Positions 1 to 41,056 of a stretch of DNA of 41,056 bases are shown in pieces (positions within the stretch are counted from its first letter, which is position 1; every line of letters starts with the position of its first letter). Under the pieces are notes generated by a model. The model worked only from the letters and a program-made list of their open reading frames with translations, did not search any database and had not been told where the DNA came from. The translations under genes were made by a program, and so were the position numbers. Source of the stretch: a virus. Where the stretch lies: the UHGV virus genome UHGV-1383708; one strand, written 5' to 3'.

Positions 1-6
1 AGATAA

Positions 7-33
7 AAAACCCTCTGTAGTAACAGAGGGTTT
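7..33 (-). terminator. Displaced original guaA intrinsic terminator (host side of attL)
   Basis: Hairpin CCCTCTG-N6-CAGAGGG followed by U-tract on minus strand; near-duplicate at 40933-40958. Confidence 0.5.
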
Positions 34-58
34 TGTTCATTCATAGTGCAGGGATCAA

Positions 59-75
59 AATCATTCCCACTCAAT
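59..75. repeat. attL core (left copy of 17-bp direct repeat AATCATTCCCACTCAAT)
   Basis: Exact 17-bp match to 41002-41018; flanking bases differ. Confidence 0.8.
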
Positions 76-185
76 TATTTACGGACACCATAACCAATTG
101 AGTGATAACATTTTTCCAAAGCTCAATTTTCCTCGTACCGTTTTATATACCGTCACCGGAAATCAGTACCATGAAAAATGCCATG

Positions 186-668
186 CTATCTGGTCAGGGT
201 GTCGTACTGTTTTTCACAGACTCTTCCGGCTTCGGCTGCCCGGTCAGCATACTCTGCCAGTTGTCTGTTTCTCTCGAGAGATTTACTGAGCACGTCGGCA
301 AGCAAAACTCCGGTGTCTGCGGCTGACGTCCCAGCGCCGACAATGGCGTTATAGTGCCTGAGCTGCTCACGGATGGCAACGAGCTGTTGCTGCAACCGGC
401 CAGCGCGAGCGGCAGCATCAAGAGCATCATTGCGCGCCTGGTCGATCCTCTGCTGCGCTTCACGTTCATTGATCGATTTCTCCTGTTCGTAGTGCTGACG
501 AACTTTGTCTTCTTCGGCTTTGCGGTCTTCTTCCGCCTGAGCATACCCGGCATCGTACTGGCGACTGCCGTGTGCATTCCAGGCGACAACTCCTGATATG
601 ACCAGAACAGCAAGCATCGCCATGATAACCAACTGTTTCCAGTATGCTTTTGCGAATGCCCAGATCAT
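186..668 (-). CDS. Rz-like inner-membrane spanin
   Basis: 160 aa; N-terminal [18 protein letters not shown] then charged coiled-coil; follows endolysin. Confidence 0.6.
194..430 (-). CDS. Rz1-like outer-membrane lipoprotein spanin, embedded in Rz in another frame
   Basis: [13 protein letters not shown] lipobox then Pro/Ser-rich sequence; fully inside the Rz gene. Confidence 0.5.
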   Translation of the reverse strand: MMLLMLPLALAGCSNSSLPSVSSSGTITPLSALGRQPQTPEFCLPTCSVNLSRETDNWQSMLTGQPKPEESVKNSTTP

Positions 669-1294
669 ACCGCCAGCACCTTACTGGCAGTGATGTATCG
701 CGCGCGCCGGTCGTCGATGCCGTTCCTGCCACCATTGATAATCAGAGTTACACGTACAATATCTCCGGTATACTTCATGCAGCCTTTGCTGGAGAAGAAC
801 CAGGCCGCGCTACGAGCCGCGTATTCGTCCTGTGCCAGCAGTTCAGGATTCTCCAGCAGGTCAACTTTCAGACCGTTTCCGCAGTCACGATAGTTATTCA
901 AACCGGTAATCTGGATAAGCCCGCGCCCACGGTAATTCCAGCCATCGCCGGGAGCATTGTTACCCATGCGTTTGCTGTATACCAGATTTGCGATCGCGCG
1001 CTGGCGCTCAAGTGGCAATGGTGGTTCACCAACGCGGCGCCCCAGTGCATTAGCCTGTCCCTGGGTGAGGCGTCCAGTCCGGACAAAGCTCACCAGTCCG
1101 GTAACGCTGTAGTTGAAATTCTCCTGCAACCTGGTGAACCCCCCAGACTCATGCCCAACTTGAGCAATAAACATTGCCTGATCTTCTGCCTTGCTGATAC
1201 CAAACTCTTTCATCGCAGAAGTTATATGCGAGAACCAGCGAGCGGCCAGCGCCTCGCTAATACCAGCAGCTCGCTGGAATTGTTTAATCTCCAT
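665..1294 (-). CDS. Endolysin, glycoside hydrolase family 19-like
   Basis: 209 aa from MEIKQF; motifs QVGHESGGF and [22 protein letters not shown]. Confidence 0.75.
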
Positions 1295-1592
1295 GTTTAG
1301 ACCTCGATATTTTGAAAATCTGAACAACGTTACCGCGTGTTTTAATAACCGCGGCAAGCATGACAGCGTTGATAATGACCTCAGATAAATCCACAGCCAT
1401 TGGCGTGCGTAACCAGATTGCATAGACGACACGAACAGGAATACTGGCCGCAGCAACAATAAGGAAATAAGCAAGCCACCCTCCCCATCTTCGATGTTGA
1501 GAGCCGTTACGCCGGAATGTGACAACGCGAATTGCTATGCCAGTACAAATAACTGCATTGGTGATAAGCAAAAAAAACTCATGCGTTACCAT
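1284..1592 (-). CDS. Putative second lysis membrane protein (holin/antiholin-like)
   Basis: 102 aa; hydrophobic helices; overlaps both neighbours. Confidence 0.45.
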
Positions 1593-1983
1593 CGTCTTTT
1601 CTCCCCGGAATTAACTCGCGTGGATTATCGGAACGGTGATAGAGCCATATACCAATACGCACAGCAACAATTGCTGACACGAATGCGCCAGCTGAGAAAA
1701 CAATCCCTTTTTCAAAAGAGTCCTGCGTGATGGTAGGGATCAGGCTGGCTATGCCGATAAGAATTGATGCTGCTGGTTTATAAAAAAGAAGGCCGCAGAG
1801 AAAGCTAAGCATCGACAAGAGTACACGACGACGAATAGGATACTCTACCGCAGAGGTAACAAAAATTACCGCCCCAGCCAAAGCCCCCAAAGCAACCTCA
1901 GGAGGAACTCCTGCTATCACCGCCGCCAGAGAACTCATGCTAAGCCACTGATTTAAAGTTTCACTGGTTAGTTGAGCTGACAT
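1579..1983 (-). CDS. Putative holin (multi-TM membrane protein)
   Basis: About 134 aa from MSAQLTSE; several hydrophobic helices; first gene of lysis cassette. Confidence 0.5.
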   Translation of the reverse strand: MSAQLTSETLNQWLSMSSLAAVIAGVPPEVALGALAGAVIFVTSAVEYPIRRRVLLSMLSFLCGLLFYKPAASILIGIASLIPTITQDSFEKGIVFSAGAFVSAIVAVRIGIWLYHRSDNPRELIPGRKDDGNA

Positions 1984-2205
1984 GTTTTCCACCGTTTATA
2001 TGCATAACTACCTCCTGAATAGTAAAGGCATTACGCATGATAAACCATTTATGGTTTTTTGTTACCCATGCATTGTCAATCCCCTTCCTTTCATGTCGAT
2101 AATAAGGCTTGCCTTTTACATAACTCTGAAGAGATTGCAGTACAGAAATGATTTAAAATATAGAGGCTTAGTTGAATTCCGCGCCATTTGATGGCGCGGT
2201 AGCAG

Positions 2206-2520
2206 TCAAATATAGAAATAAACACCAAAACAAACAGTAACAGGAACAACAAAGTCAAACAGGCTTCCAACATCCCATACGCGCGGATCAAAACCGCCCC
2301 ACCACGGCATATTCATACGCTTGCCATGCCCGAACATTTCAATCCAGCGATATTCTGCCTGGGTGTGTTCACGCGCAATGAAGAACGTACAACCAGCTAT
2401 CGCTCCGTAAGCCCAGTTTCCGGTAAAAAGGCCAATCAGTATCTGTGCGGCCACAGCACAAAGCGCATGAAGGAAAGGTGTTATATCCATTGCAATAAAA
2501 TGTCCGGTTCTATATTCCAT
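2206..2520 (-). CDS. Small polytopic membrane protein (104 aa), function unknown
   Basis: Two or three predicted TM segments; between tailspike and lysis genes. Confidence 0.5.
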   Translation of the reverse strand: MEYRTGHFIAMDITPFLHALCAVAAQILIGLFTGNWAYGAIAGCTFFIAREHTQAEYRWIEMFGHGKRMNMPWWGGFDPRVWDVGSLFDFVVPVTVCFGVYFYI

Positions 2521-2530
2521 GCATTTAATC

Positions 2531-4831
2531 CTACTTCGTTAATATTTTAATCAAATCAATATTGCTTCCTTCTGATATTTCAGAAGGAACACTACCTGAT
2601 AACTTTATTGCATTAGATGAAATTCCTGAAACATCAGAAATCATATTTTTTGCCCCGCTAGTATATGCAACCTTAAAGTCATCATAAGGACCAGAATATG
2701 AAATTTCATCCTGGTTACGCACATATATAGTATTCCCGGACACCGATTTAACAACGTATCTATTTCTTAATATATTAACCTTAACATCAGATGCATCTTT
2801 TACATAACAGGTAACACCTGATGCTATATTTTCCATTTTGACATCAAGTGATGAATTAAACATCACAGCACCAGACCTGTGGATATTATGATCATCCATA
2901 TTTCTTCGAGGATACGCAGAACTATCCTTATAATATCTTCCGGTAAATCTGATATATTTGAAGGTAATTCCAGATGTATTACCACCCGACAGAATGACAA
3001 CCCTTATTGATTTTACTCCTCCTTTGTCGGTTATCCTAAACTTTGCATTACCGATGTTAGACTGGGTAGTAAAACGACTGTTTTCATCATCCCATGAAGC
3101 CCCTGGAAAACCAATCCCTTCAGGCTCATTTGTAATAACACTGCCATTCTCATCAATTCCATAAACCCTTATGCGGAATGCGCTGACATCAGAAGTAAAT
3201 GCAAACACATCGCCATTCCTGACGCTTATATCACCTGATTCCCAAATTGTCCTGAAGTTACGTCCAATAGCAAAACTACCATTAACAAGATGAATTAAAT
3301 TTCGCACACTTTTTACATCTGTAACATAATCAGGTGTATCTGAACTTCCCATATTAACGCTTGATAAAAATGGCGTTTTCTCACTCACTGAAAAAAGCGA
3401 CACTTCATTAGTTAGTTCTTCCTGAATATGATATACAGCATTTCCATTACCATTATCAGTGACAGTTACAAGATTGTTTGGGTTATATGGTTCATTGGTA
3501 TATGCAGAAAAGCTAAGCCATGATGCCTGAACAGAATTATTCCACGTATAACTACCAAAATTAATTCTTTGTGTGTCATCTGGGTTGTCTGGTCTGCGCT
3601 CAAAACGGAGTCCGTAAAAATGATTATTATTACCACGCTGAATGTCAATAACCCCAGTATTCTCCATCGTTCCACCAAAAAACTTGTTGTGATTATGTGA
3701 ATACGGATTATCAGCAATAATCACATTATTTGTCCTGTTTAGGTAAAACTTGTTTTCGTTTATCCAACCTCTAACTACACCAAGAAAATGAATTGTATCG
3801 ACCTTTTTCAGGTTAAAGGTTGAGTAGGCTATAGAATAATCTGTTTCATATACTGAATCATCAGAGTTTGCATATAACTGTAAGTAGTCGCAACGCTCAA
3901 TGTTAATATGCTGCCCTTTTGCCCCGATAATACGAATATCCGGTGTCGTTTCAGATGAAATACCAGAATTTCTGATAATCGTTCCGAAGTTTTGTCTTGG
4001 GTTGTTAGGGTTTGATGCATTCCCGCCAAGCAATACCCCTATCCCTGAGTGGGATATGGTAAAAACAGCATTGGTCATTTCGAGGCTGACATTACGAAGA
4101 TTTAATGTCTCCGTAATAATAAAATTACCTTCCGCTCGTAATGTTCTGGATGATTCTCGTGCATATTCTGCAGCCAGAATCAATGCAGATGTATCATCTG
4201 TTATACCATCGCCTTTTGCCCCAAAATCGCGAACACTAACGGTGTCTCTCATCTTATCCTGGAACGTTCGGTATACTGCTCCAGAACCATACTGAATAAA
4301 CCAACCAAAACCACCAATAACTCCGGCGATTGCAGCATCGACATAATTACGCATTGAGCGATTATTTACAGCGTCCTGCTCAAGTGATGGATCGGCAAGG
4401 TTAGATATTCTGTTTTGCTTTGCATCGTAATATTTTGCAAGCAAAGATGGTTTCATCAATGCACGTCTGAACCACCCAAAACATCGCTGGATCAGCATCG
4501 TCAGGTAGTCAAATGCATCCTCATGAACTTCGGGGAAAAATTTTCCCTGATTGCGAAGATCAGTCTCCTGCACCACATCAAGCACACGCTCTATCGTGAT
4601 TCGCCAGCCAGCAGCAAGCGGCGACGGAAGAACCACTGCACCGCCACTATAAGTTCCCGCCCCTGTTACCGTATAACCAGCATCCAGCACTAGTTTTGTA
4701 ACGTTACCGTTAAGGTCAGACACCTGAACAACCAGGTCGGATTTTTTGAAAATACGGAAGGTATACGGAAATGATGTCGTAACGCCGTTACCTGTGTATT
4801 CGTTGTGGTCAACTTCGGTTGAGACCGTCAT
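2531..4831 (-). CDS. Tailspike / receptor-binding protein
   Basis: 766 aa; N-terminus MTVSTEVDHNEYTGNGVTTSFPYTFRIFKKSDLVVQV recalled as conserved particle-binding domain; AT-rich Asn/Ser/Gly-rich C-terminal part; GGAGA RBS. Confidence 0.8.
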   Translation of the reverse strand: MTVSTEVDHNEYTGNGVTTSFPYTFRIFKKSDLVVQVSDLNGNVTKLVLDAGYTVTGAGTYSGGAVVLPSPLAAGWRITIERVLDVVQETDLRNQGKFFPEVHEDAFDYLTMLIQRCFGWFRRALMKPSLLAKYYDAKQNRISNLADPSLEQDAVNNRSMRNYVDAAIAGVIGGFGWFIQYGSGAVYRTFQDKMRDTVSVRDFGAKGDGITDDTSALILAAEYARESSRTLRAEGNFIITETLNLRNVSLEMTNAVFTISHSGIGVLLGGNASNPNNPRQNFGTIIRNSGISSETTPDIRIIGAKGQHINIERCDYLQLYANSDDSVYETDYSIAYSTFNLKKVDTIHFLGVVRGWINENKFYLNRTNNVIIADNPYSHNHNKFFGGTMENTGVIDIQRGNNNHFYGLRFERRPDNPDDTQRINFGSYTWNNSVQASWLSFSAYTNEPYNPNNLVTVTDNGNGNAVYHIQEELTNEVSLFSVSEKTPFLSSVNMGSSDTPDYVTDVKSVRNLIHLVNGSFAIGRNFRTIWESGDISVRNGDVFAFTSDVSAFRIRVYGIDENGSVITNEPEGIGFPGASWDDENSRFTTQSNIGNAKFRITDKGGVKSIRVVILSGGNTSGITFKYIRFTGRYYKDSSAYPRRNMDDHNIHRSGAVMFNSSLDVKMENIASGVTCYVKDASDVKVNILRNRYVVKSVSGNTIYVRNQDEISYSGPYDDFKVAYTSGAKNMISDVSGISSNAIKLSGSVPSEISEGSNIDLIKILTK

Positions 4832-4935
4832 GTTAAATCTCCAGATAGTCGCAGCACCCGTTGCGCCGCATATCTGGTTATTCTATTACCCAAAAAACCA
4901 TATATGGATAGAAAGACTGTGAATATGAATAGATA

Positions 4936-4950
4936 TTACCTTTCAGGTAA
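4936..4950. promoter_or_regulatory. Operator palindrome TTACC-TTTCA-GGTAA
   Basis: Perfect palindrome between tailspike start (4831) and small gene (5028). Confidence 0.6.
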
Positions 4951-4987
4951 TTTGCAAAACGTGCTGGATAGCAAACAAATTATTTGC

Positions 4988-5007
4988 TACTGTATAAATA
5001 TACAGTT
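4988..5007. promoter_or_regulatory. LexA (SOS) box
   Basis: TACTGTATAAATATACAGTT, CTGT-N8-ACAG with AT-rich core, close to E. coli consensus. Confidence 0.65.
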
Positions 5008-5027
5008 ATTGCATGGAGAAGATTAAG

Positions 5028-5285
5028 ATGCAGCAGTATCACTATCCACTGGAAGAGGGATTTACCGAAAGGATTCACACGCCGGGAGGCGTCAGGTCAC
5101 TGGTGGAGGGATCGCACTTGATGAAATTACTCCGGGATCTCGATAAGGATGGATTTAATGTCGATGGCCCACTTGCCGAACTGACTGCACTGATTAACTA
5201 CGTCACCAGCTCACAGATGTCTATGCAGGATCTGCAAACACATCTCGACTATTGTGCCGAACAATTACGAAAACAAACCAGATAA
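5028..5285 (+). CDS. Small protein homologous to the antirepressor shared C-terminal domain; candidate SOS-inducible antirepressor
   Basis: 86 aa; GGAGA RBS; GGVRSLVEGSHLMKLLRDLDKDGFNVDGPLAELTAL parallels SGVLGLTENSLLMNLLNQLQEDGHDVSGAAAELTTM; LexA box 20 nt upstream. Confidence 0.55.
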   Translation: MQQYHYPLEEGFTERIHTPGGVRSLVEGSHLMKLLRDLDKDGFNVDGPLAELTALINYVTSSQMSMQDLQTHLDYCAEQLRKQTR

Positions 5286-5316
5286 GTTTTGAAATTACCA
5301 ATAGGAGTGCTTATAT

Positions 5317-5331
5317 TTACCTTTTCGGTAA
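5317..5331. promoter_or_regulatory. Operator palindrome TTACC-TTTTC-GGTAA
   Basis: Perfect palindrome right after TTGAAA-N17-TTATAT promoter-like hexamers; nested in larger inverted repeat AGGAGTGC/GCACTCCT. Confidence 0.6.
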
Positions 5332-5425
5332 ATTTACATTGCACTCCTCTTGTGCCATAGTAATCGGGCACTGGCAAAATCCAGTGCCGGGATTGGTCTC
5401 CCGGATTACTACAGAGGCACATATG

Positions 5426-5445
5426 CCGCATAAGCGGTTTTTTTA
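5426..5445 (+). terminator. Intrinsic terminator downstream of small LexA-box gene
   Basis: CCGC-ataa-GCGG hairpin followed by TTTTTTT. Confidence 0.5.
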
Positions 5446-5598
5446 TGTGTAAAGCGCACCTATTCTATGGTGGGCTGTGTGGGGGCACCGAAAGGTGCGC
5501 CGGGTTCCTTTGTAGCCGGTAAGACCAACTCTGCACAGTTCACCACCATCTGATTGGTCTCAGCGGTGGTGATTAACCTAACTACAAAGGTGATCGCT

Positions 5599-6291
5599 AT
5601 GAATACCAAACCTTCCATCTTTTCCTTTGAGTCATCCTGCCAGATCCGTATGTTCATGATTGACGGAGAACCTTGGTTTGTCACCAAAGATGTGTGCAAT
5701 GCTTTGAATATTGATGTTACACAAGCGAGAAAACTTGATAAAAAAGGCTGGAACAAAAAGGGGCTGTATTCAATACAGACCCCTGGTGGAATACAAGAAC
5801 TATCCATCGTTTCAGAATCAGGTCTCTACATCCTTATTCTGCGTTGCAAAGAGGCAATGACTGAGGGAACGAGAGCATTCAGATTTCTTGAATGGGTTAC
5901 AGGTGAGGTTCTTCCTCAGATCCGCCGCACCGGAAGTTACATTAAAAACTCGCTCCCGCAGGAAGAACGCATAAAGATGGTTGCCGACCAGGTAGCCAAC
6001 GCCACAGCATCAGCAGTGATGCAGGCAATGAAGGTAGAGAACAAAACCTACAGCGCCCCACTGAAGCCCGGCTACCGCAGCCTGATTCATTCGCCGTCTG
6101 GTGTTCTCGGCCTGACGGAGAACTCACTGCTGATGAATCTGCTGAACCAGTTACAGGAAGACGGGCACGATGTATCGGGCGCGGCGGCGGAGCTGACCAC
6201 CATGTTCTGCTACATCGTCGGTGTGAGCAAATGCCTGCGTGATATCCAGACGCACGCGGAGTACATCAACGACAAAGCAGGGTTCTTCTGA
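5599..6291 (+). CDS. Bro-N domain antirepressor with shared C-terminal domain
   Basis: 230 aa; N-terminus IRMFMIDGEPWFVTKDVCNALNI typical of Bro-N; last 77 aa near-identical to antirepressor 7543-8481. Confidence 0.7.
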   Translation: MNTKPSIFSFESSCQIRMFMIDGEPWFVTKDVCNALNIDVTQARKLDKKGWNKKGLYSIQTPGGIQELSIVSESGLYILILRCKEAMTEGTRAFRFLEWVTGEVLPQIRRTGSYIKNSLPQEERIKMVADQVANATASAVMQAMKVENKTYSAPLKPGYRSLIHSPSGVLGLTENSLLMNLLNQLQEDGHDVSGAAAELTTMFCYIVGVSKCLRDIQTHAEYINDKAGFF

Positions 6292-6376
6292 CGGGCGGCG
6301 GCACAGGGATGTGCCTACAATTATCAATAATTGTTTACACTCGTTGCAGTTAAAAGCATTATACTCATGTTTAAAA

Positions 6377-6391
6377 TTACCCGATTGGTAA
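6377..6391. promoter_or_regulatory. Operator palindrome TTACC-CGATT-GGTAA
   Basis: Perfect palindrome just downstream of a TATACT -10-like hexamer. Confidence 0.6.
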
Positions 6392-6412
6392 AGTCGATTG
6401 GTTGAGGTTCAT

Positions 6413-6739
6413 ATGAGCAGAAGATATGTCAAGGAGCTGGCTATAGAGTCTGGCACCCCTTTGGGTATCGTTCCTGGCTCCAACTATGCCAAGGCTTTAA
6501 ACCGAGACTCTGTCGTCAAAGTTATATCAAGAGACATGAATATGGTCGGAGACGATCTCAGACGGTCAGAAAATCGTGTTTATGCTGAATATATAGTAAA
6601 GAACGGAAAAAAAATTGCAGCGCCTGCTGGCGGAAAATGGGCAATAGTGACAGGGAAAAACTCAAATGCAAGAGGAAAACCAGAAGCTAAAGGAATGTCC
6701 TTCGACAAATATGCAAAAATCTATTGGGCAACCAAGTGA
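6413..6739 (+). CDS. Hypothetical basic protein (108 aa), first gene of cargo cassette
   Basis: GAGGT RBS; operator palindrome 22 nt upstream; overlaps next gene in another frame. Confidence 0.45.
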   Translation: MSRRYVKELAIESGTPLGIVPGSNYAKALNRDSVVKVISRDMNMVGDDLRRSENRVYAEYIVKNGKKIAAPAGGKWAIVTGKNSNARGKPEAKGMSFDKYAKIYWATK

Positions 6740-7214
6740 TAACGAAGAAACTGAGTTCGAGGAAGTTGAGGAAGGGCTAAGTAACGAGATCATTCAACAC
6801 CCAGATGCCTTCACAAGAGTTCTTGATCGCCCTGAAATTCAGGAGATAGTTGTCGCTCACCATGCGTTTCAGGGTCCGCTTCCTCCCCCCTATCTGCTTC
6901 GCGGGTATCAGGATATTTTACCTGATGCCCCCGAACGCATCTTCCAGCTGACGGAGAAGGAGTTTGCTCACCGCCAGAAAATGGAGGAAAAGGCACTTGA
7001 CGGGGCTATTAATAGAGATAAACGTGGGCAGTGGTTTGGCCTGAGTGCAACTATTTTTACAGTAGCTTGTGCAACATTATTAGGTTTAACAGGTCATGAA
7101 GTTCTAGCTGGCACAGTGATCGGTACAGTTGTTGCAGTGGCTGGTATTTTCGTTCTTAGACAAAAACCAAGCATCAAGAAGAAATCTGAAGACAACAAAC
7201 CTGAAGAAAAGTAA
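6711..7214 (+). CDS. Acidic N-terminal / two-TM C-terminal protein, DUF2335-like (tentative)
   Basis: LPPPYLLRGYQDILPDAPERIFQLTEKEFAHRQ then hydrophobic hairpin WFGLSATIFTVACATLLGL...VIGTVVAVAGIFVL; start may be 6666. Confidence 0.5.
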   Translation: MQKSIGQPSDNEETEFEEVEEGLSNEIIQHPDAFTRVLDRPEIQEIVVAHHAFQGPLPPPYLLRGYQDILPDAPERIFQLTEKEFAHRQKMEEKALDGAINRDKRGQWFGLSATIFTVACATLLGLTGHEVLAGTVIGTVVAVAGIFVLRQKPSIKKKSEDNKPEEK

Positions 7215-7236
7215 GCCCGCGCTGCGGGCTTTTTTG
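7214..7236 (+). terminator. Intrinsic terminator after cargo gene pair
   Basis: AGCCCGC-gct-GCGGGCT hairpin followed by TTTTT. Confidence 0.7.
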
Positions 7237-7307
7237 TGGACGAAACAAAAGTCAGTGCTACACTCATTGACGCCACATTGAGGTGGCTTATAGATGGAAA
7301 TTTCACA

Positions 7308-7469
7308 ATGAAAAAAGCATTTGCTGCACTGTTCGTTTTGTTGTCTCTGGTAGCTTCAACTCAGGCCTTTGCCGGTCGTTGTCAGCACGACAGCGATACT
7401 GCCGCTGACGGCTCCCGCTGCGGTGGGCGTTCTGCGGATTCCCGCCCTGGCGGCGGTGGCATTCGTTAA
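7308..7469 (+). CDS. Candidate secreted micro-protein (53 aa) with signal peptide
   Basis: MKKAFAALFVLLSLVASTQAFA then Gly/Arg/Asp-rich 31-aa tail with two Cys; no clear RBS. Confidence 0.35.
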   Translation: MKKAFAALFVLLSLVASTQAFAGRCQHDSDTAADGSRCGGRSADSRPGGGGIR

Positions 7470-7475
7470 AAACAA

Positions 7476-7519
7476 GGCCGCGAAAGCGGCCTGTGACATG
7501 TCACGCTAGTTTCGTTTTG
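7476..7519. terminator. Bidirectional intrinsic terminator between convergent units
   Basis: GGCCGC-GAAA-GCGGCC hairpin with T-rich tracts on both sides. Confidence 0.55.
7493..7504. repeat. Perfect 12-bp palindrome GTGACATGTCAC (copy 1)
   Basis: Exact; immediately beside hairpin GGCCGC-gaaa-GCGGCC. Confidence 0.8.
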
Positions 7520-7542
7520 CACGTCCCTGTGCCGCCGTTCTG

Positions 7543-8481
7543 TCAGAAGAACCCTGCCTTGTCGTTGATGTATTCCGCGTGCGTCTGGATATCACGCAGG
7601 CATTTGCTCACACCGACGATGTAGCAGAACATGGTGGTCAGCTCCGCCGCCGCGCCCGATACATCGTGCCCGTCTTCCTGTAACTGGTTCAGCAGATTCA
7701 TCAGCAGTGAGTTCTCCGTCAGGCCGAGAACACCAGACGGCGAATGAATCAGGCTACGGTAGCCGGGCTTCAGTGGATAACCATAACATTTTGTCTGTGT
7801 TTTAATTGCCTCACGAAGCGCATCTAACATCTTGACTGCCACTTCATCATTCTCTGATGCAGATCCAGCAGGGAGATACTCCCCTTCAAGCGGAACCCGA
7901 GCAACAAGAGACAACGCTTCGGCAAATTGATCTTCACCAATTTCTTTGTACGAACAGCCAAAATGAGATTTCAGTGACGACCACATGGTGATCATCGCCT
8001 TAGCCTGTTTTTCTTTTGGCAGAGACTGACCGCGACTCATGACGAGTTGTTTAATGGCTTCCTGCTGTTCAGTTGTTATTTTACCCGGCAACGCCTTTTT
8101 AGCTTTGCGTGGGTTAACCACATGGCCTTTAGTCCAGTACTCGTAGAGCACATCGTCACACTCTTCCTGATACTGGATTACCTTGTCGCGGATTTCAGGG
8201 CGGACTTTGTTAGGGCTGATGCTGTTCAACCAAGCTGCCAATTTTCGTAAAGCCATACAAATCATGGCTTGCACCCCACCGGCAGAAGGTATGGTGATTT
8301 CCACCATACCCTTCGAGAAGCGTTGAGAAATCTTCTTATGTTGAGATTTCCAGTCTAGCCCCATTCCCTCAACGATAGGTTTCATTGGGGTATACGGTTC
8401 GCCGTTGTGATTGACAACATAAAGCTCTGCGCCGTGGAATGGCACGTTGATAGTAGATACTGCTGTTGCTATACTCGTCAT
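7543..8481 (-). CDS. Antirepressor (Ant-type N-terminal region plus shared C-terminal domain)
   Basis: 312 aa; downstream of arc-like gene as in P22 immI; last 77 aa near-identical to C-terminus of gene 5599-6291. Confidence 0.7.
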   Translation of the reverse strand: MTSIATAVSTINVPFHGAELYVVNHNGEPYTPMKPIVEGMGLDWKSQHKKISQRFSKGMVEITIPSAGGVQAMICMALRKLAAWLNSISPNKVRPEIRDKVIQYQEECDDVLYEYWTKGHVVNPRKAKKALPGKITTEQQEAIKQLVMSRGQSLPKEKQAKAMITMWSSLKSHFGCSYKEIGEDQFAEALSLVARVPLEGEYLPAGSASENDEVAVKMLDALREAIKTQTKCYGYPLKPGYRSLIHSPSGVLGLTENSLLMNLLNQLQEDGHDVSGAAAELTTMFCYIVGVSKCLRDIQTHAEYINDKAGFF

Positions 8482-8553
8482 GTCGTTAATTCCTATACGT
8501 AGTTTTACGATACTGAAGCCCTGACGGTCTGGCCACCGTGGGGCTTCGCTGTT
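8482..8553 (+). ncRNA. Candidate sar-like antisense RNA covering the antirepressor translation start
   Basis: Plus-strand TTGATA-N17-TATACT promoter at 8447-8475 inside ant 5' end; hairpin GAAGCCC...GGGCTTC plus T-tract at 8515-8556. Confidence 0.4.
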
Positions 8554-8721
8554 TTATGCCACGCTATTCTTCTCACCAGTGAGTCCATACACTTTCCTCA
8601 GCTGATAGATAATCTCTGTATTGAACTTTCGGCATTCTTTTTCGCCATTTCTTTCAATAGCTAACTTCACATCGTCCGGAAAACGAACTCGTCGTTGACA
8701 CATCTCTTTTGCTTTTTGCAT
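8554..8721 (-). CDS. Arc-like ribbon-helix-helix repressor
   Basis: 55 aa; AAGGAG RBS; RRVRFPDDVKLAIERNGEKECRKFNTEIIYQL resembles P22 Arc; upstream of antirepressor. Confidence 0.7.
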   Translation of the reverse strand: MQKAKEMCQRRVRFPDDVKLAIERNGEKECRKFNTEIIYQLRKVYGLTGEKNSVA

Positions 8722-8841
8722 TTCATATCTCCTTAGCCCCACCGTGGGGCAAAATAATTGTCACACCGTGCGTCATTGATGTCAAGCACACGGTGAGGCA
8801 TACTTCAATCATTGCAAGTAACTCAATATTTGGTGAAGAAC

Positions 8842-9273
8842 ATGAGCAGAGAAGATCCACAACTAAGGATCAGACTTCCCGTCGAAGTAAAAGAAAAAAT
8901 AGAAATTTCTGCAAAAGCCAATAAGCGATCAATGAACGCTGAAATAGTACAACGTCTTGACACCAGTTTTCTGAAAGATATTCATGAAGATGACGTAATT
9001 TCTGCTTATGAAGCAAAAATCATTGCAAACAATGCACGACATGAAATATCAAATATTATTTTCAAAAGAACCTTTAATGAAATTAATAAGAAAATAACAC
9101 TTGGACATACAAGTTTTTATATAAACCTTAATGACCTTGAACTGGAATCACTTGCAGATAATGATTACCAGATCATCTTTGAAAAAACATTTAATAAGCT
9201 CAATGAACTAGGTTACATCATCTGTGAAAACTCATGGGATGCAGATGGTTTTGGAATTGAAATACCTGAATAG
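8842..9273 (+). CDS. Mnt-like ribbon-helix-helix repressor with ~100-aa C-terminal extension
   Basis: MSREDPQLRIRLPVEVKEKIEISAKANKRSMNAEIVQRL resembles P22 Mnt N-terminus; divergent from arc-like gene. Confidence 0.65.
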   Translation: MSREDPQLRIRLPVEVKEKIEISAKANKRSMNAEIVQRLDTSFLKDIHEDDVISAYEAKIIANNARHEISNIIFKRTFNEINKKITLGHTSFYINLNDLELESLADNDYQIIFEKTFNKLNELGYIICENSWDADGFGIEIPE

Positions 9274-9363
9274 GAAGAGCAAAAGGCGTGTACATATTAC
9301 ACGTCTTTAATACAATTGAAAAACGCCACATTACTGATGTATGTTACAACAAGGAGCGATATT

Positions 9364-9927
9364 TTGAAAACCATATCTATATTAAAGGTTGCATTAGGCG
9401 TCGCTATTATTTTGACTCTCTCAATATTGTTTTATTTTTACCACAAACAAACTGCTATTGCTCTTGATAGTCACGCGGCAAACTCATTTTTCTCAGAGTA
9501 CATAGTGCCGCTATCAGGAAGCGGTATAACAAATAAATATACTGACTATGACATCAAATATGGAATTGATGATGGGGAGACTATTGTATTACATGTAATC
9601 ATTAAAAACCTAATGACAGTAAATAAAAATACAGACTTCAACGATAAAAATACAATACATCACAACAACAGCAAAACATTAATTTCTTATAGTAGCAACA
9701 TCTATACGGATAAATACCTAAAATACATATCAGAAGATACAATAAAAGAAACCCGCGAAAAGTTAAAAAACATATATTGTGCATCCGGCAGTTTTCACAA
9801 ATTATCGCCGCAAGAGCGTTTATTCTACGAAGCAAGAAAACAACGTAAGTCAATAATATTACATTATTATGCTGATTCAGGGGAGACACTCATATTTAAT
9901 ATTGGGGTTTCCCCTGAATCATGCTAA
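9364..9927 (+). CDS. AT-rich membrane-anchored protein (about 188 aa), sieA-like position
   Basis: AAGGAG RBS 7 nt before TTG; N-terminal TM ILKVALGVAIILTLSILFYFY; markedly low GC; downstream of Mnt-like gene; start could instead be 9316 or 9337. Confidence 0.5.
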   Translation: MKTISILKVALGVAIILTLSILFYFYHKQTAIALDSHAANSFFSEYIVPLSGSGITNKYTDYDIKYGIDDGETIVLHVIIKNLMTVNKNTDFNDKNTIHHNNSKTLISYSSNIYTDKYLKYISEDTIKETREKLKNIYCASGSFHKLSPQERLFYEARKQRKSIILHYYADSGETLIFNIGVSPESC

Positions 9928-9938
9928 AGGTGTTTAAC

Positions 9939-12900
9939 TCACCGCATCACCGGATCCACCTGGTTTATTAGTGGCGCAATCCAGAACAGGTTATTGCCGG
10001 GTATCAGGGTTCGGACATTATGCACAATACGATCACCGGCATCACCATTCAACACTCCTGCGGTCACATCAATGATGCTATCCGCAAGACCAAATGACGG
10101 TCCGAATAGAGATCCTACGAATCCACGACTGGCATACCTAGACTGTGTGCCAGTGCCAAATAAAGCCCCCAGCCCAACAGCACCACCAGTAGCCTTTTCA
10201 GCCATATTGTTATATTCCATCAATGGCCCAAGAATACCGGATCTATCTATACCCTCAAGCACCAGCTTCTCTGGTGACCAGTCAACATTTTTCCCTTTCG
10301 ATGCTTCTTTAAGCGCATAGACCAGTGAGCCAAGAGCAATCTGAAATGCAGTGCCATAATAAAATTGCGCAGTTCCTTCCTGTAACCCACCAAGTAGCGC
10401 ACGGTTGTATGAAGCCGTTGTGAATGATTTAAACTGAAATATCGTTCGCCCCATTGGAGTACTCGCCCATAAAGGTGTGTCACCAATACCGGGGGTAATG
10501 ATAGTGTTATTAACGTCTTTCAGAACCGCTGACTGGAATACTCCGGCAACGTACTGATCGTCCCATTTATCAAAGTTACCAATGTGCCATCCATCAATTA
10601 CCTCACCATGTTTCTCGAACTCACTGCGAATACGCGCAGCCATATTGTCGTTGATACCGAGTTTTGCCATGCGACGTGCAGAAAACGCACCAGACAAAAT
10701 ACCGTCTGACGTGAGCATTCCGTTCATGGATTTGTTTATGTCATTAAATCGATCCATGAGTGTCAGCTTGCCGAAGGCATCAGTAATTCGCTCCATTCCT
10801 GCTTCGACTGCTGTTGTCCTGGAAGAACTGTCAACAAGATCACCAATTGCACGAGAACGTGAATGTAGTACAGTTTCCAATCCAATCCCCATCTTCAACA
10901 TCTCTTCTTTGCTGGCCTTAAATGCCGGTGATTGGGATATCTGAGAAGCATAGCCTTTCATGGAGTTACGGAAACCATTAACCATAACCCCTCTGGCCAG
11001 ATCTGGAATAGCTGATACTGTCATTCCACCGAGTTTTGTCGTGAAGTTCACATCCCGCAGAAAAGCGCCAGCACGAACAAAAAACGAAGACGGGTCATCA
11101 GGCATACCATATGTACCAACAAGACGATCGCGTAATGCTGTTATGTCTCTGAGATCATTTGCTCTTGATTTTGAAAGTCTGGACTGTTCTTTCCGTAATT
11201 CCTTTTCGTACTTTCGCATTAATGAATCGAGTTTACCCTGAGGAACAACTTCACCATTGCTCTCATAACGTGCTTTCAGATTTGCCACACTTTCGTCATA
11301 TTTTGCCTTTATTTTTTCAGGCACTTCCCGTAACAGACTGTCATATTCGTCCTCAATTAATTGCAGACGCTCTGTCATAGTTCGTTTGCCAAATGTTCTC
11401 GTCAACTCAATTTCTGCTGCCGCTTCACGGATATGACGTTGTAGAACGTAATTCACATCACTTTCGAGATAATCCCTGATAAGACTATCAGGCACATTTA
11501 ATGTTCTTTCTTTCGTACTACCTGCGGCTTTTACAGAAAATACGCTGACAAAATCCTGTGGAACCTTAGCACCAGTAATTTTATTAATTACGATATCCGC
11601 TGCAATTTCAGCATCCTCAGGATCCAGTGTTTTATTGCCTCTCGACCACCAGTCAACCAAAATACGTCGAAATTTATCGCGTTCACTGATTATTTTTCCA
11701 ACTTTATATATACGTGGGAAATAGCTTGCCTGGCCTAATGCTTTCAGTTCTTCATCTGGCGGCAATAAACCAAGCTTTTGCATTTCAACCTTCACCCGAT
11801 TTAATACAGTTCGCATCGCCTGCGCCGTTTCCTGAACAACAGGATTAGCATGCACATCACCGCTTCGCATAGCATTCCCAACCTGCTGACGAAATGAATC
11901 AAAACTCATGTCACCACCATCAGCTTTATACTTTGCGTATGCCTGTTTATTTCCGACAACAACAGCAGCTTCTTCACGCTGCCATCCACGTGTACGGGTT
12001 TCTACAGCTACCGGTGTTTCAATCCCCCTTTCATTTCCTTTAAGGGTGAAATTATTTTCGGCTAACTCCAGCGTTGTTTTTCGCACTGTCTTGGACGGAG
12101 ACTCCATTAACCTTGTCAAAGGAGTAAGATAGCTCCCTGCTTTCCATGCAGCCTTTCCAACCACCCCACCGGAAACAGGGGTTAAATCATCCAGAGTCGC
12201 TGTATCAATTTTCATAGCACCAACACTACCACCATCAGAAAGCGAAGCGGCAGCCCTGTCAGTCGCTGATGTAATGCTCATATTATCAAGAGCATCAGCA
12301 ACCTCACGCGTGGCTGCAGCCCGGACGGATGGCGAAAGCGCAACACCAGCACTGGCAAACACGCCGCTCATCATCGCACCCGCTGCAATGTGAGCGGCAC
12401 TTTCACCCCATGAGCGTGTTATTTGCTGATTATTCAGCACAACCTCGCTTAATGCTGTACCGGCTGCACCAATCGCAATCTGTGAGCCAATACGCGCCAG
12501 TGCCCCTCCTTGAGCACCGGGGATAAACATTGACGCAACAGTAACCGGATCCATTCCCGCAGCAATACTGGCAAGGGTTCCAACTACGCCAGCATCAGAC
12601 AATAAACGTCTGTCTTCATTTTCATCATCTATCTGCTGCTTAATCCACGCCGTTTCCTCTGGCGATCGGGAATCTGCAAATTTCGCCCCCCAGTATTCAT
12701 AACCGTGCAACTCATTTTTATCAGCATATGGGTTATAACCTTCGACCGGTTCAAACTGTCTGGCTGGTCGGAAAAAACCAGCCAGAATATTGTTCTGTCG
12801 CATTGCAGCCCCCCATACGGAAGGCTCCGGTGGCAATGGCTCAGGATTAGCCCCTTCCGGAAGGGCAACATCAAACCCAGTTTGTTCCGGCAAAACATTA

Positions 12901-12953
12901 CCTGACGGGATCAGTCCGTTATTAAGATCTTCAGCTTGTGCATAAACTGGCAT
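9939..12953 (-). CDS. Large internal virion/ejection protein (1004 aa)
   Basis: Last gene of structural block; start abuts upstream stop. Confidence 0.6.
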   Translation of the reverse strand: MPVYAQAEDLNNGLIPSGNVLPEQTGFDVALPEGANPEPLPPEPSVWGAAMRQNNILAGFFRPARQFEPVEGYNPYADKNELHGYEYWGAKFADSRSPEETAWIKQQIDDENEDRRLLSDAGVVGTLASIAAGMDPVTVASMFIPGAQGGALARIGSQIAIGAAGTALSEVVLNNQQITRSWGESAAHIAAGAMMSGVFASAGVALSPSVRAAATREVADALDNMSITSATDRAAASLSDGGSVGAMKIDTATLDDLTPVSGGVVGKAAWKAGSYLTPLTRLMESPSKTVRKTTLELAENNFTLKGNERGIETPVAVETRTRGWQREEAAVVVGNKQAYAKYKADGGDMSFDSFRQQVGNAMRSGDVHANPVVQETAQAMRTVLNRVKVEMQKLGLLPPDEELKALGQASYFPRIYKVGKIISERDKFRRILVDWWSRGNKTLDPEDAEIAADIVINKITGAKVPQDFVSVFSVKAAGSTKERTLNVPDSLIRDYLESDVNYVLQRHIREAAAEIELTRTFGKRTMTERLQLIEDEYDSLLREVPEKIKAKYDESVANLKARYESNGEVVPQGKLDSLMRKYEKELRKEQSRLSKSRANDLRDITALRDRLVGTYGMPDDPSSFFVRAGAFLRDVNFTTKLGGMTVSAIPDLARGVMVNGFRNSMKGYASQISQSPAFKASKEEMLKMGIGLETVLHSRSRAIGDLVDSSSRTTAVEAGMERITDAFGKLTLMDRFNDINKSMNGMLTSDGILSGAFSARRMAKLGINDNMAARIRSEFEKHGEVIDGWHIGNFDKWDDQYVAGVFQSAVLKDVNNTIITPGIGDTPLWASTPMGRTIFQFKSFTTASYNRALLGGLQEGTAQFYYGTAFQIALGSLVYALKEASKGKNVDWSPEKLVLEGIDRSGILGPLMEYNNMAEKATGGAVGLGALFGTGTQSRYASRGFVGSLFGPSFGLADSIIDVTAGVLNGDAGDRIVHNVRTLIPGNNLFWIAPLINQVDPVMR

Positions 12954-15670
12954 TATTTAGATCCCCACGAAAAGTAATCTTTAAATTTGTCCATACGTTC
13001 GTTATGCAGGCGCTGATACTGCTCATCCAGAGCGCGATGCTTGTCTTTGAAGTTTCGTATAGCCTGTCCACGCATAATTTCTTCCTGCTCGTACTGCTCC
13101 CGTTCCTGCTGCATTTTCTTATAAGGTTCCCAATCTTCTAGTGATGGTTCCCAACGCATAGGACGCCCATGTTTGTTATAAAACGGCTGGACCCGATCGA
13201 TGCCATTTTCATCCTTAGTTCTTACCATAATGGCGTAATCACCATTACGAGGTGTTAACACGTCAGGGGTTATGAATAATTCTCCATTAATACGACTCTC
13301 AGGGGTTTTTGTCTCAACTACAGGAGCATTACCTGACGTGATCCCAAGCAACGTCGGACTGGTTGTTATAATCTCTTTGCGCTCACCGTACATCAGCCGT
13401 TCTTTTTCAGCTTTCCACTGCGCCGCCTGCCAGCCTGACGGCCCATATTGATAAAGCGCCTCCGGTGCATATTTCATAAACTGCGCTTCTCCGTTAACCT
13501 CGCTGATACTCCAGGTGCGGGCTATCTGCTGGTTGGTCATTTGCTTCGCTACGTCAGCGTTACCACCAGCAACGCGGTAGTTAATGTCATACAGCGTCTG
13601 ATAGTCATTACGGAATCTAGCTGCTTCCGGCGTCTGGTCATCCGCAGACGGATCCCAACGGAACCACTGCGCCATATTGCTGACAGCAGAATTCATCGCC
13701 TTGCTGCGATTATTTTTGTACTCTTTTGAACTCTGCGTTGATGCCAATTGAGCTTTAAGAGCATCGGTCTGGTTGTACGTCAGGTTCTGCGCCTGCTCGA
13801 TAGCCGCATCAGCAGACATGCCAGAATCTGTTAGTTGCTTAACAGTCAGATAAAAACCCTGCATATCCTTCGGCATATTTCCAATAGATGCATTGTCTGT
13901 TTCATATAACCGACTAAACAAATTCGCTGCATTTTTAACCACTTCCTGATTGCTGGATCTGGATACTGCTGAAAGCTGCGTGATGACCTGCGAAGGCATG
14001 ATGCCAGTCTGAGCCACAAGCCGAACAACCCCATCATGAGTGGAGGCATCATTAATACGAAAGTTCTGCGCCATTTCTGTGTAATCAGCAGCTTTCTGCA
14101 TTGATTTGTTGCTTGGGTCTAATTTTTCACCTATTGTCAGCGCCTCATTGAATCTGCGTGAATCACGTTGCGCCTGAATTGCTTCATTTGATCGCTGAAG
14201 CAATGCAGACAATTTTCCGTAAGCATCGAGTTTTAACGCATAGTGAGGATCGTTAACCTCAGGCTTCACTTTCTGCATTTCTTCTTGCTGCTGAGAAGGA
14301 GGTAAATACTGAATTGCCTGGAATATTCTCGCGTTATCAATCGCTATATCCAGTTGATTGATTATTTTATCTGCATTTTTTCCATACCCCCTGATGATAG
14401 TCTCCTGAGCCGGTATATAATCTGGAACCTCACCGTTATATAGCTGGGCCATGGTGTTATTAATAGCTGGCTCAAGCTGTTCTAATATTAACTTCCTTTG
14501 CTTTTCTATCTGACTATTAGCAAGGTTATCTATTTGATAAATAGTCAGCGGATCCATTCCAGTTTTATTTTTTCTATATCGGGAAAGCCACCCTTGTGTT
14601 TCTGATGGAAGATTTCGGATAAATTCTTCTTCTGATATTTCACCTTTACGTGGATCACCGACTTTGGCGATCAGTTTATCCACGTTACCCATCCCCCAGT
14701 TATATGCTGCTCCGGTCAATATTTCGGAGCCGTACTTACCATACAGTTGATTTACATAGTCACTGGCGAGCATTTCATGCTGTTGTTCGTCCGTAGGGTT
14801 GTATTTAACGCCACGCTTGGCCGCCAGTTCTTTCCCTGTGCCCGGCATTAACTGGTATTTCCCCTGGGCTCTCTCTCCAGAAGATGTTATCGGTCCTTCA
14901 AGAAGACTACCATCAGGATTAAAATGTCGATCACCTGATTCAACAAGGCGTATGGCACGCATGTCCATGCCTCCAGAATCATTTTTCTGAAACAGACCAT
15001 TTAGCCATCCTTCTGGATTGGCAGCGGCATAATTCTTCGCCCGCATTTCTGTGGCACGGCGATCATCACTTTCTATTTCTTCCAGAATGCGTTCTTGTGA
15101 CCATCCCCTGGCAGCTCCATATCTGGCAATGGCTACCATTCTGGAATTTCTGGCTAAAGTGGCAGTTTGCGGGTCATTCCAGGCATCCGCTTCATTTTGT
15201 ATCCATAATTTTCTCGTTGCCTGATATTGCTCATCTTCATAGGCATTTGTCTGCCCTATCTCATGTCTGAGAACTCCAGTACTGAACTGAATTTTCTGTG
15301 TTCTGGCTTGTTGCAAAAACATATTTCTTGCTGCTTCATCAGTCAATGAAGCAGCTATTTCTTCCACATCCTGATCAAATCCAGATATGTACTCTTGCCC
15401 CTTACCAATCGCATTTTTGCCTTGTTGTGCATAAAAACCGGTTTGAGGGTTATAAAGACGTTCATTGCTGCGCTGATTAAGCTGAAGGATGGCATCCTGA
15501 GACAATGCAACATTCGCTTTCTGCCTGGCTTCACCATATGCCACCGCATACTGATCTGCGACATTCGCCAGCACCTGACCTGCTTGAGGAACATCGAAGG
15601 TCTGAAAACCACCGGTTTGCACACCACGACTTTGCACCTGGCGTCCGGATACTGTTGGTACGACTGGCAT
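12953..15670 (-). CDS. Internal virion/ejection protein with lytic transglycosylase (SLT) domain
   Basis: 905 aa from ATG 15670; motif ERAQGKYQLMPGTGKELAAKRGV ... AAYNWGMGNV typical of SLT domains. Confidence 0.75.
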   Translation of the reverse strand: MPVVPTVSGRQVQSRGVQTGGFQTFDVPQAGQVLANVADQYAVAYGEARQKANVALSQDAILQLNQRSNERLYNPQTGFYAQQGKNAIGKGQEYISGFDQDVEEIAASLTDEAARNMFLQQARTQKIQFSTGVLRHEIGQTNAYEDEQYQATRKLWIQNEADAWNDPQTATLARNSRMVAIARYGAARGWSQERILEEIESDDRRATEMRAKNYAAANPEGWLNGLFQKNDSGGMDMRAIRLVESGDRHFNPDGSLLEGPITSSGERAQGKYQLMPGTGKELAAKRGVKYNPTDEQQHEMLASDYVNQLYGKYGSEILTGAAYNWGMGNVDKLIAKVGDPRKGEISEEEFIRNLPSETQGWLSRYRKNKTGMDPLTIYQIDNLANSQIEKQRKLILEQLEPAINNTMAQLYNGEVPDYIPAQETIIRGYGKNADKIINQLDIAIDNARIFQAIQYLPPSQQQEEMQKVKPEVNDPHYALKLDAYGKLSALLQRSNEAIQAQRDSRRFNEALTIGEKLDPSNKSMQKAADYTEMAQNFRINDASTHDGVVRLVAQTGIMPSQVITQLSAVSRSSNQEVVKNAANLFSRLYETDNASIGNMPKDMQGFYLTVKQLTDSGMSADAAIEQAQNLTYNQTDALKAQLASTQSSKEYKNNRSKAMNSAVSNMAQWFRWDPSADDQTPEAARFRNDYQTLYDINYRVAGGNADVAKQMTNQQIARTWSISEVNGEAQFMKYAPEALYQYGPSGWQAAQWKAEKERLMYGERKEIITTSPTLLGITSGNAPVVETKTPESRINGELFITPDVLTPRNGDYAIMVRTKDENGIDRVQPFYNKHGRPMRWEPSLEDWEPYKKMQQEREQYEQEEIMRGQAIRNFKDKHRALDEQYQRLHNERMDKFKDYFSWGSK

Positions 15671-16215
15671 TATAATCCTCCGGGTAATCTGGTTCCTGCT
15701 GCTGCCCCGATTGGCGCAGGGGTGCTTTGAGTAAACGGACTCCACGTCCCACCAAACATCTGGTACGCACCGTATGCCTTCAGAGGCGCAGTGAGCAATG
15801 TTGTTGCTGATCCCACATTCCCCTGTTTACGGGCTGAACTGGCTTCTGCTTTATAGTTGGCAGCCTGAACCTGATAACCGTAAGCCTCGCGTTGCGCGTT
15901 ATTCACCGTCGTCAGAGAATCAAGAGCGCCAAACTGGGCAGTGTCGCCAAATATATCCAGCGCGTTACCTGTAGATAAATCAGCGCCGGTAGCCCCCATT
16001 GTCGCCGCCTGTGTACCAAGCCGCTGTCGGGTCTCTCTGCGCCGTTGCTCAGCTTCAGCGTTACCTCTGTTTATTGCATCATTTGCCTGAGCAGTGGCTA
16101 TATCTGCGTTCGCTTCTGCAACCTTCGAGGCATACTTTCCCTGTTGGTACTGGGTGTATGCCTGAATGCCACTCATGGCGAGCATTGCGCCACCAGCAAT
16201 AACCGGATCGCACAT
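15670..16215 (-). CDS. Internal virion protein (181 aa)
   Basis: Ala/Gln-rich; stop overlaps next start. Confidence 0.5.
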   Translation of the reverse strand: MCDPVIAGGAMLAMSGIQAYTQYQQGKYASKVAEANADIATAQANDAINRGNAEAEQRRRETRQRLGTQAATMGATGADLSTGNALDIFGDTAQFGALDSLTTVNNAQREAYGYQVQAANYKAEASSARKQGNVGSATTLLTAPLKAYGAYQMFGGTWSPFTQSTPAPIGAAAGTRLPGGL

Positions 16216-16679
16216 TATTTTCTCTCCATGTGAAATCTGTGGAAATTAAGACCAAGAGCACCATAAGGCGCGGCTTCTTCAAGCCTGAATCCAAGCCAGT
16301 GCAGCCATGCTTTGGCAACATGGTTTCGCTCGTCGACATAGTTTTCCAGGCGCGGATAAACTGCCAGCATCTGCTGCAATACAGGTCGGCAGTGGCGAAG
16401 AAATGTCCTCTGATATTTTTCAATACGGCTGGTTCCGACCAGCCAGGGCGTACCATTGCCACCGATCATTGACGCCGGAGATACGCCAAACATGGTTACC
16501 AGTTCTCCGTTCGCGAACCCTGACCAGGCCATAGTCGCAGTGCGCAGACCAACACGCAGCGCATCTTTGGTAGTCATCAGCGATACCGCATACAGTTCGT
16601 CAATATCAGCCTGACGAACATCCGGCAAAATCATCTGAAGATGCTCTTCGGTAGCGGGAATAATTTGAACATCGATCAT
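16215..16679 (-). CDS. Virion or assembly protein (154 aa)
   Basis: Start/stop abut neighbours. Confidence 0.5.
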   Translation of the reverse strand: MIDVQIIPATEEHLQMILPDVRQADIDELYAVSLMTTKDALRVGLRTATMAWSGFANGELVTMFGVSPASMIGGNGTPWLVGTSRIEKYQRTFLRHCRPVLQQMLAVYPRLENYVDERNHVAKAWLHWLGFRLEEAAPYGALGLNFHRFHMERK

Positions 16680-19150
16680 CAGAATCCCCCAACAGTAAGG
16701 CGAGGAATAACGGCAAGAACAGACAGCGGCAACGGATCAAGCTGACGGATTTTTACACGTCCGTTTTTGCCCCAGTTACTGTCCAGTTTCACTTCTACTT
16801 TTCCGGTAGCATCATCAACAGGATCATCGTAGAACTCGAATTCACGCTGTGGATATTCGTACCATTTACCGCCGGGCGTAGTCGCCCAGATGCCGCGACT
16901 GGCATTCACAACCAGAGTAACGGACGGGATCACCTGTTTTTTGTCCAGCAGCGTTTCCTGTCCGTTAATGTTGATATCCAGTGTTTCGAATTCAGCAGTT
17001 ATTGGCAGGCCGATGTGCACAACAGCTCCCGGTGATTCCAGCGTGACGGCACCTCCGGAAACCACTTTCTGTGGCTCCACGTTCGCATCAGAGAGAATGT
17101 TTACGGTCTGGCCTTCAAGATGAGACAGGCCTCCAAATGTCCGGCGCGCCATCTGCCAGTTCGTGGTGGCCACATTCCTGAGGGATGGCGGGACGTTCCT
17201 GTTAGCGCGAACCACTACAGCGGTATTGCTGGTTACAGAAATAATGTCGCAACGTAATTCTTTTGACACTTCATCGCCAGTATCAGGATCAGTTCCGACA
17301 TAAGGGAACTGTAGTTGCGCGCCGACATCACTACTGGTGAAGTACGCACCACCAGAAACACTGATTGTATATTCCGCGCGATAATCCCATTCGCCAGAAC
17401 CACCAGTGATGGTCATCGTTCTGTCAGACGTATTTCTTCCATCATAGCTAAGGCCAGAATCAACAAAGAAAGCATCTTCATCGCTGGTAAATAAACGGCT
17501 GGACAGTCGCTCGATGTATCTCACTGTTTGCCCGTTAACGGTTCGGTTAACGACGAAATACACCGCATCTTCATTTCCTTCGCTGATACTGCATGTGCTT
17601 TCATATTTTCCGGTACTGGATTGTGGTGCCCATGCAAAAACCTGCTGATCACGCAAATAGGTCATCACCAGTAATTTACCGTCATCACGAATGCAGAAGG
17701 CGCTGGAGTAAGGGACAATAGAGAAGCACCAGTCAACAATGCTGTGCTTCTGAAAAAGATGATTGGCAAGGATGGTCAGGTCGTTCCCCTGATAGCCGTC
17801 AACATCGAATGAGTAGGCCAGATCACGGACAACACTGCCTTTCTCCTGGACGAACAGAGCAATATTCGCCACGGCAATTGGTGGGACATTGCTCGAGCCA
17901 TTTGATCCCTGAGAGCTGAATGCAAATGATGATGGGGTTAACACTTTGTTCTGGTCGCCGGTGATGACGTACTCACCTCCGGAAGTCAGTGCCACCAGCG
18001 AACCGACATCAATCAGGTGGCGGATCTCATTAACCTGACGCCCGGCATAGGTGTAGATAATTCTGTCGTTATCCTGCGTAGGATTGCTTTTGCCAAAATC
18101 CTTATAATCCCCGGTACGGCTGGCCCAGATAGTCTGAGGAAACGCAGTCGATGCGGCGAAGTAAAGACGTTGTTGATAATAAACAACAGTGCCAGGATAA
18201 CCATTAACACTGTTCCAGGCATATTTAGCCCATTTATAGCTGGCATTATCCTCGCCAACGACCTGCGAAGGGATATAGGAAATCACCTCGGCAGTTGCAG
18301 TAGTGCCGTTTACAGCAGTGATACGGGCAATGCCAAACCCACTGTGCAGATACTCCCACTCAATGCCAGTATCATCATCACCGGATCCGCCCCAGCCATC
18401 CCATGATGTGCCTTCTGTATGCGAAGGGCGCAAAGTACCAGTTTTGCCTGCTGTAACGGCGCGATAGTAGTTACTGTCTGCACGGCGAATATCGCCAATC
18501 GACGTACTCTTACTGGTTTCCCATACCGGCACTGAATCCACTGCTGGCTGTTCCAGATAGAACAATTTGCCTACCTGCTCCGCGCCAAAAATAGAGGCGC
18601 TTGCCGTTAACGTAATTGTCCCGGTGCTGGCGCTGGCATAAACCGTCACTGACTCGTCAATATTGATATCTTCAAATGGCCCGTTCTTCGTTACCACATC
18701 AACCAGTTGCCAGTTGTCATGCGCATAGCGACGCAACTCTTTCGGCGGGTATGCCGGGTGAACCAGCGTAAGCACGTCGGCGCTTTGCGTGAATTTAATT
18801 CGGAACAGATCGGCTTCAGTATATGGCGTGGCAATTTCATAAATAACATTGCTGCTGTTCAGCACCAACGCACCATCTTTGATAACGCGCATGTACTGGT
18901 GTCCGAACTCCAGAGCATAAGTCTGAACCGTCGAGAACTGGAACGGGATCAGGCGGCATTTCCGATTTGGGTATTTGGCGGCACCGACAAAACGCGTACC
19001 AGGTCGATTCTCAACGCCGCCATACTGCCGCACGATAAAGTTATCGCACTTGCGCAATGCCACCTGGTACTTCGCCATGTCGATACGACCGTACAACGAC
19101 GGTCCAATCTCACCACCGGCAAAGCTGGGCTGGATCCAACTGATAGCCAT
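16679..19150 (-). CDS. Large tail structural protein (823 aa)
   Basis: Size and position between adaptor-like and internal virion protein genes. Confidence 0.6.
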   Translation of the reverse strand: MAISWIQPSFAGGEIGPSLYGRIDMAKYQVALRKCDNFIVRQYGGVENRPGTRFVGAAKYPNRKCRLIPFQFSTVQTYALEFGHQYMRVIKDGALVLNSSNVIYEIATPYTEADLFRIKFTQSADVLTLVHPAYPPKELRRYAHDNWQLVDVVTKNGPFEDINIDESVTVYASASTGTITLTASASIFGAEQVGKLFYLEQPAVDSVPVWETSKSTSIGDIRRADSNYYRAVTAGKTGTLRPSHTEGTSWDGWGGSGDDDTGIEWEYLHSGFGIARITAVNGTTATAEVISYIPSQVVGEDNASYKWAKYAWNSVNGYPGTVVYYQQRLYFAASTAFPQTIWASRTGDYKDFGKSNPTQDNDRIIYTYAGRQVNEIRHLIDVGSLVALTSGGEYVITGDQNKVLTPSSFAFSSQGSNGSSNVPPIAVANIALFVQEKGSVVRDLAYSFDVDGYQGNDLTILANHLFQKHSIVDWCFSIVPYSSAFCIRDDGKLLVMTYLRDQQVFAWAPQSSTGKYESTCSISEGNEDAVYFVVNRTVNGQTVRYIERLSSRLFTSDEDAFFVDSGLSYDGRNTSDRTMTITGGSGEWDYRAEYTISVSGGAYFTSSDVGAQLQFPYVGTDPDTGDEVSKELRCDIISVTSNTAVVVRANRNVPPSLRNVATTNWQMARRTFGGLSHLEGQTVNILSDANVEPQKVVSGGAVTLESPGAVVHIGLPITAEFETLDININGQETLLDKKQVIPSVTLVVNASRGIWATTPGGKWYEYPQREFEFYDDPVDDATGKVEVKLDSNWGKNGRVKIRQLDPLPLSVLAVIPRLTVGGF

Positions 19151-19755
19151 CAGGACAACCTCGCAATGGTAAACTCGTCAACCGGTGGCAGTGGTTCCTG
19201 TGATTCATTCTGGCTATGCGAGCCAGCACTAAGAATCACGCGATTGTACATATTGAGGGCAAACGTACCGAGGTCTGCATTCCCAGTCAGCGCCATGTTA
19301 ATAGCTGCCGCAAGACGCCAGGCCAACGCCTCCATAAAAATGGCATCAAACATGTTCACATCTGTAACGCGAGATACATACTTGAGCCATGCCTGCGGCT
19401 GGTCTGTGTAGATCAACTTTCCTGTTCCGTTGGTGTCTGCACCAACTTCGTACTGAACGCGCATTGCTGCTGTTGGATTGCGTACACCAGGAAGCATAAT
19501 TTCAGTAATGCGCAGACAATCGGACGGGTACTGGTACGCATATTCCCAGTCAGGCGGTGGATTGTTCGTATCTGCAAGCGCCACGCGTTTGGTAGCAAAG
19601 TTCCAGTCAAAATCAGAAAGCACAGCATCACGGCAGGCCTCAAAGTGCAGCGAACATTCCCCCGCTTCCTTGCTGGCTTCCGTCAGGCTGTTAATGCTGC
19701 GGCTATTGCCAATATTGGACAGCGCACGATTGCAGATCTCTACTACAGAGGCCAT
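19150..19755 (-). CDS. Virion structural protein (201 aa), possible head-tail adaptor
   Basis: Start/stop abut neighbours. Confidence 0.5.
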   Translation of the reverse strand: MASVVEICNRALSNIGNSRSINSLTEASKEAGECSLHFEACRDAVLSDFDWNFATKRVALADTNNPPPDWEYAYQYPSDCLRITEIMLPGVRNPTAAMRVQYEVGADTNGTGKLIYTDQPQAWLKYVSRVTDVNMFDAIFMEALAWRLAAAINMALTGNADLGTFALNMYNRVILSAGSHSQNESQEPLPPVDEFTIARLS

Positions 19756-20084
19756 TACTCACCCCCATTGCCGTACAGGGTTTCAGCCGCTGATTTTTCT
19801 ACATCCCCGGAAACAGGAGCGATCGCCATATCAGTGATCTGCAGATCGGCGCTGCGATTAACACCATCGTCAGTTTCTCTGGCAGACAGGCCTCGAATAA
19901 CAGCCTTTGCAGTTATCATCACTTCTGTTCCGACGCCCTGAGGTTGCGCCTTCAGCTTATTCAATGTGTCGTTATTAAGAGTGATGCACAGCCCCCACGG
20001 GTATTCATCGCGAGTTCTGGTTTCTCCGCTCTCATCCTGGTAGCTGTCAGTGCCGGTTTTGAGGTTTACGAGTTCCATATACAC
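19755..20084 (-). CDS. Hypothetical virion protein (109 aa)
   Basis: Start abuts downstream gene. Confidence 0.45.
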   Translation of the reverse strand: MYMELVNLKTGTDSYQDESGETRTRDEYPWGLCITLNNDTLNKLKAQPQGVGTEVMITAKAVIRGLSARETDDGVNRSADLQITDMAIAPVSGDVEKSAAETLYGNGGE

Positions 20085-20128
20085 TCCTGCAATAAAGGGG
20101 CCGAAGCCCCTTGTCTGATCCGCGAGGC

Positions 20129-20473
20129 TTACACGCCCAGTTCTTTACGCTTATCTGCGATCTTCTCGCGGAGCGTTTCGGCTTTGGCGTTATGGTGTGG
20201 CTTCTCGTTAAAGAGCAATTCGTACTCTTCACGGAGCTTATCCAGTTCACCATCATCTGACACATCGTTGATGATTTTGGTGCTGGTTGCTGCCATTGAC
20301 ACCTTTCCTGCAATTTTTGCTTTTGCCTGTCTGGCTGCATCGTTAACAGGTTCCAGTGCGCTACCGGGCTCACCTTCGTATTCGATTTCTGCCCCCTCCG
20401 GCCACAGAGTGTTATGGATATGAGAGAGGCGCAGAACGCGGTATCTTGGTTTCTCACCTGACATCGATATCAC
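20129..20473 (-). CDS. Hypothetical virion protein (114 aa)
   Basis: Tightly packed in structural operon. Confidence 0.45.
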   Translation of the reverse strand: MISMSGEKPRYRVLRLSHIHNTLWPEGAEIEYEGEPGSALEPVNDAARQAKAKIAGKVSMAATSTKIINDVSDDGELDKLREEYELLFNEKPHHNAKAETLREKIADKRKELGV

Positions 20474-20474
20474 C

Positions 20475-20912
20475 TTAACCAGTTACTTTTGAGCGGATCG
20501 GATACGGCGTATTGGCATCAACATCAAGACTGATACCAGCAGTGAATTCGCCAGCCGTTAGTGGGCCAGTTGCGACGGAGTAGTTAACACGCAGATATCG
20601 CTGAACACCGGCAGGCACCTTTGCAGAAACAACTCGTTTACCTGCTGTCAGGGCGGTCTTTGCCAGTGCGCCACTATCATAAATAGTGGTCCATGAGCTG
20701 TTATTCTCACTCGTCTGCAACTGGATGTTTACAGTTGCATCACCGCTTGCCGCGGCGGCTGTGTTAACCAGCGCCCAAAACTCAAGCGGGTAACCCACGC
20801 CGATATCACGACGTTTTCCGTCAATTGGACCGAGATCGATTACGTCAGTAGAAGCCGCGGTATTCGTAACCGCCTGAGCTTCGGAGAACATCAACAGTTT
20901 GTCGGTGATCAT
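20475..20912 (-). CDS. Virion structural protein (145 aa), possible capsid accessory
   Basis: Position after capsid gene. Confidence 0.5.
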   Translation of the reverse strand: MITDKLLMFSEAQAVTNTAASTDVIDLGPIDGKRRDIGVGYPLEFWALVNTAAAASGDATVNIQLQTSENNSSWTTIYDSGALAKTALTAGKRVVSAKVPAGVQRYLRVNYSVATGPLTAGEFTAGISLDVDANTPYPIRSKVTG

Positions 20913-20963
20913 CTTCTTTCTCCATTAGTGGGTCTGTTACGACCCACAGGTTAATAACAGGCG

Positions 20964-21956
20964 TTACACCACGCGGGCTTCTGTTTCCAGAAGCGCATCA
21001 GTTTCACGGATTGGTACACCACGGAATGAAGTCCACCACTCGCCTTCTGTCTCTTTTACGCTGATCGCCAGAGATGTTTTCTCCAGAGATTGCAGATCAA
21101 GAGCCTGGCCTACAGTGCGGTTCATGTAGAACACCGGGCGACCCATGCCACGATTTGGAATGCGATGCAGTGCTTTAACCATCAACTTCGCAATATTTGC
21201 GGCAGAGGAAGGTTCTGAAAGATTGCTGACATCGATGTTTGCAATGCGAACAACATAACGCCAGTCACGCAGAGCAAGTCCGTTGTCCCATTTGTAATGG
21301 GTACGGTAGCCTTCGTACTTGCCGCCATTCGCATCTTCCAGTGTCACCTGGCCTTTATCTTCCATCTGGATGCCAGCCTTCTGCCCTTTCGGGAAGATGC
21401 CATGCACGGTGTTTTCGCCCCACACCACTAACCAGATTGAGGTGTTATCTGTACCCGTGCCACCAGCATCAATGATGTTCTGAGCATTACCCGCAGACAG
21501 GCTGGAATAGCGGGAGGACAGTCCCATAAACTGCTGAGGGTTAACGCTGGAATCACCATAAAACAGCGTCTGCGCCATCTGCTGATTCATCGCTTCAATA
21601 AATGCGCGGTCTTCAGACAGGCGGAATTCAGCGGTATTGCCGTTCAGATCAGCCAGTGACTTATCGACTTCAGCATAGGTTTCCAGCATGCCAACGGAAT
21701 CGGTTACCTGCACTGTGGTTGATTTGCTTGGCTGTACGCCATAGTTCAGCAAACGCCAGGTAGCTGAAGGTAAACCAGAACGAATGGTGGTTCGGTGTCC
21801 GGTAGGAAGGTTCCCTTCGACAAAAGGCATATCCTGAAGGATCGGGTTAGTTTGACCGAGAAGCTCGATAATCTTATCGACTTTCCCGTTTGGATCGACG
21901 CGCTTACCCCAGTCAGCCAGCGTTAGCGCAGTTAAGCCTTTAACAGCCATTGTCAT
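20964..21956 (-). CDS. Major capsid protein
   Basis: 330 aa; follows scaffold candidate; AAGGAAATGACAATGGCT-type start context. Confidence 0.75.
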   Translation of the reverse strand: MTMAVKGLTALTLADWGKRVDPNGKVDKIIELLGQTNPILQDMPFVEGNLPTGHRTTIRSGLPSATWRLLNYGVQPSKSTTVQVTDSVGMLETYAEVDKSLADLNGNTAEFRLSEDRAFIEAMNQQMAQTLFYGDSSVNPQQFMGLSSRYSSLSAGNAQNIIDAGGTGTDNTSIWLVVWGENTVHGIFPKGQKAGIQMEDKGQVTLEDANGGKYEGYRTHYKWDNGLALRDWRYVVRIANIDVSNLSEPSSAANIAKLMVKALHRIPNRGMGRPVFYMNRTVGQALDLQSLEKTSLAISVKETEGEWWTSFRGVPIRETDALLETEARVV

Positions 21957-21964
21957 TTCCTCTC

Positions 21965-22666
21965 TTATTTGCCATAGAGCACTTCGGCCGCACTACGCTG
22001 GCCTTCATTACCACCGGTGACCATGCCATCTTCAGACATCGCCTTTCCGATTTTCACGAACGTTTTGACCAGATCAGGGTGATTACCCAGCCCGGTGGTG
22101 TTCAGATATTCTTTGAGTTCAGGTGTCCCGAACTGGTCAAGCGCACGCTGTGCGGCGCTAAGGTTAGAAATCAACTTGTCGCCACCGATTTCTTTGTCAG
22201 CTTTTACATCCGCAGCCCACTGCTCGGTTGTTTTCTGCCAGGCTTCTGCCTGGCGCTGCTGAACACCTGCCAGAATCTTCGGATAAGCATCAACCAGCTT
22301 TTGCGCTTGCTCGTTGGTCAGGTTAAGTTCTCGCGCCACAGGCTCGAATTCCTTCAACGCTTCTGTATCCAGCTCTACGCCTTCGGCAGCCTGAAACTCG
22401 TACTTCTCAGGCGCACCCTCTGGTTTATTGCCGTCCTTTTTTTCATCCTGCTTATCGTTTTCAGGCTTTTTGTCATCAGCAGGTTTATCGCCATCAGCAA
22501 CAGGTTGTGGCTTATCACCTTCCTGTTGTGATGGATCACCAACTGGAGCAGGGTTATCACCTGCAGGCGCTGACGGTTCTGACGCAGCCGGAGCTGCTCC
22601 ACCATCGACTGGTTGCTCATTGCAAAGACGGCGATACAGCAAACGCTCAAATAAATTCATGATCAC
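21965..22666 (-). CDS. Scaffolding protein candidate
   Basis: 233 aa; acidic Pro/Asp/Lys-rich low-complexity N-terminal half; immediately upstream of capsid gene. Confidence 0.55.
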   Translation of the reverse strand: MIMNLFERLLYRRLCNEQPVDGGAAPAASEPSAPAGDNPAPVGDPSQQEGDKPQPVADGDKPADDKKPENDKQDEKKDGNKPEGAPEKYEFQAAEGVELDTEALKEFEPVARELNLTNEQAQKLVDAYPKILAGVQQRQAEAWQKTTEQWAADVKADKEIGGDKLISNLSAAQRALDQFGTPELKEYLNTTGLGNHPDLVKTFVKIGKAMSEDGMVTGGNEGQRSAAEVLYGK

Positions 22667-22959
22667 TCCTGTTCACTGGCCTCTTTGGCCATCTTCAAAT
22701 ACTGTTCAGGGCAATGCGCCATAACGCGCTGAAACAGTTCCAGCGCCAGATTGCGTTGCCCCTCATTAAATGCCATTGCCATAGCGTCCATCGGTGAGAT
22801 AGCGGAAAACACACGGCCTTTCTCCAGCACCGACCAGACAACGCGACGCCCCTGTTCACTGCTCATGACAAAGCGAATGTCATCAATTTCACGCTGCGCC
22901 ATGTCACGTTGCTTACGGGCGTTTTCTTCTTTCAGTTGATCGTCTTCGTAATCTGTCAT
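22663..22959 (-). CDS. Hypothetical head-morphogenesis protein (98 aa)
   Basis: Start overlaps portal stop. Confidence 0.45.
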   Translation of the reverse strand: MTDYEDDQLKEENARKQRDMAQREIDDIRFVMSSEQGRRVVWSVLEKGRVFSAISPMDAMAMAFNEGQRNLALELFQRVMAHCPEQYLKMAKEASEQE

Positions 22960-24635
22960 TGTGATTGCCCACCCTGACCACTAACTGCATTCGCCATAGC
23001 TGACAAAACACTCGGATCCGAAGTTTTAGCTTCGCTTAGCGTCTTGGCACCCTGTGCCGCCGCCATTCCCATCGCCATCATTTGTTGCTGCTGTTGCTGC
23101 TGTGCCCGTTGCTGGCGAGCCTGCTCAACCTGTTCCTGCGGAACAATGACGGTTGGAGACACTCCGGACATATCAGCGAATGCATCGATCGCCTGATCAA
23201 CATTGAGTTTGTCGAGAGCTTCTGGTTTCGCTTGCGCAAGTTGACCAATGAAGTTGACCGTAGACGCCAGACTGGACAGGCCGATAGACTTCTGCGCCTG
23301 AGCCATGACGGAAATGTATTCGACCTTCAGGGGCATACCTTCCATCGCGTCAGGCGGTGGCGGCAGCATGTTTTTACGCACCATCATCGAGAAAGAGCGG
23401 TCAATGAGAGGATTAAGACATTCGTCGTTCAGACGCTCCAGAACCGGCCCCAACATCAGAAGTTTTTCTTCTTTCATTTCGATCACCGCTTCAACAGGCA
23501 TCGAGCGGGTATTGATGTTCTGCAACATCATGAACAGATCGACAAAGTAGGCGCTGTTAATGATTTGACGGGTGTCCTGAATGTCTGCCACCAAATCTGC
23601 TGTACTGGGGTTAACCAGATAAGCAGGCCTGAAACCATCCTGACCAGTAATCTGATCGATATACGTGATGTCGCCAGGAAGAAGGGAGGCACGCTGATTC
23701 TTGAGGGAAGTCGGAGCAACCATCGGCGGATTGGTGGCTTTATCAATCAACTCCGACTTGCGCTTCTGGAGAAGCTGCAATGCCTTAACAGGTCCAAGCG
23801 CCAGCATACCCGGGCATGATGATCCATAAACATCTTCACCGTTAACTTCCCAGCGCGGAGCCATAATTGGAAACTCATCGAATCCGGACTCACGCAACAA
23901 CTTGTCGTTATCGCCACCAACCTCGTAATAAACCGATTTGAATGGCTTGTTCTTGCTATCCAGCTTCGATGTATCGCGGTCAATGTTCGGGTAAACCGAA
24001 TGCATCACTTCAATCCACTTCTCGTAGGTGCCGCTTTCCCACATGCTTTTTACGGATTCGCTGACGTTATTTAGCCCGAACTCCTGAACAAGCTGACGAA
24101 CAGTCATAGAGAACTTGCGAAAACAGGTGTCCACACTGCCACGAGGTGAGTTAGCCAGGTAGTAACTGCCTATCGGGAATGGCATTGTGCGAATGATGTC
24201 CTCGTCATCCTCCAGCACTGCCATTGCACCAGTGCTGTATGTGCCGAGGCTTCCGTATAACTGCGGCAGCGACTGATAGAGATTCGACTTATTGAACATA
24301 TCGTTCATACGGTTCTGCACCGCCTCAAGCCACAACTTAACAGGGCCATAATCCATCATTTCAGGATCTGGCGTAGCCAGGCGAAACCACGGACGCGCGG
24401 GGCTTGTGATGCCTGACATCATGCCGCTGGCGAGAGTGCGCGCCGCCATAGTCCCGGTCGAATCAATAATGCGTGTATTGCGTCGATCGTTACGGTTGAC
24501 CTCAGAAGTCAGAAAGCGGGAACCACGCGGGTTGATGTAATCACTCAACTCGCGCCAGTGCGGCTCGAACGACTGACGCTCGCTTTCAAGTTGTGCGAAC
24601 TGTTTGTTCAATCGCTCTTTAGTTGTTTCCGCCAT
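22956..24635 (-). CDS. Portal protein
   Basis: 559 aa; position directly after terminase large subunit; acidic glutamine-rich C-terminus. Confidence 0.8.
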   Translation of the reverse strand: MAETTKERLNKQFAQLESERQSFEPHWRELSDYINPRGSRFLTSEVNRNDRRNTRIIDSTGTMAARTLASGMMSGITSPARPWFRLATPDPEMMDYGPVKLWLEAVQNRMNDMFNKSNLYQSLPQLYGSLGTYSTGAMAVLEDDEDIIRTMPFPIGSYYLANSPRGSVDTCFRKFSMTVRQLVQEFGLNNVSESVKSMWESGTYEKWIEVMHSVYPNIDRDTSKLDSKNKPFKSVYYEVGGDNDKLLRESGFDEFPIMAPRWEVNGEDVYGSSCPGMLALGPVKALQLLQKRKSELIDKATNPPMVAPTSLKNQRASLLPGDITYIDQITGQDGFRPAYLVNPSTADLVADIQDTRQIINSAYFVDLFMMLQNINTRSMPVEAVIEMKEEKLLMLGPVLERLNDECLNPLIDRSFSMMVRKNMLPPPPDAMEGMPLKVEYISVMAQAQKSIGLSSLASTVNFIGQLAQAKPEALDKLNVDQAIDAFADMSGVSPTVIVPQEQVEQARQQRAQQQQQQQMMAMGMAAAQGAKTLSEAKTSDPSVLSAMANAVSGQGGQSQ

Positions 24636-24649
24636 TTCAATGACTCCGG

Positions 24650-24856
24650 TTACTGACCAAGCAGCGTTTTACCGCTGGTATTAGCGGTTGATGTGTCGCC
24701 CTGAGAACCGGTAAGCAGCGTAGAACTACGACCAGCAGCAGCGCGACGGCGACGAGTTTCTTCGTCGCGGGCATCAACAACGGCGGCATCCTGCTCCTGT
24801 GGTGCTGCCTGAACTTCTGGTGTTGCAGGCACTGATGGTGAGCTACCCATGCACAT
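24650..24856 (-). CDS. Hypothetical small protein (68 aa) between terminase and portal
   Basis: GGAG RBS; ends 15 nt before portal start. Confidence 0.4.
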   Translation of the reverse strand: MCMGSSPSVPATPEVQAAPQEQDAAVVDARDEETRRRRAAAGRSSTLLTGSQGDTSTANTSGKTLLGQ

Positions 24857-24946
24857 ATCAATGACTCCGTACGCAATTAAATTATTACCAATTTAACCAC
24901 ATATGATTTATTTATCGTAGATGGTTGACATTTAATGCACGAATTA

Positions 24947-24961
24947 TTACCCTTCAGGTAA
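24947..24961. promoter_or_regulatory. Operator palindrome TTACC-CTTCA-GGTAA
   Basis: Perfect palindrome 17 nt downstream of a TTGACA hexamer (24925-24930). Confidence 0.55.
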
Positions 24962-25282
24962 GTAAATAGTTCATTCCGGTTATTAACCTGACTGGCTTGT
25001 CGTTAAATTGAACAGGTGGAGTGAGCTTTTATTTTGAGCAGTACGGCGTATGGCACATGCGCCGATAGCGGTCTGGATACGTTTAAGGGGCACCCTCCCT
25101 TGCTCGGGCAAACGAACCAGGTAGCCGGAATGTGCAAGTCGAGCGGTTTTATTCCGCGCACGGGGATTCACCATCCCGGCGATTCGGTGTGACGCCTCGG
25201 AAGAGACGAGGGTGCAACGATGAGAGCATTTATGGAGCCGCGACAAAGTGTGGCGCCTTAACAGGCTAAGTGCTCTCAGCGT

Positions 25283-25359
25283 TGTGGCATTAGCTCAGTT
25301 GGACAGAGCAACCGCCTTCTAAGCGGTTGGTCGCAGGTTCGAATCCTGCATGCCACGCC
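25283..25359 (+). tRNA. tRNA-Arg (anticodon UCU), argU-like
   Basis: 77 nt; 7-bp acceptor stem GTGGCAT/ATGCCAC; anticodon stem ACCGC/GCGGT with loop CTTCTAA; T-loop TTCGAAT; encoded 3' CCA. Confidence 0.85.
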
Positions 25360-25403
25360 AGAATCACGCCTAAGGACCGTGATGCCAGAAGTTCCAGGGG
25401 CTT

Positions 25404-25446
25404 GGCGGTGATGGTTTCCCTTGAAGGACTATCACCGCCCTTTTTA
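25404..25446 (+). terminator. Intrinsic terminator downstream of tRNA-Arg
   Basis: GGCGGTGAT ... ATCACCGCC long hairpin followed by CTTTTT. Confidence 0.55.
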
Positions 25447-25522
25447 CAGCAGGACGCCATTGCGATGACTTCATGCTGTAAACCAGTACAGCCACGGAAG
25501 GCATAACTCATTGCTTCCAGTT

Positions 25523-25546
25523 CGCCCGGTTCGCCGGGCATTTTTT
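25523..25546 (+). terminator. Intrinsic terminator immediately upstream of gene 25564
   Basis: GCCCGG-ttcg-CCGGGC hairpin followed by ATTTTTTT. Confidence 0.6.
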
Positions 25547-25563
25547 TAAGGTGAGATTAGACT

Positions 25564-25935
25564 ATGAGTGACAAAGACATTGAATCTGAAATTCAGGCTA
25601 AAGGTTTAGCCGCGCCGCGCGTTACGCCAGACCATATCGAGAGCATTATTGCTCAGGAGGCATATTTCACAGCAGAAGATGGTGTCTTTGGCGTAGCCAT
25701 AAAAGCGAAACATACTGGCGGAGAGGTAAACTACCAGCCGCACGAATCACTTTCTCTGCTGACGTTCTGCGTTCTGGTGCTGCGCAACGGCTTCACCGTC
25801 ACCGGAGAGAGCGCCTGTGCAAGCCCGGAAAACTTTGATGCGGAAATTGGTCGGAAGATTGCCCGGCAGAATGCTGTAAACAAAATCTGGATGCTTGAAG
25901 GTTACTTGCTGAAGCAGAAGTTAAGCGAGCAATAA
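25564..25935 (+). CDS. Hypothetical protein (123 aa), opposite-strand insert in the late region
   Basis: AAGGTGAG RBS; flanked by terminators on both sides; opposite to surrounding late genes. Confidence 0.55.
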   Translation: MSDKDIESEIQAKGLAAPRVTPDHIESIIAQEAYFTAEDGVFGVAIKAKHTGGEVNYQPHESLSLLTFCVLVLRNGFTVTGESACASPENFDAEIGRKIARQNAVNKIWMLEGYLLKQKLSEQ

Positions 25936-25939
25936 CACC

Positions 25940-25951
25940 GTGACATGTCAC
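25940..25951. repeat. Perfect 12-bp palindrome GTGACATGTCAC (copy 2)
   Basis: Exact; 4 nt upstream of terminator hairpin. Confidence 0.8.
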
Positions 25952-25955
25952 AAAC

Positions 25956-25982
25956 AGCCAGCCGATGAGCTGGCTTTGTTTT
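25956..25982 (+). terminator. Intrinsic terminator after gene 25564-25935
   Basis: AGCCAGC-cgatga-GCTGGCT hairpin then TTGTTTT. Confidence 0.6.
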
Positions 25983-26025
25983 ATCCTCACCAGAGGATAT
26001 CTCCGTCATTATCCCCGCTAACGGA

Positions 26026-27501
26026 TTAAGCATAGGGATCGTAATCTGTAATGGCCTTGCCTTGCTGGTTCTGCTGCCCGGGAATTCGCAGACGCTTAGA
26101 CACAGGGAACGCAAACGTCAGCAGTAGCGCATCGCCTTTACCCGGCGAACGCCCAAGCCGCTCCTTGATATCTTCCTTCGGTTCGATAACGATTTTACCG
26201 TCCACTCGAACTTTGTACTCTGCCGCCGACAGGTCGTCTGCTGTTTCCTGGTCATCCAGCATCCCGCCCAGCCTCAGCCATGTCTTGCATGAGTTGAACA
26301 TCTCCCCACGCTTGTTGAGCATCTGCGGGTCAGTAGACGCGCCACCGAACGGAACAAGTTGCCATGTACGACCCCAGCCGTCACCGATTGACTTCAGACC
26401 AGTTCCGTAACCGAAGTCGATGAACACTGCGTCAGCCTGGTACTGGTCTTCAAAGTCAGCGATACGCTTCGCCATTATCAGATCGTCAGTGGTCTTGTTG
26501 CCAGTCCACAGCACCTTACTGTGCAGCCCCTGCCGCAGGTATATCACAGCGTCATCAACTCCGGAGTATGCCGGGTCAACGCCGATTATCACCGGAGCAT
26601 GTGCAACCTGCGCAGCGGTTACCACCCGTTTCATTGCCTCATCAGTAAGACCGGTAGGGATAAACTGCAATTCAGATGCATCAGGGAATATGCCGCGCAC
26701 ACGGATTTTAACGAAGTCGCTGTCTTCCCCGTAGTCATCAACCCATTTCTGCAACTGCTGTTTGTTAGTACCTTCCACCGTCCGGCTGTCAATCTGCGCA
26801 GTTTTCCAGCGGTGTTTGTATTTGCGGAAACATTCGCGAAAACGCCCGGTATTACGTGTAGGGTTTCCGAACGCCACCCAGATAATCTCAGTGTCTTCGT
26901 CCGTAAGCGCACCCTCAGCAACTTCCCACACCAGATCCGCAATGTTCGACGCTTCATCGAATACCACGATGATGCGTTTGCGCTCGTTGTGTAGTCCGGC
27001 GAATGCCTCAGTGTTGTGCTCAGACCAGGGGATTGCGTCAGCTCGCCACCGCTTGTCGTGCCCAGGATCATTGCTGTACATCGCAGTAGCGGTACAGGTA
27101 AACCAGTCTTTCGTGATAGCAAGGTTCGACCACTTGATAATTTCCGGCCAGGTCTTCGTTCGTAGCTGGTTGTCGGTGTTGGCGGTCACCACGACCTTAC
27201 AATCCTCGCAAGTGGACATGCCCCAGTTGATCAGCATTGAGATGAATGCGGATTTACCAATACCGTGACCAGAAGCGCGTGCCAGCATAAGCGGCTGATA
27301 GCGCGTCTCTGGATTCTGCAGGTGATCACGTATCTCTCGGAACGCATCAGCCTGCCACTGACGTGGGCCGGTAGCATGTGCCAGTTCAGTCCCCTCTTCC
27401 CCCCACGGGAACGCATAGAGGGCATAGCCAAGCGGATCGTGAGTGAACCCTGCAATATCCTCGATCAACTGCTCTTCAGGAGATAACGCTGTATCTGTCA
27501 C
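26026..27501 (-). CDS. Terminase large subunit
   Basis: 491 aa; ATPase region then nuclease region (VIIGVDPAYSG...); follows terS. Confidence 0.85.
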   Translation of the reverse strand: MTDTALSPEEQLIEDIAGFTHDPLGYALYAFPWGEEGTELAHATGPRQWQADAFREIRDHLQNPETRYQPLMLARASGHGIGKSAFISMLINWGMSTCEDCKVVVTANTDNQLRTKTWPEIIKWSNLAITKDWFTCTATAMYSNDPGHDKRWRADAIPWSEHNTEAFAGLHNERKRIIVVFDEASNIADLVWEVAEGALTDEDTEIIWVAFGNPTRNTGRFRECFRKYKHRWKTAQIDSRTVEGTNKQQLQKWVDDYGEDSDFVKIRVRGIFPDASELQFIPTGLTDEAMKRVVTAAQVAHAPVIIGVDPAYSGVDDAVIYLRQGLHSKVLWTGNKTTDDLIMAKRIADFEDQYQADAVFIDFGYGTGLKSIGDGWGRTWQLVPFGGASTDPQMLNKRGEMFNSCKTWLRLGGMLDDQETADDLSAAEYKVRVDGKIVIEPKEDIKERLGRSPGKGDALLLTFAFPVSKRLRIPGQQNQQGKAITDYDPYA

Positions 27502-28094
27502 TGATTACCATCCTGACGTTCTTTGAGTCGCTTCCTGGCTGCCGCTATGCGATCAGCAATTGTCACATTCACATTAACATCCAGGCGTTCTTTGAATGCA
27601 TTGACGTCGACGTGCTTACCAATCAGTTCGAGGTTCTTCACCTTGTCAGGCCATTTAATTTTTTTGAGAATTGTCTCTATCGAATCCTCGTTCATGTTCA
27701 TGATGGTCGATGACAGATCAAAGCCACTAAGCGTAGTGCGCCAGATTTTCGGCCACTCGCGGATTGGCTTAAGGCTCCCATCGTCATTGAGGATATCAAT
27801 CACGTCCATCTGGTCGATCTCCACCAGGCGCATGAGAACGTAATCGGCACTGACGCGCATTCGTTTGTTGCGCTCCTCCATCAACTCGGCAATCCGTTTT
27901 TGAATGCGTTCATCGCGCATCATGACACTGGCTTTAACTGCCGCTGTATTTGGGGAGAATCCTGCGTTAATCGCTGCCTGAGTCTGGTTTTCAGGCGTTT
28001 TGATGTATGACTGGCAATAAGCCTCCTGCATTGCGGTTAGTGGCTTAAATTGCGTTGATTTGCGTTTATAGGTTTTAGGTTCAGCAGGCATCAT
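27498..28094 (-). CDS. Terminase small subunit
   Basis: MQEAYCQSYIKTPENQTQAAINAGFSPNTAAVKASVMMRDERIQKRIAEL typical of Terminase_2-type small subunits; overlaps terL start. Confidence 0.75.
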   Translation of the reverse strand: MMPAEPKTYKRKSTQFKPLTAMQEAYCQSYIKTPENQTQAAINAGFSPNTAAVKASVMMRDERIQKRIAELMEERNKRMRVSADYVLMRLVEIDQMDVIDILNDDGSLKPIREWPKIWRTTLSGFDLSSTIMNMNEDSIETILKKIKWPDKVKNLELIGKHVDVNAFKERLDVNVNVTIADRIAAARKRLKERQDGNQ

Positions 28095-28134
28095 AACCAC
28101 CGTGGTAATAGTTACCGTTGTGGTAATAGTACCA

Positions 28135-28163
28135 TGCAAAATAAAGCCGCCATAGTTGGCGGC
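28135..28163 (-). terminator. Intrinsic terminator upstream of terminase small subunit gene
   Basis: GCCGCC-N6-GGCGGC hairpin followed by UUUAUUUU on minus strand. Confidence 0.55.
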
Positions 28164-28204
28164 AGTATTCAAAACCCATCAAATTCATCATGCATAATCT
28201 ACTC

Positions 28205-28216
28205 GTGACATGTCAC
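28205..28216. repeat. Perfect 12-bp palindrome GTGACATGTCAC (copy 3)
   Basis: Exact; overlaps stop of gene 28213-28560; ~42 nt from minus-strand terminator. Confidence 0.8.
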
Positions 28217-28560
28217 ACTATTAATTTCGTTTCATGCCAGCCTTTAGTCACCCAGCATTGCGAGTCACCATTACACGGGCATGAATTAACGGGAACTCTC
28301 TCGCCGCACTTACCGCAAAGTTTTCTGCTGATCGATTTTATACGCCCGCGCACACGTGCATCATCCTGGCGGATCAGCAGCGCGATGTACTCGGCCATTT
28401 CATAGGGATCGCGACCAGGGCGCCGGGCGGCGCAGTTCCGCGCCAGCATTTCCTGCTCCTGCTTATCCAGCACCAGTTCAATTTTGCGCTCACCGGCGGC
28501 GGACTGCCGAGCGCGCTGCGCGGCTTTGCGTTCTGCGGGGGATTTAGCCACGAATCGCAC
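28213..28560 (-). CDS. Hypothetical basic protein with C-terminal Cys cluster (Zn-ribbon-like)
   Basis: 115 aa; CGKCGERVPVNSCPCNGDSQCW; last gene before the terminase operon. Confidence 0.5.
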   Translation of the reverse strand: MRFVAKSPAERKAAQRARQSAAGERKIELVLDKQEQEMLARNCAARRPGRDPYEMAEYIALLIRQDDARVRGRIKSISRKLCGKCGERVPVNSCPCNGDSQCWVTKGWHETKLIV

Positions 28561-28666
28561 TCCACGCCAGATTGATTAATGACTCCCAGGTAATATAAAC
28601 CCGGATACCAGCAACCAGGCCGAAACCAATCACCATGGCATAAAGCAGAGCGTTGCACTTGTTCAT
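28544..28666 (-). CDS. Small hydrophobic peptide (40 aa), single TM
   Basis: AGGAGGTGA RBS; MNKCNALLYAMVIGFGLVAGIRVYITWESLINLAWSAIRG; overlaps both neighbours. Confidence 0.35.
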   Translation of the reverse strand: MNKCNALLYAMVIGFGLVAGIRVYITWESLINLAWSAIRG

Positions 28667-29595
28667 CACTTCACCTCCTGCGGCGGTTCTGGTAGCGGCA
28701 TCCAGTGGGTTACTTTCGATGCCGGTTCTTCCCCATCGTCAGTAACTGCCCACCATTTGTTTCTCGACCAATCGTAATACCCTTCGAAGGTATCGCACTC
28801 AGTCCAGCCGTAAGACTTACCCCAACACCAAACATACTGTTTATCGTTCGGCATTCGCTCACTACAGCTTATCCAACCATCCGGAGTTGCCGGAGTTGGT
28901 CCATCGAATTCGGGCATGTCAGGACCTTTTCTGATAGCTTTAGCCAGCTCCAGCGGGTCATCGTAAAGCCAGTCGCCAGTTTGTGGGTGATTTGCTTCTG
29001 CAAGCTGCGCAGCCCATTCAAGACCATCTTTTTGACCTTGGAGATAATCAAGCGGCAACTCTTCATGATTACTTGCAGGTTCGGCACTATGAAGCATGGC
29101 AGCGTGGCAGGCATCCTCTACGCCTTTAACTGCATCTGCGCAGTAGTTATAGCGATTGCATTCCACTAACTTCTGCTTGAGATTTTCAATTGCTTGCGCG
29201 ACATCATCCTGTATTTCCGGAACTGGCGGAACGGCTGTCTGCTGCTCTCGAACGTCATTAGTCGCTATCGGTTCTGCTGCCAACTGACTGGCATATTTGT
29301 TAATGGTAACGATAAGCTCTTGCTCGGCCTCATCCAGACAATCACCGATACCTCGCCTGTCACCGTCAAAATCATCGAAATCGGCACGAATCTTGGCAAC
29401 CTCCCGGATTGCGGACAACACTTCACCAGGAATAAGCCGAGAGTTGCCAGATAGTGCATTCTGCTCCAGCGATGCCAGAGCAATTCGTGCCAGTTCTTCC
29501 GCTTCTTCTGCTGGCAGTACAACGTTGCTACCAGGTCCGTATGTTTCGCGCCACTGCTGGATTGTCAGCAGGCGTTCTTTGGTAATAGTGATCAT
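28666..29595 (-). CDS. DUF551-domain protein with Ead-like N-terminal region
   Basis: C-terminus WISCSERMP...KVTHWMPLPEPP characteristic of DUF551. Confidence 0.6.
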   Translation of the reverse strand: MITITKERLLTIQQWRETYGPGSNVVLPAEEAEELARIALASLEQNALSGNSRLIPGEVLSAIREVAKIRADFDDFDGDRRGIGDCLDEAEQELIVTINKYASQLAAEPIATNDVREQQTAVPPVPEIQDDVAQAIENLKQKLVECNRYNYCADAVKGVEDACHAAMLHSAEPASNHEELPLDYLQGQKDGLEWAAQLAEANHPQTGDWLYDDPLELAKAIRKGPDMPEFDGPTPATPDGWISCSERMPNDKQYVWCWGKSYGWTECDTFEGYYDWSRNKWWAVTDDGEEPASKVTHWMPLPEPPQEVK

Positions 29596-30107
29596 GCTGC
29601 GTTTCCTTCTTTCTTATTAACAATTACACCGTCATATATTTCATTAAGGTGCCCTCTCAACTCCATGCGCCTTAATGCAGATAACATGTAATCGCATTCA
29701 ACCTGCTTATTTCCAGTAAATGGCTTATCGTCAGGATTACCCCAACAGCAATTACCCTTGGGCCACCCATGTACTTTCCGTACTCTTCCGTTAACAACGT
29801 GAAGTAATCCCCAGCCAGGTGGTAAATCCTCAATTGAAATAATTCCTGGCTCACTAATAAAGAATCGCCAGTCGCCCATTCCAAGAGACGGATTTTTACG
29901 AAAACGCTTTTTTCTATCTGCCAACAAGTCAGCACGAGAACACTTCGCCTCTATCAGGCATGATGCTGAATTTCTGAATCCCATAGCATCTGGCTGTTCT
30001 CCGGTACTGGTTACAGCTATAAAGCGGTCATGAAAACAAACCTTGAACCCGTTGCGCTTAAGGAACTTGTACGCAATCTGACAGAGTTCGCGGTGTGTTA
30101 ACGCCAT
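29592..30107 (-). CDS. Putative PD-(D/E)XK-fold nuclease
   Basis: GEQPDAMGF...CLIEAK resembles a PD...(E)xK motif; assignment is inference. Confidence 0.4.
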   Translation of the reverse strand: MALTHRELCQIAYKFLKRNGFKVCFHDRFIAVTSTGEQPDAMGFRNSASCLIEAKCSRADLLADRKKRFRKNPSLGMGDWRFFISEPGIISIEDLPPGWGLLHVVNGRVRKVHGWPKGNCCWGNPDDKPFTGNKQVECDYMLSALRRMELRGHLNEIYDGVIVNKKEGNAA

Positions 30108-30108
30108 A

Positions 30109-30873
30109 TCACTCTCCTTTGATGCCAATGTTTACAGCCTGGCAAGCCTCTTTGAGCACCCAGTCAACAGCGTCTTTCCATGCTCCGGTTTCGACTGGCG
30201 GGTTCTCACGTTTTACCTGCTCATAAAAACGCACCGCTTTAATCAGTCCTTCAGGTACTACTGGCGATGGCTGTTTAGCTTCTAAATCAGCAATTCTGTC
30301 AACTACGGCATCTACTGCATCTGAAAAACCGAACCAGTTACTCCACTCAGGCCTATCCCCGGTTGCTGCAAAATACATATCAGCTAAAGCAGACTCAGCA
30401 TGGTCACGCTCGTTAATGAGTTGCTCTTCGCTTTTCTCCAGTTCAGCAATACGCTTACTTCCATCCGAGATAACACCTTCGTAATACTCGCGTTGCTCGT
30501 TGAGTTTTGATTTTGCTTCCTCAAGCTCAACACGCAGCTTCCCTACCGTTAGCGCAATATCCTCGTTCTCCTGGTCACGGTGTTTGATGTATTGCTGGTT
30601 TCTTTCCCGTTCATCCAGCAGTGCCAGCACGGTAGATGGACTGGCTGCGGCGATGAATTCAGCATTGGCCTGCTGTTCCATTTGGAAATCTTCATCGAAA
30701 CCGCTTTCTGGATGCGCTCCTTCAATTCTGCAAATAGGAATATATCCAGCAACTTCACGATGAATTAGCGCATCATCACCATCAAATCGGCTCTCTCCAT
30801 ATTCGAGCGACCATACACCACACGTTGCTTTTTCTGCCTTGGCACGCAGTGCCTGATAGTCAATCTTGCTCAT
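30109..30873 (-). CDS. Ead/Ea22-like coiled-coil protein
   Basis: 254 aa; acidic coiled-coil middle region; position in early accessory block. Confidence 0.5.
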   Translation of the reverse strand: MSKIDYQALRAKAEKATCGVWSLEYGESRFDGDDALIHREVAGYIPICRIEGAHPESGFDEDFQMEQQANAEFIAAASPSTVLALLDERERNQQYIKHRDQENEDIALTVGKLRVELEEAKSKLNEQREYYEGVISDGSKRIAELEKSEEQLINERDHAESALADMYFAATGDRPEWSNWFGFSDAVDAVVDRIADLEAKQPSPVVPEGLIKAVRFYEQVKRENPPVETGAWKDAVDWVLKEACQAVNIGIKGE

Positions 30874-30874
30874 G

Positions 30875-31174
30875 TCACATCACCCTGAATCCGTTGCATT
30901 TACGTAAAAAATCGCAGATATAGCCCTTCATTTTTTCATGCCAATCCCGATCATTCCCATTGCACCAACCATCAGGTGGAGTCCAGTTTTCTATCAGAGC
31001 AGCCATTTTCTTTGCTTTCGCCGGAGTAGCTGTTGCGGTATCGCAGTAATGACGAGTGTCAACAAACTTATCCATGCCATCGATATCAAGTACGCAAAAC
31101 CATGTGTGATTCGGCATTTCAACAGATGGTATTTGTTGCCCACGTCGACGTTTATCAATAAGACATACAGTCAT
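30875..31174 (-). CDS. Hypothetical protein (99 aa)
   Basis: ORF with overlapping start/stop to neighbours. Confidence 0.45.
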   Translation of the reverse strand: MTVCLIDKRRRGQQIPSVEMPNHTWFCVLDIDGMDKFVDTRHYCDTATATPAKAKKMAALIENWTPPDGWCNGNDRDWHEKMKGYICDFLRKCNGFRVM

Positions 31175-31716
31175 GGTTCCACCTTCTCTATTTGCTTAAG
31201 ACCGTCTCTCACTGCATTAAGTACGCGTTCCAGATACTGGTATTTCGGGTTTGGTATCGTTGGCCAGTTGGCATACCACGGCTCATCACCAAAGAGATTC
31301 AGTAGTTTGTTACCGACGCCGAAACAGCAGCAGCTTTCTTTTACGTCATCGGCGTTTTCCGCCTCGTACCACATTTCGCGAGCCAGTACGGCGTCGATTT
31401 CTCTCTCTCTTCGTAACTTTATGATTTCTGACTTCACGAAAAGCAGATTTGCATCGTTGTCATCGTCGACCGTGCTTCGCAGTTGAGGGTCGAAATTGTC
31501 GATTAGATAGTCGTTGCTGACTCGCTTAATGAACGTCTGCACATCATCACCGCCCATAGCAAACCAAGCCGCAGTCCACGCTTTTCCGTAGCAGGTGATG
31601 GTGATTCTTCCCTTTCCAGGTTCATAGTTTTCAATCATCACTCGAACCGGATCTAGTCTCTCTGCACCGGTTATAACGAATGACAACACATCAATCTTTT
31701 CAACCGTTACACTCAC
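31171..31716 (-). CDS. Hypothetical protein (181 aa), GTG start
   Basis: AAGGAGG RBS 6 nt before GTG; start overlaps upstream stop. Confidence 0.5.
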   Translation of the reverse strand: MSVTVEKIDVLSFVITGAERLDPVRVMIENYEPGKGRITITCYGKAWTAAWFAMGGDDVQTFIKRVSNDYLIDNFDPQLRSTVDDDNDANLLFVKSEIIKLRREREIDAVLAREMWYEAENADDVKESCCCFGVGNKLLNLFGDEPWYANWPTIPNPKYQYLERVLNAVRDGLKQIEKVEP

Positions 31717-32192
31717 TGGTTGCCTCCTTTGCGAAGCTGTTCCGCACAATGCAGCAGGGCGTCCGTCGCATATTTAAGCCTCACTAGCTCACCATCATCC
31801 ATTCCCGCGAGATTCGCGTGTTTAACGAACGCCGAGCAAAGGTCATTAAACGCCTGCGCACGTACTTCAGCCAGGAAAGCATCGGTGGCTGGAGTTTCGA
31901 TATCGTTAATTTCAGGAAGAATCTCTTCCCATGTAGCGATATCGCCATTCAAATGCCATCCGGCAATTCCACTGGAGTTATCCGCAACACTCCGAACGGC
32001 TTCAATAGTTTCATGCATTGCCGCACTCTCCGCCGCCAGCGCATTAGCACGCACCAGTTGCACTTCCAGTTGCGTTGCCAAATCGCTGATCAGCTTTGCC
32101 ACACTGCGCATATCAACGGCACCACATTCTGCTTTCAGTTCCGAAGCCATCTCATGCCCGGCGGCAACTAACCCTTTGATATTACTTTCCAT
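31713..32192 (-). CDS. Hypothetical protein (159 aa)
   Basis: ORF in leftward operon. Confidence 0.5.
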   Translation of the reverse strand: MESNIKGLVAAGHEMASELKAECGAVDMRSVAKLISDLATQLEVQLVRANALAAESAAMHETIEAVRSVADNSSGIAGWHLNGDIATWEEILPEINDIETPATDAFLAEVRAQAFNDLCSAFVKHANLAGMDDGELVRLKYATDALLHCAEQLRKGGNQ

Positions 32193-32253
32193 CTTTACCC
32201 TCGCTTATCCACATAACTTATTGATTACATTGATAACTAAATAGATCGTCGAT

Positions 32254-32601
32254 TCAGAACTCTTCGATGTTCCAGCCACCACCTGCTTTCTTTGGTTTAA
32301 CCGTTACCCCGATGATTCGGAACGGATACTGATCTGCGGCGACTTTGGTTTTCACTCTGGCGTCATCGGTCCAGAATCCCCCTTTCACTTCGTGCAGCTC
32401 CATCTCGCCGGTGGCGAGCATCACAGCGAAATCGGGCGTATAGAACGTGTTATTAGCTAACCGCAGCTTGATACCCTCGAATCGATACCAGGCGATTTCC
32501 CCTGCACGTTTACGCAGCTCAAGGTGCTGGCAATACGCAGATTCTGTTTTGTTCATCTGGCCTGTTTTGAGTCGACCAAGAGCCTGTATCTGTTTTCTCA
32601 T
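32254..32601 (-). CDS. DUF1064-like phage protein
   Basis: 115 aa; pattern YTPDFAV...ELHEVKG recalled as DUF1064. Confidence 0.5.
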   Translation of the reverse strand: MRKQIQALGRLKTGQMNKTESAYCQHLELRKRAGEIAWYRFEGIKLRLANNTFYTPDFAVMLATGEMELHEVKGGFWTDDARVKTKVAADQYPFRIIGVTVKPKKAGGGWNIEEF

Positions 32602-32604
32602 GAT

Positions 32605-32619
32605 TTACCCCTGAGGTAA
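32605..32619. promoter_or_regulatory. Operator palindrome TTACC-CCTGA-GGTAA abutting start of DUF1064-like gene
   Basis: Perfect palindrome 4 nt from ATG at 32601; putative minus-strand TTGATT-N17-TTTAAT promoter just upstream. Confidence 0.6.
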
Positions 32620-32666
32620 TTAAAAACCACATAAGACACGAAATCAATAGATTTTAGAATATTTTA

Positions 32667-32681
32667 TTACCCAGCAGGTAA
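32667..32681. promoter_or_regulatory. Operator palindrome TTACC-CAGCA-GGTAA
   Basis: Perfect palindrome upstream of putative middle promoter. Confidence 0.6.
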
Positions 32682-32692
32682 TCATCGAGACG

Positions 32693-32714
32693 TAAAAAAA
32701 TGCGCTATCGCGCT
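32693..32714 (-). terminator. Weak intrinsic terminator just after P-like gene
   Basis: Short GCGC-N4-GCGC hairpin followed by U7 on minus strand. Confidence 0.35.
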
Positions 32715-32718
32715 GGTA

Positions 32719-33519
32719 TTACTTGATAAATCCTGCCGCCTTTCCCCGCCTGTATTCCTCCATCAGCCACTGCGCCGGTGTTATTCCCCCCAGGGTGGCG
32801 GCGTTAGGCATACACCCGAAACTTCGCCCTGGTGGATGGTAAACGTCTCTCCCTGTGTCCGGAGGCGTACTCATGGGCTCTGGCTTTGCCTGTATGCTGA
32901 TCACCGGATCGGGTATCTGCTGTCCGGAAGCCACCTTTTTCGCCCAATCATCGAGCAGCCTGCGCGCGTGTTTCTCAACCTCAATCTCGCTAAGCTGGCG
33001 CTGATACATTGCACGGCGGGTATCACATACGACCCAGTACATAACCGGATGTCGCCACGGGAATCTTTCGGGACCACCAGGATATAAACTTTTTTCCTTG
33101 CTGTACCGGTGAAACTCCGCCATCACATCGTCAATGGTGACGCCAAGAACCATCTTGCTGTCTTTACACCACTTGATGAATTGCCCTGGCGACGGCCAGA
33201 ACGGGGACTCACTGGCGCGGGCGTGGCGCATACCAGCAGAAACCTGTTCACGGGTTCGGATCCCCCCTTCGGCAAACGCAGCAATCCACTGCTGTTTTGC
33301 AGCAACTTCCTGCTCTGGCGTCTTCAGGTTGGTTACCACTGCCGCCGGAAACAGTTGTTTCAGCTGTTTAAAAAGGGCATCAACAAGCCTCTCTGCTGAC
33401 ATGTTCACCACATTGTCATTGTTGACGTACTGATGCTCATAACCTGACATGCGAGAAAGGGCTTCTCCGTCACGGTTTTGTATCGCGGTAAAAACGTTGT
33501 TCACAAGAAATCCTCCCAT
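32719..33519 (-). CDS. Replication protein P-like helicase loader
   Basis: EQVSAGMRHARASESPFWPSPGQFIKWCK aligns with lambda P NGITTMEQVNAGMRVARRQNRPFLPSPGQFVAWCRE. Confidence 0.8.
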   Translation of the reverse strand: MGGFLVNNVFTAIQNRDGEALSRMSGYEHQYVNNDNVVNMSAERLVDALFKQLKQLFPAAVVTNLKTPEQEVAAKQQWIAAFAEGGIRTREQVSAGMRHARASESPFWPSPGQFIKWCKDSKMVLGVTIDDVMAEFHRYSKEKSLYPGGPERFPWRHPVMYWVVCDTRRAMYQRQLSEIEVEKHARRLLDDWAKKVASGQQIPDPVISIQAKPEPMSTPPDTGRDVYHPPGRSFGCMPNAATLGGITPAQWLMEEYRRGKAAGFIK

Positions 33520-34316
33520 GCTTCAGGGCTGTTCCAGTGCGGAACGTTGTTATCAGGTAATGTTGATTGCTTCTGTCTGCTAATCTGCAGCCGCCTTGCC
33601 AGCTTCTGCTCCCACTGTGCCTGATGGTATGCCTTACCCTCAGCCATCCAGTAAATTCTGAACTCTGCAAGTTCCTGTGCCGTTGGCAGACTGTCCAGGT
33701 AGATCCCCTGCAATGAGCTTTTCCGAAGAAAGTCATCTGATGGCTGCCATTGTTCATGCATGACAAATTTGCCTAATTGCCCTGGCCCACCAGGAGGAAC
33801 AAAGTTATTCATCACGGCGTTGTTTGCTCCGGGGTCATGAGGCACAGAATCCCCGCTTTTTGTCCTGCTCTCCCTCTCTTGGTTAAATGACTGGTTATAT
33901 GACTGGTTCTGGATCCCGTTTTTGGGATCATTCAACATCCCGTTTTTGGGATCATTCAACATCCCGTTTTTGGGTATATTCCCGTTTTCGGTAACATTAC
34001 CGTTTTCGGGTTCATTGCCCCCCTCCCGGTTGCCTTTAATGTTCCCGTTTTTGGTTATATTAAGAGAGAAAACCCGCACTCTTTTTGTCGCTCCCTTTCT
34101 CTCTCCGGTATCTGAAATAAGCCCCATTTTCATGAGCGATATAAGCCCGGCCTGCACGGTTTTTTTATTCAGGCAAGTGTCTTTAACGAGGCGTTCTATG
34201 CTGGGGTAGCAGAGGTTATATTCATCGGCTCTGTCAGCCATCGAGAGCAGTATGAGCTTTAATGATGAGCTACCTGGATCTGTCTCCCAGGCCCAATCTG
34301 TTGCATGTCTGCTCAT
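33501..34316 (-). CDS. Replication initiator, lambda O-like, with internal iteron-encoded peptide repeats
   Basis: 271 aa; N-terminal HTH-like region; repeated PKNGMLND peptides encoded by DNA iterons; directly upstream of P-like gene. Confidence 0.7.
   Translation of the reverse strand: MSRHATDWAWETDPGSSSLKLILLSMADRADEYNLCYPSIERLVKDTCLNKKTVQAGLISLMKMGLISDTGERKGATKRVRVFSLNITKNGNIKGNREGGNEPENGNVTENGNIPKNGMLNDPKNGMLNDPKNGIQNQSYNQSFNQERESRTKSGDSVPHDPGANNAVMNNFVPPGGPGQLGKFVMHEQWQPSDDFLRKSSLQGIYLDSLPTAQELAEFRIYWMAEGKAYHQAQWEQKLARRLQISRQKQSTLPDNNVPHWNSPEAWEDFL
33911..34060. repeat. Iteron array (candidate origin) inside O-like gene
   Basis: About six copies of CCCGTTTT(T/C)GG at 18-24 bp spacing, including two exact 24-bp tandem units. 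Confidence 0.7.
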
Positions 34317-34331
34317 GATTAATCTCCGCTA

Positions 34332-34532
34332 TCAGCTTGAATGTTGTGGGGAGGAATTAATCATGATCTGCTTAATCTCTGCCCTGATACGACGGTTTGA
34401 TTCCATGGTGCACTCAACACAGTGTCCGTTGTAAACCCAGCGTTCACTGTCATGTCCGTGCTTACATGTTTTTCCGGTGTAGTAGCGTTTAAGTCCGCGC
34501 TTTGCGGCATCAATACGTGTAATGATTTCCAT
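34332..34532 (-). CDS. Small Zn-binding protein (66 aa) in cII-like position
   Basis: C-x-H-x-H ... H-C-x2-C cluster; between cro-like and O-like genes. Confidence 0.45.
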   Translation of the reverse strand: MEIITRIDAAKRGLKRYYTGKTCKHGHDSERWVYNGHCVECTMESNRRIRAEIKQIMINSSPQHSS

Positions 34533-34682
34533 GGTAAGCCCTGTTATTAGTATTGGGATTACGGTCATTTTGTGCTGACACAAAAAAAATATCAACCATA
34601 TTTGGTTTTTTATTACCTTTGAGGTACGAATAGATATGAAAAGACCGCCGGGTGGCGGTCTACAGAGGGTTGTAGCTGGATA

Positions 34683-34913
34683 TCATGAGTAGAAGAAGTA
34701 TGCCAGTTCTGCTTTTGAGCGCAGCCATTGTCTTGTTTTACAGGCTTTAAAAAGCCCATTCATCAATACTTTACCTGGCATTTTGCGCTTACCTGTTAAG
34801 TGAGTCTGGATATAGTGACTCGTCGTTCCGGCTTCCTGTGCGAAGGCTTCACGCTCATCCGGAGTAAGTGCAAGCCAGTGCTTTTTGAAATCGAAATGTC
34901 CGTTATCGCTCAT
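34683..34913 (-). CDS. Cro/YdaS-like small HTH protein
   Basis: 76 aa; first gene of leftward operon; HWLALTPDEREAFAQEAGTTSHYIQTHLTGKRKMP. Confidence 0.55.
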   Translation of the reverse strand: MSDNGHFDFKKHWLALTPDEREAFAQEAGTTSHYIQTHLTGKRKMPGKVLMNGLFKACKTRQWLRSKAELAYFFYS

Positions 34914-34948
34914 AGCTATTGCCTGATATTTATTTCAGATAATAAATA

Positions 34949-41056: not shown

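What the first reader, a model, noticed from the sequence alone, without database searches (positions are those of the whole stretch)
1993..2520. Small polytopic membrane protein and AT-rich hairpin-containing intergenic region between tailspike and lysis genes
Directly downstream of the tailspike gene is a 104-aa membrane protein of unknown function, followed by a 213-bp AT-rich intergenic region with a GC hairpin (CCGCGCCAT-ttg-ATGGCGCGG, about 2180-2200) before the holin gene. In serotype-converting podoviruses, small hydrophobic proteins next to the tailspike are O-antigen modification factors, so this could be a lysogenic-conversion gene; a lysis accessory role is an alternative.
Basis: inference. 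Interest (0 to 1): 0.4.

Follow-up and report, generated by a model that had tools for sequence, protein, structure and literature searches.

The report
Uncharacterised membrane protein gene after tailspike
A small, widely shared phage gene for a three-helix membrane protein of unknown function sits between the tailspike and lysis genes of this E. coli podophage, in the slot where relatives carry O-antigen-modifying genes, but no evidence links it to O-antigen chemistry or to lysis.

Summary
On the minus strand, a 104-aa ORF (2206-2520; possibly 94 aa from the ATG at 2490) starts 10 nt after the tailspike stop. A perfect 9-bp GC-rich hairpin (2179-2199) lies 6 nt after the ORF stop. A modestly AT-rich spacer (38.5% GC) precedes the lysis cassette.

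The window is an epsilon15/phiV10-like Uetakevirus. The ORF is a real gene (dN/dS 0.15-0.29). Its product has three confident helices and belongs to PHROG 1443 (function unknown). It has no Pfam, NCBIfam, PADLOC, PDB or fold match.

In epsilon15, phiV10, TL-2011b and PAS61 this slot holds O-antigen polymerase, inhibitor or acetylase genes.

Other evidence argues against serotype-specific chemistry:
- There is no homology to any conversion factor.
- The same gene follows unrelated receptor-binding domains.
- It follows tail-fibre genes in lambdoid, P2-like and other prophages, and occurs in 35% of complete E. coli genomes.
- It also occurs in jumbo Aeromonas phages and in sphingomonad chromosomes.
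- Its conserved loop is predicted to be cytoplasmic.

It does not look like a holin. The hairpin lacks a U-tract, so it is not a canonical terminator.

Best reading: an accessory cargo gene co-transcribed with the tailspike and acting on a conserved host inner-membrane target. The mechanism is not proven.

The parts
2206..2520 (-). Gene for a 104-aa three-helix inner-membrane protein (94 aa if translation starts at ATG 2490). It belongs to the uncharacterised PHROG 1443 family. Conserved motif: H18 ... R50-E51-x-x-Q54-A55-E56-Y-R-W ... W82 ... P93.
   Evidence: ORF. phrog_1443, E 3.8e-55. No Pfam or NCBIfam hit. AF2 pLDDT 85.9 with 3 helices. Invariant residues in 68 diverse members. dN/dS 0.15-0.29.
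2179..2199 (-). GC-rich stem-loop (9-bp stem, 3-nt loop) 6 nt after the TGA stop of the small gene, with no U-tract on either strand. Probably a 3'-end structure of the tailspike/small-gene transcript, acting as a non-canonical terminator or an exonuclease barrier.
   Evidence: Conserved in 5 relatives, with loop variants CAA/TTG/TAA. The only stem change is C->T, giving G.U in the minus-strand RNA.
2076..2178 (-). Distal part of the spacer. It is specific to the Uetakevirus lineage that carries the small gene and has no detectable coding capacity.
   Evidence: Only EC.W1-9, phiv142-3 and HEMP4 match it among 50,697 phage records. HEMP4 has a 19-nt deletion here, which would break the 69-aa plus-strand ORF 1982-2191.
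1984..2075 (-). Proximal part of the spacer: the conserved control region of the lysis cassette. It contains the palindrome AACCATTTATGGTT (2043-2056), a -10-like element, and a stem-loop (about 2000-2038) that pairs the AGGAGG ribosome-binding region.
   Evidence: Aligns with the sequence upstream of epsilon15 gp23 and phiV10 p27. The equivalent epsilon15 stretch is annotated as an RNase III processing site. Fold -16 kcal/mol, z -4.4. Promoter-like hits at 2099-2072 and 2065-2037.
2531..4831 (-). Tailspike (766 aa). The N-terminal anchor is conserved in Uetakevirus. The receptor-binding part (aa ~183-761) is 51% identical to Vectrevirus tailspikes and ~30% identical to Pasteurella phage fibres.
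1579..1992 (-). First gene of the lysis cassette: a holin-like membrane protein (PF16931) homologous to epsilon15 gp23. It probably starts at ATG 1983.
1284..1592 (-). Holin (PF05449).

Best explanation
The ORF is a functional accessory ('cargo') gene. It encodes a ~94-104-aa three-helix inner-membrane protein of a widespread, uncharacterised family (PHROG 1443).

The gene occupies the variable slot at the distal end of the receptor-binding-protein module. This kind of place collects host-surface and exclusion genes in several phage types: the conversion slot of Uetakevirus, the position after the side-tail-fibre genes of lambdoid prophages, and the position between tail-fibre-assembly and sheath genes of P2-like phages.

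In this phage the gene is read as the second gene of the tailspike transcription unit. The gap is 10 nt and it has its own AGGA ribosome-binding site. The transcript ends at, or is stabilised by, the GC hairpin 6 nt after the stop. The lysis cassette downstream has its own conserved control region.

Inferred mechanism: the protein inserts in the inner membrane with its N-terminus and its highly conserved 34-residue loop (REHxQAEYRWI...GxR..MPW.GGFD..W) on the cytoplasmic side. It acts on a conserved host inner-membrane or cytoplasmic component. The effect would be of the exclusion or envelope-remodelling type, benefiting the infected or lysogenic cell or the phage. It is not a serotype-specific O-antigen enzyme and not part of the lysis machinery.

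Shown: a real gene under purifying selection, membrane topology class, family distribution, gene order, independence from the receptor-binding domain. Inferred: co-transcription, role of the hairpin, orientation in the membrane, and the exclusion-type function.
For: - Real gene: dN/dS is 0.15-0.29 among E. coli copies. The core motif is invariant across 68 diverse members.
- Family size: 431 clusters at 50% identity, and the 150 best listed are 58-146 aa with no added domain. There are 970 clusters at 90% identity, all unnamed.
- Membrane protein: AF2 pLDDT is 85.9 with three helices.
- Orientation: mean K+R is 5.35 in the big loop and 0.57 in the N-terminus, against 0.03 in loop 1 and 0.57 in the C-terminus.
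- Cargo behaviour, Uetakevirus: the gene is present in the window, phiv142-3, EC.W1-9, HEMP4 and the HB37 and N1131 prophages behind different receptor-binding domains. It is absent from ZX5, phiV10 and epsilon15.
- Cargo behaviour, horizontal transfer: a ~250-nt core is 92-94% identical at the DNA level in lambdoid phages.
- Cargo behaviour, other phage types: the gene lies on the same strand directly after tail-fibre or J-like genes in E. coli lambdoid prophages and a phage-plasmid, an Aeromonas P2/HP1-like prophage, Comamonas, another enterobacterial prophage and Halomonas phiHAP-1.
- Upstream neighbours in gamma- and beta-proteobacteria are dominated by tail and tail-fibre PHROGs.
- Abundance: 1905 of 5426 complete E. 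coli genomes carry it, with a median of 2 copies.
- Transcription unit: the gap is 10 nt with no terminator in between. A stable conserved hairpin follows the stop. The lysis control region is shared with phages that lack the gene.
Against: - No experiment or homology assigns any function.
- Exclusion proteins of temperate phages are normally expressed from the prophage. No convincing promoter of its own was found here. In lambdoid prophages a canonical terminator sits immediately upstream of the gene. Both point to late expression.
- Homologues in jumbo Aeromonas phages sit next to a helicase/terminase-like gene. Homologues in alphaproteobacterial chromosomes sit among housekeeping genes with no conserved neighbour. 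Neither distribution is explained by a phage-competition role.
- The strongly conserved polar motif with H, R, E, Q and E could instead be a catalytic or ligand-binding site.
- The hairpin lacks a U-tract, so termination there is not established.
- The membrane orientation rests only on the positive-inside rule.
Confidence: 0.4

Rival explanations
1. Lysogenic-conversion factor. The protein alters O-antigen or capsule synthesis, for example by inhibiting or redirecting a host membrane enzyme such as Wzy, Wzz or WaaL. This would resemble the small inhibitor of epsilon15 or Iap of phage D3, and would exclude phages that use the same receptor.
For: The gene occupies exactly the slot that carries O-antigen genes in epsilon15, phiV10, TL-2011b and PAS61. 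In two of these the conversion gene is on the same strand as the tailspike. Small phage proteins without enzyme folds can alter O-antigen, as shown for the Gnarl proteins (PMC12373910). The protein is small, hydrophobic and located in the inner membrane.
Against: - No similarity to the epsilon15 inhibitor, to Gnarl2 or to any Pfam O-antigen family.
- The same gene follows unrelated receptor-binding domains.
- This window's tailspike resembles capsule-type depolymerases of Vectrevirus and Pasteurella phages rather than an O-antigen spike.
- The family is 55-65% identical across genera with unrelated O-antigens.
- It occurs in sphingomonads, which from general knowledge lack LPS, and in jumbo phages.
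- The conserved loop is predicted to be cytoplasmic.
- No promoter of its own was found.
Confidence: 0.2
2. Lysis-accessory protein (holin, antiholin or timing factor) that belongs functionally to the downstream lysis cassette.
For: It is a ~100-aa protein with three transmembrane helices, like class I holins. It lies immediately upstream of two holin-family genes, an endolysin and a spanin. It is probably expressed late with the tailspike.
Against: - It has no hydrophilic charged C-terminal tail; the protein ends inside helix 3.
- It matches no holin family in Pfam or PHROGs. hhalign probability against both holins of the window is below 1%.
- It is separated from the cassette by a hairpin and by the cassette's own conserved control region.
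- Uetakeviruses without it have the same lysis cassette.
- In lambdoid, P2-like and phiHAP-1 contexts it is not adjacent to lysis genes.
- A strongly conserved polar loop is atypical of holins (general knowledge).
Confidence: 0.1
3. Late function tied to the receptor-binding proteins. One option is masking or reducing receptors on the producing cell so that progeny are not trapped. Another is a membrane-associated helper for fibres, particularly those with the S74 self-cleaving chaperone domain.
For: In E. coli lambdoid prophages and in an Aeromonas prophage the gene directly follows a fibre gene with a Peptidase_S74 domain. In some loci the start overlaps the upstream stop, with gaps of -1 to -8 nt. 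It is co-oriented with tail genes wherever it is phage-borne.
Against: This window's tailspike has no S74 domain. Upstream partners are very diverse. Chromosomal and jumbo-phage homologues have no fibre neighbour. Fibres fold in the cytoplasm and no membrane helper is known (general knowledge).
Confidence: 0.1
4. Small membrane enzyme or transporter subunit with a host-physiology role unrelated to phage competition, captured from bacteria and spread by phages.
For: The invariant residues are polar (H18, R50, E51, Q54, E56), lie in or next to the membrane and span the whole family. Stand-alone copies sit among housekeeping genes in many alphaproteobacteria.
Against: At ~95 aa with three helices it is very small for an enzyme. 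There is no fold or sequence relative of known function. No neighbour is conserved that would suggest a pathway.
Confidence: 0.15

Closest known systems
Serotype-conversion genes in the same slot of Uetakevirus: the epsilon15 O-antigen-ligase-family gene plus the 66-aa alpha-polymerase inhibitor, phiV10 Oac, the TL-2011b O-acetyltransferase and the PAS61 O-antigen acetylase
   Same: Identical genomic slot between the tailspike gene and the gp23-like first lysis gene. Membrane proteins. Variable presence among close relatives.
   Different: No sequence similarity. The protein is not an acyltransferase or a Wzy-like protein. It is not linked to one receptor-binding domain. It is tightly coupled to the tailspike gene (10 nt). 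In epsilon15 and phiV10 the conversion genes are on the opposite strand, and in epsilon15 an annotated canonical terminator follows the tail-fibre gene.
HK97 gp15 moron (superinfection-exclusion inner-membrane protein inside the tail operon)
   Same: A small hydrophobic protein gene inserted between late structural genes, on the same strand, followed by a hairpin. It is an accessory gene absent from relatives.
   Different: No homology (hhalign probability 0.4%). gp15 is 62 aa. No promoter of its own was found here. The hairpin here has no U-tract. Exclusion activity is untested.
Accessory genes after the tail-fibre genes of other temperate phages (the P2 Z/fun position; cor of phi80/N15/HK022), cited from general knowledge
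   Same: The location is directly downstream of tail-fibre genes. In phiHAP-1 the homologue lies between the tail-fibre-assembly gene and the sheath gene.
   Different: Cor is a lipoprotein and Z/fun is unrelated in sequence. No sequence comparison with them was run here, so this is a lead rather than a test.
Gnarl proteins (small phage proteins that alter O-antigen without known enzymes; PMC12373910)
   Same: Small accessory proteins with a possible cell-surface effect, found in temperate and lytic phages.
   Different: No similarity to Gnarl2/Mu gp7. Gnarl3 acts by binding the host enzyme GalU.
Class I holins (three transmembrane helices, about 100 aa)
   Same: Size and number of helices; late expression; proximity to the lysis cassette in this phage.
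   Different: No charged C-terminal tail, no family match, and a conserved polar loop. It is not next to lysis genes in most phages.

Membership tests
PHROG 1443 (uncharacterised phage protein family) | Significant full-length match to the family profile | tested here: met
   E 3.8e-55; residues 11-104 match profile positions 1-94 of 97.
PHROG 1443 (uncharacterised phage protein family) | Family-wide motif H...RE..QAE...W...P and a length of about 95-105 aa | tested here: met
   H18, R50, E51, Q54, A55, E56, W82 and P93 are invariant or nearly so in 68 diverse members, and all are present in the window protein.
Phage O-antigen modification proteins (Oac/Acyl_transf_3, GtrA/B/C, Wzy-like, epsilon15-type polymerase inhibitor) | Sequence or profile similarity to a known member | tested here: not met
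   No Pfam or NCBIfam hit. BLASTP against the epsilon15 inhibitor gives no alignment.
Phage O-antigen modification proteins (Oac/Acyl_transf_3, GtrA/B/C, Wzy-like, epsilon15-type polymerase inhibitor) | Location in the conversion slot next to the tailspike gene | tested here: met
   Same slot as in epsilon15, phiV10, TL-2011b and PAS61.
Phage O-antigen modification proteins (Oac/Acyl_transf_3, GtrA/B/C, Wzy-like, epsilon15-type polymerase inhibitor) | Changes the O-antigen of the lysogen or of expressing cells | not testable with these tools
   Needs LPS gels and adsorption assays.
Holins | Small protein with one or more transmembrane helices | tested here: met
   Three helices in 104 aa.
Holins | Hydrophilic, highly charged C-terminal domain | tested here: not met
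   The protein ends ...CFGVYFYI inside helix 3. The family's mean C-terminal tail is 5 residues with 0.57 K+R.
Holins | Match to a holin family, or conserved adjacency to an endolysin gene | tested here: not met
   No holin family in Pfam or PHROGs. hhalign against both holins of the window gives probability below 1%. Homologues elsewhere follow tail-fibre genes, not lysis genes.
Moron (independent transcription unit added between two phage genes) | Present between two genes that are adjacent in related phages | tested here: met
   ZX5 has the tailspike followed directly by the gp23-like gene. The window and four or five relatives have the extra gene.
Moron (independent transcription unit added between two phage genes) | Own promoter upstream | tested here: not met
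   The gap is only 10 nt (or 40 nt). No promoter-like site is adjacent, and the sites inside the tailspike gene are no more frequent than in shuffles. The scan is a simple consensus search, so weak promoters could be missed.
Moron (independent transcription unit added between two phage genes) | Own terminator downstream | tested here: inconclusive
   There is a stable conserved hairpin 6 nt after the stop, but without a U-tract.
Superinfection-exclusion inner-membrane proteins (HK97 gp15, P22 SieA, T4 Imm) | Homology to a known member | tested here: not met
   hhalign against HK97 gp15 gives probability 0.4%. No Pfam, PHROG-annotated or PADLOC match. SieA and Imm were not compared directly.
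Superinfection-exclusion inner-membrane proteins (HK97 gp15, P22 SieA, T4 Imm) | Blocks infection by other phages after adsorption | not testable with these tools
   Needs plating-efficiency and DNA-entry assays.
Rho-independent (intrinsic) terminator | GC-rich stem-loop | tested here: met
   9-bp stem with 7 G-C pairs, -16.6 kcal/mol.
Rho-independent (intrinsic) terminator | U-rich tract immediately 3' of the stem | tested here: not met
   The minus strand reads AAUUCAACU after the stem and the plus strand reads UAGCAGUCA. The terminator scan did not report the site. The annotated epsilon15 terminator after the tail-fibre gene does have AUUUUUUAU.

The most novel reading that the evidence does not exclude
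PHROG 1443 is a new class of phage-spread inner-membrane effector. Its invariant H...RE..QAE site, together with the Trp-rich MPWWGGFD segment, would form a minimal catalytic or ligand-binding centre at the cytoplasmic face of the membrane. This centre would act on a universally conserved envelope component, for example a lipid carrier or a conserved inner-membrane protein used by phages for DNA entry. That would give broad exclusion or envelope remodelling independent of serotype, and would explain why one third of E. coli genomes carry one or more copies.
Probability: 0.2. Interest if true: 0.6.

Novelty: new member of a known kind. Interest (0 to 1): 0.35.

Why it matters
The gene itself is not new. 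Near-identical copies are in deposited phages and prophages, and the family is catalogued as PHROG 1443.

The family is abundant yet has no Pfam model, no name and no known function:
- 1905 of 5426 complete E. coli genomes carry it, often in several copies.
- It is present in classic lambdoid phages such as phage 21.
- It is strongly conserved from enterobacteria to Comamonas and Aeromonas.

Its consistent place behind receptor-binding-protein genes, in a slot where relatives carry surface-conversion genes, makes it a reasonable candidate for an undescribed phage-host or phage-phage interaction factor. If it proved to be an exclusion or envelope-modifying factor, that would bear on prophage-mediated phage resistance in E. 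coli and on phage therapy host-range predictions. As it stands, this is a well-defined 'unknown', not a discovery of a new system.

Tried and rejected
- Homology tests against specific proteins were all negative: the epsilon15 alpha-polymerase inhibitor, Mu gp7/Gnarl2, HK97 gp15 and the window's two holin-family proteins.
- Rfam search of 1500-3000: no match.
- The hairpin as a repeated element: it is unique in the window.
- The 69-aa plus-strand ORF 1982-2191 in the spacer, which has the orientation of the epsilon15 and phiV10 conversion genes: rejected. It overlaps the conserved lysis control region, and HEMP4 carries a 19-nt deletion inside it.
- The distal spacer as a remnant of another gene: no distant DNA match outside the same lineage.
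- A conserved operon partner in alphaproteobacterial chromosomes: none found.
- Literature: no paper was found on this protein. Searches by accession, by phiv142-3 and by context are. The phiv142-3 study did not examine orf5, and orf5 is not in its list of serum-induced genes. Tai/Ati systems were considered and are unrelated in location. The epsilon15 genome paper and the Hf4s paper were not held.
- My first crude gene caller failed on GC-rich loci. It was replaced by targeted ORF extraction.
Full report

The left end of the window reads, on the minus strand:
- tailspike, 2531-4831, 766 aa
- a 104-aa ORF, 2206-2520
- a spacer
- a PF16931 'putative holin' homologue, 1579-1992
- a PF05449 holin, 1284-1592
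- a GH19 endolysin
- a DUF2514 Rz-like gene

The closest deposited sequences are the Uetakevirus phages EC.W1-9 and phiv142-3 (96-97% over the lysis-to-small-gene stretch) and HEMP4. A prophage in E. coli N1131 is 96% identical and has the same tailspike length. The window is therefore an epsilon15/phiV10-like temperate podophage of E. coli.

The small ORF starts 10 nt after the tailspike stop and is preceded by AGGA. The family, the PHROG profile and the PGAP annotation of near-identical prophages all start at the second methionine, the equivalent of 2490, giving 94 aa. The ten extra residues are modelled with pLDDT below 50. The start is therefore uncertain.

The hairpin is at 2179-2199, with a perfect 9-bp stem and a 3-nt loop. 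It folds at -16.6 kcal/mol, z = -4.8, and is unique in the window.

The spacer has 38.5% GC against 48% for the window. This is a mild enrichment in A+T and is no lower than the receptor-binding part of the tailspike gene.

2. The gene is real and encodes a three-helix membrane protein of an uncharacterised family

The protein matches phrog_1443 (function unknown) at E 3.8e-55. It matches nothing in Pfam, NCBIfam or PADLOC.

A word-indexed search found 554 clusters at 90% identity. A profile search found 970. All are called hypothetical, uncharacterised or 'transmembrane protein', and none carries a Pfam domain. An exhaustive HMM search of 1.84 billion representatives found 431 clusters. The 150 best listed are 58-146 aa, mostly about 100 aa, and none carries an added domain.

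Pairwise dN/dS among E. coli copies is 0.15-0.29.

AlphaFold2 with a 30-sequence alignment gives mean pLDDT 85.9 and helices 14-33, 36-62 and 84-103.

Across 68 diverse members, R50, E51, W82 and P93 are invariant and H18, Q54, A55 and E56 are nearly invariant. The consensus of the loop is GREHxQAEYRWI...GxGxR..MPW.GGFDPR.W.

Counting K+R over the family gives 5.35 in the loop between helices 2 and 3 and 0.57 in the N-terminus. Loop 1 has 0.03 and the C-terminus 0.57. By the positive-inside rule, the N-terminus and the conserved loop face the cytoplasm. This is an inference, not a measurement.

3. Where the gene lives

In Uetakevirus it is an optional insert.
- ZX5 has the tailspike followed directly by the gp23-like gene.
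- epsilon15 has an O-antigen-ligase-family (Wzy-like) gene and a 66-aa 'alpha polymerase inhibitor' on the opposite strand.
- phiV10 has oac on the opposite strand.
- TL-2011b and PAS61 have an O-acetyltransferase or acetylase on the same strand.

The small gene is found behind different receptor-binding domains:
- The window tailspike and the phiv142-3 fibre share only the N-terminal ~220-270 residues.
- HB37 has a GH28-related spike.
- The window's receptor-binding part is 51% identical to Vectrevirus spikes and ~30% identical to Pasteurella phage fibres.

Outside the genus, a ~250-nt core of the gene is 92-94% identical in many lambdoid phages, including Tritos, 2G7b and mEp460_4F5. A protein search adds phage 21 and wild lambda-like isolates at 81-87% amino-acid identity. 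In Tritos, in E. coli prophages and in a 106-kb plasmid it is the last gene of a module: Stf N-terminal protein, a ~90-aa protein, a 346-aa fibre with a Peptidase_S74 chaperone domain, then this gene.

Further contexts:
- In an Aeromonas P2/HP1-like prophage its start overlaps the stop of a 964-aa S74 tail fibre.
- In Comamonas it follows a 2520-aa J-like protein.
- In another enterobacterial prophage it follows a 555-aa fibre and two tiny ORFs.
- In Halomonas phiHAP-1 it lies between the tail-fibre-assembly gene and the sheath gene.

Upstream neighbours in gamma- and beta-proteobacterial genomes are dominated by tail and tail-fibre PHROGs.

1905 of 5426 complete E. coli genomes carry the gene, with a median of two copies. 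58 genomes have the Uetakevirus arrangement including the spacer.

The family is not confined to tail modules or to temperate phages:
- 237-kb Aeromonas phages PS1 and PS2 have a shorter homologue after a helicase/terminase-like gene.
- In 22 alphaproteobacterial loci, mostly sphingomonads, the neighbours are housekeeping genes with no conserved partner. Only one locus has a phage tail gene.

4. The spacer and the hairpin

The proximal ~90 nt of the spacer (1984-2075) aligns with the sequence upstream of epsilon15 gp23 and phiV10 p27. It contains the palindrome AACCATTTATGGTT (2043-2056), a -10-like element and the ribosome-binding site. It folds into a stem-loop that pairs the AGGAGG region (-16 kcal/mol, z -4.4). 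The epsilon15 record annotates this stretch as an RNase III processing site. This part belongs to the lysis cassette and is independent of the small gene.

The distal ~100 nt and the hairpin occur only in the lineage that has the small gene, so they came in with it or arose with its insertion. They are not part of the lambdoid copy, where the sequence diverges right after the stop.

Among five relatives the stem is conserved and the loop varies (CAA, TTG, TAA). CAA and TTG are reverse complements, which suggests flipping of the palindrome. The single stem change is C to T in the 3' arm. It keeps a G.U pair in the minus-strand RNA but would give an A-C mismatch in the plus-strand RNA. This is weak support (one event) for function as RNA in the sense of the gene.

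Neither strand has a U-tract after the stem, and the terminator scan did not report the site. In contrast, the annotated epsilon15 terminator after the tail-fibre gene has AUUUUUUAU.

I therefore read the hairpin as a 3'-end structure of the tailspike/small-gene message: an inefficient or factor-dependent terminator, or an exonuclease barrier. This is inferred.

5. Expression

No promoter-like site lies between the tailspike stop and the ORF. Sites inside the tailspike gene are no more frequent than in shuffled sequence.

In lambdoid prophages a canonical terminator (GGGGC-CGAGC-GCCCC followed by TTTTATT) lies directly upstream of the gene with no promoter after it. In several other loci the gene overlaps or abuts the preceding tail gene.

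The simplest reading is late expression by read-through with the tail-fibre genes. Expression in the lysogen is neither shown nor excluded. The only lysogen transcript list available, for phiv142-3, contains the fibre gene orf6 but not orf5, which decides nothing.

6. What it most likely is

Shown:
- The gene is functional and under purifying selection.
- It encodes an inner-membrane-type protein.
- The gene is mobile among three tail morphotypes.
- It sits at the distal end of receptor-binding-protein modules.
- It is independent of receptor specificity.

Inferred: it acts through the conserved cytoplasm-facing loop on a conserved host component. The most plausible class of effect is exclusion or envelope remodelling.

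The reasons for this inference are the kind of slot it occupies (conversion genes in Uetakevirus; from general knowledge, the Z/fun position in P2-like phages and cor in lambdoids), its small size, and its membrane location. I give this about 0.4 overall. The descriptive part is far more secure than the mechanism.

Rivals:
- An O-antigen or capsule conversion factor (0.2). The slot supports it. Weakening it are the lack of homology, the independence from the receptor-binding domain, the cross-genus conservation, the presence in LPS-less sphingomonads (general knowledge) and the predicted cytoplasmic loop.
- A lysis accessory (0.1). It fails the holin criteria other than size.
- A late function related to the fibres (0.1).
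- A small enzyme or transport function unrelated to phage competition (0.15).

7. Comparison with known systems and novelty

By position, the closest known things are the Uetakevirus conversion genes. By architecture, the closest is the HK97 gp15 moron: a small membrane protein gene followed by a hairpin inside a late operon. The protein is homologous to neither.

It is a member of an already catalogued but uncharacterised family. Near-identical genes are already deposited, so nothing here is new as sequence. The open question is the function of an abundant family.

Interest is moderate to low (0.35). A specialist would not be surprised by an unknown membrane protein in this slot. However, the family's abundance, its sharp conserved motif and its consistent association with receptor-binding modules make it a worthwhile and easily testable target.

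Noticed in passing
window 2566-2589 (minus strand, inside the last ~20 codons of the tailspike gene): Perfect 10-bp inverted repeat TTCCTTCTGA/TCAGAAGGAA with a 4-nt loop. As RNA it folds at -17.2 kcal/mol, z -5.3. It lies 35-58 nt upstream of the tailspike stop, just before the small gene, and could affect translation or RNA stability at the junction.
   Followed up: partly
window ~2000-2038 and 2043-2056: A conserved stem-loop pairs the AGGAGG ribosome-binding region of the first lysis gene, and the palindrome AACCATTTATGGTT lies just upstream. Both are shared with epsilon15 and phiV10. The epsilon15 record annotates the equivalent stretch as an RNase III processing site.
   Followed up: partly
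window 2188-2190 versus L094 (E. coli N1131 prophage): The hairpin loop is CAA in the window (minus strand) but its reverse complement TTG in the 96%-identical N1131 prophage and in phiv142-3. This suggests that the palindrome flips.
   Followed up: no
window 2531-4280 (tailspike receptor-binding part): Residues ~183-761 are 51% identical to tailspikes of Vectrevirus phages and ~30% identical to Pasteurella multocida phage fibres. GC is 37% against 48% for the window. This looks like a horizontally acquired module, possibly capsule-specific rather than O-antigen-specific.
   Followed up: partly
window 1983-1992: The ORF list starts the holin-like gene at GTG 1992 (137 aa). Alignment with phiV10 and epsilon15 indicates ATG 1983 (134 aa) as the start.
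   Followed up: partly
window 5-34: CCCTCTG-TAGTAA-CAGAGGG is flanked by an A-run on one side and a T-run on the other. It looks like a bidirectional intrinsic terminator about 150 nt past the Rz-like gene (read). The terminator scan did not report it.
   Followed up: no
L075 4637-5959; L004 and L097 (E. coli lambdoid prophages): The family member is the last gene of a three-gene module: a ~90-aa phrog_1361 protein, a 346-aa fibre with a Peptidase_S74 domain, then the membrane protein. The module has replaced most of a tail-fibre-assembly gene, whose 3' fragment remains downstream next to pinR/pinQ.
   Followed up: partly
L101 4929-5192 (Aeromonas phage PS1, 237 kb): A shorter homologue (87 aa, ~43% identity over helix 2, the loop and helix 3) sits in jumbo Aeromonas phages next to a helicase/terminase-like gene. 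The family is therefore not restricted to temperate phages or to tail modules.
   Followed up: partly

Follow-up and report, generated by a model that had tools for sequence, protein, structure and literature searches.

An SPC32H-type antirepressor gene behind a LexA box as the likely SOS switch of a phiV10-like Escherichia coli prophage

Introduction

How could DNA damage induce a prophage whose immunity repressor carries no recognizable autocleavage domain? The question is raised by the virus genome UHGV-1383708, in which a LexA box stands in front of a small open reading frame. The whole stretch of 41,056 nucleotides that was analysed (hereafter the window) is a complete epsilon15/phiV10-like (Uetakevirus) E. 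coli prophage, integrated at guaA. An earlier note, made from the letters alone, had proposed that LexA derepression of a small antirepressor induces this prophage in place of cleavage of a two-HTH repressor, and had named Gifsy-type prophages and coliphage 186 Tum as the precedents.

The antirepression switch described here is the E. coli copy of the published Ant/Rep system of the Salmonella phage SPC32H, and its mechanism is already known. That system was published in 2013 (Kim & Ryu, J Virol 87:11775) and in 2016 (Kim et al., PNAS 113:E2480), with the structures PDB 5D50 and 5D4Z. SPC32H Ant is said to be structurally distinct from the antirepressors of the Tum and Gifsy type. Later articles state that its synthesis is LexA-dependent (PMC7380047), that tetrameric Ant binds a pair of Rep dimers and takes the Rep tetramer apart (PMC9638917), and that the C-terminal CAD domain of Rep mediates both tetramerization and Ant binding (PMC9986798). 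The features of the window that bear on the switch are collected in Table 1.

Table 1. Features of the antirepression loci and of the repressor region in the window
Feature	Position	Strand	Basis
Rep-type operator palindrome TTACCTTTCAGGTAA	4936-4950	.	tailspike-ant intergenic; TTACC-N5-GGTAA match
Putative ant promoter (-35 TAGCAA 4969-4974, 18-nt spacer, -10 TATAAA 4993-4998)	4969-4998	+	by eye
LexA (SOS) box TACTGTATAAATATACAGTT	4988-5007	+	weight matrix 27.8 bits, SPC32H orthology, cross-genus conservation
ant, stand-alone antirepressor, 85 aa, SPC32H Ant orthologue	5028-5285	+	tblastn and PDB match
Rep-type operator TTACCTTTTCGGTAA	5317-5331	.	adjoins -35 of isrK/C4 leader promoter
Leader promoter-like site TTTACA-17-CATAGT	5333-5361	+	promoter scan
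isrK-like leader RNA	5368-5444	+	Rfam isrK 74.7 bits (gathering score 50)
C4 target copy a1 TTGGTCT	5393-5399	+	complementarity search
C4 target copy b1 CTACAGAGG	5408-5416	+	by eye
Intrinsic terminator closing isrK-like leader	5425-5444	+	terminator scan
C4-type antisense RNA	5463-5550	+	Rfam C4 78.6 bits (gathering score 45)
Bro-N::Ant fusion antirepressor, 230 aa; Ant module 6043-6288	5599-6291	+	Pfam Bro-N, E 2.2e-13
P22_AR_N::Ant fusion antirepressor, 312 aa; Ant module 7546-7791	7543-8481	-	Pfam P22_AR_N, E 5.9e-45
Promoter-like site upstream of sar, TTGATA-17-TATACT	8447-8475	+	promoter scan
sar antisense RNA opposite arc-ant junction	8483-8550	+	Rfam sar 44.8 bits (gathering score 43)
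arc-like ribbon-helix-helix repressor gene, 55 aa	8554-8721	-	ORF and Shine-Dalgarno; PHROG Arc-like repressor
mnt-like Arc-family repressor gene, 143 aa, divergent from arc-ant	8842-9273	+	ORF, PHROG
cro-like gene, divergent from rep	34683-34913	-	ORF position; PHROG 35 transcriptional repressor, E 5.6e-13
Tripartite operator TCACCCATAAGGTAA, TTACCCATGAGGTGC, TTACCTGTTGGGTAA	34950-35012	.	between cro-like gene and rep
rep, 194-aa immunity repressor, two HTH, without S24	35068-35652	+	PDB and Pfam

Results

A strong LexA box overlaps the putative ant promoter

The earlier note had placed a near-consensus LexA box about 20 nt upstream of the small gene and had proposed weight-matrix scoring of the site, which confirmed it. 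With a symmetrized matrix that drew on 29 LexA sites of E. coli (Lewis 1994; Fernandez de Henestrosa 2000), the box scored 27.8 bits, compared with 29.3 bits for the consensus, and exceeded every training site scored leave-one-out (7.4-26.1 bits). The second-best 20-mer in the 41 kb reached 10.5 bits, the highest score among 100 shuffles was 20.2 bits, and of the three matches to CTGT-N8-ACAG in the window only the one at the box has an A/T-rich spacer. A chance palindrome was ruled out by the score relative to the shuffles and by this unique spacer. From the end of the box to the ATG at 5028 there are 20 nt, and the matrix scan of the window detected no LexA-like site near either of the two large Ant-fusion genes.

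Because a consensus promoter scan gave no call at the LexA box, where the core hexamers are weak, the ant promoter was assigned by eye and is backed by alignment with SPC32H, whose ant promoter has the same geometry (TAGTCA-18-TATGTT). The putative -10 falls in the left half of the box, so that the LexA site would overlap it. The SPC32H box lies at the aligned position, and the clear-plaque phage SPC32N differs from SPC32H by CAG>AAG inside it; this change is one of two that a comparison of 849 bp revealed. By analogy with the SPC32H literature, LexA probably binds the box in the E. coli prophage as well. A box of 24-26 bits is found at the same distance upstream of a stand-alone ant gene in 8 of the 11 enterobacterial comparison loci (SPC32H, phiV10, two Citrobacter, Erwinia dacicola, Pseudocitrobacter, Scandinavium and Buttiauxella). 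A Rep-type operator is likewise kept, some 52 nt upstream of the box, in 9 of 11 related loci, among them that of SPC32H; in the window, this operator lies some 40 nt upstream of the box and may serve a leftward tailspike promoter or modulate the ant promoter (P_ant).

The small gene encodes an orthologue of SPC32H Ant

The small ORF itself stands as first described, with a product of 85 and not 86 aa, since the stop codon had been counted in the earlier figure (85 codons plus stop). A GGAG Shine-Dalgarno sequence (5015-5018) lies 9 nt upstream of the ATG. A start at ATG 5013 (90 aa) was rejected; it has no Shine-Dalgarno sequence, and the starts of the SPC32H and PDB proteins align with 5028. 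The product is 89% identical to the protein annotated 'ant: anti-repressor protein' in SPC32H (KC911856, tblastn) and matches PDB 5D50 chain E over residues 2-84 (E 1.6e-47). The gene order, with the tailspike gene on one strand and ant diverging from it, is common to the window, SPC32H and phiV10. None of the E. coli relatives has lost the small gene or its LexA box, and the protein is 96-100% identical in them.

When 50,697 phage records were searched by tblastn with the small Ant as query, the 35 matches were all to Uetakevirus-type phages or prophages, and none was to a phage carrying Tum (DinI-like) or GfoA/GfhA. Kinship with Tum/DinI was rejected on the absence of a tblastn match and of a Pfam DinI/Tum-type domain. 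The antirepressors of 186 (Tum; Shearwin 1998) and of Gifsy/Fels-2 (Lemire et al. 2011, PMC3121763) resemble Ant in that they are small, LexA-repressed proteins acting on a repressor that is bound and not cleaved, but they have no detectable sequence relationship with it. The precedents first named thus share the logic of the switch, and the right comparator is SPC32H Ant/Rep.

Apart from a spurious DUF724 match, the small Ant has no Pfam domain at E≤0.1; neither Pfam nor NCBIfam offers a model for it, and PHROG 450, to which it belongs, is labelled 'unknown function'. It is called ant in SPC32H, whereas it is a 'hypothetical protein' in phiV10, TL-2011b, ZX5 and an inspected E. coli chromosome record, and none of the E. 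coli records inspected labels it ant. TL-2011b stems from an EHEC outbreak strain that was obtained from a patient with HUS.

The repressor is of the SPC32H family and has no autocleavage domain

Rep matches SPC32H Rep (5D50_A) over its full length (residues 1-190, E 4e-42) and is 100% identical to the repressors of phiV10 and ZX5. Pfam places an HTH_3 domain at residues 106-147 and, more weakly, a second, YdaS-like HTH at residues 21-61; it finds no Peptidase_S24 domain, and there is not one AG or CG dipeptide in all 194 residues. The description of Rep as a two-HTH protein without an autocleavage domain was thereby upheld, and an S24-cleavable repressor was rejected. For these reasons, a lambda-like induction by RecA-stimulated self-cleavage of the repressor, with the LexA box being incidental or serving the divergent tailspike gene, is extremely improbable. 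Nothing beyond the generic expectation for temperate phages speaks for it, and the domain analysis (no Peptidase_S24, no Ala-Gly or Cys-Gly) already contradicts it; the box, moreover, far exceeds the strength expected by chance, accompanies ant in different genera and, at 157 nt from the start codon of the tailspike gene, is upstream of every plausible leftward promoter. SPC32H Rep is reported not to be cleaved (Kim & Ryu 2013). PMC7380047 is consistent with this, and by analogy with the SPC32H literature the Rep of the window probably also stays intact during the SOS response.

The sequence TTACC-N5-GGTAA occurs in the window at 10 exact and 8 one-mismatch sites, against 0.72 expected, and the tripartite rep-cro operator and its half-sites (TTACC/GGTAA) are alike in SPC32H. 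The two phages, both of the genus Uetakevirus, agree in the position of ant beside the tailspike gene, in a LexA box that is aligned and overlaps the promoter, and in a Rep that is homologous over its full length, is built alike with two HTH domains and has no S24 domain. They differ in host, E. coli for the prophage of the window and Salmonella for SPC32H, and in the sequence type of Rep, which is 42% identical overall, 52% in the N-terminal domain and 33-43% in the Ant-binding C-terminal part. Since the C-terminal part of Rep has diverged from that of SPC32H, with Ant remaining 89% identical, binding of Ant to the Rep of the window is extrapolated from the SPC32H literature, by which it would be expected. 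The Enterobacter phages Tyrion and BUCT554, whose Reps are 75-78% identical to that of the window, carry the small Ant only and no fusion, which argues that the small Ant suffices for this type of Rep.

One could envisage that the main targets of the small Ant are the repressors of co-resident prophages, reached in trans in the manner of Gifsy cross-talk, and not its own Rep. Within the genus, the degree to which Ant is conserved (60-98%) does not follow the degree to which Rep has diverged (42-100%), and trans-acting antirepressors are documented in Salmonella (PMC3121763). We nevertheless consider this very unlikely: the cognate Ant/Rep pair of SPC32H co-crystallizes (5D50), ant was always accompanied by a Rep of the SPC32H-type family in the phage records found, and trans action would add to self-induction and not replace it.

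Two further Ant modules are fused to other antirepressor domains

Whereas SPC32H has one Ant module, tblastn detected exactly three in the window. The claim that the small ORF parallels the C-terminal domain of the two larger antirepressors was substantiated: along 74-76 aa, the ORF is 42% identical to the C-terminal ends of 5599-6291 (pairwise E 7e-16) and 7543-8481(-) (pairwise E 3e-16). As to the proposal that the three versions are regulated by LexA, an operator and Arc/sar, the first and the last assignments stood; the second copy (5355-6291) is, as judged from its sequence features, a P1-type immI unit, having an isrK-like leader, a C4 RNA and a Rep-type operator at its promoter.

Like P1/P7 immI (C1 operator Op51, C4, icd, ant), the second copy has a repressor operator at the leader promoter, an isrK-like leader with a1/b1, and then a C4 RNA with loops complementary to a2/b2; the c4-a1b1 Rfam model gave 39.9 bits on the leader, below its gathering score of 46.7. 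The C4 loop CCTTTGTAG (5507-5515) has an exact 9-nt complement at 5582-5590, overlapping the Shine-Dalgarno sequence of the Bro-N::Ant gene, and AGACCAA (5522-5528) has exact 7-nt complements at 5554-5560 and 5393-5399. These pairings were taken from exact complementary blocks only; folding of C4 with its flanks gave uninformative whole-length duplexes. The terminated short leader RNA before a Bro-N antirepressor gene also resembles isrK-orf45-anrP of Gifsy-1 (Hershko-Shalev 2016, PMC4825925). No coupling ORF of the icd or orf45 type was seen between C4 and the antirepressor start; the only ORFs there are short ones that overlap the C4 RNA, and none was identified as icd or orf45. A difference from P1/P7 and Gifsy-1 is that the C-terminal effector is an SPC32H-type Ant. 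In ZX5, an 'ash family' ORF appears over the C4 RNA region (position estimated, unaligned).

The C-terminus of Bro-N::Ant matches 5D50_E (E 9e-14), and the protein is 80% identical overall to ZX5 ORF4, the C-terminal 107 aa being identical. Overexpression of ZX5 ORF4 lowered the lysogen titre about 1000-fold and cut rep mRNA by 75% in a study that examined the Bro-N protein alone, the small ORF staying 'hypothetical' (PMC9782041). The fusion could thus be the effective antirepressor, with the small ant auxiliary, or read-through from P_ant into the isrK/C4 leader could bring the SOS signal to it. In favour of these possibilities, the ZX5 protein with the identical Ant module was active in the presence of the identical Rep (PMC9782041), a scan found the stretch from the ant stop codon to the isrK terminator free of + strand terminators, and the C-terminal domain of Rep has diverged strongly from that of SPC32H but the small Ant has not. 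We regard them as unlikely, however, given that the small ant and its box are kept in all E. coli relatives, that Tyrion and BUCT554 have the same type of Rep without any fusion, and that both large genes have no LexA-like site nearby; in addition, the isrK terminator and a C4 complementary to the Shine-Dalgarno sequence of the fusion gene would damp read-through expression.

The third copy shares 94% identity with ant of the P22-like phage CUS-3 over its N-terminal 201 codons, and its residues 231-307 at the C-terminus match 5D50_E (E 6.8e-14). The P22_AR_N domain, sar, an arc-like gene and a divergent mnt-like gene stand in the order of P22 immI (mnt-arc-ant-sar). The arc-like gene is annotated 'Arc-like repressor' in TL-2011b, and the mnt-like gene, whose product is of the ribbon-helix-helix type, is an 'Arc family DNA-binding protein' (PGAP) in L004. 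Unlike in P22, the C-terminal third of the antirepressor is an SPC32H-type Ant; Pfam detected no P22_AR_C domain. With the SPC32H-type module in its place, the expected target would be a Rep of the SPC32H family and not a C2-type repressor.

The module DNA of the Bro-N and P22_AR_N copies is nearly identical and forms an inverted repeat (6023-6292 / 7542-7811). We considered this 270-nt repeat as an invertible switch and rejected it: as the 3' ends of the two genes are identical, an inversion between them would alter neither gene, so that a recent event of duplication or conversion of the module is the better reading. An exhaustive profile search found the Ant module fused to four different families of N-terminal domain; a word-indexed protein search with the small Ant yielded only near relatives, most of them stand-alone, and not a single fusion. 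Repressor binding may reside in the shared C-terminal module, a proposal consistent with the match of both fused modules to 5D50_E, with the fusion to four N-terminal families, and with the lowered lysogeny on overexpression of ZX5 ORF4, which has the identical module and comes from a phage with an identical Rep.

Discussion

The results make it highly probable that SPC32H-type antirepression, in which LexA derepression yields Ant and Ant inactivates Rep, is the SOS switch of this phiV10-like E. coli prophage. The core prediction, that a small antirepressor derepressed from LexA acts on a non-cleavable two-HTH repressor, is supported because Ant, Rep and the box are orthologous to an experimentally and structurally characterized system. 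In the lysogen, host LexA on the box would overlap the ant -10 and keep the 85-aa Ant silent, with Rep holding the lytic promoters off through the TTACC-N5-GGTAA operators. DNA damage would activate RecA and cause LexA to cleave itself, upon which ant would be transcribed. Ant would then bind Rep and dismantle the DNA-binding Rep tetramer, much as the SPC32H Ant tetramer reportedly captures the C-terminal domains of two Rep dimers; the operators would be freed and lytic development would follow, with Rep itself remaining uncut. The two fused Ant copies, placed in C4-RNA and Mnt/Arc/sar circuits, are probably extra, SOS-independent inputs to the same repressor.

The three-way wiring of the Ant module (LexA; C4/Rep operator; Mnt/Arc/sar) appears to be undescribed; it draws on inference and on one published overexpression experiment. 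A wider reading, put forward for E. coli prophages of the phiV10/TL-2011b type, is that the Ant fold is a portable Rep-inactivating module used in three anti-immunity circuits, namely the free copy under LexA, the Bro-N fusion under a P1-type C4 RNA and Rep operator, and the P22_AR_N fusion under Mnt/Arc/sar, so that one non-cleavable repressor integrates three independent inputs. We put this forward tentatively, at slightly less than an even chance. In a stronger variant, the diverged fused module (42% identity) may be tuned to another immunity type of Rep and directed against heteroimmune relatives.

The practical value of these findings lies in annotation and engineering rather than in discovery. 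The 2022 search for antirepressors in ZX5 overlooked the small ant gene, and edits of a single base in the LexA box or of a single gene would make derivatives that are constitutively lytic or locked against induction, of which the SPC32H/SPC32N pair gives an illustration. An SOS-controlled Ant encoded by the small gene would account for prophage induction without repressor cleavage. If the portable-module reading is true, an exchangeable C-terminal module would set the repressor specificity of Bro-N, AntA, Rha and P22_AR_N 'antirepressors', and fusions to the Ant module would help to predict which repressor such a protein targets.

A LexA box upstream of the stand-alone ant gene

CTGT-N8-ACAG occurs three times in the window, and only the match upstream of the small antirepressor gene has an A/T-rich spacer. 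The earlier note had placed a near-consensus LexA box about 20 nt before this gene, and a symmetrised weight matrix, built from 29 E. coli LexA sites (Lewis 1994; Fernandez de Henestrosa 2000), bore this out. The box scored 27.8 bits, compared with 29.3 for a perfect consensus, and in leave-one-out scoring surpassed all the training sites; the next best site across the 41-kb window reached 10.5 bits and the top of 100 shuffles 20.2 bits. GGAG at 5015-5018 is followed by an ATG at 5028, 20 bases 3' of the box, and the ORF ends at 5285; the ORF itself was confirmed, but it has 85 codons and not the 86 aa given previously. The hexamers of the proposed ant promoter are weak and drew no call in a consensus promoter scan; they mirror those of the counterpart (TAGTCA-18-TATGTT) in SPC32H, a Salmonella phage with a characterised Ant/Rep switch.

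Between tailspike and ant, the window and SPC32H can be aligned with their LexA boxes in register, and the window box is the orthologue of the genetically defined SPC32H operator. Over 849 bp around ant, SPC32H and its clear-plaque sibling SPC32N differ by exactly two substitutions, one of which changes CAG to AAG in the LexA box. This agrees with the work of Kim and Ryu (2013), in which one substitution in the LexA site reportedly rendered Ant constitutive and the phage lytic. A box of 24-26 bits lies at the same distance 5' of a stand-alone ant in eight of 11 enterobacterial comparison loci (SPC32H, phiV10, two Citrobacter, Erwinia dacicola, Pseudocitrobacter, Scandinavium and Buttiauxella). 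Klebsiella, Kluyvera and Superficieibacter have a degenerate left half-site (ATATG; ATATGTATAT...ACAGT; 13-18 bits), reminiscent of the operator-constitutive mutation of SPC32N, and SOS control may be weakened or lost in Superficieibacter, Kluyvera and K. pneumoniae.

Relationship of the phage, Ant and Rep to known systems

The 17-nt att core ATTGAGTGGGAATGATT forms direct repeats at 59-75 and 41002-41018 that bound the prophage, indicating that the window spans an entire integrated phage plus some tens of bases of flanking host DNA (guaA 3' end). The same core was reported for phiV10, epsilon15 and ZX5, the last of which integrates at the guaA 3' end (PMC9782041). The region around ant is 91-96% identical to the E. 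coli Uetakevirus phages phiV10, ZX5, phiv142-3 and TL-2011b. A tRNA-Arg(TCT) gene at 25284-25360 (+) is surrounded by ORFs of the minus strand (Rfam, 73.3 bits; ARAGORN).

Small Ant was found by tblastn in 35 phage records, all of them epsilon15-like phages or related Klebsiella or Enterobacter prophages. It is 89% identical to the product of the SPC32H and SPC32N gene annotated 'ant: anti-repressor protein', and when compared with all PDB chains it matched a single entry, 5D50 chain E, 'Anti-repressor protein' (E 1.6e-47). The 194-aa immunity repressor, Rep (35068-35652), aligned from end to end with chain A of that entry, 'Repressor' (E 4e-42). Rep is the same protein as the phiV10 and ZX5 repressors (100% identity); its identity with SPC32H Rep is 42% (52% in the N-terminal domain, 33-43% in the Ant-binding C-terminal part). 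The two proteins are orthologues of SPC32H Ant and Rep. Pfam placed HTH_3 at residues 106-147 of Rep and a weak second HTH at 21-61 and gave no Peptidase_S24; Ala-Gly and Cys-Gly are absent from the whole sequence. The earlier description of a repressor with two HTH motifs and no autocleavage domain was thus upheld, and a lambda-type system with a cleavable repressor was ruled out on the same grounds.

Predicted route of SOS induction

Derepression of an antirepressor by loss of LexA, as first proposed for this prophage, is the reading best supported by the box and by the Ant/Rep orthology to SPC32H. LexA would repress ant; the SOS response would remove LexA from ant, Ant would then inactivate the non-cleavable Rep through protein-protein binding, and the prophage would be induced. 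The sequence features and the orthology are direct results; LexA binding, Ant-Rep binding and Rep non-cleavage in this phage we infer from SPC32H. Papers that cite the SPC32H work describe Ant synthesis following LexA self-cleavage (PMC7380047), a DNA-bound Rep tetramer that is broken when tetrameric Ant binds two Rep dimers (PMC9638917), and a C-terminal 'CAD' domain of Rep serving tetramerisation and Ant binding (PMC9986798). The main caveat on the mechanism is the uneven divergence from SPC32H, 89% identity for Ant and 33-43% for the C-terminal part of Rep. It is mitigated because the Enterobacter phages Tyrion and BUCT554, whose Reps are 75-78% identical to that of the window, have small Ant only, and because the small gene and its box are kept in all E. 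coli relatives at 96-100% protein identity. The comparison with Gifsy prophages and 186 Tum holds for the mode of action, which is alike; a detectable relationship of small Ant to those antirepressors was not found by tblastn of phage records or in Pfam.

Three copies of the Ant module

As claimed earlier, the small ORF resembles the C-terminal domain of the two larger antirepressors (42% identity over 74-76 residues; pairwise E 7e-16 and 3e-16), and the window contains exactly three such modules. The C-termini of both larger proteins match 5D50_E at about 1e-13 (whole PDB), and Pfam assigns their N-terminal regions to Bro-N (5599-6291) and to P22_AR_N (7543-8481, minus strand). When 1.84 billion representative proteins were searched exhaustively with a profile, only 61 clusters had the Ant module, in several of which it is C-terminal on AntA, Bro-N or Phage_pRha proteins.

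The two fused modules form a 270-nt inverted repeat (6023-6292 and 7542-7811), whose last ~235 nt differ at three synonymous positions. This near-identity of the DNA, running some 25 nt beyond the stop codons, points to duplication or gene conversion in the recent past. The N-terminal 201 codons of P22_AR_N::Ant together with the sar region (7878-8547) are 94% identical to phage CUS-3 ant and about 91% identical to Stx-phage ant genes. The CUS-3 homology ends before the Ant module, at what looks like a mosaic recombination junction where the C-terminal domain was exchanged. The 1.25-kb cargo between the repeats encodes a 113-aa ORF, a DUF2335 membrane protein and a small secreted peptide; a YafO toxin occupies this slot in TL-2011b and other E. 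coli prophages.

Experimental support for the shared module is available from ZX5, whose Rep is identical to that of the window. ZX5 ORF4, an 'anti-repressor', shows 80% overall identity with the Bro-N protein of the window, and the C-terminal 107 aa of the two are identical. When ORF4 was overexpressed, the titre of lysogens fell from 1e9 to 1e6 and rep mRNA dropped by 75%; it was the sole protein tested as an antirepressor, and the small ORF went unrecognised (PMC9782041).

Control of the three copies

Three differently regulated versions had been proposed. The LexA and Arc/sar descriptions were upheld; the second copy, described as operator-controlled, has a P1-type isrK/C4 leader together with a Rep-type operator. 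TTACC-N5-GGTAA has 10 exact and 8 one-mismatch sites in the window (18, compared with 0.72 expected), including three between rep and the divergent cro-like gene. The half-sites and tripartite layout recur in SPC32H, despite Rep N-terminal domains of 52% identity. We infer that this sequence is the Rep operator. An operator-like palindrome is conserved ~52 nt 5' of the ant LexA box in nine of 11 related loci, and the dispersed sites resemble the scattered C1 operators of P1.

The Bro-N::Ant leader (5355-5598) has the layout of the P1 a1/b1-C4-a2/b2 immI scheme and parallels Gifsy-1 isrK-orf45-anrP (PMC4825925). The isrK-like RNA carries target repeats for C4 and coincides in part with a match to the 'C4 target a1/b1' model that falls below threshold. 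The C4 loop CCTTTGTAG is the exact complement of 5582-5590, a stretch overlapping the Shine-Dalgarno sequence of Bro-N::Ant, and AGACCAA of C4 could pair with either of two stretches, 5554-5560 and 5393-5399, to which it is complementary. SOS transcription from ant may run into this leader, as no plus-strand terminator was found between the ant stop codon and the leader. P22_AR_N::Ant sits in a cassette of the P22 mnt-arc-ant-sar type. The weight-matrix scan of the 41-kb window gave no LexA-like site near either large antirepressor gene.

Control elements of the three ant copies and operator-like sites
Feature	Position	Strand	Remarks
Palindrome TTACCTTTCAGGTAA	4936-4950		~40 nt upstream of LexA box
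LexA box TACTGTATAAATATACAGTT	4988-5007		20-mer; predicted control of copy 1, small ant
Proposed ant promoter, TAGCAA-18-TATAAA			-10 inside LexA box
Rep-type operator, copy 2	5317-5331		adjoins promoter-like site 5333-5361
isrK-like RNA	5368-5444	+	74.7 bits; ends in terminator
C4 antisense RNA	5463-5550	+	78.6 bits
sar antisense RNA, copy 3	8483-8550		44.8 bits (gathering score 43)
arc-like gene, copy 3	8554-8721	-	P22-type cassette
mnt-like gene, copy 3	8842-9273		divergent from arc-like gene
Operator-like sites, intergenic	4936-4950, 5317-5331, 6377-6391, 24947-24961, 28112-28126
Further operator-like sites	32605-32681, 34613-35012, 35710-35786
Degenerate LexA boxes	about 2954-2977		loci L010 (Superficieibacter), L013 (Kluyvera), L014 (Klebsiella pneumoniae ATCC 13883)

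Discussion

Every feature of the SPC32H Ant/Rep system that can be sought in a sequence is present in the window. The core finding is already known, because this is an orthologue of a system from a phage of the same genus for which genetics, biochemistry and a crystal structure are available. The E. coli small gene was not annotated as ant in any record inspected or in the searchable literature, neither Pfam nor NCBIfam has a model for it, and it belongs to no named PHROG; in ZX5 the orthologue (1696-1953) is a 'hypothetical protein'. A 38-aa 'ash family protein' of ZX5 (2150-2263) appears, from its estimated position, to coincide with the window C4 RNA.

No report of one Ant module in three classical anti-immunity circuits of one prophage was found in the searchable literature. 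The same wiring is also seen in TL-2011b and a number of E. coli chromosomes, among which the cargo between the two convergent large ant genes varies. That the Ant fold is a portable module inactivating Rep, through which one repressor takes in three independent inputs, is a possibility that we put forward tentatively, as falling a little short of probable; if shown, it would be of moderate worth.

Follow-up and report, generated by a model that had tools for sequence, protein, structure and literature searches.

The window, by which we mean the whole stretch of 41,056 nucleotides that was analysed, is an epsilon15/phiV10-like Escherichia coli prophage that carries three copies of an antirepressor (Ant) domain. 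Two of the copies form a long inverted repeat. A search for inverted repeats placed its arms at positions 6023-6292 and 7542-7811 (270 nt, 93% complementary, 1249 nt apart). Within these, a high-identity core pairs positions 6058-6292 of the plus strand with the reverse complement of 7542-7776 over 235 nt with 3 mismatches (232/235, 98.7%), as anticipated by a preliminary description of the locus, which had noted near-identical 3' ends of two convergent antirepressor genes at these coordinates. The mismatches, at positions 6078, 6261 and 6276, are all synonymous changes at third-codon positions, and the 77-residue peptides encoded by the two arms are identical. The left arm (6058-6292, plus strand) comprises 77 codons with their stop codon and the base that follows, and has a GC content of 57% vs about 46% in its flanks; the right arm (7542-7776, minus strand) is the 3' end of a gene with a P22_AR_N domain. 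Upstream of 6058 the identity drops to background within about 35 nt, and the breakpoint is sharp and located at the domain boundary of the two antirepressors. The N-terminal parts, assigned by Pfam to Bro-N and P22_AR_N, are unrelated in sequence, as had also been claimed, and a BLASTP alignment of the two proteins was limited to the last ~101 residues.

An identity of 232/235 cannot be attributed to chance. Phage TL-2011b and many independent complete genomes share the tail-to-tail layout, and the repeat is therefore not an assembly artefact. A transposon-like reading was rejected, as no transposase was found and the arms code for protein in frame and evolve under purifying selection. A separate 20-nt repeat (5217-5236 and 7858-7877) was treated as a chance match.

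The Bro-N antirepressor gene is located at 5554-6291 on the plus strand, although the start codon used in its RefSeq relatives is the ATG at 5599 (230 aa), which gives an N-terminal part at 5599-6057 and an Ant domain at 6058-6291. The protein matched Pfam Bro-N (E = 2e-13, residues 31-121) as well as anti-repressor families in PHROG, and is annotated in related genomes as a 'BRO-N domain-containing protein'. The gene is preceded by a leader (5368-5550, plus strand) in which Rfam models identified an isrK RNA at 5368-5444 (RF01394, 74.7 bits, gathering score 50) and a C4 antisense RNA at 5463-5550 (RF01695, 78.6 bits, gathering score 45). The leader has a fold z-score of -7.9 and contains a terminator-like hairpin at 5425-5438, and the isrK/C4 RNAs were likewise found in relatives. 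This tandem arrangement directly upstream of the antirepressor gene resembles the immI region of P1/P7 (c4-icd-ant) and the isrK-orf45-anrP operon described for Gifsy-1 (PMC4825925), including a short ORF of 28 aa (5467-5553) inside the C4 region. It differs from them in that the ORF stops 45 nt before the ATG instead of overlapping the start codon, and in that the a1b1-like target site just upstream (5355-5407) scored 39.9 bits with the c4-a1b1 model, slightly below the gathering score of 46.7; the function of the RNAs is predicted.

The convergent gene, at 7543-8481 on the minus strand, encodes a protein of 312 aa with a P22_AR_N domain (Pfam, E = 6e-45), and no Pfam domain family was matched in its C-terminal part. 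It aligns with the Ant protein of the P22-like phage CUS-3 at 197/222 identical residues (89%); agreement is almost complete up to about residue 203 and decays thereafter. Judged by these alignments, the gene is a chimera in which residues 1-203 are CUS-3 Ant-like and the C-terminus has been replaced by the domain encoded by the arm. Without the arm, the P22_AR_N segment was found in more than 100 records of Stx, lambdoid and P22-like phages. The exact protein was indexed in 1,145 blocks of an assembly collection. A small Arc-like repressor gene (8554-8742, minus strand; PHROG Arc-like repressor, and annotated as such in TL-2011b) is located upstream. A sar-like antisense RNA (8483-8550, plus strand; Rfam RF00262, 44.8 bits, gathering score 43) occupies the arc-ant intergenic region, as it does in TL-2011b, and a divergent Arc-family, Mnt-like regulator (Pfam Arc, E = 1e-14) is encoded at 8812-9273 on the plus strand. 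Promoter-like sites were identified at 8447-8475 on the plus strand, near the sar-like RNA, and at 8785-8757 on the minus strand, in the region of the Arc-like gene. The cassette thus corresponds to the immI region of P22 (mnt, arc, ant, sar) and, as in CUS-3, adjoins a tail-fibre gene. Unlike in P22, the C-terminal third of its Ant is exchanged and the host phage is epsilon15-like.

Searches of Pfam, NCBIfam and PADLOC with the arm domain yielded no family match. Compared with protein structures, it matched chain E of PDB entry 5D50, the crystallised antirepressor Ant of Salmonella phage SPC32H, with E = 5e-15 over residues 3-79 of 86. On this sequence evidence the repeated unit is a full-length paralogue of SPC32H Ant, complete in each arm. 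A homologue search with an 85-aa arm peptide yielded 21 proteins, most of them short, and the closest stand-alone relatives were from Klebsiella and Raoultella at 62-64% identity. Neither the nature of the shared domain nor the third, free copy at 5028-5285 had figured in the preliminary description.

The free copy is a stand-alone antirepressor of 85 aa on the plus strand, the ORF of which may start at 5013. A phmmer search aligned it with residues 3-85 of the 86 in 5D50 chain E (E = 1.7e-47), and it is about 90% identical to SPC32H Ant (75/83 aligned residues), of which we consider it the orthologue. The arm domain is 42% identical to it, and both match phrog_450. About 20 nt upstream of the free gene is a LexA (SOS) box, TACTGTATAAATATACAGTT, at 4988-5007 on the plus strand, with a perfect CTGT-N8-ACAG at 4990-5005. 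By analogy with SPC32H and phage 186 (PMC7380047), the box probably regulates the gene. A stand-alone protein behind a LexA box is true only of the free copy, since the arm copies are the C-terminal domains of proteins of 230/245 aa and 312 aa behind RNA- or Arc-type controls. The presumed target of Ant, the prophage master repressor Rep, is encoded at 35068-35652 on the plus strand and matches residues 1-190 of the SPC32H repressor (5D50 chain A) with E = 4e-42. TTACC-N5-GGTAA palindromes are located on either side of the gene, at 34998, 35710 and 35772.

In SPC32H, an epsilon15-like phage, Ant is reported as a tetramer that disassembles Rep (PMC9638917), and LexA-controlled Ant is given as a route of prophage induction (PMC7380047). 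The window contains the parts that correspond to this Rep-Ant system (PDB 5D50/5D4Z; Kim & Ryu 2013, Kim et al. 2016), namely the free Ant orthologue, its LexA box and a Rep orthologue, and each arm codes for a homologue with the same fold over its full length. It departs from SPC32H in its arm copies, which form the C-terminal ends of larger proteins, share only 42% identity with the free Ant and lack LexA boxes; binding of Rep by the arms is putative.

We consider it probable that the inverted repeat is a by-product of modular design rather than a switch, and that the three copies constitute one Ant circuit under three controls acting on Rep. Lysogeny would be controlled by the SPC32H-type repressor Rep, which the small protein Ant would inactivate. 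The first cassette, free Ant behind the LexA box, would provide the SOS input. In the second, Ant would be delivered as the C-terminus of the Bro-N protein behind the isrK/C4 leader, a control of the P1 immI and Gifsy-1 isrK-anrP type, and in the third as the C-terminus of the P22_AR_N protein in an arc-sar-ant cassette with a divergent Arc/Mnt-like regulator, a control of the P22 immI type. Because the second and third cassettes lie tail to tail with identical 3' ends, a 235-bp inverted repeat surrounds the intervening DNA, and the repeat itself is a side effect of the antirepressor layout. Under this explanation the fused Ant domains would bind Rep, the N-terminal domains would not be the specificity determinant and, by analogy with the characterised systems, the three cassettes may respond to different signals.

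Since the arm domain is just 42% identical to the resident free Ant and has closer stand-alone relatives in other genera, the fused domains could target another repressor. They might act on the repressors of heteroimmune epsilon15-like prophages, in cross-induction or anti-immunity, leaving self-induction to the free LexA-controlled Ant alone. Trans-acting antirepressors between prophages have been documented for Gifsy and Fels (PMC3121763, as summarised in PMC7380047), and the Bro-N gene of phiV10 is annotated as a 'putative anti-immunity protein'. However, matches to the arm in a phage collection were almost confined to epsilon15-like phages and the arm is nearly invariant across prophages. 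The free Ant is also about 90% identical to that of SPC32H despite far more substitutions between the Rep proteins of the window and SPC32H, and Ant-Rep recognition may therefore tolerate divergence. On balance we regard a heteroimmune target, and with it the restriction of self-induction to the free copy, as rather doubtful.

The arm was found in 469 of 5,426 complete E. coli genomes, at 582 places, and in the phage collection in 17 records only, mostly from epsilon15/phiV10-like phages. The arm DNA was at least 95% identical in 470 of 471 matching records, whatever the N-terminus, and arms across E. coli were 94-100% identical to one another. In a first set of 27 copies there were 29 variable sites and 2 non-synonymous changes, and polymorphisms were common to arms attached to Bro-N, P22_AR_N and ORF6N domains; fusions to AntA/AntB also exist. 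In 18 genomes with two arms, the mean number of mismatches was 8.9 within and 7.9 between genomes. Concerted evolution was thus rejected as a general cause of the near-identity, and the gene conversion between the antirepressors suggested in the preliminary description is unsupported in that role. As pairs within a genome are no closer than pairs between genomes, the near-identity reflects a homogeneous, recombining pool of modules more than local conversion. In such a pool, strong purifying selection would keep the Ant-domain protein almost invariant, and frequent homologous exchange among epsilon15-like phages would hold the arm DNA at 94-100% identity whichever N-terminus it is joined to.

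The pair in the window is the most similar of the 18, with 3 mismatches, and only about 7% of the between-genome comparisons were that close, so that a local conversion tract is possible in the window alone, where a recent event of this kind probably played some part. Its P22_AR_N arm is devoid of the 5' variants typical of other P22_AR_N arms (6061T, 6069A, 6081T and 6099G) and retains the 3' variants 6261A and 6276G, a pattern that resembles a conversion tract. Yet exchange with another phage could give the same pattern, and every E. coli arm is already nearly identical to every other. With these comparisons taken together, it is unlikely that the near-identity of the two arms stems mainly from recent gene conversion of one by the other within the prophage.

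The slot between the arms (6293-7541, plus strand) contains cargo. The ORF g113 (6398-6739) is followed by a DUF2335 membrane protein gene (6666-7214), a bidirectional terminator (7213-7231), g53, which encodes a signal-peptide-like product of 53 aa (7308-7469), and a terminator for the minus-strand ant gene (7475-7492); both terminators were located in a scan for promoters and terminators. DUF2335 was the sole Pfam match in the cargo, g113 and g53 yielded no match in Pfam, NCBIfam or PADLOC, and a search of the cargo for defence systems gave no match. A palindrome, TTACCCGATTGGTAA, at 6377-6391 lies within promoter-like sites, and in most loci a TTACC-N5-GGTAA palindrome is present 70-85 nt downstream of the co-oriented arm. 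The cargo thus seems to be served by a promoter and operator of its own. Relatives carry at least 8 other gene sets in the slot, between constant anchors. The arm, the downstream promoter/operator and the end with g53 and the terminator probably provide a conserved frame in which cargo genes are swapped.

The preliminary description had further proposed that the arms provide a substrate for inversion of the cargo without disruption of either gene. The structural part of this proposal holds, as arms of 235 bp with 98.7% identity offer ample homology and neither protein would be damaged by inversion, the peptides encoded by the two arms being identical. A PDDEXK-type exonuclease (36257-37078; Pfam DUF3799/PDDEXK) and RecT (37048-38016; Pfam RecT), both on the plus strand in a region spanning 36257-38016, may offer a RecA-independent route for recombination at the arms. 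RecA- or RecT-mediated recombination could in principle flip the 1.25-kb cargo and so alter which of the two antirepressor transcripts continues into the cargo and which runs into a terminator; the terminator at 7475-7492 serves the minus-strand gene only, so a flip would exchange the 3' contexts. No flip was seen, however. Comparison with related prophages, put forward earlier as a check, revealed a single cargo orientation in all 15 sampled loci of the Bro-N...P22_AR_N type, with at least 8 different cargo sets, although these are consensus assemblies in which minority isomers are invisible. We also searched the 5,426 complete E. coli genomes for synthetic 'flipped' junctions. The flipped right junction, in which the reverse complement of g113 precedes the arm and P22_AR_N, was present in none of them, compared with 24 for the native junction. 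Nor was there in these genomes an un-inverted counterpart of the MS 196-1 locus, the sole locus with an inverted DUF2335 cargo.

The junction of Bro-N and arm with the reverse complement of the g53 end was present in 5 of the 5,426 genomes, placing the Bro-N N-terminus of the window next to the g53 side. In these loci the second antirepressor is a different one, isrK/C4 leaders form an additional, outer inverted repeat, and the reciprocal junction is absent, for which reasons a simple flip-flop was rejected as their origin. They do imply that recombination in or near the arms rearranges the locus at some frequency.

As described previously, no site-specific invertase was found: the recombinase-type genes detected, with small ORFs scanned in part, were a tyrosine integrase with an Arm-binding domain (39561-40811) and RecT with its exonuclease, and a tblastn search of the window with Hin gave no match. 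Site-specific invertible segments (the G segment of Mu, C of P1, P of e14, H of Salmonella and the R64 shufflon) resemble the locus in that inverted repeats located within gene 3' ends flank a gene-bearing segment and that the region adjoins a tail-fibre gene. They differ in having a serine invertase or Rci gene, in crossover sites of about 26 bp rather than 235 bp of coding sequence, and in that the alternative C-termini in the window are identical, so that neither protein would be altered by a flip. Recombination could physically invert the segment, and in the related genomes there is no sign that it has done so. With one orientation throughout, a cargo apparently equipped with its own promoter and operator, and no invertase found, we consider a switch of this kind, including the exchange of transcript readthrough, very improbable, and read-level evidence would be needed before the repeat is treated as an invertible element.

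The layout is instead an ordinary consequence of domain shuffling, which the preliminary description had correctly recognised, combined with an informative three-input circuit. Shuffling among phage regulators with Bro-N, KilA-N, ORF6N and AntA domains was reportedly described by Iyer, Koonin and Aravind in 2002. In large phage antirepressors of the Bro-N, P22 Ant, ORF6N and AntA types, the roles of the two halves, N- and C-terminal, are poorly defined. Here the C-terminal 77 residues are tied to a crystallised Rep-binding protein and occur on at least four kinds of N-terminus, which predicts that repressor specificity is carried by the C-terminal module. Moreover, one prophage appears to wire three textbook controls, LexA, P1-type C4 RNA and P22-type Arc/sar, onto one effector, which bears on signal integration in prophage induction.

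A broader reading, which we offer tentatively and hold to be somewhat short of an even chance, is that repressor specificity is set solely by the SPC32H-type Ant domain, acting as a portable, lineage-specific 'warhead', with Bro-N, P22_AR_N, ORF6N and AntA as interchangeable front ends and SOS/LexA, isrK/C4 RNA and Arc/Mnt/sar as three inputs to one Rep. The arm, the operator-bearing promoter and the g53-terminator end would then form a cassette slot for homologous recombination, where cargo under Rep control is exchanged and, on occasion, joined to the other antirepressor. As in other cases of modular mosaicism, the arm module is joined to several N-termini (Bro-N of at least 2 sequence types, P22_AR_N, ORF6N and AntA/AntB) with a sharp breakpoint at the domain boundary. 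The window differs from these in that both partners are present in one genome, tail to tail and with 98.7% DNA identity, and in that the common module can be tied to a repressor-binding protein of solved structure.

The inverted repeat is genuine. A repeat search of the window returned an inverted pair of 270 nt at 93% identity (6023-6292 and 7542-7811), and in its core positions 6058-6292 align with the reverse complement of 7542-7776 over 235 nt with 3 mismatches. These are located at 6078, 6261 and 6276, all of them third codon positions, and the 77-residue peptides of the two arms are identical. Upstream of 6058 the similarity of the two genes is gone within about 35 nt, and the BLASTP alignment of their products is confined to the last ~101 residues. 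Pfam classified the plus-strand gene (5554/5599-6291) as Bro-N and the minus-strand gene (7543-8481) as P22_AR_N. The coordinates, the approximately three mismatches and the gene assignments of the preliminary description were thus correct, and its proposal of domain shuffling between antirepressors is borne out by a common Ant-type 3' domain on different N-termini. GC content is higher in the arms (57%) than in their flanks (about 46%). The window represents an E. coli prophage that is epsilon15/phiV10-like (Uetakevirus-type), with TL-2011b, EC.W1-9, vB_EcoP_ZX5 and phiV10 as its best phage relatives, and the antirepressor region is bounded by two minus-strand genes, the tail-fibre gene (2531-4831) and a large virion gene (9939-12953).

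The 85 residues up to the arm stop codon matched one PDB entity, the "Anti-repressor protein" (Ant) of entry 5D50 from Salmonella phage SPC32H (E = 5e-15, residues 3-79 of 86). The same chain was matched with E = 1.7e-47 by a small ORF at 5028-5285, which is therefore an SPC32H Ant orthologue. This free Ant (85/90 aa, 5013/5028-5285, plus strand) is 42% identical to the arm peptide, both belong to PHROG family 450, and a perfect LexA box (CTGT-N8-ACAG, 4990-5005 within 4988-5007) is located just upstream of it. Based on the 5D50, phrog_450 and free-ORF matches, an Ant-type domain is encoded in full by each arm, bringing the number of such domains in the window to three. To the preliminary description this adds the identity of the repeated module, an SPC32H-type Ant, and a third, free Ant copy beside the repeat. 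The repressor (Rep) chain of 5D50 was matched by 35068-35652 (E = 4e-42). Of the papers citing the primary work, PMC9638917 describes SPC32H Ant as a tetramer that takes the Rep tetramer apart, and PMC7380047 gives LexA-controlled Ant synthesis as the induction route in SPC32H-like Salmonella prophages. In phiV10, the arm (4060-4278) has only 90.6% identity and an indel, and the annotated Bro-N gene stops early, the remainder being covered by a separate 90-nt ORF; judging from these features, the fused Ant domain of phiV10 is probably disrupted.

The two fused antirepressors are preceded by different control cassettes. Directly upstream of the Bro-N gene, Rfam identified isrK (5368-5444, 74.7 bits) and a C4 antisense RNA (5463-5550, 78.6 bits), while an a1b1-like target in the leader (5355-5550) scored just under the threshold. 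Folding of the leader is far more stable than that of shuffled sequence (z = -7.9), and the same isrK/C4 leader arrangement is found in P1/P7 immI and in Gifsy-1 isrK-orf45-anrP (PMC4825925). A 28-aa ORF (5467-5553) inside the C4 region is in the same frame as the Bro-N ORF, with only a TGA between them. The P22_AR_N cassette has the arrangement of P22 immI, with a small Arc-like gene (8554-8742, minus strand), a sar-like RNA (8483-8550, plus strand) in the gap between this gene and P22_AR_N that scored 44.8 bits, just above the Rfam gathering threshold of 43, and a divergent Arc/Mnt-like regulator of the Arc family (8812-9273, plus strand). Adjoining this regulator is a 203-aa ORF (9316-9927) that belongs to phrog_8033, a family without assigned function; PADLOC gave a TIR-like (ThsB) match to it, but a very weak one (E = 0.006). 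The P22_AR_N protein is close to Ant of the P22-like phage CUS-3 to about residue 203 and then diverges (89% identity over 222 aligned residues). In the phage collection, the DNA for its N-terminus was present in >100 Stx, lambdoid and P22-like records without the arm, and the arm DNA in only 17 records, mostly from epsilon15/phiV10-like phages.

The best explanation of the repeat is a lineage-specific effector domain common to two antirepressor cassettes under different regulation. In the simplest reading, two imported control cassettes would each have been fitted with the effector domain suiting this phage lineage, and their tail-to-tail placing would create the inverted repeat. As such, the repeat falls within known antirepressor domain shuffling and phage mosaicism, and the layout of the three Ant copies suggests a three-input circuit. 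The prophage in GCA_013817105.1 (4001-5271) is without the Bro-N cassette and the cargo, and there the P22_AR_N-Ant gene and the free ant are direct convergent neighbours.

The arm was present at 582 places in 469 of 5,426 complete E. coli genomes, so that roughly a fifth of the carriers have at least two copies, and of 471 records matched, 470 had an identity of at least 95%. Among the 27 copies compared first, 29 sites were variable, with only 2 non-synonymous changes. Arm variants are common, in patches, to genes with Bro-N, a second Bro-N type, P22_AR_N and ORF6N N-termini, and fusions of AntA/AntB to the arm also occur. N-terminal segments of "the same" gene were up to about 15% different or unrelated, and still the arms were 94-100% identical. 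As these patterns show, the arm is a recombining and homogeneous module on which purifying selection is strong. Gene conversion, previously suggested as an origin of the identity, does not hold as a general cause: among 18 two-arm genomes, the mean number of mismatches was 8.9 within genomes (range 3-14) and 7.9 between genomes, so concerted evolution within genomes is not general. It is plausible for the window's pair only, which is the closest of the 18 pairs: here the P22_AR_N arm lacks the 5' variants that other P22_AR_N arms typically have and keeps the 3' ones, a pattern expected of a local conversion tract within the prophage.

The repeat had also been proposed as a substrate for RecA-dependent inversion of the cargo (6293-7541). 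Since the phage encodes RecT and an exonuclease, RecA is not necessarily required for homologous exchange, and, as described previously, there is no site-specific invertase, in that no serine invertase was found in the window. We counted junctions covered to at least 80% in the 5,426 complete genomes. The native left junction (Bro-N, arm, g113) was found in 49 genomes and the native right junction (DUF2335/g53, arm, P22_AR_N) in 24, the flipped right junction (reverse complement of g113, arm, P22_AR_N) in none and the flipped left junction (Bro-N, arm, reverse complement of the g53 end) in 5. Three of the 5 genomes with the flipped left junction were inspected (MS 196-1, CE0007a and MS8345). 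In MS 196-1, the entire block from g113 and DUF2335 to g53 is directed towards the Bro-N gene, with the second arm being part of an ORF6N gene; an un-inverted counterpart of this locus was found in none of the complete genomes searched. In CE0007a and MS8345, the Bro-N gene itself is on the far side, beside a truncated P22_AR_N pseudogene. These rearrangements are real, but they are not the result of simply flipping a window-like locus between its arms, since all three loci have two isrK/C4 cassettes inverted relative to each other, which adds a further inverted repeat (106-136 nt) on the outside. They look like products of larger inversions. The tail-to-tail placing of their isrK/C4-type cassettes results in nested repeats, with the leaders (106-136 nt) outside and the arms (257-504 nt) inside, alongside truncated P22_AR_N or Rha pseudogenes. 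The cargo was co-oriented with the Bro-N gene in all 15 loci of the Bro-N...P22_AR_N type, which represent at least 8 different cargo sets and were obtained from a look-up of the exact P22_AR_N and g53 proteins in the assembly collection (diverse contexts) and from loci fetched earlier. With a single orientation in 15 loci and no flipped right junction in 5,426 genomes, inversion between the arms, physically reasonable as it may be, is unsupported by the comparative data for this gene pair.

The window contains 10 copies of a 15-nt palindrome, TTACC-N5-GGTAA (0.02 expected by chance). One copy, TTACCCGATTGGTAA at 6377-6391, is in front of the cargo and overlapped by promoter-like sites (6334-6377). 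The others are located beside the LexA box in the promoter region of the free ant (4936), in the isrK/C4 cassette promoter (5317), on the flanks of rep (34998, 35710 and 35772) and at four further sites (24947, 28112, 32605 and 32667). In most loci of relatives with other cargo, the motif is found 70-85 nt downstream of the co-oriented arm. We infer from this distribution that it is likely to be the operator of Rep. In that case, the master repressor would govern both the cargo and the ant cassettes, and arm, operator/promoter, cargo, g53 and terminators would make up a conserved frame with exchange limited to the cargo ORFs, which may be the reason for the fixed orientation of the cargo. In the window, the cargo consists of g113 (6398-6739), a DUF2335 membrane protein (6666-7214) and g53, a 53-aa signal-peptide-like gene (7308-7469), all on the plus strand, with a bidirectional terminator at 7213-7231 and a terminator for the minus-strand ant at 7475-7492. 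Defence-system models gave no match to this cargo. The slot between the arm and g53 (6293-7541 in the window, and loci L009-L029 from other genomes) is occupied by many alternative gene sets, including g113 with DUF2335, a YafO-family toxin, DUF4760 and ORFs of 62 and 110 aa, 210 aa, 147 and 55 aa, or 167, 286 and 69 aa, and the index of the assembly collection lists g53 in 18,473 blocks.

Follow-up and report, generated by a model that had tools for sequence, protein, structure and literature searches.

Morons, as defined for lambdoid phages, are promoter-gene-terminator units placed between backbone genes, and the classic ones are usually on in the lysogen. Prophage defence genes are likewise usually expressed in the lysogen, and the RexAB pair of phage lambda is co-expressed there with the repressor. 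In phage P1, the C1 operators are scattered and the immI operon consists of c4, icd and ant. We analysed a window of 41,056 nucleotides (the whole of the stretch taken from virus genome UHGV-1383708), which we identify as an E. coli Uetakevirus prophage (epsilon15/phiV10-like), and found at 6316-7234 (plus strand) a cassette made of a promoter, an operator, gene 1, gene 2 and a terminator. Like a moron, this cassette has its own promoter-like sites and terminator, and it separates two genes that lie side by side in relatives; it is swapped as one block and shares its slot with alternative cargo. Unlike the classic morons, its promoter bears an apparent repressor operator, so that expression is predicted on derepression and not during lysogeny. 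We tentatively read it as a mobile moron in the cargo slot of Uetakevirus, gated by the repressor and encoding a two-component conflict module, a reading to which we would give somewhat less than an even chance.

The limits of the cassette were set by homology and block replacement. In a non-prophage copy from Enterobacter (L009), the homology to the window covers exactly 6316-7234, and in TL-2011b the whole block is exchanged between identical boundaries. The initial annotation had described a three-gene accessory unit carrying regulatory signals of its own. Nearly all of the features it listed are there, and scanning recovered promoter-like sites, the operator and a terminator within 6316-7234, but the exchangeable unit (about 920 bp) proved to hold genes 1 and 2 only. 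The intrinsic terminator that had been placed after gene 2 closes the cassette at 7213-7237 (plus strand; terminator scan), with a T run after the hairpin at 7213-7231, and in every context examined the gene 2 stop codon is directly followed by a GC hairpin and T run. Across 90 IMG/VR contigs, the slot holds at least nine cargo alleles between the same boundaries, that is, at least eight besides this pair. The exact operator motif accompanies eight of the nine, including seven of the eight alternative cargos, where it lies against the -10 hexamer. In relatives the slot is empty or otherwise filled, most related prophages having other cargo or none. We conclude that the cargo unit is a real, self-contained and swappable two-gene cassette whose function is unassigned.

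Gene 3 (7308-7469, plus strand; phrog_14503), formerly counted as the third member, encodes as described a peptide of 53 residues with a typical signal peptide (MKK, a hydrophobic core and AFA/G). It is predicted to be secreted, with a mature part of 31 residues and two cysteines, and is named "transmembrane anchored protein" at NCBI. That genes 1 to 3 form one functional module could be argued from two other places, an IMG/VR contig and a distantly related lambdoid prophage of Rahnella, in which the trio occurs together and in the same order, gene 1 being only about 30% identical there. However, the gene 3 region was matched in 532 of 5426 E. coli genomes and the pair in 68, a roughly eightfold difference; prophages of Cronobacter, Klebsiella and Pectobacterium have gene 3 without the pair, and 19 of 32 loci have the pair without gene 3. 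Moreover, gene 3 stays while the upstream cargo changes, and a terminator stands between it and the pair. We consider a three-gene module quite improbable and conclude that gene 3 is a separate gene of the phage backbone, outside the cassette.

Gene 1 (6413-6739, plus strand; phrog_10654, no Pfam family) encodes a soluble protein of 108 residues which, as first annotated, is basic (pI 10.0). A good Shine-Dalgarno sequence (GAGG) precedes the gene. The protein has a conserved N-terminal motif and a C-terminal F-x-K-Y-A-x-L-Y-x-x-T-K. An exhaustive profile search yielded a credible family of about eight clusters of small proteins; the large repetitive proteins P0039, P0043, P0044 and P0047 were rejected as relatives, their scores being sums of low-complexity repeat matches. 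Gene 2 (plus strand, ending at 7214; phrog_3996) encodes an inner-membrane protein, as judged from hydropathy. Its acidic character (pI 5.1) and C-terminal hairpin agree with the earlier description, which had placed the start at 6711; the ATG at 6666 is more likely the start, because alleles with 78-83% identity retain the upstream methionine and have none opposite 6711. The most distant homologues begin at the counterpart of 6711. Starting at 6666, the protein would have 182 residues and its gene a 74-nt overlap with gene 1. It comprises an acidic N-terminus (predicted to be cytoplasmic), a GPLPPP motif, a long helix and a hairpin of two hydrophobic helices (residues ~123-143 and ~145-165). 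Residues 73-122 match Pfam DUF2335 (PF10097) with 57.2 bits, against a gathering cut-off of 25, and the homologues bear the same precomputed domain. The earlier view that none of the three products matches a nameable function needs amending for gene 2, which belongs to a named family, although no match gave a function to any of the three.

Genes 1 and 2 are an obligate pair: in each of the 32 loci examined, an intact gene 1 runs into gene 2, with an overlap of 25-77 nt. At two distant DUF2335 loci (L146 and L147), a small gene also lies upstream, overlapping or abutting, and shares with gene 1 the motif V-G-x-D/H-L/I-R. Both genes are under purifying selection, at very different strength: gene 2 is strongly constrained (dN/dS 0.02-0.10) and gene 1 evolves fast (dN/dS 0.12-0.5). 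Conservation and dN/dS together rule out spurious open reading frames. As in type II toxin-antitoxin modules (e.g. yafNO), a small gene overlaps a larger, co-oriented downstream gene, the smaller partner diverges quickly while the larger is conserved, and the unit is kept outside intact prophages. Unlike in such modules, neither partner matches a toxin or antitoxin family (Pfam, NCBIfam, PADLOC). Read-level assemblies contained frameshifted or fused products of the two genes; the shifts fall at homopolymeric A-runs of gene 1 and are indistinguishable from sequencing errors. The partner gene of DUF2335 is often missed by gene callers.

The operator was assessed by a motif scan of the window and the loci. 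The perfect palindrome TTACC-N5-GGTAA noted in the initial annotation is present at 6377-6391 (TTACCCGATTGGTAA; no strand assigned), and the window holds 10 exact copies of it, or 18 with at most one mismatch, compared with 0.72 expected. The gene of the phage repressor (35068-35652, plus strand; two HTH domains, Pfam HTH_3), the presumed binder, has copies on either side, at 34998, 35710 and 35772, and these are located at both early promoters. A consensus scan gave a candidate sigma-70 promoter for the cassette (TTAAAA-N16-TAAAAT, 6350-6377, plus strand) and an alternative overlapping one (TTTACA-N17-CATTAT, 6334-6362, plus strand). In most promoter types, the -10 hexamer and the operator share one T, the last of the former and the first of the latter; these types comprise our cassette, the alternative E. 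coli cargo alleles, the copies from Klebsiella and Salmonella, and a window promoter at 5289-5317. The Rahnella type differs in that its best -10-like hexamer stops one base 5' of the operator. Across three unrelated promoter leaders, the half-sites are constant and the site abuts the -10 hexamer or lies at most one base away. In 31 of the 32 loci the operator is found less than 200 nt 5' of gene 1; its half-sites never vary there, whereas its centre does. We regard the palindrome as a genuine and conserved operator. It abuts the -10 hexamer of the cassette promoter and recurs at the early promoters around the repressor gene.

Which protein reads this site bears on the interpretation. The operator travels with the cassette to contexts in which no cognate phage was seen (L009 and L108), its half-sites still perfect, and a model based only on the phage repressor leaves this retention unexplained. 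The product of gene 1 might instead be an antitoxin-like, DNA-binding autoregulator of TTACC-N5-GGTAA, the phage repressor being either not the sole binder or no binder; it is very basic, and its gene, short and first in order, runs into the next one, as in type II toxin-antitoxin operons. We regard this as very improbable, since the operator also stands at nine further sites of the phage and before seven alternative cargos in which gene 1 is absent. Moreover, gene 1 changes rapidly while the half-sites do not, and it has no match to an HTH, RHH or other DNA-binding family.

The phage repressor is our preferred binder. In sequence comparison it is 100% identical to phiV10 p40, which is stated to equal ZX5 ORF21 in sequence (PMC9782041). 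Overexpression of ZX5 ORF21 shut off the lytic genes, and operator mapping is absent from that paper (PMC9782041). We found no demonstration in the literature of repressor binding at 6377-6391. The scattered operator copies flanking a repressor identical to the phiV10/ZX5 one make repression of the cassette in the lysogen plausible. Because the conserved operator adjoins the -10 hexamer and recurs at the early promoters on either side of the repressor gene, it is reasonable to infer that the cassette is switched on by derepression and is not expressed in the stable lysogen. A second line pointing to lytic-phase expression comes from the Rahnella lambdoid prophage, where the cassette lies directly 3' of the Q antiterminator gene and before the lysis genes.

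The layout of the window recalls phage P1 in that one repressor motif covers many promoters and an adjacent operon of a C4-type antisense RNA and an antirepressor sits behind an operator promoter; it differs in the family of the repressor and the sequence of the operator, and its cargo proteins are not related to those of P1. The cassette lies, as annotated, between two convergent antirepressor genes identified by domain matches, one of Bro-N type (5599-6291, plus strand) and one of P22_AR_N type (7543-8481, minus strand). The former is a close relative of ZX5 ORF4, for which overexpression has been assayed (PMC9782041). Rfam models place C4 and IsrK RNAs 5' of the Bro-N gene and a sar RNA beside the P22-type gene, which also adjoins Arc/Mnt-like genes, in keeping with the immunity-region setting proposed earlier. 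The two antirepressor genes share an inverted repeat (6023-6292 and 7542-7811; 270 nt, 93%) with an additional stretch (6296-6314 and 7519-7537), and each arm covers the C-terminal domain of its gene plus the 3' flank (left arm 6023-6314, plus strand, Bro-N gene; right arm 7519-7811, minus strand, P22-type gene). The repeats had been described as bracketing the cassette. The downstream arm, however, is missing in 2 of 5 evaluable loci that carry the pair, and also in 62 of 83 loci with the gene 3 leader, and we conclude that the repeats are incidental to the cassette. The hairpin at 7475-7492, thought to be a bidirectional terminator, scores as a terminator on the minus strand only, where it serves the P22-type gene.

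No homology of the cassette genes to known defence, exclusion, toxin, holin, lysis or virion proteins was found in Pfam, NCBIfam, PADLOC, PDB-sequence and fold searches. Genes 1, 2 and 3 gave no significant match in PADLOC-DB 2.0, and the NCBIfam and PDB profile searches returned no match. The same was true of Pfam for nine gene 1 homologues at E-values up to 10. AlphaFold models of both proteins had low confidence (pLDDT 59.5 and 54.5), and when the gene 2 model was compared with viral structures, no fold matched at an E-value under 0.001. Our literature search found no paper on the function of DUF2335. The "DUF2335 phospholipase" of type VI secretion papers refers to effector toxin domains, unlike the 50-residue membrane-protein model PF10097, and is probably a different domain and a naming slip.

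Clues to function come from the company the cassette keeps. Among the alternative cargos of the slot are two YafO_toxin-like pairs and a number of small membrane proteins (none with a significant match to the PADLOC-DB 2.0 system models), and this points to a conflict-type function. Our best guess is a conflict module activated by derepression and acting at the membrane. The operator of the phage's own repressor would keep the cassette off in the stable lysogen and switch it on right after infection or induction, alongside the Bro-N antirepressor operon. Gene 1 would provide a basic cytoplasmic regulator, antidote or specificity partner, co-translated with gene 2; gene 2 would be the effector, with its acidic N-terminal domain in the cytoplasm and its small-residue-rich two-helix hairpin in the inner membrane, where it may perturb the membrane or exclude competitors. 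During derepression, the targets of the pair would be rival phages or elements, or the host itself. The exclusion or abortive-infection role suggested in the initial annotation is a hypothesis. By analogy, two-component systems of that kind with a membrane effector, such as RexAB, also join a cytoplasmic partner to a small inner-membrane protein from a prophage immunity region. Unlike the cassette, which looks repressed, RexAB is on in the lysogen, and the libraries searched revealed no sequence relationship.

A bolder version of this reading, which we think unlikely, is that DUF2335 and its partner are a new two-component membrane conflict system that fires only on loss of the repressor. The whole slot, from the Bro-N antirepressor gene to the secreted-peptide gene, would then be a library of at least nine induction-gated modules that shield a cell just induced or infected from rival phages or satellites, or that kill it should development go wrong. 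If the conflict reading is right, it would open a first way into the function of DUF2335, a conserved membrane family, and of its unannotated partner, and would define a prophage slot in which nearly all alternative cargos are under the same operator. Such cargo would come into play at induction or just after infection, unlike most described prophage-encoded defences, which are timed to lysogeny.

A repressor-gated promoter fits a defence role poorly and suits the phage's own lytic growth equally well. The pair could serve lytic development, either in the timing of lysis, as a holin- or antiholin-like protein with its regulator, or in early remodelling of the membrane or host. Early lytic expression from a repressor-gated-looking promoter, the position between Q and the lysis genes in the lambdoid prophage, and the charged C-terminal tail that follows the gene 2 hairpin would all agree with this. 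Yet the cassette is dispensable, as most relatives have other cargo or an empty slot, and it persists outside intact prophages. The window also has a complete lysis cassette elsewhere (186-1992; two holins, endolysin and an Rz-like gene), with the holins and endolysin (665-1992) on the opposite strand and about 4.4 kb away. Gene 2, located outside that cassette, matches no holin family in Pfam. We judge a role in the phage's own lytic cycle doubtful.

Another reading takes the pair as a lysogenic-conversion factor, partly expressed in the lysogen, that alters the envelope, stress tolerance or virulence. It encodes a membrane protein in a moron region adjoining the tailspike gene; phiV10 has oac, an O-antigen acetyltransferase annotated for superinfection immunity, across the tail fibre gene, and a single operator may permit leaky expression. 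But the operator overlaps the -10/+1 region, and no similarity to known conversion proteins was found. ZX5, moreover, carries the pair, yet its lysogeny altered none of the host phenotypes tested (PMC9782041). Lysogenic conversion is, in our estimate, a slim prospect next to the conflict module that we favour.

The cassette as a unit, with its boundaries, is further supported by the range of places in which it occurs. The 920-bp unit stands alone in an Enterobacter defence island, right after PD-Lambda-4A/Avs8A and a PD-T4-5-like Abi_2 protein; this defence-island neighbourhood, with its adjacency to Avs8A, was seen in the one lineage only and does not recur in E. coli, which weighs against the conflict reading. 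The cassette is also carried by Klebsiella and Salmonella prophages, by the Rahnella lambdoid prophage, and by one Klebsiella locus (L007) at which few phage genes remain. A scan of species-representative genomes added a single further carrier, a Leclercia species.

We conclude that the cassette at 6316-7234 (promoter, operator, gene 1, gene 2 and terminator) is real and uncharacterised. By DNA similarity, the window belongs among the E. coli epsilon15/phiV10-like phages (genus Uetakevirus). Its top matches were phage EC.W1-9 (99.9% over 66% of the query), TL-2011b and vB_EcoP_ZX5. The cassette sits in a variable region bounded on one side by the tailspike gene (2531-4831, minus strand) and on the other by large virion genes (from 9939, minus strand); the lysis cassette (186-1992) is on the far side of the tailspike gene.

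Nearly all the elements in the initial annotation were confirmed, but it described one three-gene cassette. The exchangeable unit instead comprises two genes, gene 1 (6413-6739) and gene 2 (6666-7214), and gene 3 (7308-7469) is separate; all three are on the plus strand. Alignment with TL-2011b showed that the block from just past the 3' flank of the Bro-N antirepressor gene (Ant) to the terminator is exchanged as a whole, the replacement encoding two proteins of 59 and 181 aa, the larger of which matches YafO_toxin. This swap leaves the terminator stem, the gene 3 leader and gene 3 unchanged, and the intrinsic terminator was confirmed at 7213-7231. Homology to an Enterobacter copy spans exactly 6316-7234, from promoter through terminator. 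IMG/VR was scanned for the leader of gene 3, and the stretch separating it from the Ant 3' flank was extracted. The cargos found between the same two boundaries include two YafO-like pairs, a DUF4760 membrane protein, several small membrane-protein pairs and unknowns; no PADLOC match was obtained among the cargo proteins tested. The operator, TTACC-N5-GGTAA, is exact in 8 of 9 cargo alleles and carries one mismatch in the ninth. We consider this cargo slot, presumably wired to the repressor and holding at least nine alleles, a more useful result than the cassette itself. The gene 3 region occurs in 532 of 5426 complete E. coli genomes and the whole interval in only 68, and gene 3 is found without the pair in Cronobacter, Klebsiella and Pectobacterium prophages. 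Only one context supports a three-gene association: in a Rahnella lambdoid prophage, gene 3 accompanies the pair immediately after the Q antiterminator gene, a position that also points independently to lytic-phase expression.

The operator proposed at 6377-6391 proved to be one of 10 exact copies in the window, with 18 copies when one mismatch is allowed versus 0.72 expected by chance. The two early promoter regions that flank the repressor gene (35068-35652, plus strand), which encodes a 194-aa double-HTH protein, contain copies (34998; 35710 and 35772), and further copies precede units at 4936 and 5317. The half-sites are invariant and the five central bases variable. Upstream of gene 1 homologues, a -10-like hexamer and the operator share one T in most promoter types, the last of the former and the first of the latter, an overlap also present in the alternative cargos and at 5289-5317; in the Rahnella-type promoter, the best -10-like hexamer stops one base upstream of the operator. 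The repressor is 100% identical to phiV10 p40, a sequence reported to be the same as ZX5 ORF21, whose overexpression abolished lytic gene transcription (PMC9782041). We infer that the phage repressor binds the operator and represses the cassette; no published experiment mapping its binding to the operator was found.

Gene 1 encodes a 108-aa basic protein (pI 10.0), and gene 2 an acidic one (pI 5.1) with two adjoining hydrophobic helices at its C-terminus, both as first described. The gene 2 product belongs to Pfam DUF2335. Translation of gene 2 more likely starts at ATG 6666 than at 6711, because alleles at 78-83% identity retain the upstream Met and none has a Met aligned to 6711, although the most remote homologues begin at the 6711 equivalent. 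All 32 loci examined, from E. coli, Klebsiella, Salmonella, Enterobacter, Leclercia and Rahnella, hold an intact gene 1 homologue, often overlooked by gene callers, whose overlap with the DUF2335 gene measures 25-77 nt. The DUF2335 protein retains 62-92% identity (dN/dS 0.02-0.10) over comparisons in which gene 1 falls to 25-67% (dN/dS 0.12-0.5), and an exhaustive profile search returned only about eight clusters of credible gene 1 relatives. Two distant DUF2335 genes (L146, L147) are still preceded by a small gene that overlaps or abuts them and has the V-G-x-D/H-L/I-R motif. The pair is obligate, mobile and asymmetrically constrained, and the cassette is a self-contained transcription unit with a conserved operator. 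Its products are a basic protein and a partner predicted to form a hairpin in the inner membrane, with an acidic domain on the cytoplasmic side; the two probably associate physically.

In Enterobacter (L009-L012, about 485-6565), the source of the copy aligned above, the cassette keeps its operator intact and directly follows genes for a full-length PD-Lambda-4A/Avs8A homologue and a PD-T4-5-like Abi_2 protein, with an IS3 element after it; four samples share this arrangement. A description of Avs8A is given in bioRxiv 10.1101/2025.07.02.662641. This defence-island copy, the conflict-type nature of other slot cargos, persistence outside intact prophages and the very different evolutionary rates of the two proteins all suggest a conflict module (exclusion, abortive infection or a toxin-antidote pair), a reading we hold tentatively, at somewhat under even chances; searches for homology or structural support for such a function returned none. 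The predicted expression timing would be equally compatible with a cassette that serves lytic growth of the phage itself. The cassette qualifies as a moron and falls outside PADLOC defence systems, known toxin-antitoxin families and holins.

Two antirepressor genes flank the cassette as annotated, Bro-N (5599-6291, plus strand) and P22_AR_N (7543-8481, minus strand). They form an inverted repeat (6023-6314 versus 7519-7811, about 290 nt, 93% identity) because they have a common C-terminal domain. Bracketing by such repeats is incidental to the cassette: the downstream arm is absent in 62 of 83 evaluable loci, two of the five evaluable loci with the DUF2335 cassette among them. A third copy of the domain (5013-5285, besides 6023-6291 and 7543-7811) is a stand-alone 90-aa epsilon15 gp19-like protein (phrog_450) with its own operator at 4936. 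In E. coli EcPF40 (L017), Bro-N Ant, cargo and gene 3 form a block that is reversed relative to the virion genes and adjoins a truncated antirepressor gene, which suggests that recombination between these repeats causes inversions. Upstream of Bro-N, the 5289-5598 region is laid out as a phage P1-style immI, with a promoter-like site carrying operator copy 5317-5331, a1/b1 targets of C4 RNA (5355-5407; Rfam, 39.9 bits, under the 46.7 cut-off), IsrK (5368-5444; 74.7 bits) and C4 antisense RNA (5463-5550; 78.6 bits). Phage P1 has scattered repressor-controlled accessory operons, which the operator-bearing cassette resembles by analogy, and the likeness extends to this neighbour operon, where C4 and IsrK RNAs precede an antirepressor gene. 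The adjoining 8483-9273 region is P22-style immI, with sar antisense RNA (8483-8550; 44.8 bits), an Arc-like gene (8554-8742, minus strand) and a 143-aa Arc-domain (Mnt-like) gene (8842-9273), so that two antirepressor circuits of different types stand back to back in this phage. A further accessory gene could lie at 9316-9927; its 203-aa product has an N-terminal hydrophobic segment, belongs to phrog_8033, which is without known function, and weakly matches a TIR-like ThsB model in PADLOC (E = 0.006).

Within 6604-6660, gene 1 holds an A8 run (about 6609-6616) and a GGGAAAAAC tract. In public read-level assemblies, some products are frameshifted, truncated or gene 1-gene 2 fusions (P0004, P0006), with shifts that coincide with these runs; they could be sequencing errors or true slippage variants. 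A 4.8-kb contig (L111) encodes, after the DUF2335 pair, a 62-aa glycine/alanine-rich membrane peptide (3034-3222); since the homologue of this peptide is an alternative E. coli slot cargo (allele 8, L039), such small modules seem to move between a common set of phage hotspots.

Gene 3 encodes, as proposed, a 53-aa product with a standard signal peptide, and the predicted mature peptide has 31 residues and two cysteines. The bidirectional terminator placed after it was not borne out, the hairpin at 7475-7492 qualifying for the minus-strand ant gene only. Upstream of gene 3 lies a short hairpin (7262-7285, GCCAC-ATTGAG-GTGGC), which may be a regulatory element of this secreted-peptide gene; the Rahnella homologue has a similar upstream hairpin, GCCACA-TTTGTGGC (L108, about 4895-4915), amid diverged sequence.

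Follow-up and report, generated by a model that had tools for sequence, protein, structure and literature searches.

Several described systems resemble parts of the arrangement reported here. MatP, the organiser of the Escherichia coli Ter macrodomain, acts through matS, GTGAC-RNY-GTCAC (PMC6907758), and a set of 500 enterobacterial prophages avoids the true 13-bp sequence (PMC3603311). The phage palindrome has the same half-sites with a 2 bp rather than 3 bp spacer, and is thus 12 rather than 13 bp long. However, no sequence homology between MatP and the candidate phage protein is detectable, and the phage system, unlike MatP/matS, is phage-encoded with one site over the stop codon of the gene. 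The omega repressor of pSM19035, Arc, Mnt, CopG and ParG are small ribbon-helix-helix (RHH) proteins, as the phage protein is predicted to be. The omega heptad (A/T)ATCAC(A/T) resembles the phage half-site TGTCAC(A), and the centres of the phage half-sites are 7 bp apart, which is also how far apart neighbouring omega dimers sit on DNA. Proteins of the omega/Arc type bind promoters upstream of the genes they repress, whereas the conserved phage site is at the 3′-end of its own gene and others are at the ends of other genes, and the conserved basic N-terminal helix and C-terminal Zn ribbon of the phage protein are foreign to these families.

LacI is another regulator with an operator at the 3′-end of its own gene. 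Abo and colleagues are said to have found in 2000 that LacI bound to an operator near the lacI 3′-end forms a roadblock, leading to truncated lacI mRNA and tmRNA tagging. Polymerase can thus be halted by a protein in this position before it has transcribed the stop codon, and by analogy the protein may limit its own synthesis and block read-through into the next unit. In lac this arrangement arises incidentally, from operators that serve the promoter of the following operon, whereas in the phages the stop-codon overlap is conserved above all else. The gene for lambda Q, which acts with the pR′ element, likewise comes last in an early operon and directly precedes the late genes. Q is a Zn-containing protein (as predicted here for the phage protein), and between its DNA site and the late genes there is a terminator. 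However, the phage protein has no Q family domain, its site is not between promoter hexamers, further sites are found at gene ends and inside genes, and N15 and AH07 encode both the protein and a Q. N15 SopB also has dispersed palindromic sites (centromere repeats IR1-IR4), some of them in regulatory regions, but its repeats, GCGACC-NN-GGTCGC at 33481, 35932, 41126 and 45563, differ from the GTGAC-(TG/CA)-GTCAC copies at 28550, 33237 and 39269 in the same genome, and SopB is of the ParB type, a different family from the RHH/Zn-ribbon protein.

The window, which is the whole 41,056-nt stretch of UHGV virus genome UHGV-1383708, is a complete phiV10/epsilon15-like (Uetakevirus) prophage. The initial annotation described three copies of a perfect palindrome, GTGACATGTCAC, and a search of the whole window confirmed exact copies at 7493-7504, 25940-25951 and 28205-28216 (sites 1, 2 and 3), against zero in 100 of 100 dinucleotide-preserving shuffles. 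Allowing two mismatches added a single site at 22896, a number covered by chance expectation. The three copies share the 14-mer CGTGACATGTCACA, on the minus strand for copy 1 and the plus strand for copies 2 and 3. The motif was generalised as GTGAC-N2-GTCAC, with AT at the centre in the window. High frequency in host DNA had been named as evidence against a dedicated phage element, and neither GTGAC-N2-GTCAC nor GTGAC-N3-GTCAC was found in the 75.8 kb of E. coli sequence that surround a near-identical prophage. Eight complete genomes that carry the gene family containing the gene at 28213-28560 include 20 exact GTGAC-N2-GTCAC sites (0.30 expected), and there are none in Pseudomonas phage Ab31, which has a related late module and an annotated Q antiterminator and lacks the gene. 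The organisms named in gp55 tblastn matches include no Pseudomonas phage. Epsilon15 and Tyrion have the motif at all three corresponding junctions, and phiV10 has two exact sites and a third with one mismatch. EC.W1-9 and the EC19 prophage retain site 3 alone, and sites 1 and 2 are therefore dispensable.

Site 3 (28205-28216) overlaps the TGA stop (28215-28213, minus strand) of a gene for a Cys-rich protein of 115 aa (28213-28560, minus strand), the proposed binding protein, and is the copy conserved throughout the whole protein family. A minus-strand terminator hairpin, GCCGCC..GGCGGC (28146-28163) followed by TTTATTTT (28145-28137), is found 41 nt downstream and closes the early-right unit. 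Between it and the likely start of terS (ATG 28094) are two tandem prophage-repressor operators, ATTACC-N5-GGTAAT with one mismatch each (28093-28127). The operator motif has 16 matches in the window (1.4 expected), and the homologous site in the epsilon15 record is annotated as a repressor binding site. The terminase unit therefore has its own repressor-controlled start region. This unit (26026-28094), made up of terS (27498-28094, minus strand; longest ORF reaching 28172; Pfam Terminase_2) and terL (26026-27501, minus strand; PHROG terminase large subunit) in agreement with the annotations of phiV10, Tyrion and EC.W1-9, is bracketed by sites 3 and 2.

Site 2 (25940-25951) is ∼75 nt beyond the end of terL in the window, and ∼30 nt after it in 7 of 7 terL-containing genome loci. 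It is located 4 nt past the stop of a plus-strand cargo ('moron') gene of the Phage_gp49_66 family (25564-25935; Pfam PF13876, N4 Gp49/Sf6 gene 66, E = 2e-35) and 4 nt before the terminator of that gene, a hairpin AGCCAGC..GCTGGCT (25956-25975, plus strand) followed by TTGTTTTAT. The T tract of this terminator is good for the cargo gene only, and not for late minus-strand transcription. Relatives carry different genes in this slot, each ending 2-5 nt ahead of site 2, and TGTGACATGTCACGG at the site is invariant in 10 of 11 species-diverse loci, with compensatory changes in the adjoining hairpin. Site 1 (7493-7504) is at the end of a minus-strand block, 38 nt after the stop of a P22-type antirepressor gene (7543-8481, minus strand; Pfam P22_AR_N, E = 6e-45; PHROG anti-repressor Ant), and abuts a unidirectional minus-strand terminator, AGGCCGC..GCGGCCT (7475-7492) followed by TGTTTTTAA (7474-7466). 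At this site phiV10 shares only a 59-bp island with the window (7449-7507, 96.6% identity), and both flanks differ. A sar RNA antisense to the start of the antirepressor gene was seen at 8483-8550. The antirepressor, opposite-strand and Cys-rich genes beside the three copies are as the initial annotation described them.

A terminator scan located hairpins with T tracts where the initial annotation had placed them (7492-7475, 25956-25975 and 28163-28146), 0, 4 and 41 nt downstream of sites 1, 2 and 3. In a stricter scan the window includes 18 terminator-like sites, and the chance that three random positions would all be ≤41 nt upstream of one of these is ∼6e-6. The proposed link between element and terminator stood for sites 1 and 2 of the epsilon15-like phages, to which a tight, conserved spacing (0-4 nt) is limited, but is not a property of the element itself. 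Most sites in N15, P2-like, P22-like and Vibrio phages have no terminator nearby, and in 22 of 80 relatives a 70-aa gene separates site 3 from the terminator by ∼260 nt; the 41-nt gap at copy 3 is a remnant left by loss of this gene. The alternative suggestion of a boundary element fits the positions, as three consecutive units transcribed in the same direction each have a site at the 3′-end, and gains from the repressor operators belonging to the units that follow, which are present after two of the three site-ended units (28093-28127 and 24946) and would restart transcription there. At sites 1 and 2 the terminator hairpin is flanked by a T tract on a single side, and a stop codon is 0-8 nt upstream of the site in nearly all contexts. 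A Pfam scan of ten ORFs of the early-right operon turned up no other regulator. Sites inside coding regions, such as those in repA of N15 and in a 150-151-aa ORF, fit a pure transcription-boundary role poorly.

The product of 28213-28560 corresponds to phiV10 p55, epsilon15 gp49 and N15 gp46 (phrog_536), and has no Pfam family. Its structure model (pLDDT 93.5) shows a predicted layout of a basic N-terminal helix, an RHH, a long helix and a Cys-rich Zn ribbon. Individual family members have faint Pfam matches to RHH_5, RepB-RCR_reg and RHH_1, and fold searches matched RHH proteins (CopG, ParD and antitoxins). The family retains the basic helix R11-K12-x-x-Q15-R16-x-R18, and the outward-facing strand residues 26, 28 and 30 vary in a manner that loosely tracks the centre of the site. 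The C-terminal half has a borderline profile match (E = 0.06) to TraR, which binds RNA polymerase, but this TraR/DksA resemblance gained no support from fold searches or Pfam.

GTGAC-N2-GTCAC is tied to this gene family in at least 7 different phage types, in samples picked by the protein and not by the motif, which argues from comparative data for a dedicated protein-binding element and for the adjacent Zn-ribbon gene as the right candidate, as had been suggested. Of 185 loci selected by the protein, 173 have the site together with the phage gene. It lies at or over the TGA stop in 77 of 80 epsilon15-like loci (as an exact copy), in all 49 N15-like loci and in 47 of 56 P2-like loci, with 4 further P2-like sites within 30 nt. 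At species level, site 3 is exact in 7 of 12 genome loci and altered only at the centre in 3 more. Overlap with the stop codon is also found in Pantoea phage AH07 and a P22-like locus (L142), and a site at or over the stop in Yersinia phage YenM_56.17. In Vibrio phage K308 and two further loci (L137 and L128) the site is 138-226 nt downstream of the gene. More copies are present in lambda-like, P22-like and Vibrio phages. In AH07 and N15, the gene occupies other operon positions, and each of these phages has its own Q-like antiterminator besides it.

The half-sites are invariant across proteins that are 31-61% identical, while the central dinucleotide is clade-specific (AT, TG or GC) and the flanks vary freely. 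One-mismatch variants are in no case compensatory. Folded as RNA, the motif reaches only -1.2 to -2.7 kcal/mol, and shuffles do equally well. Because the half-sites are fixed, the centre is clade-specific and RNA folding is weak, the sequence comparisons indicate that the palindrome is a protein-binding DNA site rather than the RNA element that had also been considered.

The palindrome is most likely the cognate site of the predicted RHH/Zn-ribbon protein, a pairing that co-occurrence suggests, and we hold with moderate confidence, slightly above even, that it acts as such at the ends of transcription units. Gene and site would form a portable pair, with one site on the gene's own TGA stop and one or two elsewhere in the genome. 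The protein would be made after induction from the distal end of the early-right operon and would occupy its sites in dimeric form or as a dimer of dimers. From these features we infer that it binds physically and that, where units end, it either holds up RNA polymerase or controls its passage; a roadblock or insulator working in both directions is the most likely form. Over its own stop codon it would keep transcription from running on into the genes that follow, and transcripts lacking a stop codon would limit synthesis of the protein. Where units converge at sites 1 and 2, it would turn one-way intrinsic terminators into two-way ones. A roadblock at site 2 would also halt terL transcripts short of the portal genes, and would be tolerable only if a promoter is in fact present in the operator-bearing region at 24946. 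Also counting against this reading are the loss of sites 1 and 2 in some relatives, the sites inside genes, and the other operon positions of the gene in AH07 and N15 beside a Q-like antiterminator.

The position of the gene just upstream of the terminase genes, like that of the Ab31 Q gene, argues equally for control of read-through, and the protein may act in antitermination of the terminase operon. The protein would then be a DNA-loaded, lambda Q-like antiterminator that binds the palindrome and engages passing or pausing polymerase, so that terminators are read through and early-right transcription continues into terS/terL and the late region. We regard this as unlikely, though as the strongest competitor. 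The gene is the last early gene, with a terminator after site 3. The window's right operon has no Q-like gene among its ten Pfam-scanned ORFs. The Q gene of Ab31, a phage with a homologous late module, is upstream of the lysis and terminase genes. In K308, a promoter-like TTGAAA-17-TATGTT downstream of the site at 33227 is followed by a strong hairpin whose T run extends to the holin ATG (both read by eye), and in L137 a terminator 23 nt after the site precedes the holin gene. The borderline TraR match would also suit a polymerase-directed role, though its lack of fold-search and Pfam support counts against it. However, no recognisable promoter surrounds the site, the distance to the terminator ranges from 19 to ∼260 nt, and the terminator at site 2 faces the wrong way for late transcription. 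N15 and AH07 possess a separate Q, the late clusters each have their own repressor operators, and EC.W1-9 lacks sites 1 and 2.

A pair of the MatP/matS or plasmid centromere type, in which bridging of the sites serves to fold, place or tag the phage DNA and transcription is not directly affected, is less probable again. A site directly downstream of the gene for its binding protein is the classical layout of parB-parS and sopB-sopC, and is shared by the phage pair. The half-sites are identical to those of matS with a spacer one base shorter, the sites are few per genome and dispersed, some within genes, the gene-site cassette shifts among operon contexts, and the 13-bp matS is avoided in prophages (PMC3603311). 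However, MatP homology was undetected by hhalign (probability 0.3%), and the four-helix bundle and coiled coil of MatP are missing from the protein. Integrating phages such as this prophage need no partition system and carry no ParA, and the strict overlap with the stop codon is left unexplained.

It is also improbable, and more so, that the palindrome is mainly a recombination linker, with cargo genes swapped at fixed slots together with a 3′ tag of site and terminator, as in integron cassettes. Homology breakpoints between relatives are within ∼3 nt of the site at all three positions, at least 7-8 unrelated genes (more than 8 in IMG/VR loci at site 1) are joined to the same site and terminator at sites 1 and 2, and the upstream genes there end 1-8 nt before the site. 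At least 8 inserts begin right after site 3, including LexA-box cargo genes, the 70-aa gene and xis-int, and the phage encodes RecT and an exonuclease. However, 12-14 bp is very short for homologous exchange, and breakpoints are expected beside any indispensable short element. Invariant half-sites with clade-specific centres, linkage to one protein family and intragenic sites are not accounted for.

It is very improbable that a factor recognises an RNA hairpin to bring about antitermination or processing or to control translation of the next gene. Many sites are 1-10 nt upstream of the Shine-Dalgarno sequence of the next gene, and the window's three copies are all transcribed just ahead of terminators, but the stem has only 4 bp (-1.2 kcal/mol, matched by shuffles), and in distant phages it keeps the same letters, compensatory changes are absent, and it is the 'loop' that varies. 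There is no Rfam match at the site positions, and the predicted fold of the candidate partner is one that binds double-stranded DNA. That MatP or another host protein binds the sites, with the phage gene nearby by accident, has almost nothing to recommend it beyond the shared matS half-sites and the hosts of the gene-carrying phages found (named in tblastn matches), all presumably within the MatP-bearing clade, since the spacing is one base under that of every matS, the 12-mer is absent from 75.8 kb of host sequence, and the site goes with the phage gene, its centre changing with the protein clade.

The reading that the palindrome is the cognate site of the RHH/Zn-ribbon protein is thus preferred. 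On the sequence comparisons, many phages that infect enteric bacteria or vibrios and are unrelated to one another share the protein-site pair, and in most cases one site overlaps the stop codon of the gene. This recurrence suggests an undescribed means of marking the ends of phage transcription units, for which the candidate protein is small and hitherto unstudied.

The perfect 12-bp palindrome GTGACATGTCAC occurs exactly at 7493-7504 (site 1), 25940-25951 (site 2) and 28205-28216 (site 3), as the initial annotation had claimed, and is found in none of 100 shuffles. A two-mismatch search of the window added only one site, which is within chance expectation, and a 14-mer, CGTGACATGTCACA, is common to all three copies. 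The window is a complete phiV10/epsilon15-like (Uetakevirus) prophage with the late operon on the minus strand, and near-identical prophages adjoin guaA in E. coli (PMC9782041). Epsilon15 and Enterobacter phage Tyrion each carry three exact copies at homologous places. PhiV10 carries two exact copies as well as GTGACATGTTAC, which spans the ends of its record; that break within the motif simply reflects linearisation at the p55 end. Along the direction of late transcription, the last gene of the early-right operon encodes a 115-aa protein (28213-28560, minus strand), and its TGA stop lies within site 3; a terminator, two repressor operators, terS and terL follow. A hairpin and site 2 beside a reversed cargo gene come next, and then the portal-to-tail genes, with site 1 and its terminator last. 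The palindromes appear to mark the 3′ ends of three successive units of this layout.

The proposed pairing of each copy with an intrinsic terminator was also borne out. The three copies are 0, 4 and 41 nt from terminator-like elements on the strand of the nearest upstream gene, each of them a G+C-rich hairpin with a T tract: 7492..7475 (minus strand) beside site 1, 25956..25975 (plus strand) beside site 2 and 28163..28146 (minus strand) after site 3. A stricter scan found only 18 terminator-like sites in the whole window, and the adjacency to the palindromes is therefore not due to chance. Pairing in the hairpin beside site 2 is kept through compensatory changes across 11 aligned loci, with TGTGACATGTCACGG unchanged in 10 of them and the adjoining hairpin varying by compensatory substitution. 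At sites 1 and 2 of the epsilon15-like phages, the terminators are conserved 0-4 nt away and are unidirectional. However, the terminator link is not intrinsic to the palindrome element, as a nearby terminator is missing from most sites in distant phages and the spacing between site and terminator ranges from 19 to ∼260 nt among relatives. One simple explanation for the adjacency is that, at a convergent gene junction, the sole free DNA is the ∼12-15 nt between stop codon and hairpin, a clearance from the ribosome that a terminator requires in any case (PMC4824070).

The 41 nt that separate site 3 from its terminator (28164-28204, ATGATGAATTTGATGGGTTTTGA) are a remnant of a 70-aa gene (MPKIRYDLEDMRD...), which is intact in 22 of 80 relatives, where it starts 8 nt past site 3 (for example, locus L007, 730-1060) and displaces the same terminator to ∼260 nt from the site. 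In other relatives, site 3 is directly followed by xis-int or by cargo genes with a LexA box. Loci L005, L022, L114, L124 and L125 are of the latter kind, with small cargo genes inserted ahead of terS, each having a promoter of its own and a perfect LexA box (CTGT-N8-ACAG). Two close relatives, EC.W1-9 and the E. coli EC19 prophage, retain only site 3, the cargo slots of sites 1 and 2 having been replaced; in EC19 the gene for the 115-aa protein, a putative ribbon-helix-helix (RHH)/Zn-ribbon protein, is annotated as frameshifted. One further relative (among loci L150-L229) carries a deletion that fuses ...GGCTGGCATGAA to TACTGCCGCC, with loss of the gene end, site 3 and the spacer, apparently via TGAA microhomology.

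A scan of IMG/VR with the 14-mer, a motif-selected sample, revealed three recurrent contexts, in each of which the motif is exactly at the border between conserved and variable sequence. In the first, the motif comes after the stop of a gene homologous to that for the 115-aa protein and is followed by any of at least 8 different inserts; in the second, beyond terL, it separates a terminator from a preceding cargo gene, of which at least 7 different ones were seen; in the third, at least 8 different last genes precede it and a GGCCGC hairpin follows. The 14-mer was also seen within coding regions, at the start of Q-like genes (MRDMSQ), in a 150-151-aa ORF, and at the SVTCHSC motif of a gene family taken as Q-like by its resemblance to the AH07 antiterminator; these matches were left out of the evidence because they were ascertained by the motif itself. 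Later samples were chosen by protein. The exact 12-mer is at the stop codon in 7 of 12 species-representative genomes, and a further 3 depart from it at the central dinucleotide alone (AG, AC and CT). Site 2 is ∼30 nt past terL in all seven loci that contain terL, and a site is present at the gene end in 77 of the 80 IMG/VR relatives.

Homologues that are 31-61% identical are encoded by quite different phages, and GTGAC-N2-GTCAC is present in each, against ∼0.01-0.04 copies expected. Two sites occur in a Vibrio-type phage (L137), where one lies 23 nt ahead of terS; Vibrio phage K308 has three, and a lambda-like phage (L140/L141) has two in tandem. Sites are also present in a P22-like (L142) and a P2-like (L143) phage and in Yersinia phage YenM_56.17, and in Pantoea phage AH07 the homologue gene is located in the left operon, adjoining xis. 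In N15, gene 46 encodes the homologue, and three GTGAC-(TG/CA)-GTCAC sites occur at 28550, 33237 and 39269, with no feature annotated at these positions in the N15 record; one is upstream of the antirepressor operon leader, one within repA and one on the gene 46 stop codon. These are not the SopB centromere repeats, which differ in sequence and position (IR1-4 at 33481, 35932, 41126 and 45563). The site overlaps the gene's own TGA stop in 49/49 N15-like and 47/56 P2-like loci. Eight complete genomes carrying the gene contain 20 exact sites (0.30 expected), whereas two controls contain none: 75.8 kb of host DNA, checked for the frequency of the motif, and Pseudomonas phage Ab31, no Pseudomonas phage being among the organisms named for gp55 tblastn matches. 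In the P2-like loci L282-L331, an extra half-site, GTGTGACG, is conserved 21-23 nt after the palindrome, about two helical turns, which suggests a composite operator in this clade.

The palindrome had been described as either a protein-binding or an RNA element, and only the former is consistent with its pattern of variation. The arms are invariant across distant phages and single-arm variants are uncompensated, while the central dinucleotide is fixed per clade (AT in epsilon15-like, TG in N15-like and GC in P2-like phages) and the flanks drift. The predicted RNA fold is weak (-1.2 to -2.7 kcal/mol, z-score near 0) and no better than shuffles. Together, these features are the signature of a two-fold symmetric protein-DNA site. 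No Rfam family was found at the palindrome positions, and an RNA hairpin recruitment site such as nut boxB, put or a coat-protein operator was rejected on the weak fold and the lack of compensatory changes.

A Pfam search of the 115-aa protein gave no match, and among 56 family members the only hits to relevant families (2 RHH_5, 2 RepB-RCR_reg and 1 RHH_1) were all below Pfam cut-offs. PHROG 536 is labelled 'transcriptional regulator'. The family includes at least 728 clusters at 90% identity and 147 at 50% identity, and its members are annotated as hypothetical almost everywhere, although they occur in the model phages epsilon15, phiV10 and N15. The alignment comprises a conserved basic helix (R11, K12, Q15, R16 and R18), a strand, two helices and a Cys-rich ribbon in which C82 and C85 are invariant, and the AlphaFold2 model has a pLDDT of 93.5. 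The invariant half-sites are matched by the conserved arginines, and the variable centre by strand residues 26, 28 and 30, which face outward and vary. In a small sample, these strand residues loosely follow the centre, with E-x-R-x-K/R accompanying GC or AC and K-x-E-x-V accompanying AT. Identity of this Cys-rich protein as an HNH or DUF1364-type nuclease was unsupported by Pfam, PDB and fold searches, and likeness to TraR/DksA, the C4 zinc-finger binders of RNA polymerase, is limited to a single borderline profile match.

Several other identities for the palindrome were dismissed. A cos/pac site or physical genome end, and with it a packaging role, is disfavoured by the presence of three copies and by the distance of the N15 and AH07 sites from the terminase genes. 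CRP-type and LexA-type sites do not agree with it in spacing or half-sites. It is not of the parB-parS type, as this prophage integrates, encodes an integrase and has no ParA; ParA-like genes are present in only some carriers (K308, L140 and N15). Nor is it the prophage-repressor operator. That motif is ATTACC-N5-GGTAAT, which is annotated as the repressor operator in the epsilon15 record and has 16 matches elsewhere in the window at ≤2 mismatches (1.4 expected), including those at 28093-28127, 24946-24962, 4935-4951, 32604-32682, 34997-35013 and 35709-35787. Operator motifs lie directly ahead of terS, the portal cluster and the tailspike gene, and the late region therefore looks like several repressor-controlled units, so that each 'late' cluster may be under direct repressor control.

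Other features of the window were noted in passing. The longest terS ORF (27498-28172, minus strand) begins at a TTG at 28172, as in the phiV10 annotation, and would take in both operators as well as the terminator hairpin; a likelier start is the ATG at 28094, which agrees with the 594-nt terS annotated in EC.W1-9 and Tyrion. Rfam isrK and C4 antisense RNAs (5368-5444 and 5463-5550, plus strand) precede a Bro-type antirepressor gene (5554-6291), and a sar RNA (8483-8550, plus strand) is antisense to the start of a P22-type antirepressor gene (7543-8481), indicating two differently controlled antirepressor modules in one prophage. A tRNA-Arg (anticodon tct; 25284-25360, plus strand) in the late region overlaps an opposite-strand mechanical ORF (25290-25541).

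That the palindrome is a candidate site for the 115-aa protein is the well-supported part of this analysis, whereas its mechanism is something we infer. What is conserved best is the fusion of a site to the stop codon of the regulator gene, usually with the next gene directly after. Protein bound there would stall RNA polymerase a few codons ahead of the stop, shutting off what lies downstream (in N15, gene 47; in AH07-like phages, xis-int; and here, the 70-aa gene along with read-through toward terS), and would limit its own synthesis via transcripts without a stop codon. LacI, at an operator near the end of lacI, is described as limiting its own synthesis through such transcripts, and the proposed stop-codon site may be analogous. 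At sites 1 and 2, a symmetric roadblock next to one-way terminators would insulate convergent units in both directions.

We rank this roadblock above Q-like antitermination by the 115-aa protein. Antitermination would suit a gene directly upstream of the terminase genes in a right operon where no other regulator was found among the ten ORFs scanned against Pfam, and in Pseudomonas phage Ab31, which has a related late module, the annotated Q antiterminator gene precedes the genes for lysis and terminase. Site 3 is followed by a terminator, and only a weak promoter-like match overlaps the site (GTGACA-18-CATGAT, 9/12). However, the 115-aa protein has no Pfam match to the Q family, no Q protein is among its PDB structural matches, and the spacing between site and terminator is inconstant.

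A MatP-like, DNA-organising role is ranked below both. The host matS is GTGAC-RNY-GTCAC (PMC6907758), and the phage site has the same half-sites but a spacer one base shorter (2 bp at all three sites). No 13-bp matS-type sequence was found in the window, phiV10, epsilon15 or Tyrion, and 500 enterobacterial prophages reportedly contain no true matS sites (PMC3603311). No homology of the 115-aa protein to MatP was found (BLASTP E = 13; profile-profile probability 0.3%), and its model, unlike MatP, has one N-terminal helix and a Zn ribbon. Vibrio phage K308 carries, besides its three 12-bp sites, a perfect 13-bp matS-type GTGACACCGTCAC at 19491-19503, over the TGA stop of a small membrane-protein gene. 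The resemblance to matS is a lead only: the two systems may have a common ancestor or may recognise DNA by similar chemistry, and the one-base offset may keep the phage pair from interfering with the host system. Identical half-sites, together with the reported avoidance of matS in prophages, raise the question of cross-talk or common origin with the system that organises Ter.

A broader and rather doubtful reading is that gene and site form a portable two-part system, a 'mini-MatP' (basic helix, RHH and Zn ribbon) with a matS-like 12-bp site on its own stop codon, spread over at least seven phage architectures in Enterobacterales, Vibrionales and Aeromonas and acting by a mechanism that would be without phage precedent. 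It might serve as a 3′-end operator that gates whole downstream modules and limits itself through stop-less transcripts. Alternatively, it might bridge or mark DNA, with ancestry or recognition chemistry shared with the Ter organiser and a spacing offset that avoids cross-talk.

A literature search with the exact 12-mer found it in no searchable paper, and no description of a portable gene-site system was found in searchable sources. RHH regulators with palindromic operators are already known; what appears new here and worth testing is the Zn-ribbon fusion, an operator placed over a stop codon, portability from operon to operon and half-sites that resemble those of matS. A family without a Pfam entry paired with a precise 12-bp site is a readily testable candidate regulator-operator system, and its clade-specific centres make it a compact, orthogonal candidate protein-DNA pair for use in synthetic biology. 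Epsilon15-like phages have no Q or N type regulator, and the pair could explain how their early, packaging and structural units are separated or coupled.

Follow-up and report, generated by a model that had tools for sequence, protein, structure and literature searches.

The segment 8447–8556 of the window (here, the whole 41,056-nt stretch of viral DNA that was analyzed) very probably encodes a homolog of sar, the antisense RNA of phage P22 (probability about 0.9). The predicted RNA, ~72 nt long, would act against translation of the antirepressor gene ant and lies beside genes for two ribbon-helix-helix (RHH) repressors. Its sequence features place it in the sar family, and its conservation and the covariation of its stem are evident among relatives. 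P22 sar (Liao et al., 1987; Wu et al., 1987; Schaefer & McClure, 1997; as cited in PMC2629481 and PMC13397905) base-pairs with the ant mRNA and prevents its translation, according to Table 3 of PMC13397905, citing Liao et al., 1987.

A P22-type immI module in a prophage related to phiV10

The window is a TL-2011b-like E. coli prophage (84% coverage, 97.5% identity) and is related to phiV10 (genus Uetakevirus); in E. coli 2015C-4498 the prophage adjoins yfgI. A tRNA gene lies inside it at 25284–25357 (+; Rfam tRNA, 73.3 bits). At least 38 of the 5426 complete E. coli genomes contain the 421-bp control region at 97–100% identity. Among phage records, only TL-2011b carries the full module, and phiV10 is not among the phage records that match it.

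The antirepressor gene ant occupies 7543..8481 on the minus strand and encodes 312 amino acids, with an ATG at 8481..8479 and a Shine-Dalgarno sequence, AGGAA, at 8494..8490. Its product matches Pfam P22_AR_N (PF10547, E = 5.9e-45) as well as the PHROG family anti-repressor Ant (E = 8e-77); its identity to P22 Ant is 39% across 217 residues. PGAP starts the gene at GTG 8445 (a 903-nt CDS), 36 nt downstream of ATG 8481, and so loses the 12 N-terminal codons that contain the Psar-like promoter described below. We favor ATG 8481 because the alignment with P22 Ant begins at residue 1 and because the Shine-Dalgarno sequence precedes this codon. Just downstream of ant, a scan picked up a terminator-like hairpin with a T-run (7475..7492, −); the P22 ant terminator is annotated at the same relative place.

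An arc-like gene of 55 codons (8554..8721, −; Shine-Dalgarno AAGGAG at 8734..8729) lies immediately upstream of ant in the same operon. Its product is 33% identical to P22 Arc (BLASTP, E = 4e-5), matches PHROG 228, 'Arc-like repressor' (E = 3.4e-5), and aligns with the RHH invariants R13, P15, R31, N34, and E36; searches of Pfam and NCBIfam returned no match for it. These similarities tentatively point to an Arc RHH repressor. Divergent from arc-ant, a mnt-like gene (8842..9273, +) encodes a 143-residue protein with an N-terminal RHH, which matches the Pfam Arc domain (E = 1.1e-14) and, over its full length, phrog_1388. This protein is 32% identical to P22 Mnt (E = 3e-14) but differs from it in its C-terminal part, which is longer, unrelated, and not alignable.

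The original prediction held that the sar-like RNA completes a P22-type immI set, and the genes of the region support this: an Ant with P22_AR_N, a 55-residue Arc-like RHH protein, and a Mnt-like RHH protein. As in P22 immI, or the 'ant moron' (PMC2629481), mnt is divergent from arc-ant, Ant carries P22_AR_N, the repressors are RHH proteins, and a terminator follows ant; the mnt / arc-ant gene order around sar is that of P22. The module is likewise inserted among late genes and co-oriented with them, arc-ant running in the same direction as the upstream virion genes (9939..12953 and beyond, −).

A Psar-like promoter within the first codons of ant

Codons 3–12 of the minus-strand ant gene hold a candidate promoter on the plus strand. 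It comprises a −35 element TTGATA (8447–8452), a 17-nt spacer, and a −10 element TATACT (8470–8475), precisely the site that had been proposed within the first ant codons. The promoter scan classed it as a sigma-70 type with 10 of 12 consensus matches and an extended −10, the spacer ending in TGC with the TG at 8467–8468. Such a match is by itself at chance level, since 4.1 promoter-like sites are expected by chance in the 2.5 kb scanned and 4 were found; its significance lies in position and conservation, not in the consensus match itself.

The position is that of P22 Psar. In the P22 record, sar is annotated at 15021–15090, Psar at 15097–15125, and the start of ant at 15091; in both phages the promoter falls within the first ant codons, with +7 of ant as the last base of the −10 and −1 of ant as the annotated or predicted start of the RNA. 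The −10 region, TTGCTATACT, is identical to that of P22. The −35 differs: TTGATA matches the consensus at 5 of 6 positions and is better than the GTGTTA annotated in P22.

Conservation was assessed in two sets. Searching viral contigs for the terminator core yielded 120 loci with 74 distinct sar-like sequences; adding relatives found through the arc-like protein yielded 59 distinct promoter segments. Among the latter, a TANNNT hexamer is present in 57 of 59, exactly 3 nt from the ant start codon in 55, and preceded by TG in 44. Because this register is held through extensive coding change, the Ant N-termini of the 59 relatives comprising 35 different peptides, the promoter is under selection.

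The predicted RNA is a divergent member of the sar family

The Rfam sar model RF00262 matches 8483–8550 (+) over its entire length (model positions 1–68 of 68) with 44.8 bits, 1.8 bits above the gathering score of 43; the E-value is 4.8e-6 for the whole window and 7e-8 locally. P22 sar, used as a positive control, scores 97.8 bits. By sequence, the window copy is thus a divergent member at the edge of the RF00262 family. Placed in the P22 register, the predicted transcript spans 8482..8553 (+): its 5′ end would be G8482, as deduced from P22, and its 3′ end would fall within the T-run 8552–8555.

RNAfold predicts that this RNA forms two hairpins followed by a U-tract. Stem-loop 1 (8482..8511) has an outer stem GUCGU/ACGAU and carries the anti-Shine-Dalgarno sequence UUCCU at 8490–8494. 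Stem-loop 2 (8514..8556), the homolog of the P22 sar terminator, consists of a G+C-rich hairpin at 8514–8548, with the core GAAGCCC (8515–8521) / GGGCTTC (8541–8547), and then GCUGUUUUA, whose T-run overlaps the stop codon of the arc-like gene. The expected hairpin and T-tract are therefore in place, but a simple terminator scan did not list them, owing to a bulge in the stem and an inner helix. The fold of the whole RNA is moderately more stable than those of shuffled sequences (z = −2.35, with 4 of 200 shuffles as stable), and hairpin 1 is weak (−3.0 kcal/mol, z = −0.3). The 5′ UTR of ant is perfectly complementary to the ~8482–~8553 transcript, including the arc stop codon (8556..8554) and the Shine-Dalgarno AGGAA, so that the predicted complementarity to the ant ribosome-binding site is complete.

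The resemblance to P22 sar extends through the whole element. Both have two stem-loops with the anti-Shine-Dalgarno motif in the first, a size of ~70 nt, and a span from −1 of ant to the arc stop codon, which the terminator overlaps; the alignment retains TTGCTATACT, CATG, and GAAGCCCTGAC...GGGGCTTC, and the terminator over the stop codon takes the form GAAGCCCUGAC...GGGGCUUC in both. Beyond the lower Rfam score (44.8 versus 97.8 bits), the window copy differs in the hairpin 1 stem, which is GUUGGU/ACUGAC in P22, and in the inner helix and loop of the terminator, where compensatory changes convert the ACUGU/GCAGU of P22 into ACGGU/ACCGU. Its −35 is nearer consensus and its U-tract is better than the AACUUUA of P22. 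The carriers differ as well, P22 sar residing in a Lederbergvirus and this copy in an ε15/phiV10-type podophage (Uetakevirus-like, judged by similarity to phiV10).

Hairpin 1 varies in sequence but persists in structure. A MAFFT alignment of the 74 sar variants analyzed with RNAalifold recovered only the terminator helix as a consensus because hairpin 1 was misaligned; we therefore folded the variants individually. Each of the 39 distinct hairpin-1 variants has a 5′ stem-loop, which begins at nt 1 in 38 cases, and the stems are as different as GUCGU/ACGAU, GUUGGU/ACUGAC, GUCAAUA/UGUUGAU, GCUAG/CUGGC, and GUCUUUU/GGGGGAC. An anti-Shine-Dalgarno-like motif is present at nt 7–10 of the RNA, on the 5′ side of the hairpin, in every one of the 39. 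The window copy, at −3.0 kcal/mol, is the weakest. Together with the full-length RF00262 match, the identity of register, the two-hairpin fold, and the conservation of the promoter, the covariation in hairpin 1 upholds the likeness to P22 Sar that had been suggested.

Sar homologs recognized by position at five loci (L124, L155, L184, L144, and L158) fall below the RF00262 gathering score. The Rfam sar model is narrow and under-detects the family; because these clear homologs lie below its threshold, annotation that relies on Rfam understates how widespread sar is. No sar RNA is listed in the RefSeq record of TL-2011b, nor does PGAP annotate one in the identical E. coli prophages.

The terminator hairpin (8514–8548) is also a mosaic junction: downstream of it, on the arc side, at least eight unrelated sequences occur. 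The homology of phage CUS-3 to the window ends at ~8547, the position of 'bsq2; boundary sequence' in the CUS-3 annotation.

Three similar operator-like sites over divergent promoters

Upstream of the arc-like gene, a Pant-like promoter on the minus strand (8757..8785) comprises TTGACA (8785..8780), a 17-nt spacer, and GACAAT (8762..8757); it has 10 of 12 consensus matches with a TG present and aligns with P22 Pant. On the opposite strand we read, by eye, a weak putative Pmnt (8776..8804, +; TTGATG, 17-nt spacer, CATACT; 8 of 12 matches). It is below the threshold of the promoter scan; the corresponding sequence in relatives is TTGCTG-17-CATAAT. The overlap of Pant with the putative Pmnt is confined to their −35 regions, whereas that of the two P22 promoters is almost complete.

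Three CAC-S-GTG-centered sites, spaced 24 and 25 bp apart, cover this region. O1 (8736..8750) is a perfect palindrome, GCCCCAC-C-GTGGGGC (GCCCCACCGTGGGGC), located directly downstream of the Pant −10 at about +1 to +15 of the predicted Pant transcript. It is conserved in relatives and aligns with the annotated P22 mnt operator, AGGTCCACCGTGGACCT, which occupies the same place relative to the Pant −10. O2 (8760..8774), centered on CACCGTG, lies in the spacer and −10 of Pant, and its core TCACACCGTGCGT is identical in 31 of 31 relatives. O3 (8785..8799), centered on CACGGTG, lies in the spacer of the putative Pmnt and is a perfect CCCCAC-S-GTGGGG in most relatives. The array as a whole is kept in 31 distinct relatives whose arc-like proteins are 62–100% identical, and 4 of the 8 CACSGTG motifs in the 41-kb window fall within 262 bp.

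O2 sits where P22 has its arc operator. An arc operator of the P22 sequence type (ATGATAGAAGCACTCTACTAT) was not found between the Pant −35 and −10, the CACCGTG-centered site at 8760–8774 being there instead. Judged from sequence, the position of the arc operator is conserved and its specificity is different from that in P22. P22 has one mnt operator and one dissimilar arc operator, whereas the module described here has three similar CAC-S-GTG sites. The RHH proteins differ as well: β-strand positions 9, 11, and 13 read Q-R-R in both the Arc-like and the Mnt-like protein, as against Q-N-R in P22 Arc and H-N-R in P22 Mnt. This common Q-R-R fits the likeness of the three sites.

The palindrome copy in the sar terminator is probably coincidental

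The original prediction noted a recurring CACCGTG-containing palindrome as a possible Arc/Mnt operator. The 12-mer CCACCGTGGGGC does occur at 8533–8544, but its second occurrence is at 8739–8750 rather than 8746–8757, within O1. The operator assignment is supported for the palindrome at 8736–8750, a member of the conserved three-site array and the counterpart of the P22 mnt operator in the alignment; it does not extend to the copy at 8533..8544, which forms the 3′ arm of the sar terminator stem, is not conserved with the repressor family, and is probably not an operator.

We nevertheless weighed whether the hairpin of the terminator might also act as a fourth operator, bound by the Arc-like or the Mnt-like repressor. 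The 12-nt repeat of the O1 core is exact, with 0.10 matches expected by chance in the window at up to one mismatch, and half of the CACSGTG motifs cluster in this region. To compare operator and hairpin, we used 63 loci encoding arc-like relatives and then scanned for the hairpin allele and its accompanying arc genes. Relatives with the same arc/operator family often have ordinary sar hairpins that lack the motif, and, conversely, the hairpin allele ACGGTCTG(G/A)CCACCGT(T)GGGC also adjoins unrelated arc families at L197, L212, L231, L247, and L288, where CACSGTG sites are absent from the 420 nt beyond the hairpin. Moreover, the universal sar stem already dictates GGGGC, 5 of the 12 bases. We consider a fourth operator very unlikely: the motif does not track the repressor family, and an operator in the terminator was rejected as the main reading. 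A co-variation of the central base between hairpin and O1, seen in CFSAN018748 (T in both), fails in other lineages, as at L158, where O1 has G and the hairpin reads CACTGC. The repeat in the terminator is thus probably a coincidence of the hairpin allele. Were a fourth operator real, the same 12 bases would serve as RNA stem and repressor site, and control at the DNA level could include looping of the arc-ant junction to Pant/O1, 206 bp away.

Proposed mechanism and alternatives

By analogy with P22, an extended −10 sigma-70 promoter in the first ant codons would fire against the direction of ant and produce an RNA of ~72 nt, which would start one base upstream of the ant ATG and end at the hairpin and U-tract over the arc stop codon. 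This sar RNA would pair with the ant mRNA across the ribosome-binding site and thereby block translation of the antirepressor. Its target message may come from Pant or by read-through from the upstream late genes on the same strand: as arc-ant is co-oriented with the virion genes, late read-through transcripts could carry ant, for sar to silence. The Arc-like and Mnt-like repressors presumably bind the three-site CAC-S-GTG array over the divergent Pant and Pmnt.

Two other readings accept the homology or the promoter and give the RNA no role or a secondary one. The element could be a decayed relic, its homology real but its promoter or RNA non-functional, with ant under Arc-like/Mnt-like control only; an Rfam score barely over the threshold and the weakest hairpin 1 of the 39 variants speak for this reading. 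This is very unlikely, as the −35 TTGATA beats that of P22, both the extended −10 and the terminator stem are intact, the stem with compensatory changes relative to P22, and the element is 97–100% conserved in at least 38 E. coli genomes. Alternatively, the main effect of the plus-strand promoter might be transcriptional interference, in which polymerases from Pant or late promoters are occluded or met by collision, with RNA–RNA pairing secondary. The geometry is convergent and Psar is only ~270 bp downstream of Pant, but an anti-Shine-Dalgarno-like motif at nt 7–10 in 39 of 39 hairpin-1 variants, combined with covarying stems, is expected of a functional RNA rather than of a mere promoter. 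With P22 sar itself reported to base-pair with the ant mRNA and prevent its translation (PMC13397905, Table 3), we regard interference as very unlikely too, and favor a sar RNA that acts on ant translation.

A second RNA-controlled antirepressor module in the same prophage

Another antirepressor module with RNA control lies 3 kb away. It comprises isrK (5368–5444, +; Rfam, 74.7 bits) and the C4 antisense RNA (5463–5550, +; RF01695, 78.6 bits), both directly upstream of a Bro-N / Ant-like ORF (5554/5599–6291, +) that matches the PHROG anti-repressor Ant (E = 4e-51). P1/P7-style and P22-style ant control units thus face each other in the prophage, and the same pair is present in TL-2011b. The C4 RNA of P1/P7 resembles sar in being a small phage RNA that keeps an antirepressor silent. 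C4 arises by processing of the very transcript that carries its target, and it acts at upstream sites, whereas sar has a promoter of its own and is a cis-antisense RNA made convergently; they have no sequence or structure in common.

The C-terminal ~90 codons are common to both of the convergent antirepressor genes (PHROGs 450 and 15539), and a 270-nt inverted repeat, 93% complementary, connects 6023–6292 with 7542–7811. The shared C-termini suggest a common effector/target-binding domain or recent gene conversion. Two ORFs lie between these genes. The smaller (7309–7469, +) has a signal-peptide-like N-terminus (MKKAFAALFVLLSLVASTQAFAG...), and the other (6666–7214, +; 182 aa) appears in the annotation of a related genome as DUF2335, frameshifted.

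Significance

The sar element described here has escaped annotation; it is a divergent representative of a well-known RNA family, in a phage genus other than that of P22, and not a new kind of system. Its value is mainly one of annotation, and its mechanism would hold no surprise. It also shows that the P22-type immunity I switch, complete with its predicted antisense RNA, has been transferred as one unit to an ε15/phiV10-type podophage.

Follow-up and report, generated by a model that had tools for sequence, protein, structure and literature searches.

In phage P22, gene 16 converges on sieA, orf59a and mnt, which lie in the opposite orientation, and arc, ant and gene 9 run divergently from mnt. 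The periplasmic protein Spackle of phage T4 inhibits the tail lysozyme of that phage. Regulators with NikR-type architecture carry a ribbon-helix-helix fused to an alpha/beta oligomerization or ligand domain. P22 SieA, an inner-membrane protein, blocks DNA injection and targets the ejection-protein conduit; mutations that allow escape lie in the ejection proteins gp16 and gp20, and the conserved SieA motif FxRYPxEAxxFNK is cytoplasmic (PMC10883804). In the pilotin AspS and in PA3611, a conserved disulfide joins helix alpha2 to the C-terminal helix, and PA3611 has no lipobox (PMC3542185).

The window, meaning the whole 41,056-nt stretch analyzed here, is an epsilon15-like (TL-2011b-type) E. coli prophage in which a gene for a long form of Mnt and a second gene, ORF187, lie side by side (Table 1). 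Both were present as ORFs where the original prediction had placed them, on the same strand, with 90 bp between the mnt stop and the ORF187 start. Around the last ejection-protein gene the arrangement matches that of P22. ORF187 does occupy the location where P22 has sieA, as had been claimed, between the last ejection-protein gene and immI/tailspike and opposite to the late operon. Strains of pathogenic E. coli, STEC O103 and APEC among them, carry prophages of this type. The reading that we favor, at a probability of roughly 40%, has two modules: a long Mnt belonging to the immI cassette, and ORF187 acting as an exported exclusion moron.

Table 1. Coordinates of the features of the locus and the basis on which each was assigned.
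Feature	Coordinates	Strand	Basis
Long-form Mnt repressor gene, 143 aa	8842..9273	+	Pfam Arc, 1mnt, P22 Mnt similarity
ORF187, 187 aa, exported protein	9364..9927	+	ORF, hydrophobic helix, AlphaFold2 model
Divergent control region arc/mnt	8722..8841	.	Repeats, promoter scan, P22 Omnt comparison
11-bp-stem hairpin directly 3' of mnt stop	9282..9308	+	RNA fold, promoter/terminator scan
Arc-like repressor gene, 55 aa from ATG at 8721	8554..8721	-	TL-2011b annotation; weak Arc and PHROG 228 matches
sar antisense RNA between arc and ant	8483..8550	+	Rfam RF00262
Antirepressor Ant, 312 aa	7543..8481	-	Pfam P22_AR_N 5.9e-45; PHROG 524/245, anti-repressor Ant
Last ejection/internal virion protein gene, 1004 aa	9939..12953	-	ORF list; TL-2011b gp38 equivalent

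Results

The long Mnt repressor

The mnt gene begins with ATG. Its product proved to be Mnt-like with a ribbon-helix-helix N-terminus, as expected: residues 2-46 matched Pfam Arc (PF03869) at 54.5 bits against a cut-off of 20.4 (E = 1.1e-14), and the best PDB sequence match was P22 Mnt itself (1mnt, E = 3.5e-7). BLASTP aligned residues 1-86 to P22 Mnt at 32% identity (E = 3e-14), and PHROG 1388, whose function is unknown, matched over the full length. Three regions can be distinguished, namely the ribbon-helix-helix (1-46), a long helix (55-86) whose counterpart in the P22 Mnt alignment is the C-terminal helix, and a beta-alpha-beta-beta subdomain (87-143); the AlphaFold2 model has a pLDDT of 80. 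An extra C-terminal part of about 100 residues, roughly doubling the size of Mnt, had been proposed. Such a part exists, but it comprises only about 57-60 residues (87-143) because the P22 Mnt alignment also covers the C-terminal helix, and the size ratio is 1.7 (143/83).

Judged by sequence, the long Mnt is a member of a large, conserved Enterobacterales family, with at least 262 homologous clusters at 90% identity that are 142-152 residues long and conserved end to end. It is present in hundreds of Yersinia pestis assemblies, for example. When the C-terminal domain was searched with tblastn against 50,697 phage records, only TL-2011b was found, and the protein matched none of the PADLOC defense models. 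The C-terminal part had no significant PDB match, since Foldseek against the PDB and the profile search returned ribbon-helix-helix matches only, plus non-significant winged-helix or S6-like ones. Because no structural relative of this domain was found, oligomerization is the default reading: helix 55-86 and the beta-alpha-beta-beta unit most likely constitute an enlarged oligomerization module, which would replace the role of Mnt's tetramerization helix. The modeled order of a ribbon-helix-helix followed by a compact alpha/beta domain is analogous to that of NikR, but the long Mnt has no metal-binding motif, and no fold or sequence match to the NikR ACT-like domain was detected.

A complete P22-type immI cassette

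The long Mnt belongs to a complete P22-type immI cassette, with mnt divergent from arc-sar-ant. The sar RNA was matched over its full length by RF00262 at 44.8 bits (gathering score 43, E = 3.1e-7), with a promoter-like site upstream at 8447-8475, and the TL-2011b annotation calls the gene equivalent to arc an Arc-like repressor. A promoter scan located a Pant-like promoter on the minus strand (TTGACA at 8785-8780, GACAAT at 8762-8757), and a candidate Pmnt (TTGATG at 8776-8781, 17 nt, CATACT at 8799-8804) was picked by eye from the sequence. The region also contains three palindromes, each with CAC(C/G)GTG as its core (8736-8750, 8759-8775 and 8786-8800). The one at 8736-8750, GCCCCAC-C-GTGGGGC, is directly downstream of the predicted Pant -10 and is a putative operator; P22 Omnt, AGGTCCAC-G-GTGGACCT, has the same place relative to Pant and the same CCAC-N-GTGG core. 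The window has 3 copies of the motif CCACSGTGG, where 0.15 would be expected. The third CCACCGTGG site, which lies at 28097, was judged a chance match in an unrelated context, and a weak, below-threshold match to the Rfam S15 leader (8931-9045) lay inside the mnt coding region and was rejected.

The likeness to P22 immI thus covers the N-terminal ribbon-helix-helix, a sequence identity that runs through the C-terminal helix of Mnt, the divergent order of mnt and arc-ant, the sar RNA, promoters that overlap face to face, and a putative palindromic operator just downstream of Pant. The window differs in the length of Mnt (143 aa vs 83) with its extra beta-alpha-beta-beta unit, and in carrying three related palindromes where P22 has one Omnt and one Oarc. 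Long-Mnt cassettes also differ in distribution, as they occur in podo- and siphovirus prophages of many Enterobacterales but in only one sequenced phage, TL-2011b; no member has been characterized. The mnt-arc-antirepressor cassette is mobile. Yersinia and Enterobacter cassettes, in unrelated prophage types, have kept the control region, and the cassette as a whole is also found inside tail gene clusters, in prophages that are lambda-like or HK97-like. From the sequence, operator binding by the long Mnt is most likely: its ribbon-helix-helix would bind the Omnt-like palindrome just downstream of the Pant -10 hexamer, and the two related palindromes 24-25 bp further on may serve as further binding sites. 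This binding would hold the antirepressor off in the lysogen.

Base composition

The GC content of 8842-9927 is 0.326, compared with a window mean of 0.48 (sd 0.042 for windows of equal length), and this is essentially the lowest-GC stretch of that length in the window. The strikingly low GC in the original prediction was therefore borne out. It had been assigned to the second gene, which is correct for ORF187 (0.324), but the Mnt-like gene is equally AT-rich (0.322). Recent horizontal acquisition had also been read from the low GC, and this did not hold. Homologues of ORF187 in Salmonella, Klebsiella and Citrobacter are 41-54% identical, occupy the same position, and have a GC content of 0.33-0.38 in surroundings of 0.48-0.53. 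This implies that AT-richness is a trait of the whole ORF187 family and gives no sign of recent acquisition.

ORF187 as an exported protein

ORF187 starts with TTG, with AGGAG 7 nt upstream. Its sole hydrophobic stretch lies at about residues 3-27 (Kyte-Doolittle 19-residue means of up to 2.47), where AlphaFold2 modeled a helix. A single-pass membrane protein with a large C-terminal domain had been expected, and ORF187 fits this as a membrane- or export-targeted protein. The N-terminus resembles a signal-anchor or a long signal peptide, with a possible cleavage site at 31-33 (AIA, before L). In 16 of 24 aligned homologues, a short N-terminus has the form of a classic cleavable signal peptide, such as MKKLIPLLLIFPFIAFA followed by S. 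Because most homologues have cleavable signal peptides, the conserved domain of ORF187 is predicted to be periplasmic. A lipobox was absent from ORF187 and its close homologues.

The model is an alpha/beta domain in which helices flank a five-stranded sheet, and residues 86-111 form an Asn-rich insert of 26 residues modeled at low confidence. Its closest folds were PA3611 (PDB 3npd) and the T2SS pilotin AspS/YghG (PDB 4ftf, 5zdh), a likeness of the model at fold level only. No sequence or profile similarity to these proteins was detected (for E. coli YghG, the hhalign comparison with the ORF187 family gave a probability of 0.1%). ORF187 also differs in its added insert and in being phage-borne with no known secretin partner, and AspS, unlike ORF187, is an outer-membrane lipoprotein. 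Cys139 is invariant and the C-terminal Cys187 nearly invariant among the aligned homologues. In the model, Cys139 ends helix 124-138 and Cys187 lies at the C-terminus, positions that fit those of the AspS/PA3611 disulfide. A Cys139-Cys187 disulfide is probable and would stabilize the domain. The protein would be exported, with its conserved domain of about 150 residues folding in the periplasm as a PA3611/AspS-like alpha/beta domain.

Searches of NCBIfam, Pfam, and PDB sequences and profiles returned nothing for ORF187. Its model had no match below E 0.02 among viral structures (BFVD, Foldseek), and PADLOC gave no significant match, the sole one being to a ThsB TIR-like model (E = 0.0053, 15 bits).

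The ORF187 family and its genomic slot

The family corresponds to PHROG 8033 and is very small, the gene being rare; tblastn of ORF187 against the same 50,697 phage records found TL-2011b only. No study of ORF187 or the long Mnt was found in the literature on TL-2011b, Uetakevirus, or epsilon15/phiV10 with exclusion. Across Escherichia, Salmonella, Klebsiella and Citrobacter, and down to 41% identity, full-length ORFs retain 17 invariant and 35 nearly invariant columns, and 36 complete E. coli genomes carry an intact copy of the gene with 97-99.9% DNA identity. One homologue (P0001) has a 7-residue deletion inside the Asn-rich insert, and in some database alleles a frameshift close to the 3' end removes Cys187.

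In 7 of 7 contexts examined, the gene is convergent with the last ejection-protein gene, the two being 0-11 bp apart or overlapping. The conserved 3' end of the ejection-protein gene in the window lies 11 bp from the ORF187 stop; its product is 75% identical to the Salmonella neighbor of one homologue (P0137), and the TL-2011b equivalent, gp38, comes after an SLT-domain protein. Two distant members (P0153 and P0156) have read-through C-terminal tails that match the antisense translation of the 3' end of the ejection-protein gene. A related prophage has an unrelated gene with a membrane-anchored product in the same slot. ORF187 diverges faster than its neighbor, with 41-54% identity to relatives vs 70-79% for the adjacent ejection proteins. 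Across 21 pairs, the identity matrices of the two were weakly correlated (r = 0.2-0.4); the divergence of ORF187 does not follow that of the ejection protein, and so there is no sign of co-evolution.

Transcription and the relation of ORF187 to mnt

ORF187 and the long Mnt are two independent modules rather than a pair. Where the long Mnt occurs in prophages of the lambda-like and HK97-like types, no co-directional gene follows it, and ORF187 homologues are also found without any Mnt, which argues against the two genes as a functional unit. Two relatives, one from Klebsiella (P0126) and one metagenomic (P0005), point to an operon, since in both the end of an mnt-type gene upstream and the start codon of the homologue overlap; the Mnt partners in these relatives are of a different type (120-121 aa). 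In the window, the intervening hairpin (-13.1 kcal/mol, z = -3.5) could act as a weak terminator or as a regulatory site, and a promoter-like site upstream of ORF187 overlaps it (TGTACA at 9289-9294, 16 nt, TACAAT at 9311-9316). Expression of ORF187 with mnt, as originally supposed, is made plausible by the overlaps in the two relatives, but its transcription from Pmnt is put in question by the hairpin and promoter-like site between the genes in the window. Expression in the lysogen is itself plausible.

Discussion

Most likely, ORF187 is expressed from the prophage as an accessory protein of the periplasm and impedes DNA delivery by incoming podophages. From its place in the sieA slot, ORF187 is a plausible candidate for a new kind of exclusion factor, and superinfection exclusion is a reasonable hypothesis. 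As an accessory ("moron") gene with transcription opposed to the late operon, it would encode a counterpart of P22 SieA in position and function, without homology to it, that would bind a periplasm-exposed part of the ejection-protein conduit of incoming related podophages or otherwise obstruct the conduit. ORF187 and SieA are alike in being envelope-located and in their slot beside immI, where each gene converges on the last ejection-protein gene and runs against the late operon. They differ in that SieA has three or four transmembrane helices and ORF187 one N-terminal hydrophobic segment, that the conserved part of ORF187 is predicted to be periplasmic while the SieA motif is cytoplasmic, and that the host phage is epsilon15-like for one and P22-like for the other. 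Homology was rejected, as BLASTP to SieA gave E = 0.25 over the hydrophobic stretch only, and FxRYPxEAxxFNK is absent from the ORF187 sequence. Comparison with known exclusion and defense proteins (PADLOC, SieA, BFVD) found no sequence or profile similarity. T4 Spackle, HK97 gp15 and TP-J34 Ltp, exclusion proteins of the envelope that stop genome entry, are alike in concept, each being a phage-encoded extracytoplasmic protein directed against the entry apparatus (PMC10883804), but no sequence or fold relation to ORF187 was found, and their targets and phage types differ.

More tentatively, and with some doubt, the ORF187 family may represent an unrecognized class of periplasmic exclusion proteins that are non-homologous occupants of the "sieA slot". 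Their pilotin-like, disulfide-stabilized domain would capture a periplasm-exposed segment of the incoming conduit in the way that a pilotin holds a secretin by its C-terminal S-domain, and this capture would block DNA delivery. The last ejection-protein gene, with its conserved 3' end, would be where recombination anchors the occupants of the slot, and the class would span epsilon15-like and related temperate podophages.

Other explanations of the locus have to be weighed against this exclusion role. The long Mnt and ORF187 could form one unit, either a Mnt-driven operon or a toxin-antitoxin or abortive-infection pair in which a ribbon-helix-helix antitoxin or regulator accompanies a membrane effector. 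Such a unit would fit two genes 90 bp apart on one strand that share an equally unusual GC content, always occur together in the 36 complete E. coli genomes, and have overlapping counterparts in two relatives. We nevertheless consider it quite improbable, given that the 143-aa Mnt family widely lacks a co-directional downstream gene, that ORF187 homologues exist without any Mnt, that the overlapping Mnt partners in Klebsiella and P0005 are of the other type, and that a hairpin and promoter-like site separate the genes in the window. A periplasmic domain with a chaperone-like fold is also atypical for a toxin, and the toxin-antitoxin pair was rejected as each gene occurs widely without the other. 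It is very improbable that ORF187 is a functionless, decaying remnant in a recombination-neutral gap. The small size of the family, the frameshifted alleles, and the low-confidence Asn-rich insert with its deletion in P0001 would be expected of a remnant, but the full-length ORFs, the columns kept down to 41% identity, the conserved export signals and both cysteines, and the intact gene in 36 complete genomes are not.

Two further alternatives accept a functional, exported protein. ORF187 might be a lysogenic-conversion factor acting on the host envelope, either as a lipid-less pilotin mimic on a secretin S-domain, which could be that of T2SS GspD or of a type IV pilus or filamentous-phage secretin, or as a virulence or fitness factor resembling lambda Bor. 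Its closest folds, PA3611 and the secretin-binding AspS (PMC3542185), point in this direction, as do its export, AT-richness, carriage by a prophage, and divergence uncoupled from that of the ejection protein. A role of this kind is unlikely, since it leaves the adjacency to the last ejection-protein gene in every examined context unexplained, and ORF187 has neither a lipobox nor sequence similarity to AspS/YghG. The second alternative is a sub-case of exclusion, in which ORF187 would stop peptidoglycan crossing by inhibiting the SLT (lytic transglycosylase) domain of a superinfecting phage's ejection protein. This is improbable, although the protein is predicted to be periplasmic, the adjoining pair of ejection proteins always includes an SLT-domain protein (in the window, the product of 12953-15745), and T4 Spackle offers a precedent.

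The long Mnt is an uncharacterized yet very common variant of a textbook repressor and matters less here than ORF187. With three putative operators, its control region would make a simple system in which to ask how an added domain alters the assembly of a ribbon-helix-helix repressor. If ORF187 does act in exclusion, an unrelated periplasmic protein would occupy the equivalent slot in another podophage lineage, making this slot a general home of entry-blocking genes. ORF187 would then also be a soluble, tractable probe of the poorly understood trans-periplasmic conduit of epsilon15-like phages. An exclusion factor carried by prophages of pathogenic E. coli would bear on phage typing and on the choice of therapeutic phages.

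Genome setting and base composition

The window is a temperate podophage genome of the epsilon15-like (Uetakevirus-type) kind in reverse orientation, and it shares 99.5% identity with Escherichia phage TL-2011b across 8500-10000. Of 5,426 complete E. coli genomes, 36 carry this 1.5-kb block with 97-99.9% identity, and every copy is chromosomal. Both open reading frames of the original prediction, a Mnt-like gene (long mnt) and the gene that follows it (ORF187), were confirmed at the same coordinates. Between tailspike and ant, the two phages have different accessory regions: the window encodes a DUF2335 protein where, at approximately the same site, the TL-2011b annotation has a YafO-family toxin.

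Features of the window surrounding long mnt and ORF187
Feature	Coordinates	Strand	Details
DUF2335 "predicted membrane protein" ORF	6666-7214	+	Pfam, 1.6e-15
ant	7543-8481	-	
Promoter-like site near sar	8447-8475		
sar antisense RNA	8483-8550	+	Rfam RF00262, full-length, 44.8 bits, E 3e-7, above gathering score; between arc and ant
Operator-like core in sar terminator loop	8533-8541		
arc	8554-8721	-	
Three palindromes, CAC(C/G)GTG core	8736-8800		centres 8743, 8767, 8792
Mnt-like gene (long mnt)	8842-9273	+	143 aa, Pfam Arc
ORF187	9364-9927	+	TTG start, AGGAG upstream
Last ejection/internal virion protein gene	9939-12953	-	
SLT-domain ejection protein gene	12953-15745	-	

The strikingly low GC content ascribed to ORF187 was evident in the GC profile: 8842-9927 has a GC content of 0.326 against a window mean of 0.48, the lowest of any stretch of its length, yet the Mnt-like gene (0.322) contributes equally with ORF187 (0.324). 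Members of the ORF187 family are AT-rich throughout (0.33-0.38, versus 0.48-0.53 in the surrounding loci). Low GC content is therefore an old family trait and no mark of recent arrival, and the recent horizontal acquisition formerly read from it does not follow.

A long variant of Mnt in an immI-type cassette

The 143-aa protein matches Pfam Arc at 54.5 bits (cut-off 20.4), and its best match in the PDB is P22 Mnt, the whole of which aligns to residues 1-86 at 32% identity. Since the alignment spans all of P22 Mnt, the extra part amounts to ~57 residues; the Mnt identity and the C-terminal extension were thus predicted correctly, but not the extension's size of ~100 residues. In an AlphaFold2 model (pLDDT 80), the ribbon-helix-helix is followed by a long helix (residues 55-86) and then by a beta-alpha-beta-beta unit, and neither Foldseek against the PDB nor profile search found a relative of the C-terminal part. 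As the best reading, we infer a functional Mnt with its tetramerisation helix enlarged to a bigger oligomerisation or interaction domain.

Clustering at 90% identity yields at least 262 groups of homologues, drawn from Escherichia, Salmonella, Enterobacter, Citrobacter, Klebsiella, Yersinia, Proteus, Cronobacter, and others. They are 142-152 aa long, align end to end at 58-69% identity, and have 38 invariant columns spread across the N- and C-terminal parts. Among 50,697 sequenced phage records, the C-terminal domain occurs only in TL-2011b (NC_019445). There, an extra G causes a +1 frameshift in codon 9 (window position 8866), where the window copy is intact, and the annotated mnt is consequently truncated to 113 aa. 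TL-2011b may be genuinely mnt-defective, or else the frameshift may be a sequencing error.

In Yersinia pestis and Enterobacter, long mnt belongs to the same three-gene unit, divergent from genes for a 55-aa Arc and a Bro-N/antirepressor protein. The unit sits among the clustered tail genes of siphovirus prophages, lambda-like and HK97-like ones. No co-directional gene follows long mnt in the Y. pestis and Enterobacter contexts examined. On Y. pestis chromosomes (loci L016-L018), where long mnt lies at 4001-4432, a lambda-like prophage has the cassette between its tail genes, and more than 550 indexed blocks of Y. pestis assemblies contain the protein. The long-Mnt/Arc/antirepressor cassette is mobile across phage types, though hardly any sequenced phage isolate has the C-terminal domain. 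Long Mnt, an uncharacterised long variant of the classic repressor, is a common and self-contained part of this cassette.

A 120-bp control region is conserved among the Y. pestis, Enterobacter, and window cassettes. The window's three operator-like palindromes are spaced 24-25 bp apart (~2.3 helical turns); in their place, P22 has a single site each for Mnt and Arc. The first of the three, GCCCCAC-C-GTGGGGC, is found just downstream of the -10 predicted for the ant promoter, and in core and placement it matches the operator of P22 Mnt, AGGTCCAC-G-GTGGACCT. The sar terminator loop contains CCACCGTGG, which repeats the Mnt-type operator core. Given the full-length sar match, this epsilon15-like prophage holds the complete P22-type immI regulatory set.

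ORF187 accompanies the ejection-protein gene

We compared seven contexts of ORF187: the window and homologues from Salmonella (P0137), Klebsiella (P0138, P0126), Citrobacter (P0134), a metagenome (P0005), and a distant relative (P0151). In all seven, the gene is convergent with the 3' end of an ejection-protein gene (959-1005 aa), from which it is separated by 0-11 bp or which it overlaps. The immI region (mnt, arc, sar, ant) accompanies it in the window, P0126, and P0005; immI is absent for P0137, P0138, and P0134, where the homologue is flanked by the small terminase and ejection genes, and Bro-N and HicAB genes precede it in P0151. We conclude that ORF187 is tied to the ejection-protein gene and not to Mnt, and that the supposedly linked pair consists of independent modules. 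In distant members P0153 and P0156, read-through C-terminal tails match antisense translations of the ejection gene's conserved end.

In the related prophage of E. coli BCE049, which has the same ejection-protein gene end, this slot is occupied by a 175-aa protein that is unrelated to ORF187 and has a transmembrane helix at its N-terminus (L003 4448-4975, PHROG 21690 with no function assigned, GC 0.354). This position seems to be a hot spot for envelope-protein genes of high AT content. ORF187 is 41-54% identical to its relatives, compared to 70-79% for the adjacent ejection proteins, whose extreme C-terminus is nearly invariant. The two sets of distances correlated weakly (r 0.2-0.4), giving no evidence of co-evolution. 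ORF187 fits a fast-evolving, exchangeable cassette that is recombination-anchored at its conserved flank.

The ORF187 family

Word-indexed search returned 5 relatives of ORF187 and profile search 28, and HMMER, run exhaustively over 1.84 billion representatives, gave only 17; all were without annotation. The family comprises rare, uncharacterised exported proteins. In 16 of 24 aligned sequences the N-terminus is short and looks like a typical cleavable signal peptide; in the window protein and a few homologues the hydrophobic N-terminus is longer and an extra helix comes after it. Cys139 is invariant and the C-terminal Cys187, in the motif SPESC, nearly so. Together, the signal peptides and cysteines point to a conserved domain that works in the periplasm, probably with a disulfide. 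Of the single-pass membrane protein originally predicted, export or membrane targeting and one strongly hydrophobic, N-terminal segment were upheld, but the large C-terminal domain is better described as periplasmic and AspS/PA3611-like. In the AspS structure paper, PA3611 is the nearest structural relative of AspS, and both have a conserved disulfide from helix alpha2 to the C-terminal helix (PMC3542185). Its positions are matched by Cys139 and Cys187 in the ORF187 model; sequence and profile comparison detected no sequence-level relationship, and the likeness is one of fold alone.

Some database alleles are aberrant. P0002 and P0004 are frameshifted near 3' G/C runs (...GVSLNH..., window ~9900-9927) and P0003 farther upstream, after ...DTIK, in each case losing the C-terminal Cys; P0004 continues into antisense sequence of the ejection gene, and P0001 has 7 residues deleted from an Asn-rich insert. 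Assembly errors or lineage-specific decay could explain these alleles.

Possible functions of ORF187

PADLOC, NCBIfam, BFVD, and the literature assign no function to long Mnt or ORF187. The annotated P22 map bore out the predicted sieA position, as sieA is convergent with gene 16, the last of the P22 ejection genes, and downstream of mnt. ORF187 resembles P22 SieA in slot, orientation, and envelope location, but SieA has three or four hydrophobic segments. Homology to SieA was rejected (BLASTP E 0.25, one hydrophobic segment, and no SieA motif). By analogy with SieA, we tentatively favour ORF187 as a prophage-expressed periplasmic protein that would interfere with the conduit through which related incoming podophages enter (probability roughly 0.4). 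The exclusion role originally suggested for it stays plausible.

Other readings were weighed against entry interference. That ORF187 is a host-directed conversion factor or pilotin mimic seems unlikely. The ejection protein comes after an SLT-domain (lytic transglycosylase) protein in all seven contexts, and a Spackle-like inhibitor of that domain is more doubtful still.

A true functional pair of Mnt and ORF187 is slightly less credible again. In P0126 and P0005, the homologue's start codon overlaps the stop region of a 120-121-aa mnt-type gene of a different Mnt subtype, which indicates an operon there. The window instead has a 90-bp gap, containing a hairpin with an 11-bp stem (-13.1 kcal/mol, z -3.5) and the promoter-like sequence TGTACA-16-TACAAT. 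The arrangement is similar to that of P22, in which mnt/orf59a ends in a terminator and a separate promoter serves sieA. With 17 invariant columns in the ORF187 domain, a decaying remnant is highly improbable. Entry interference remains our tentatively favoured reading, and the ORF187 family could turn out to represent a new kind of exclusion factor that blocks entry.
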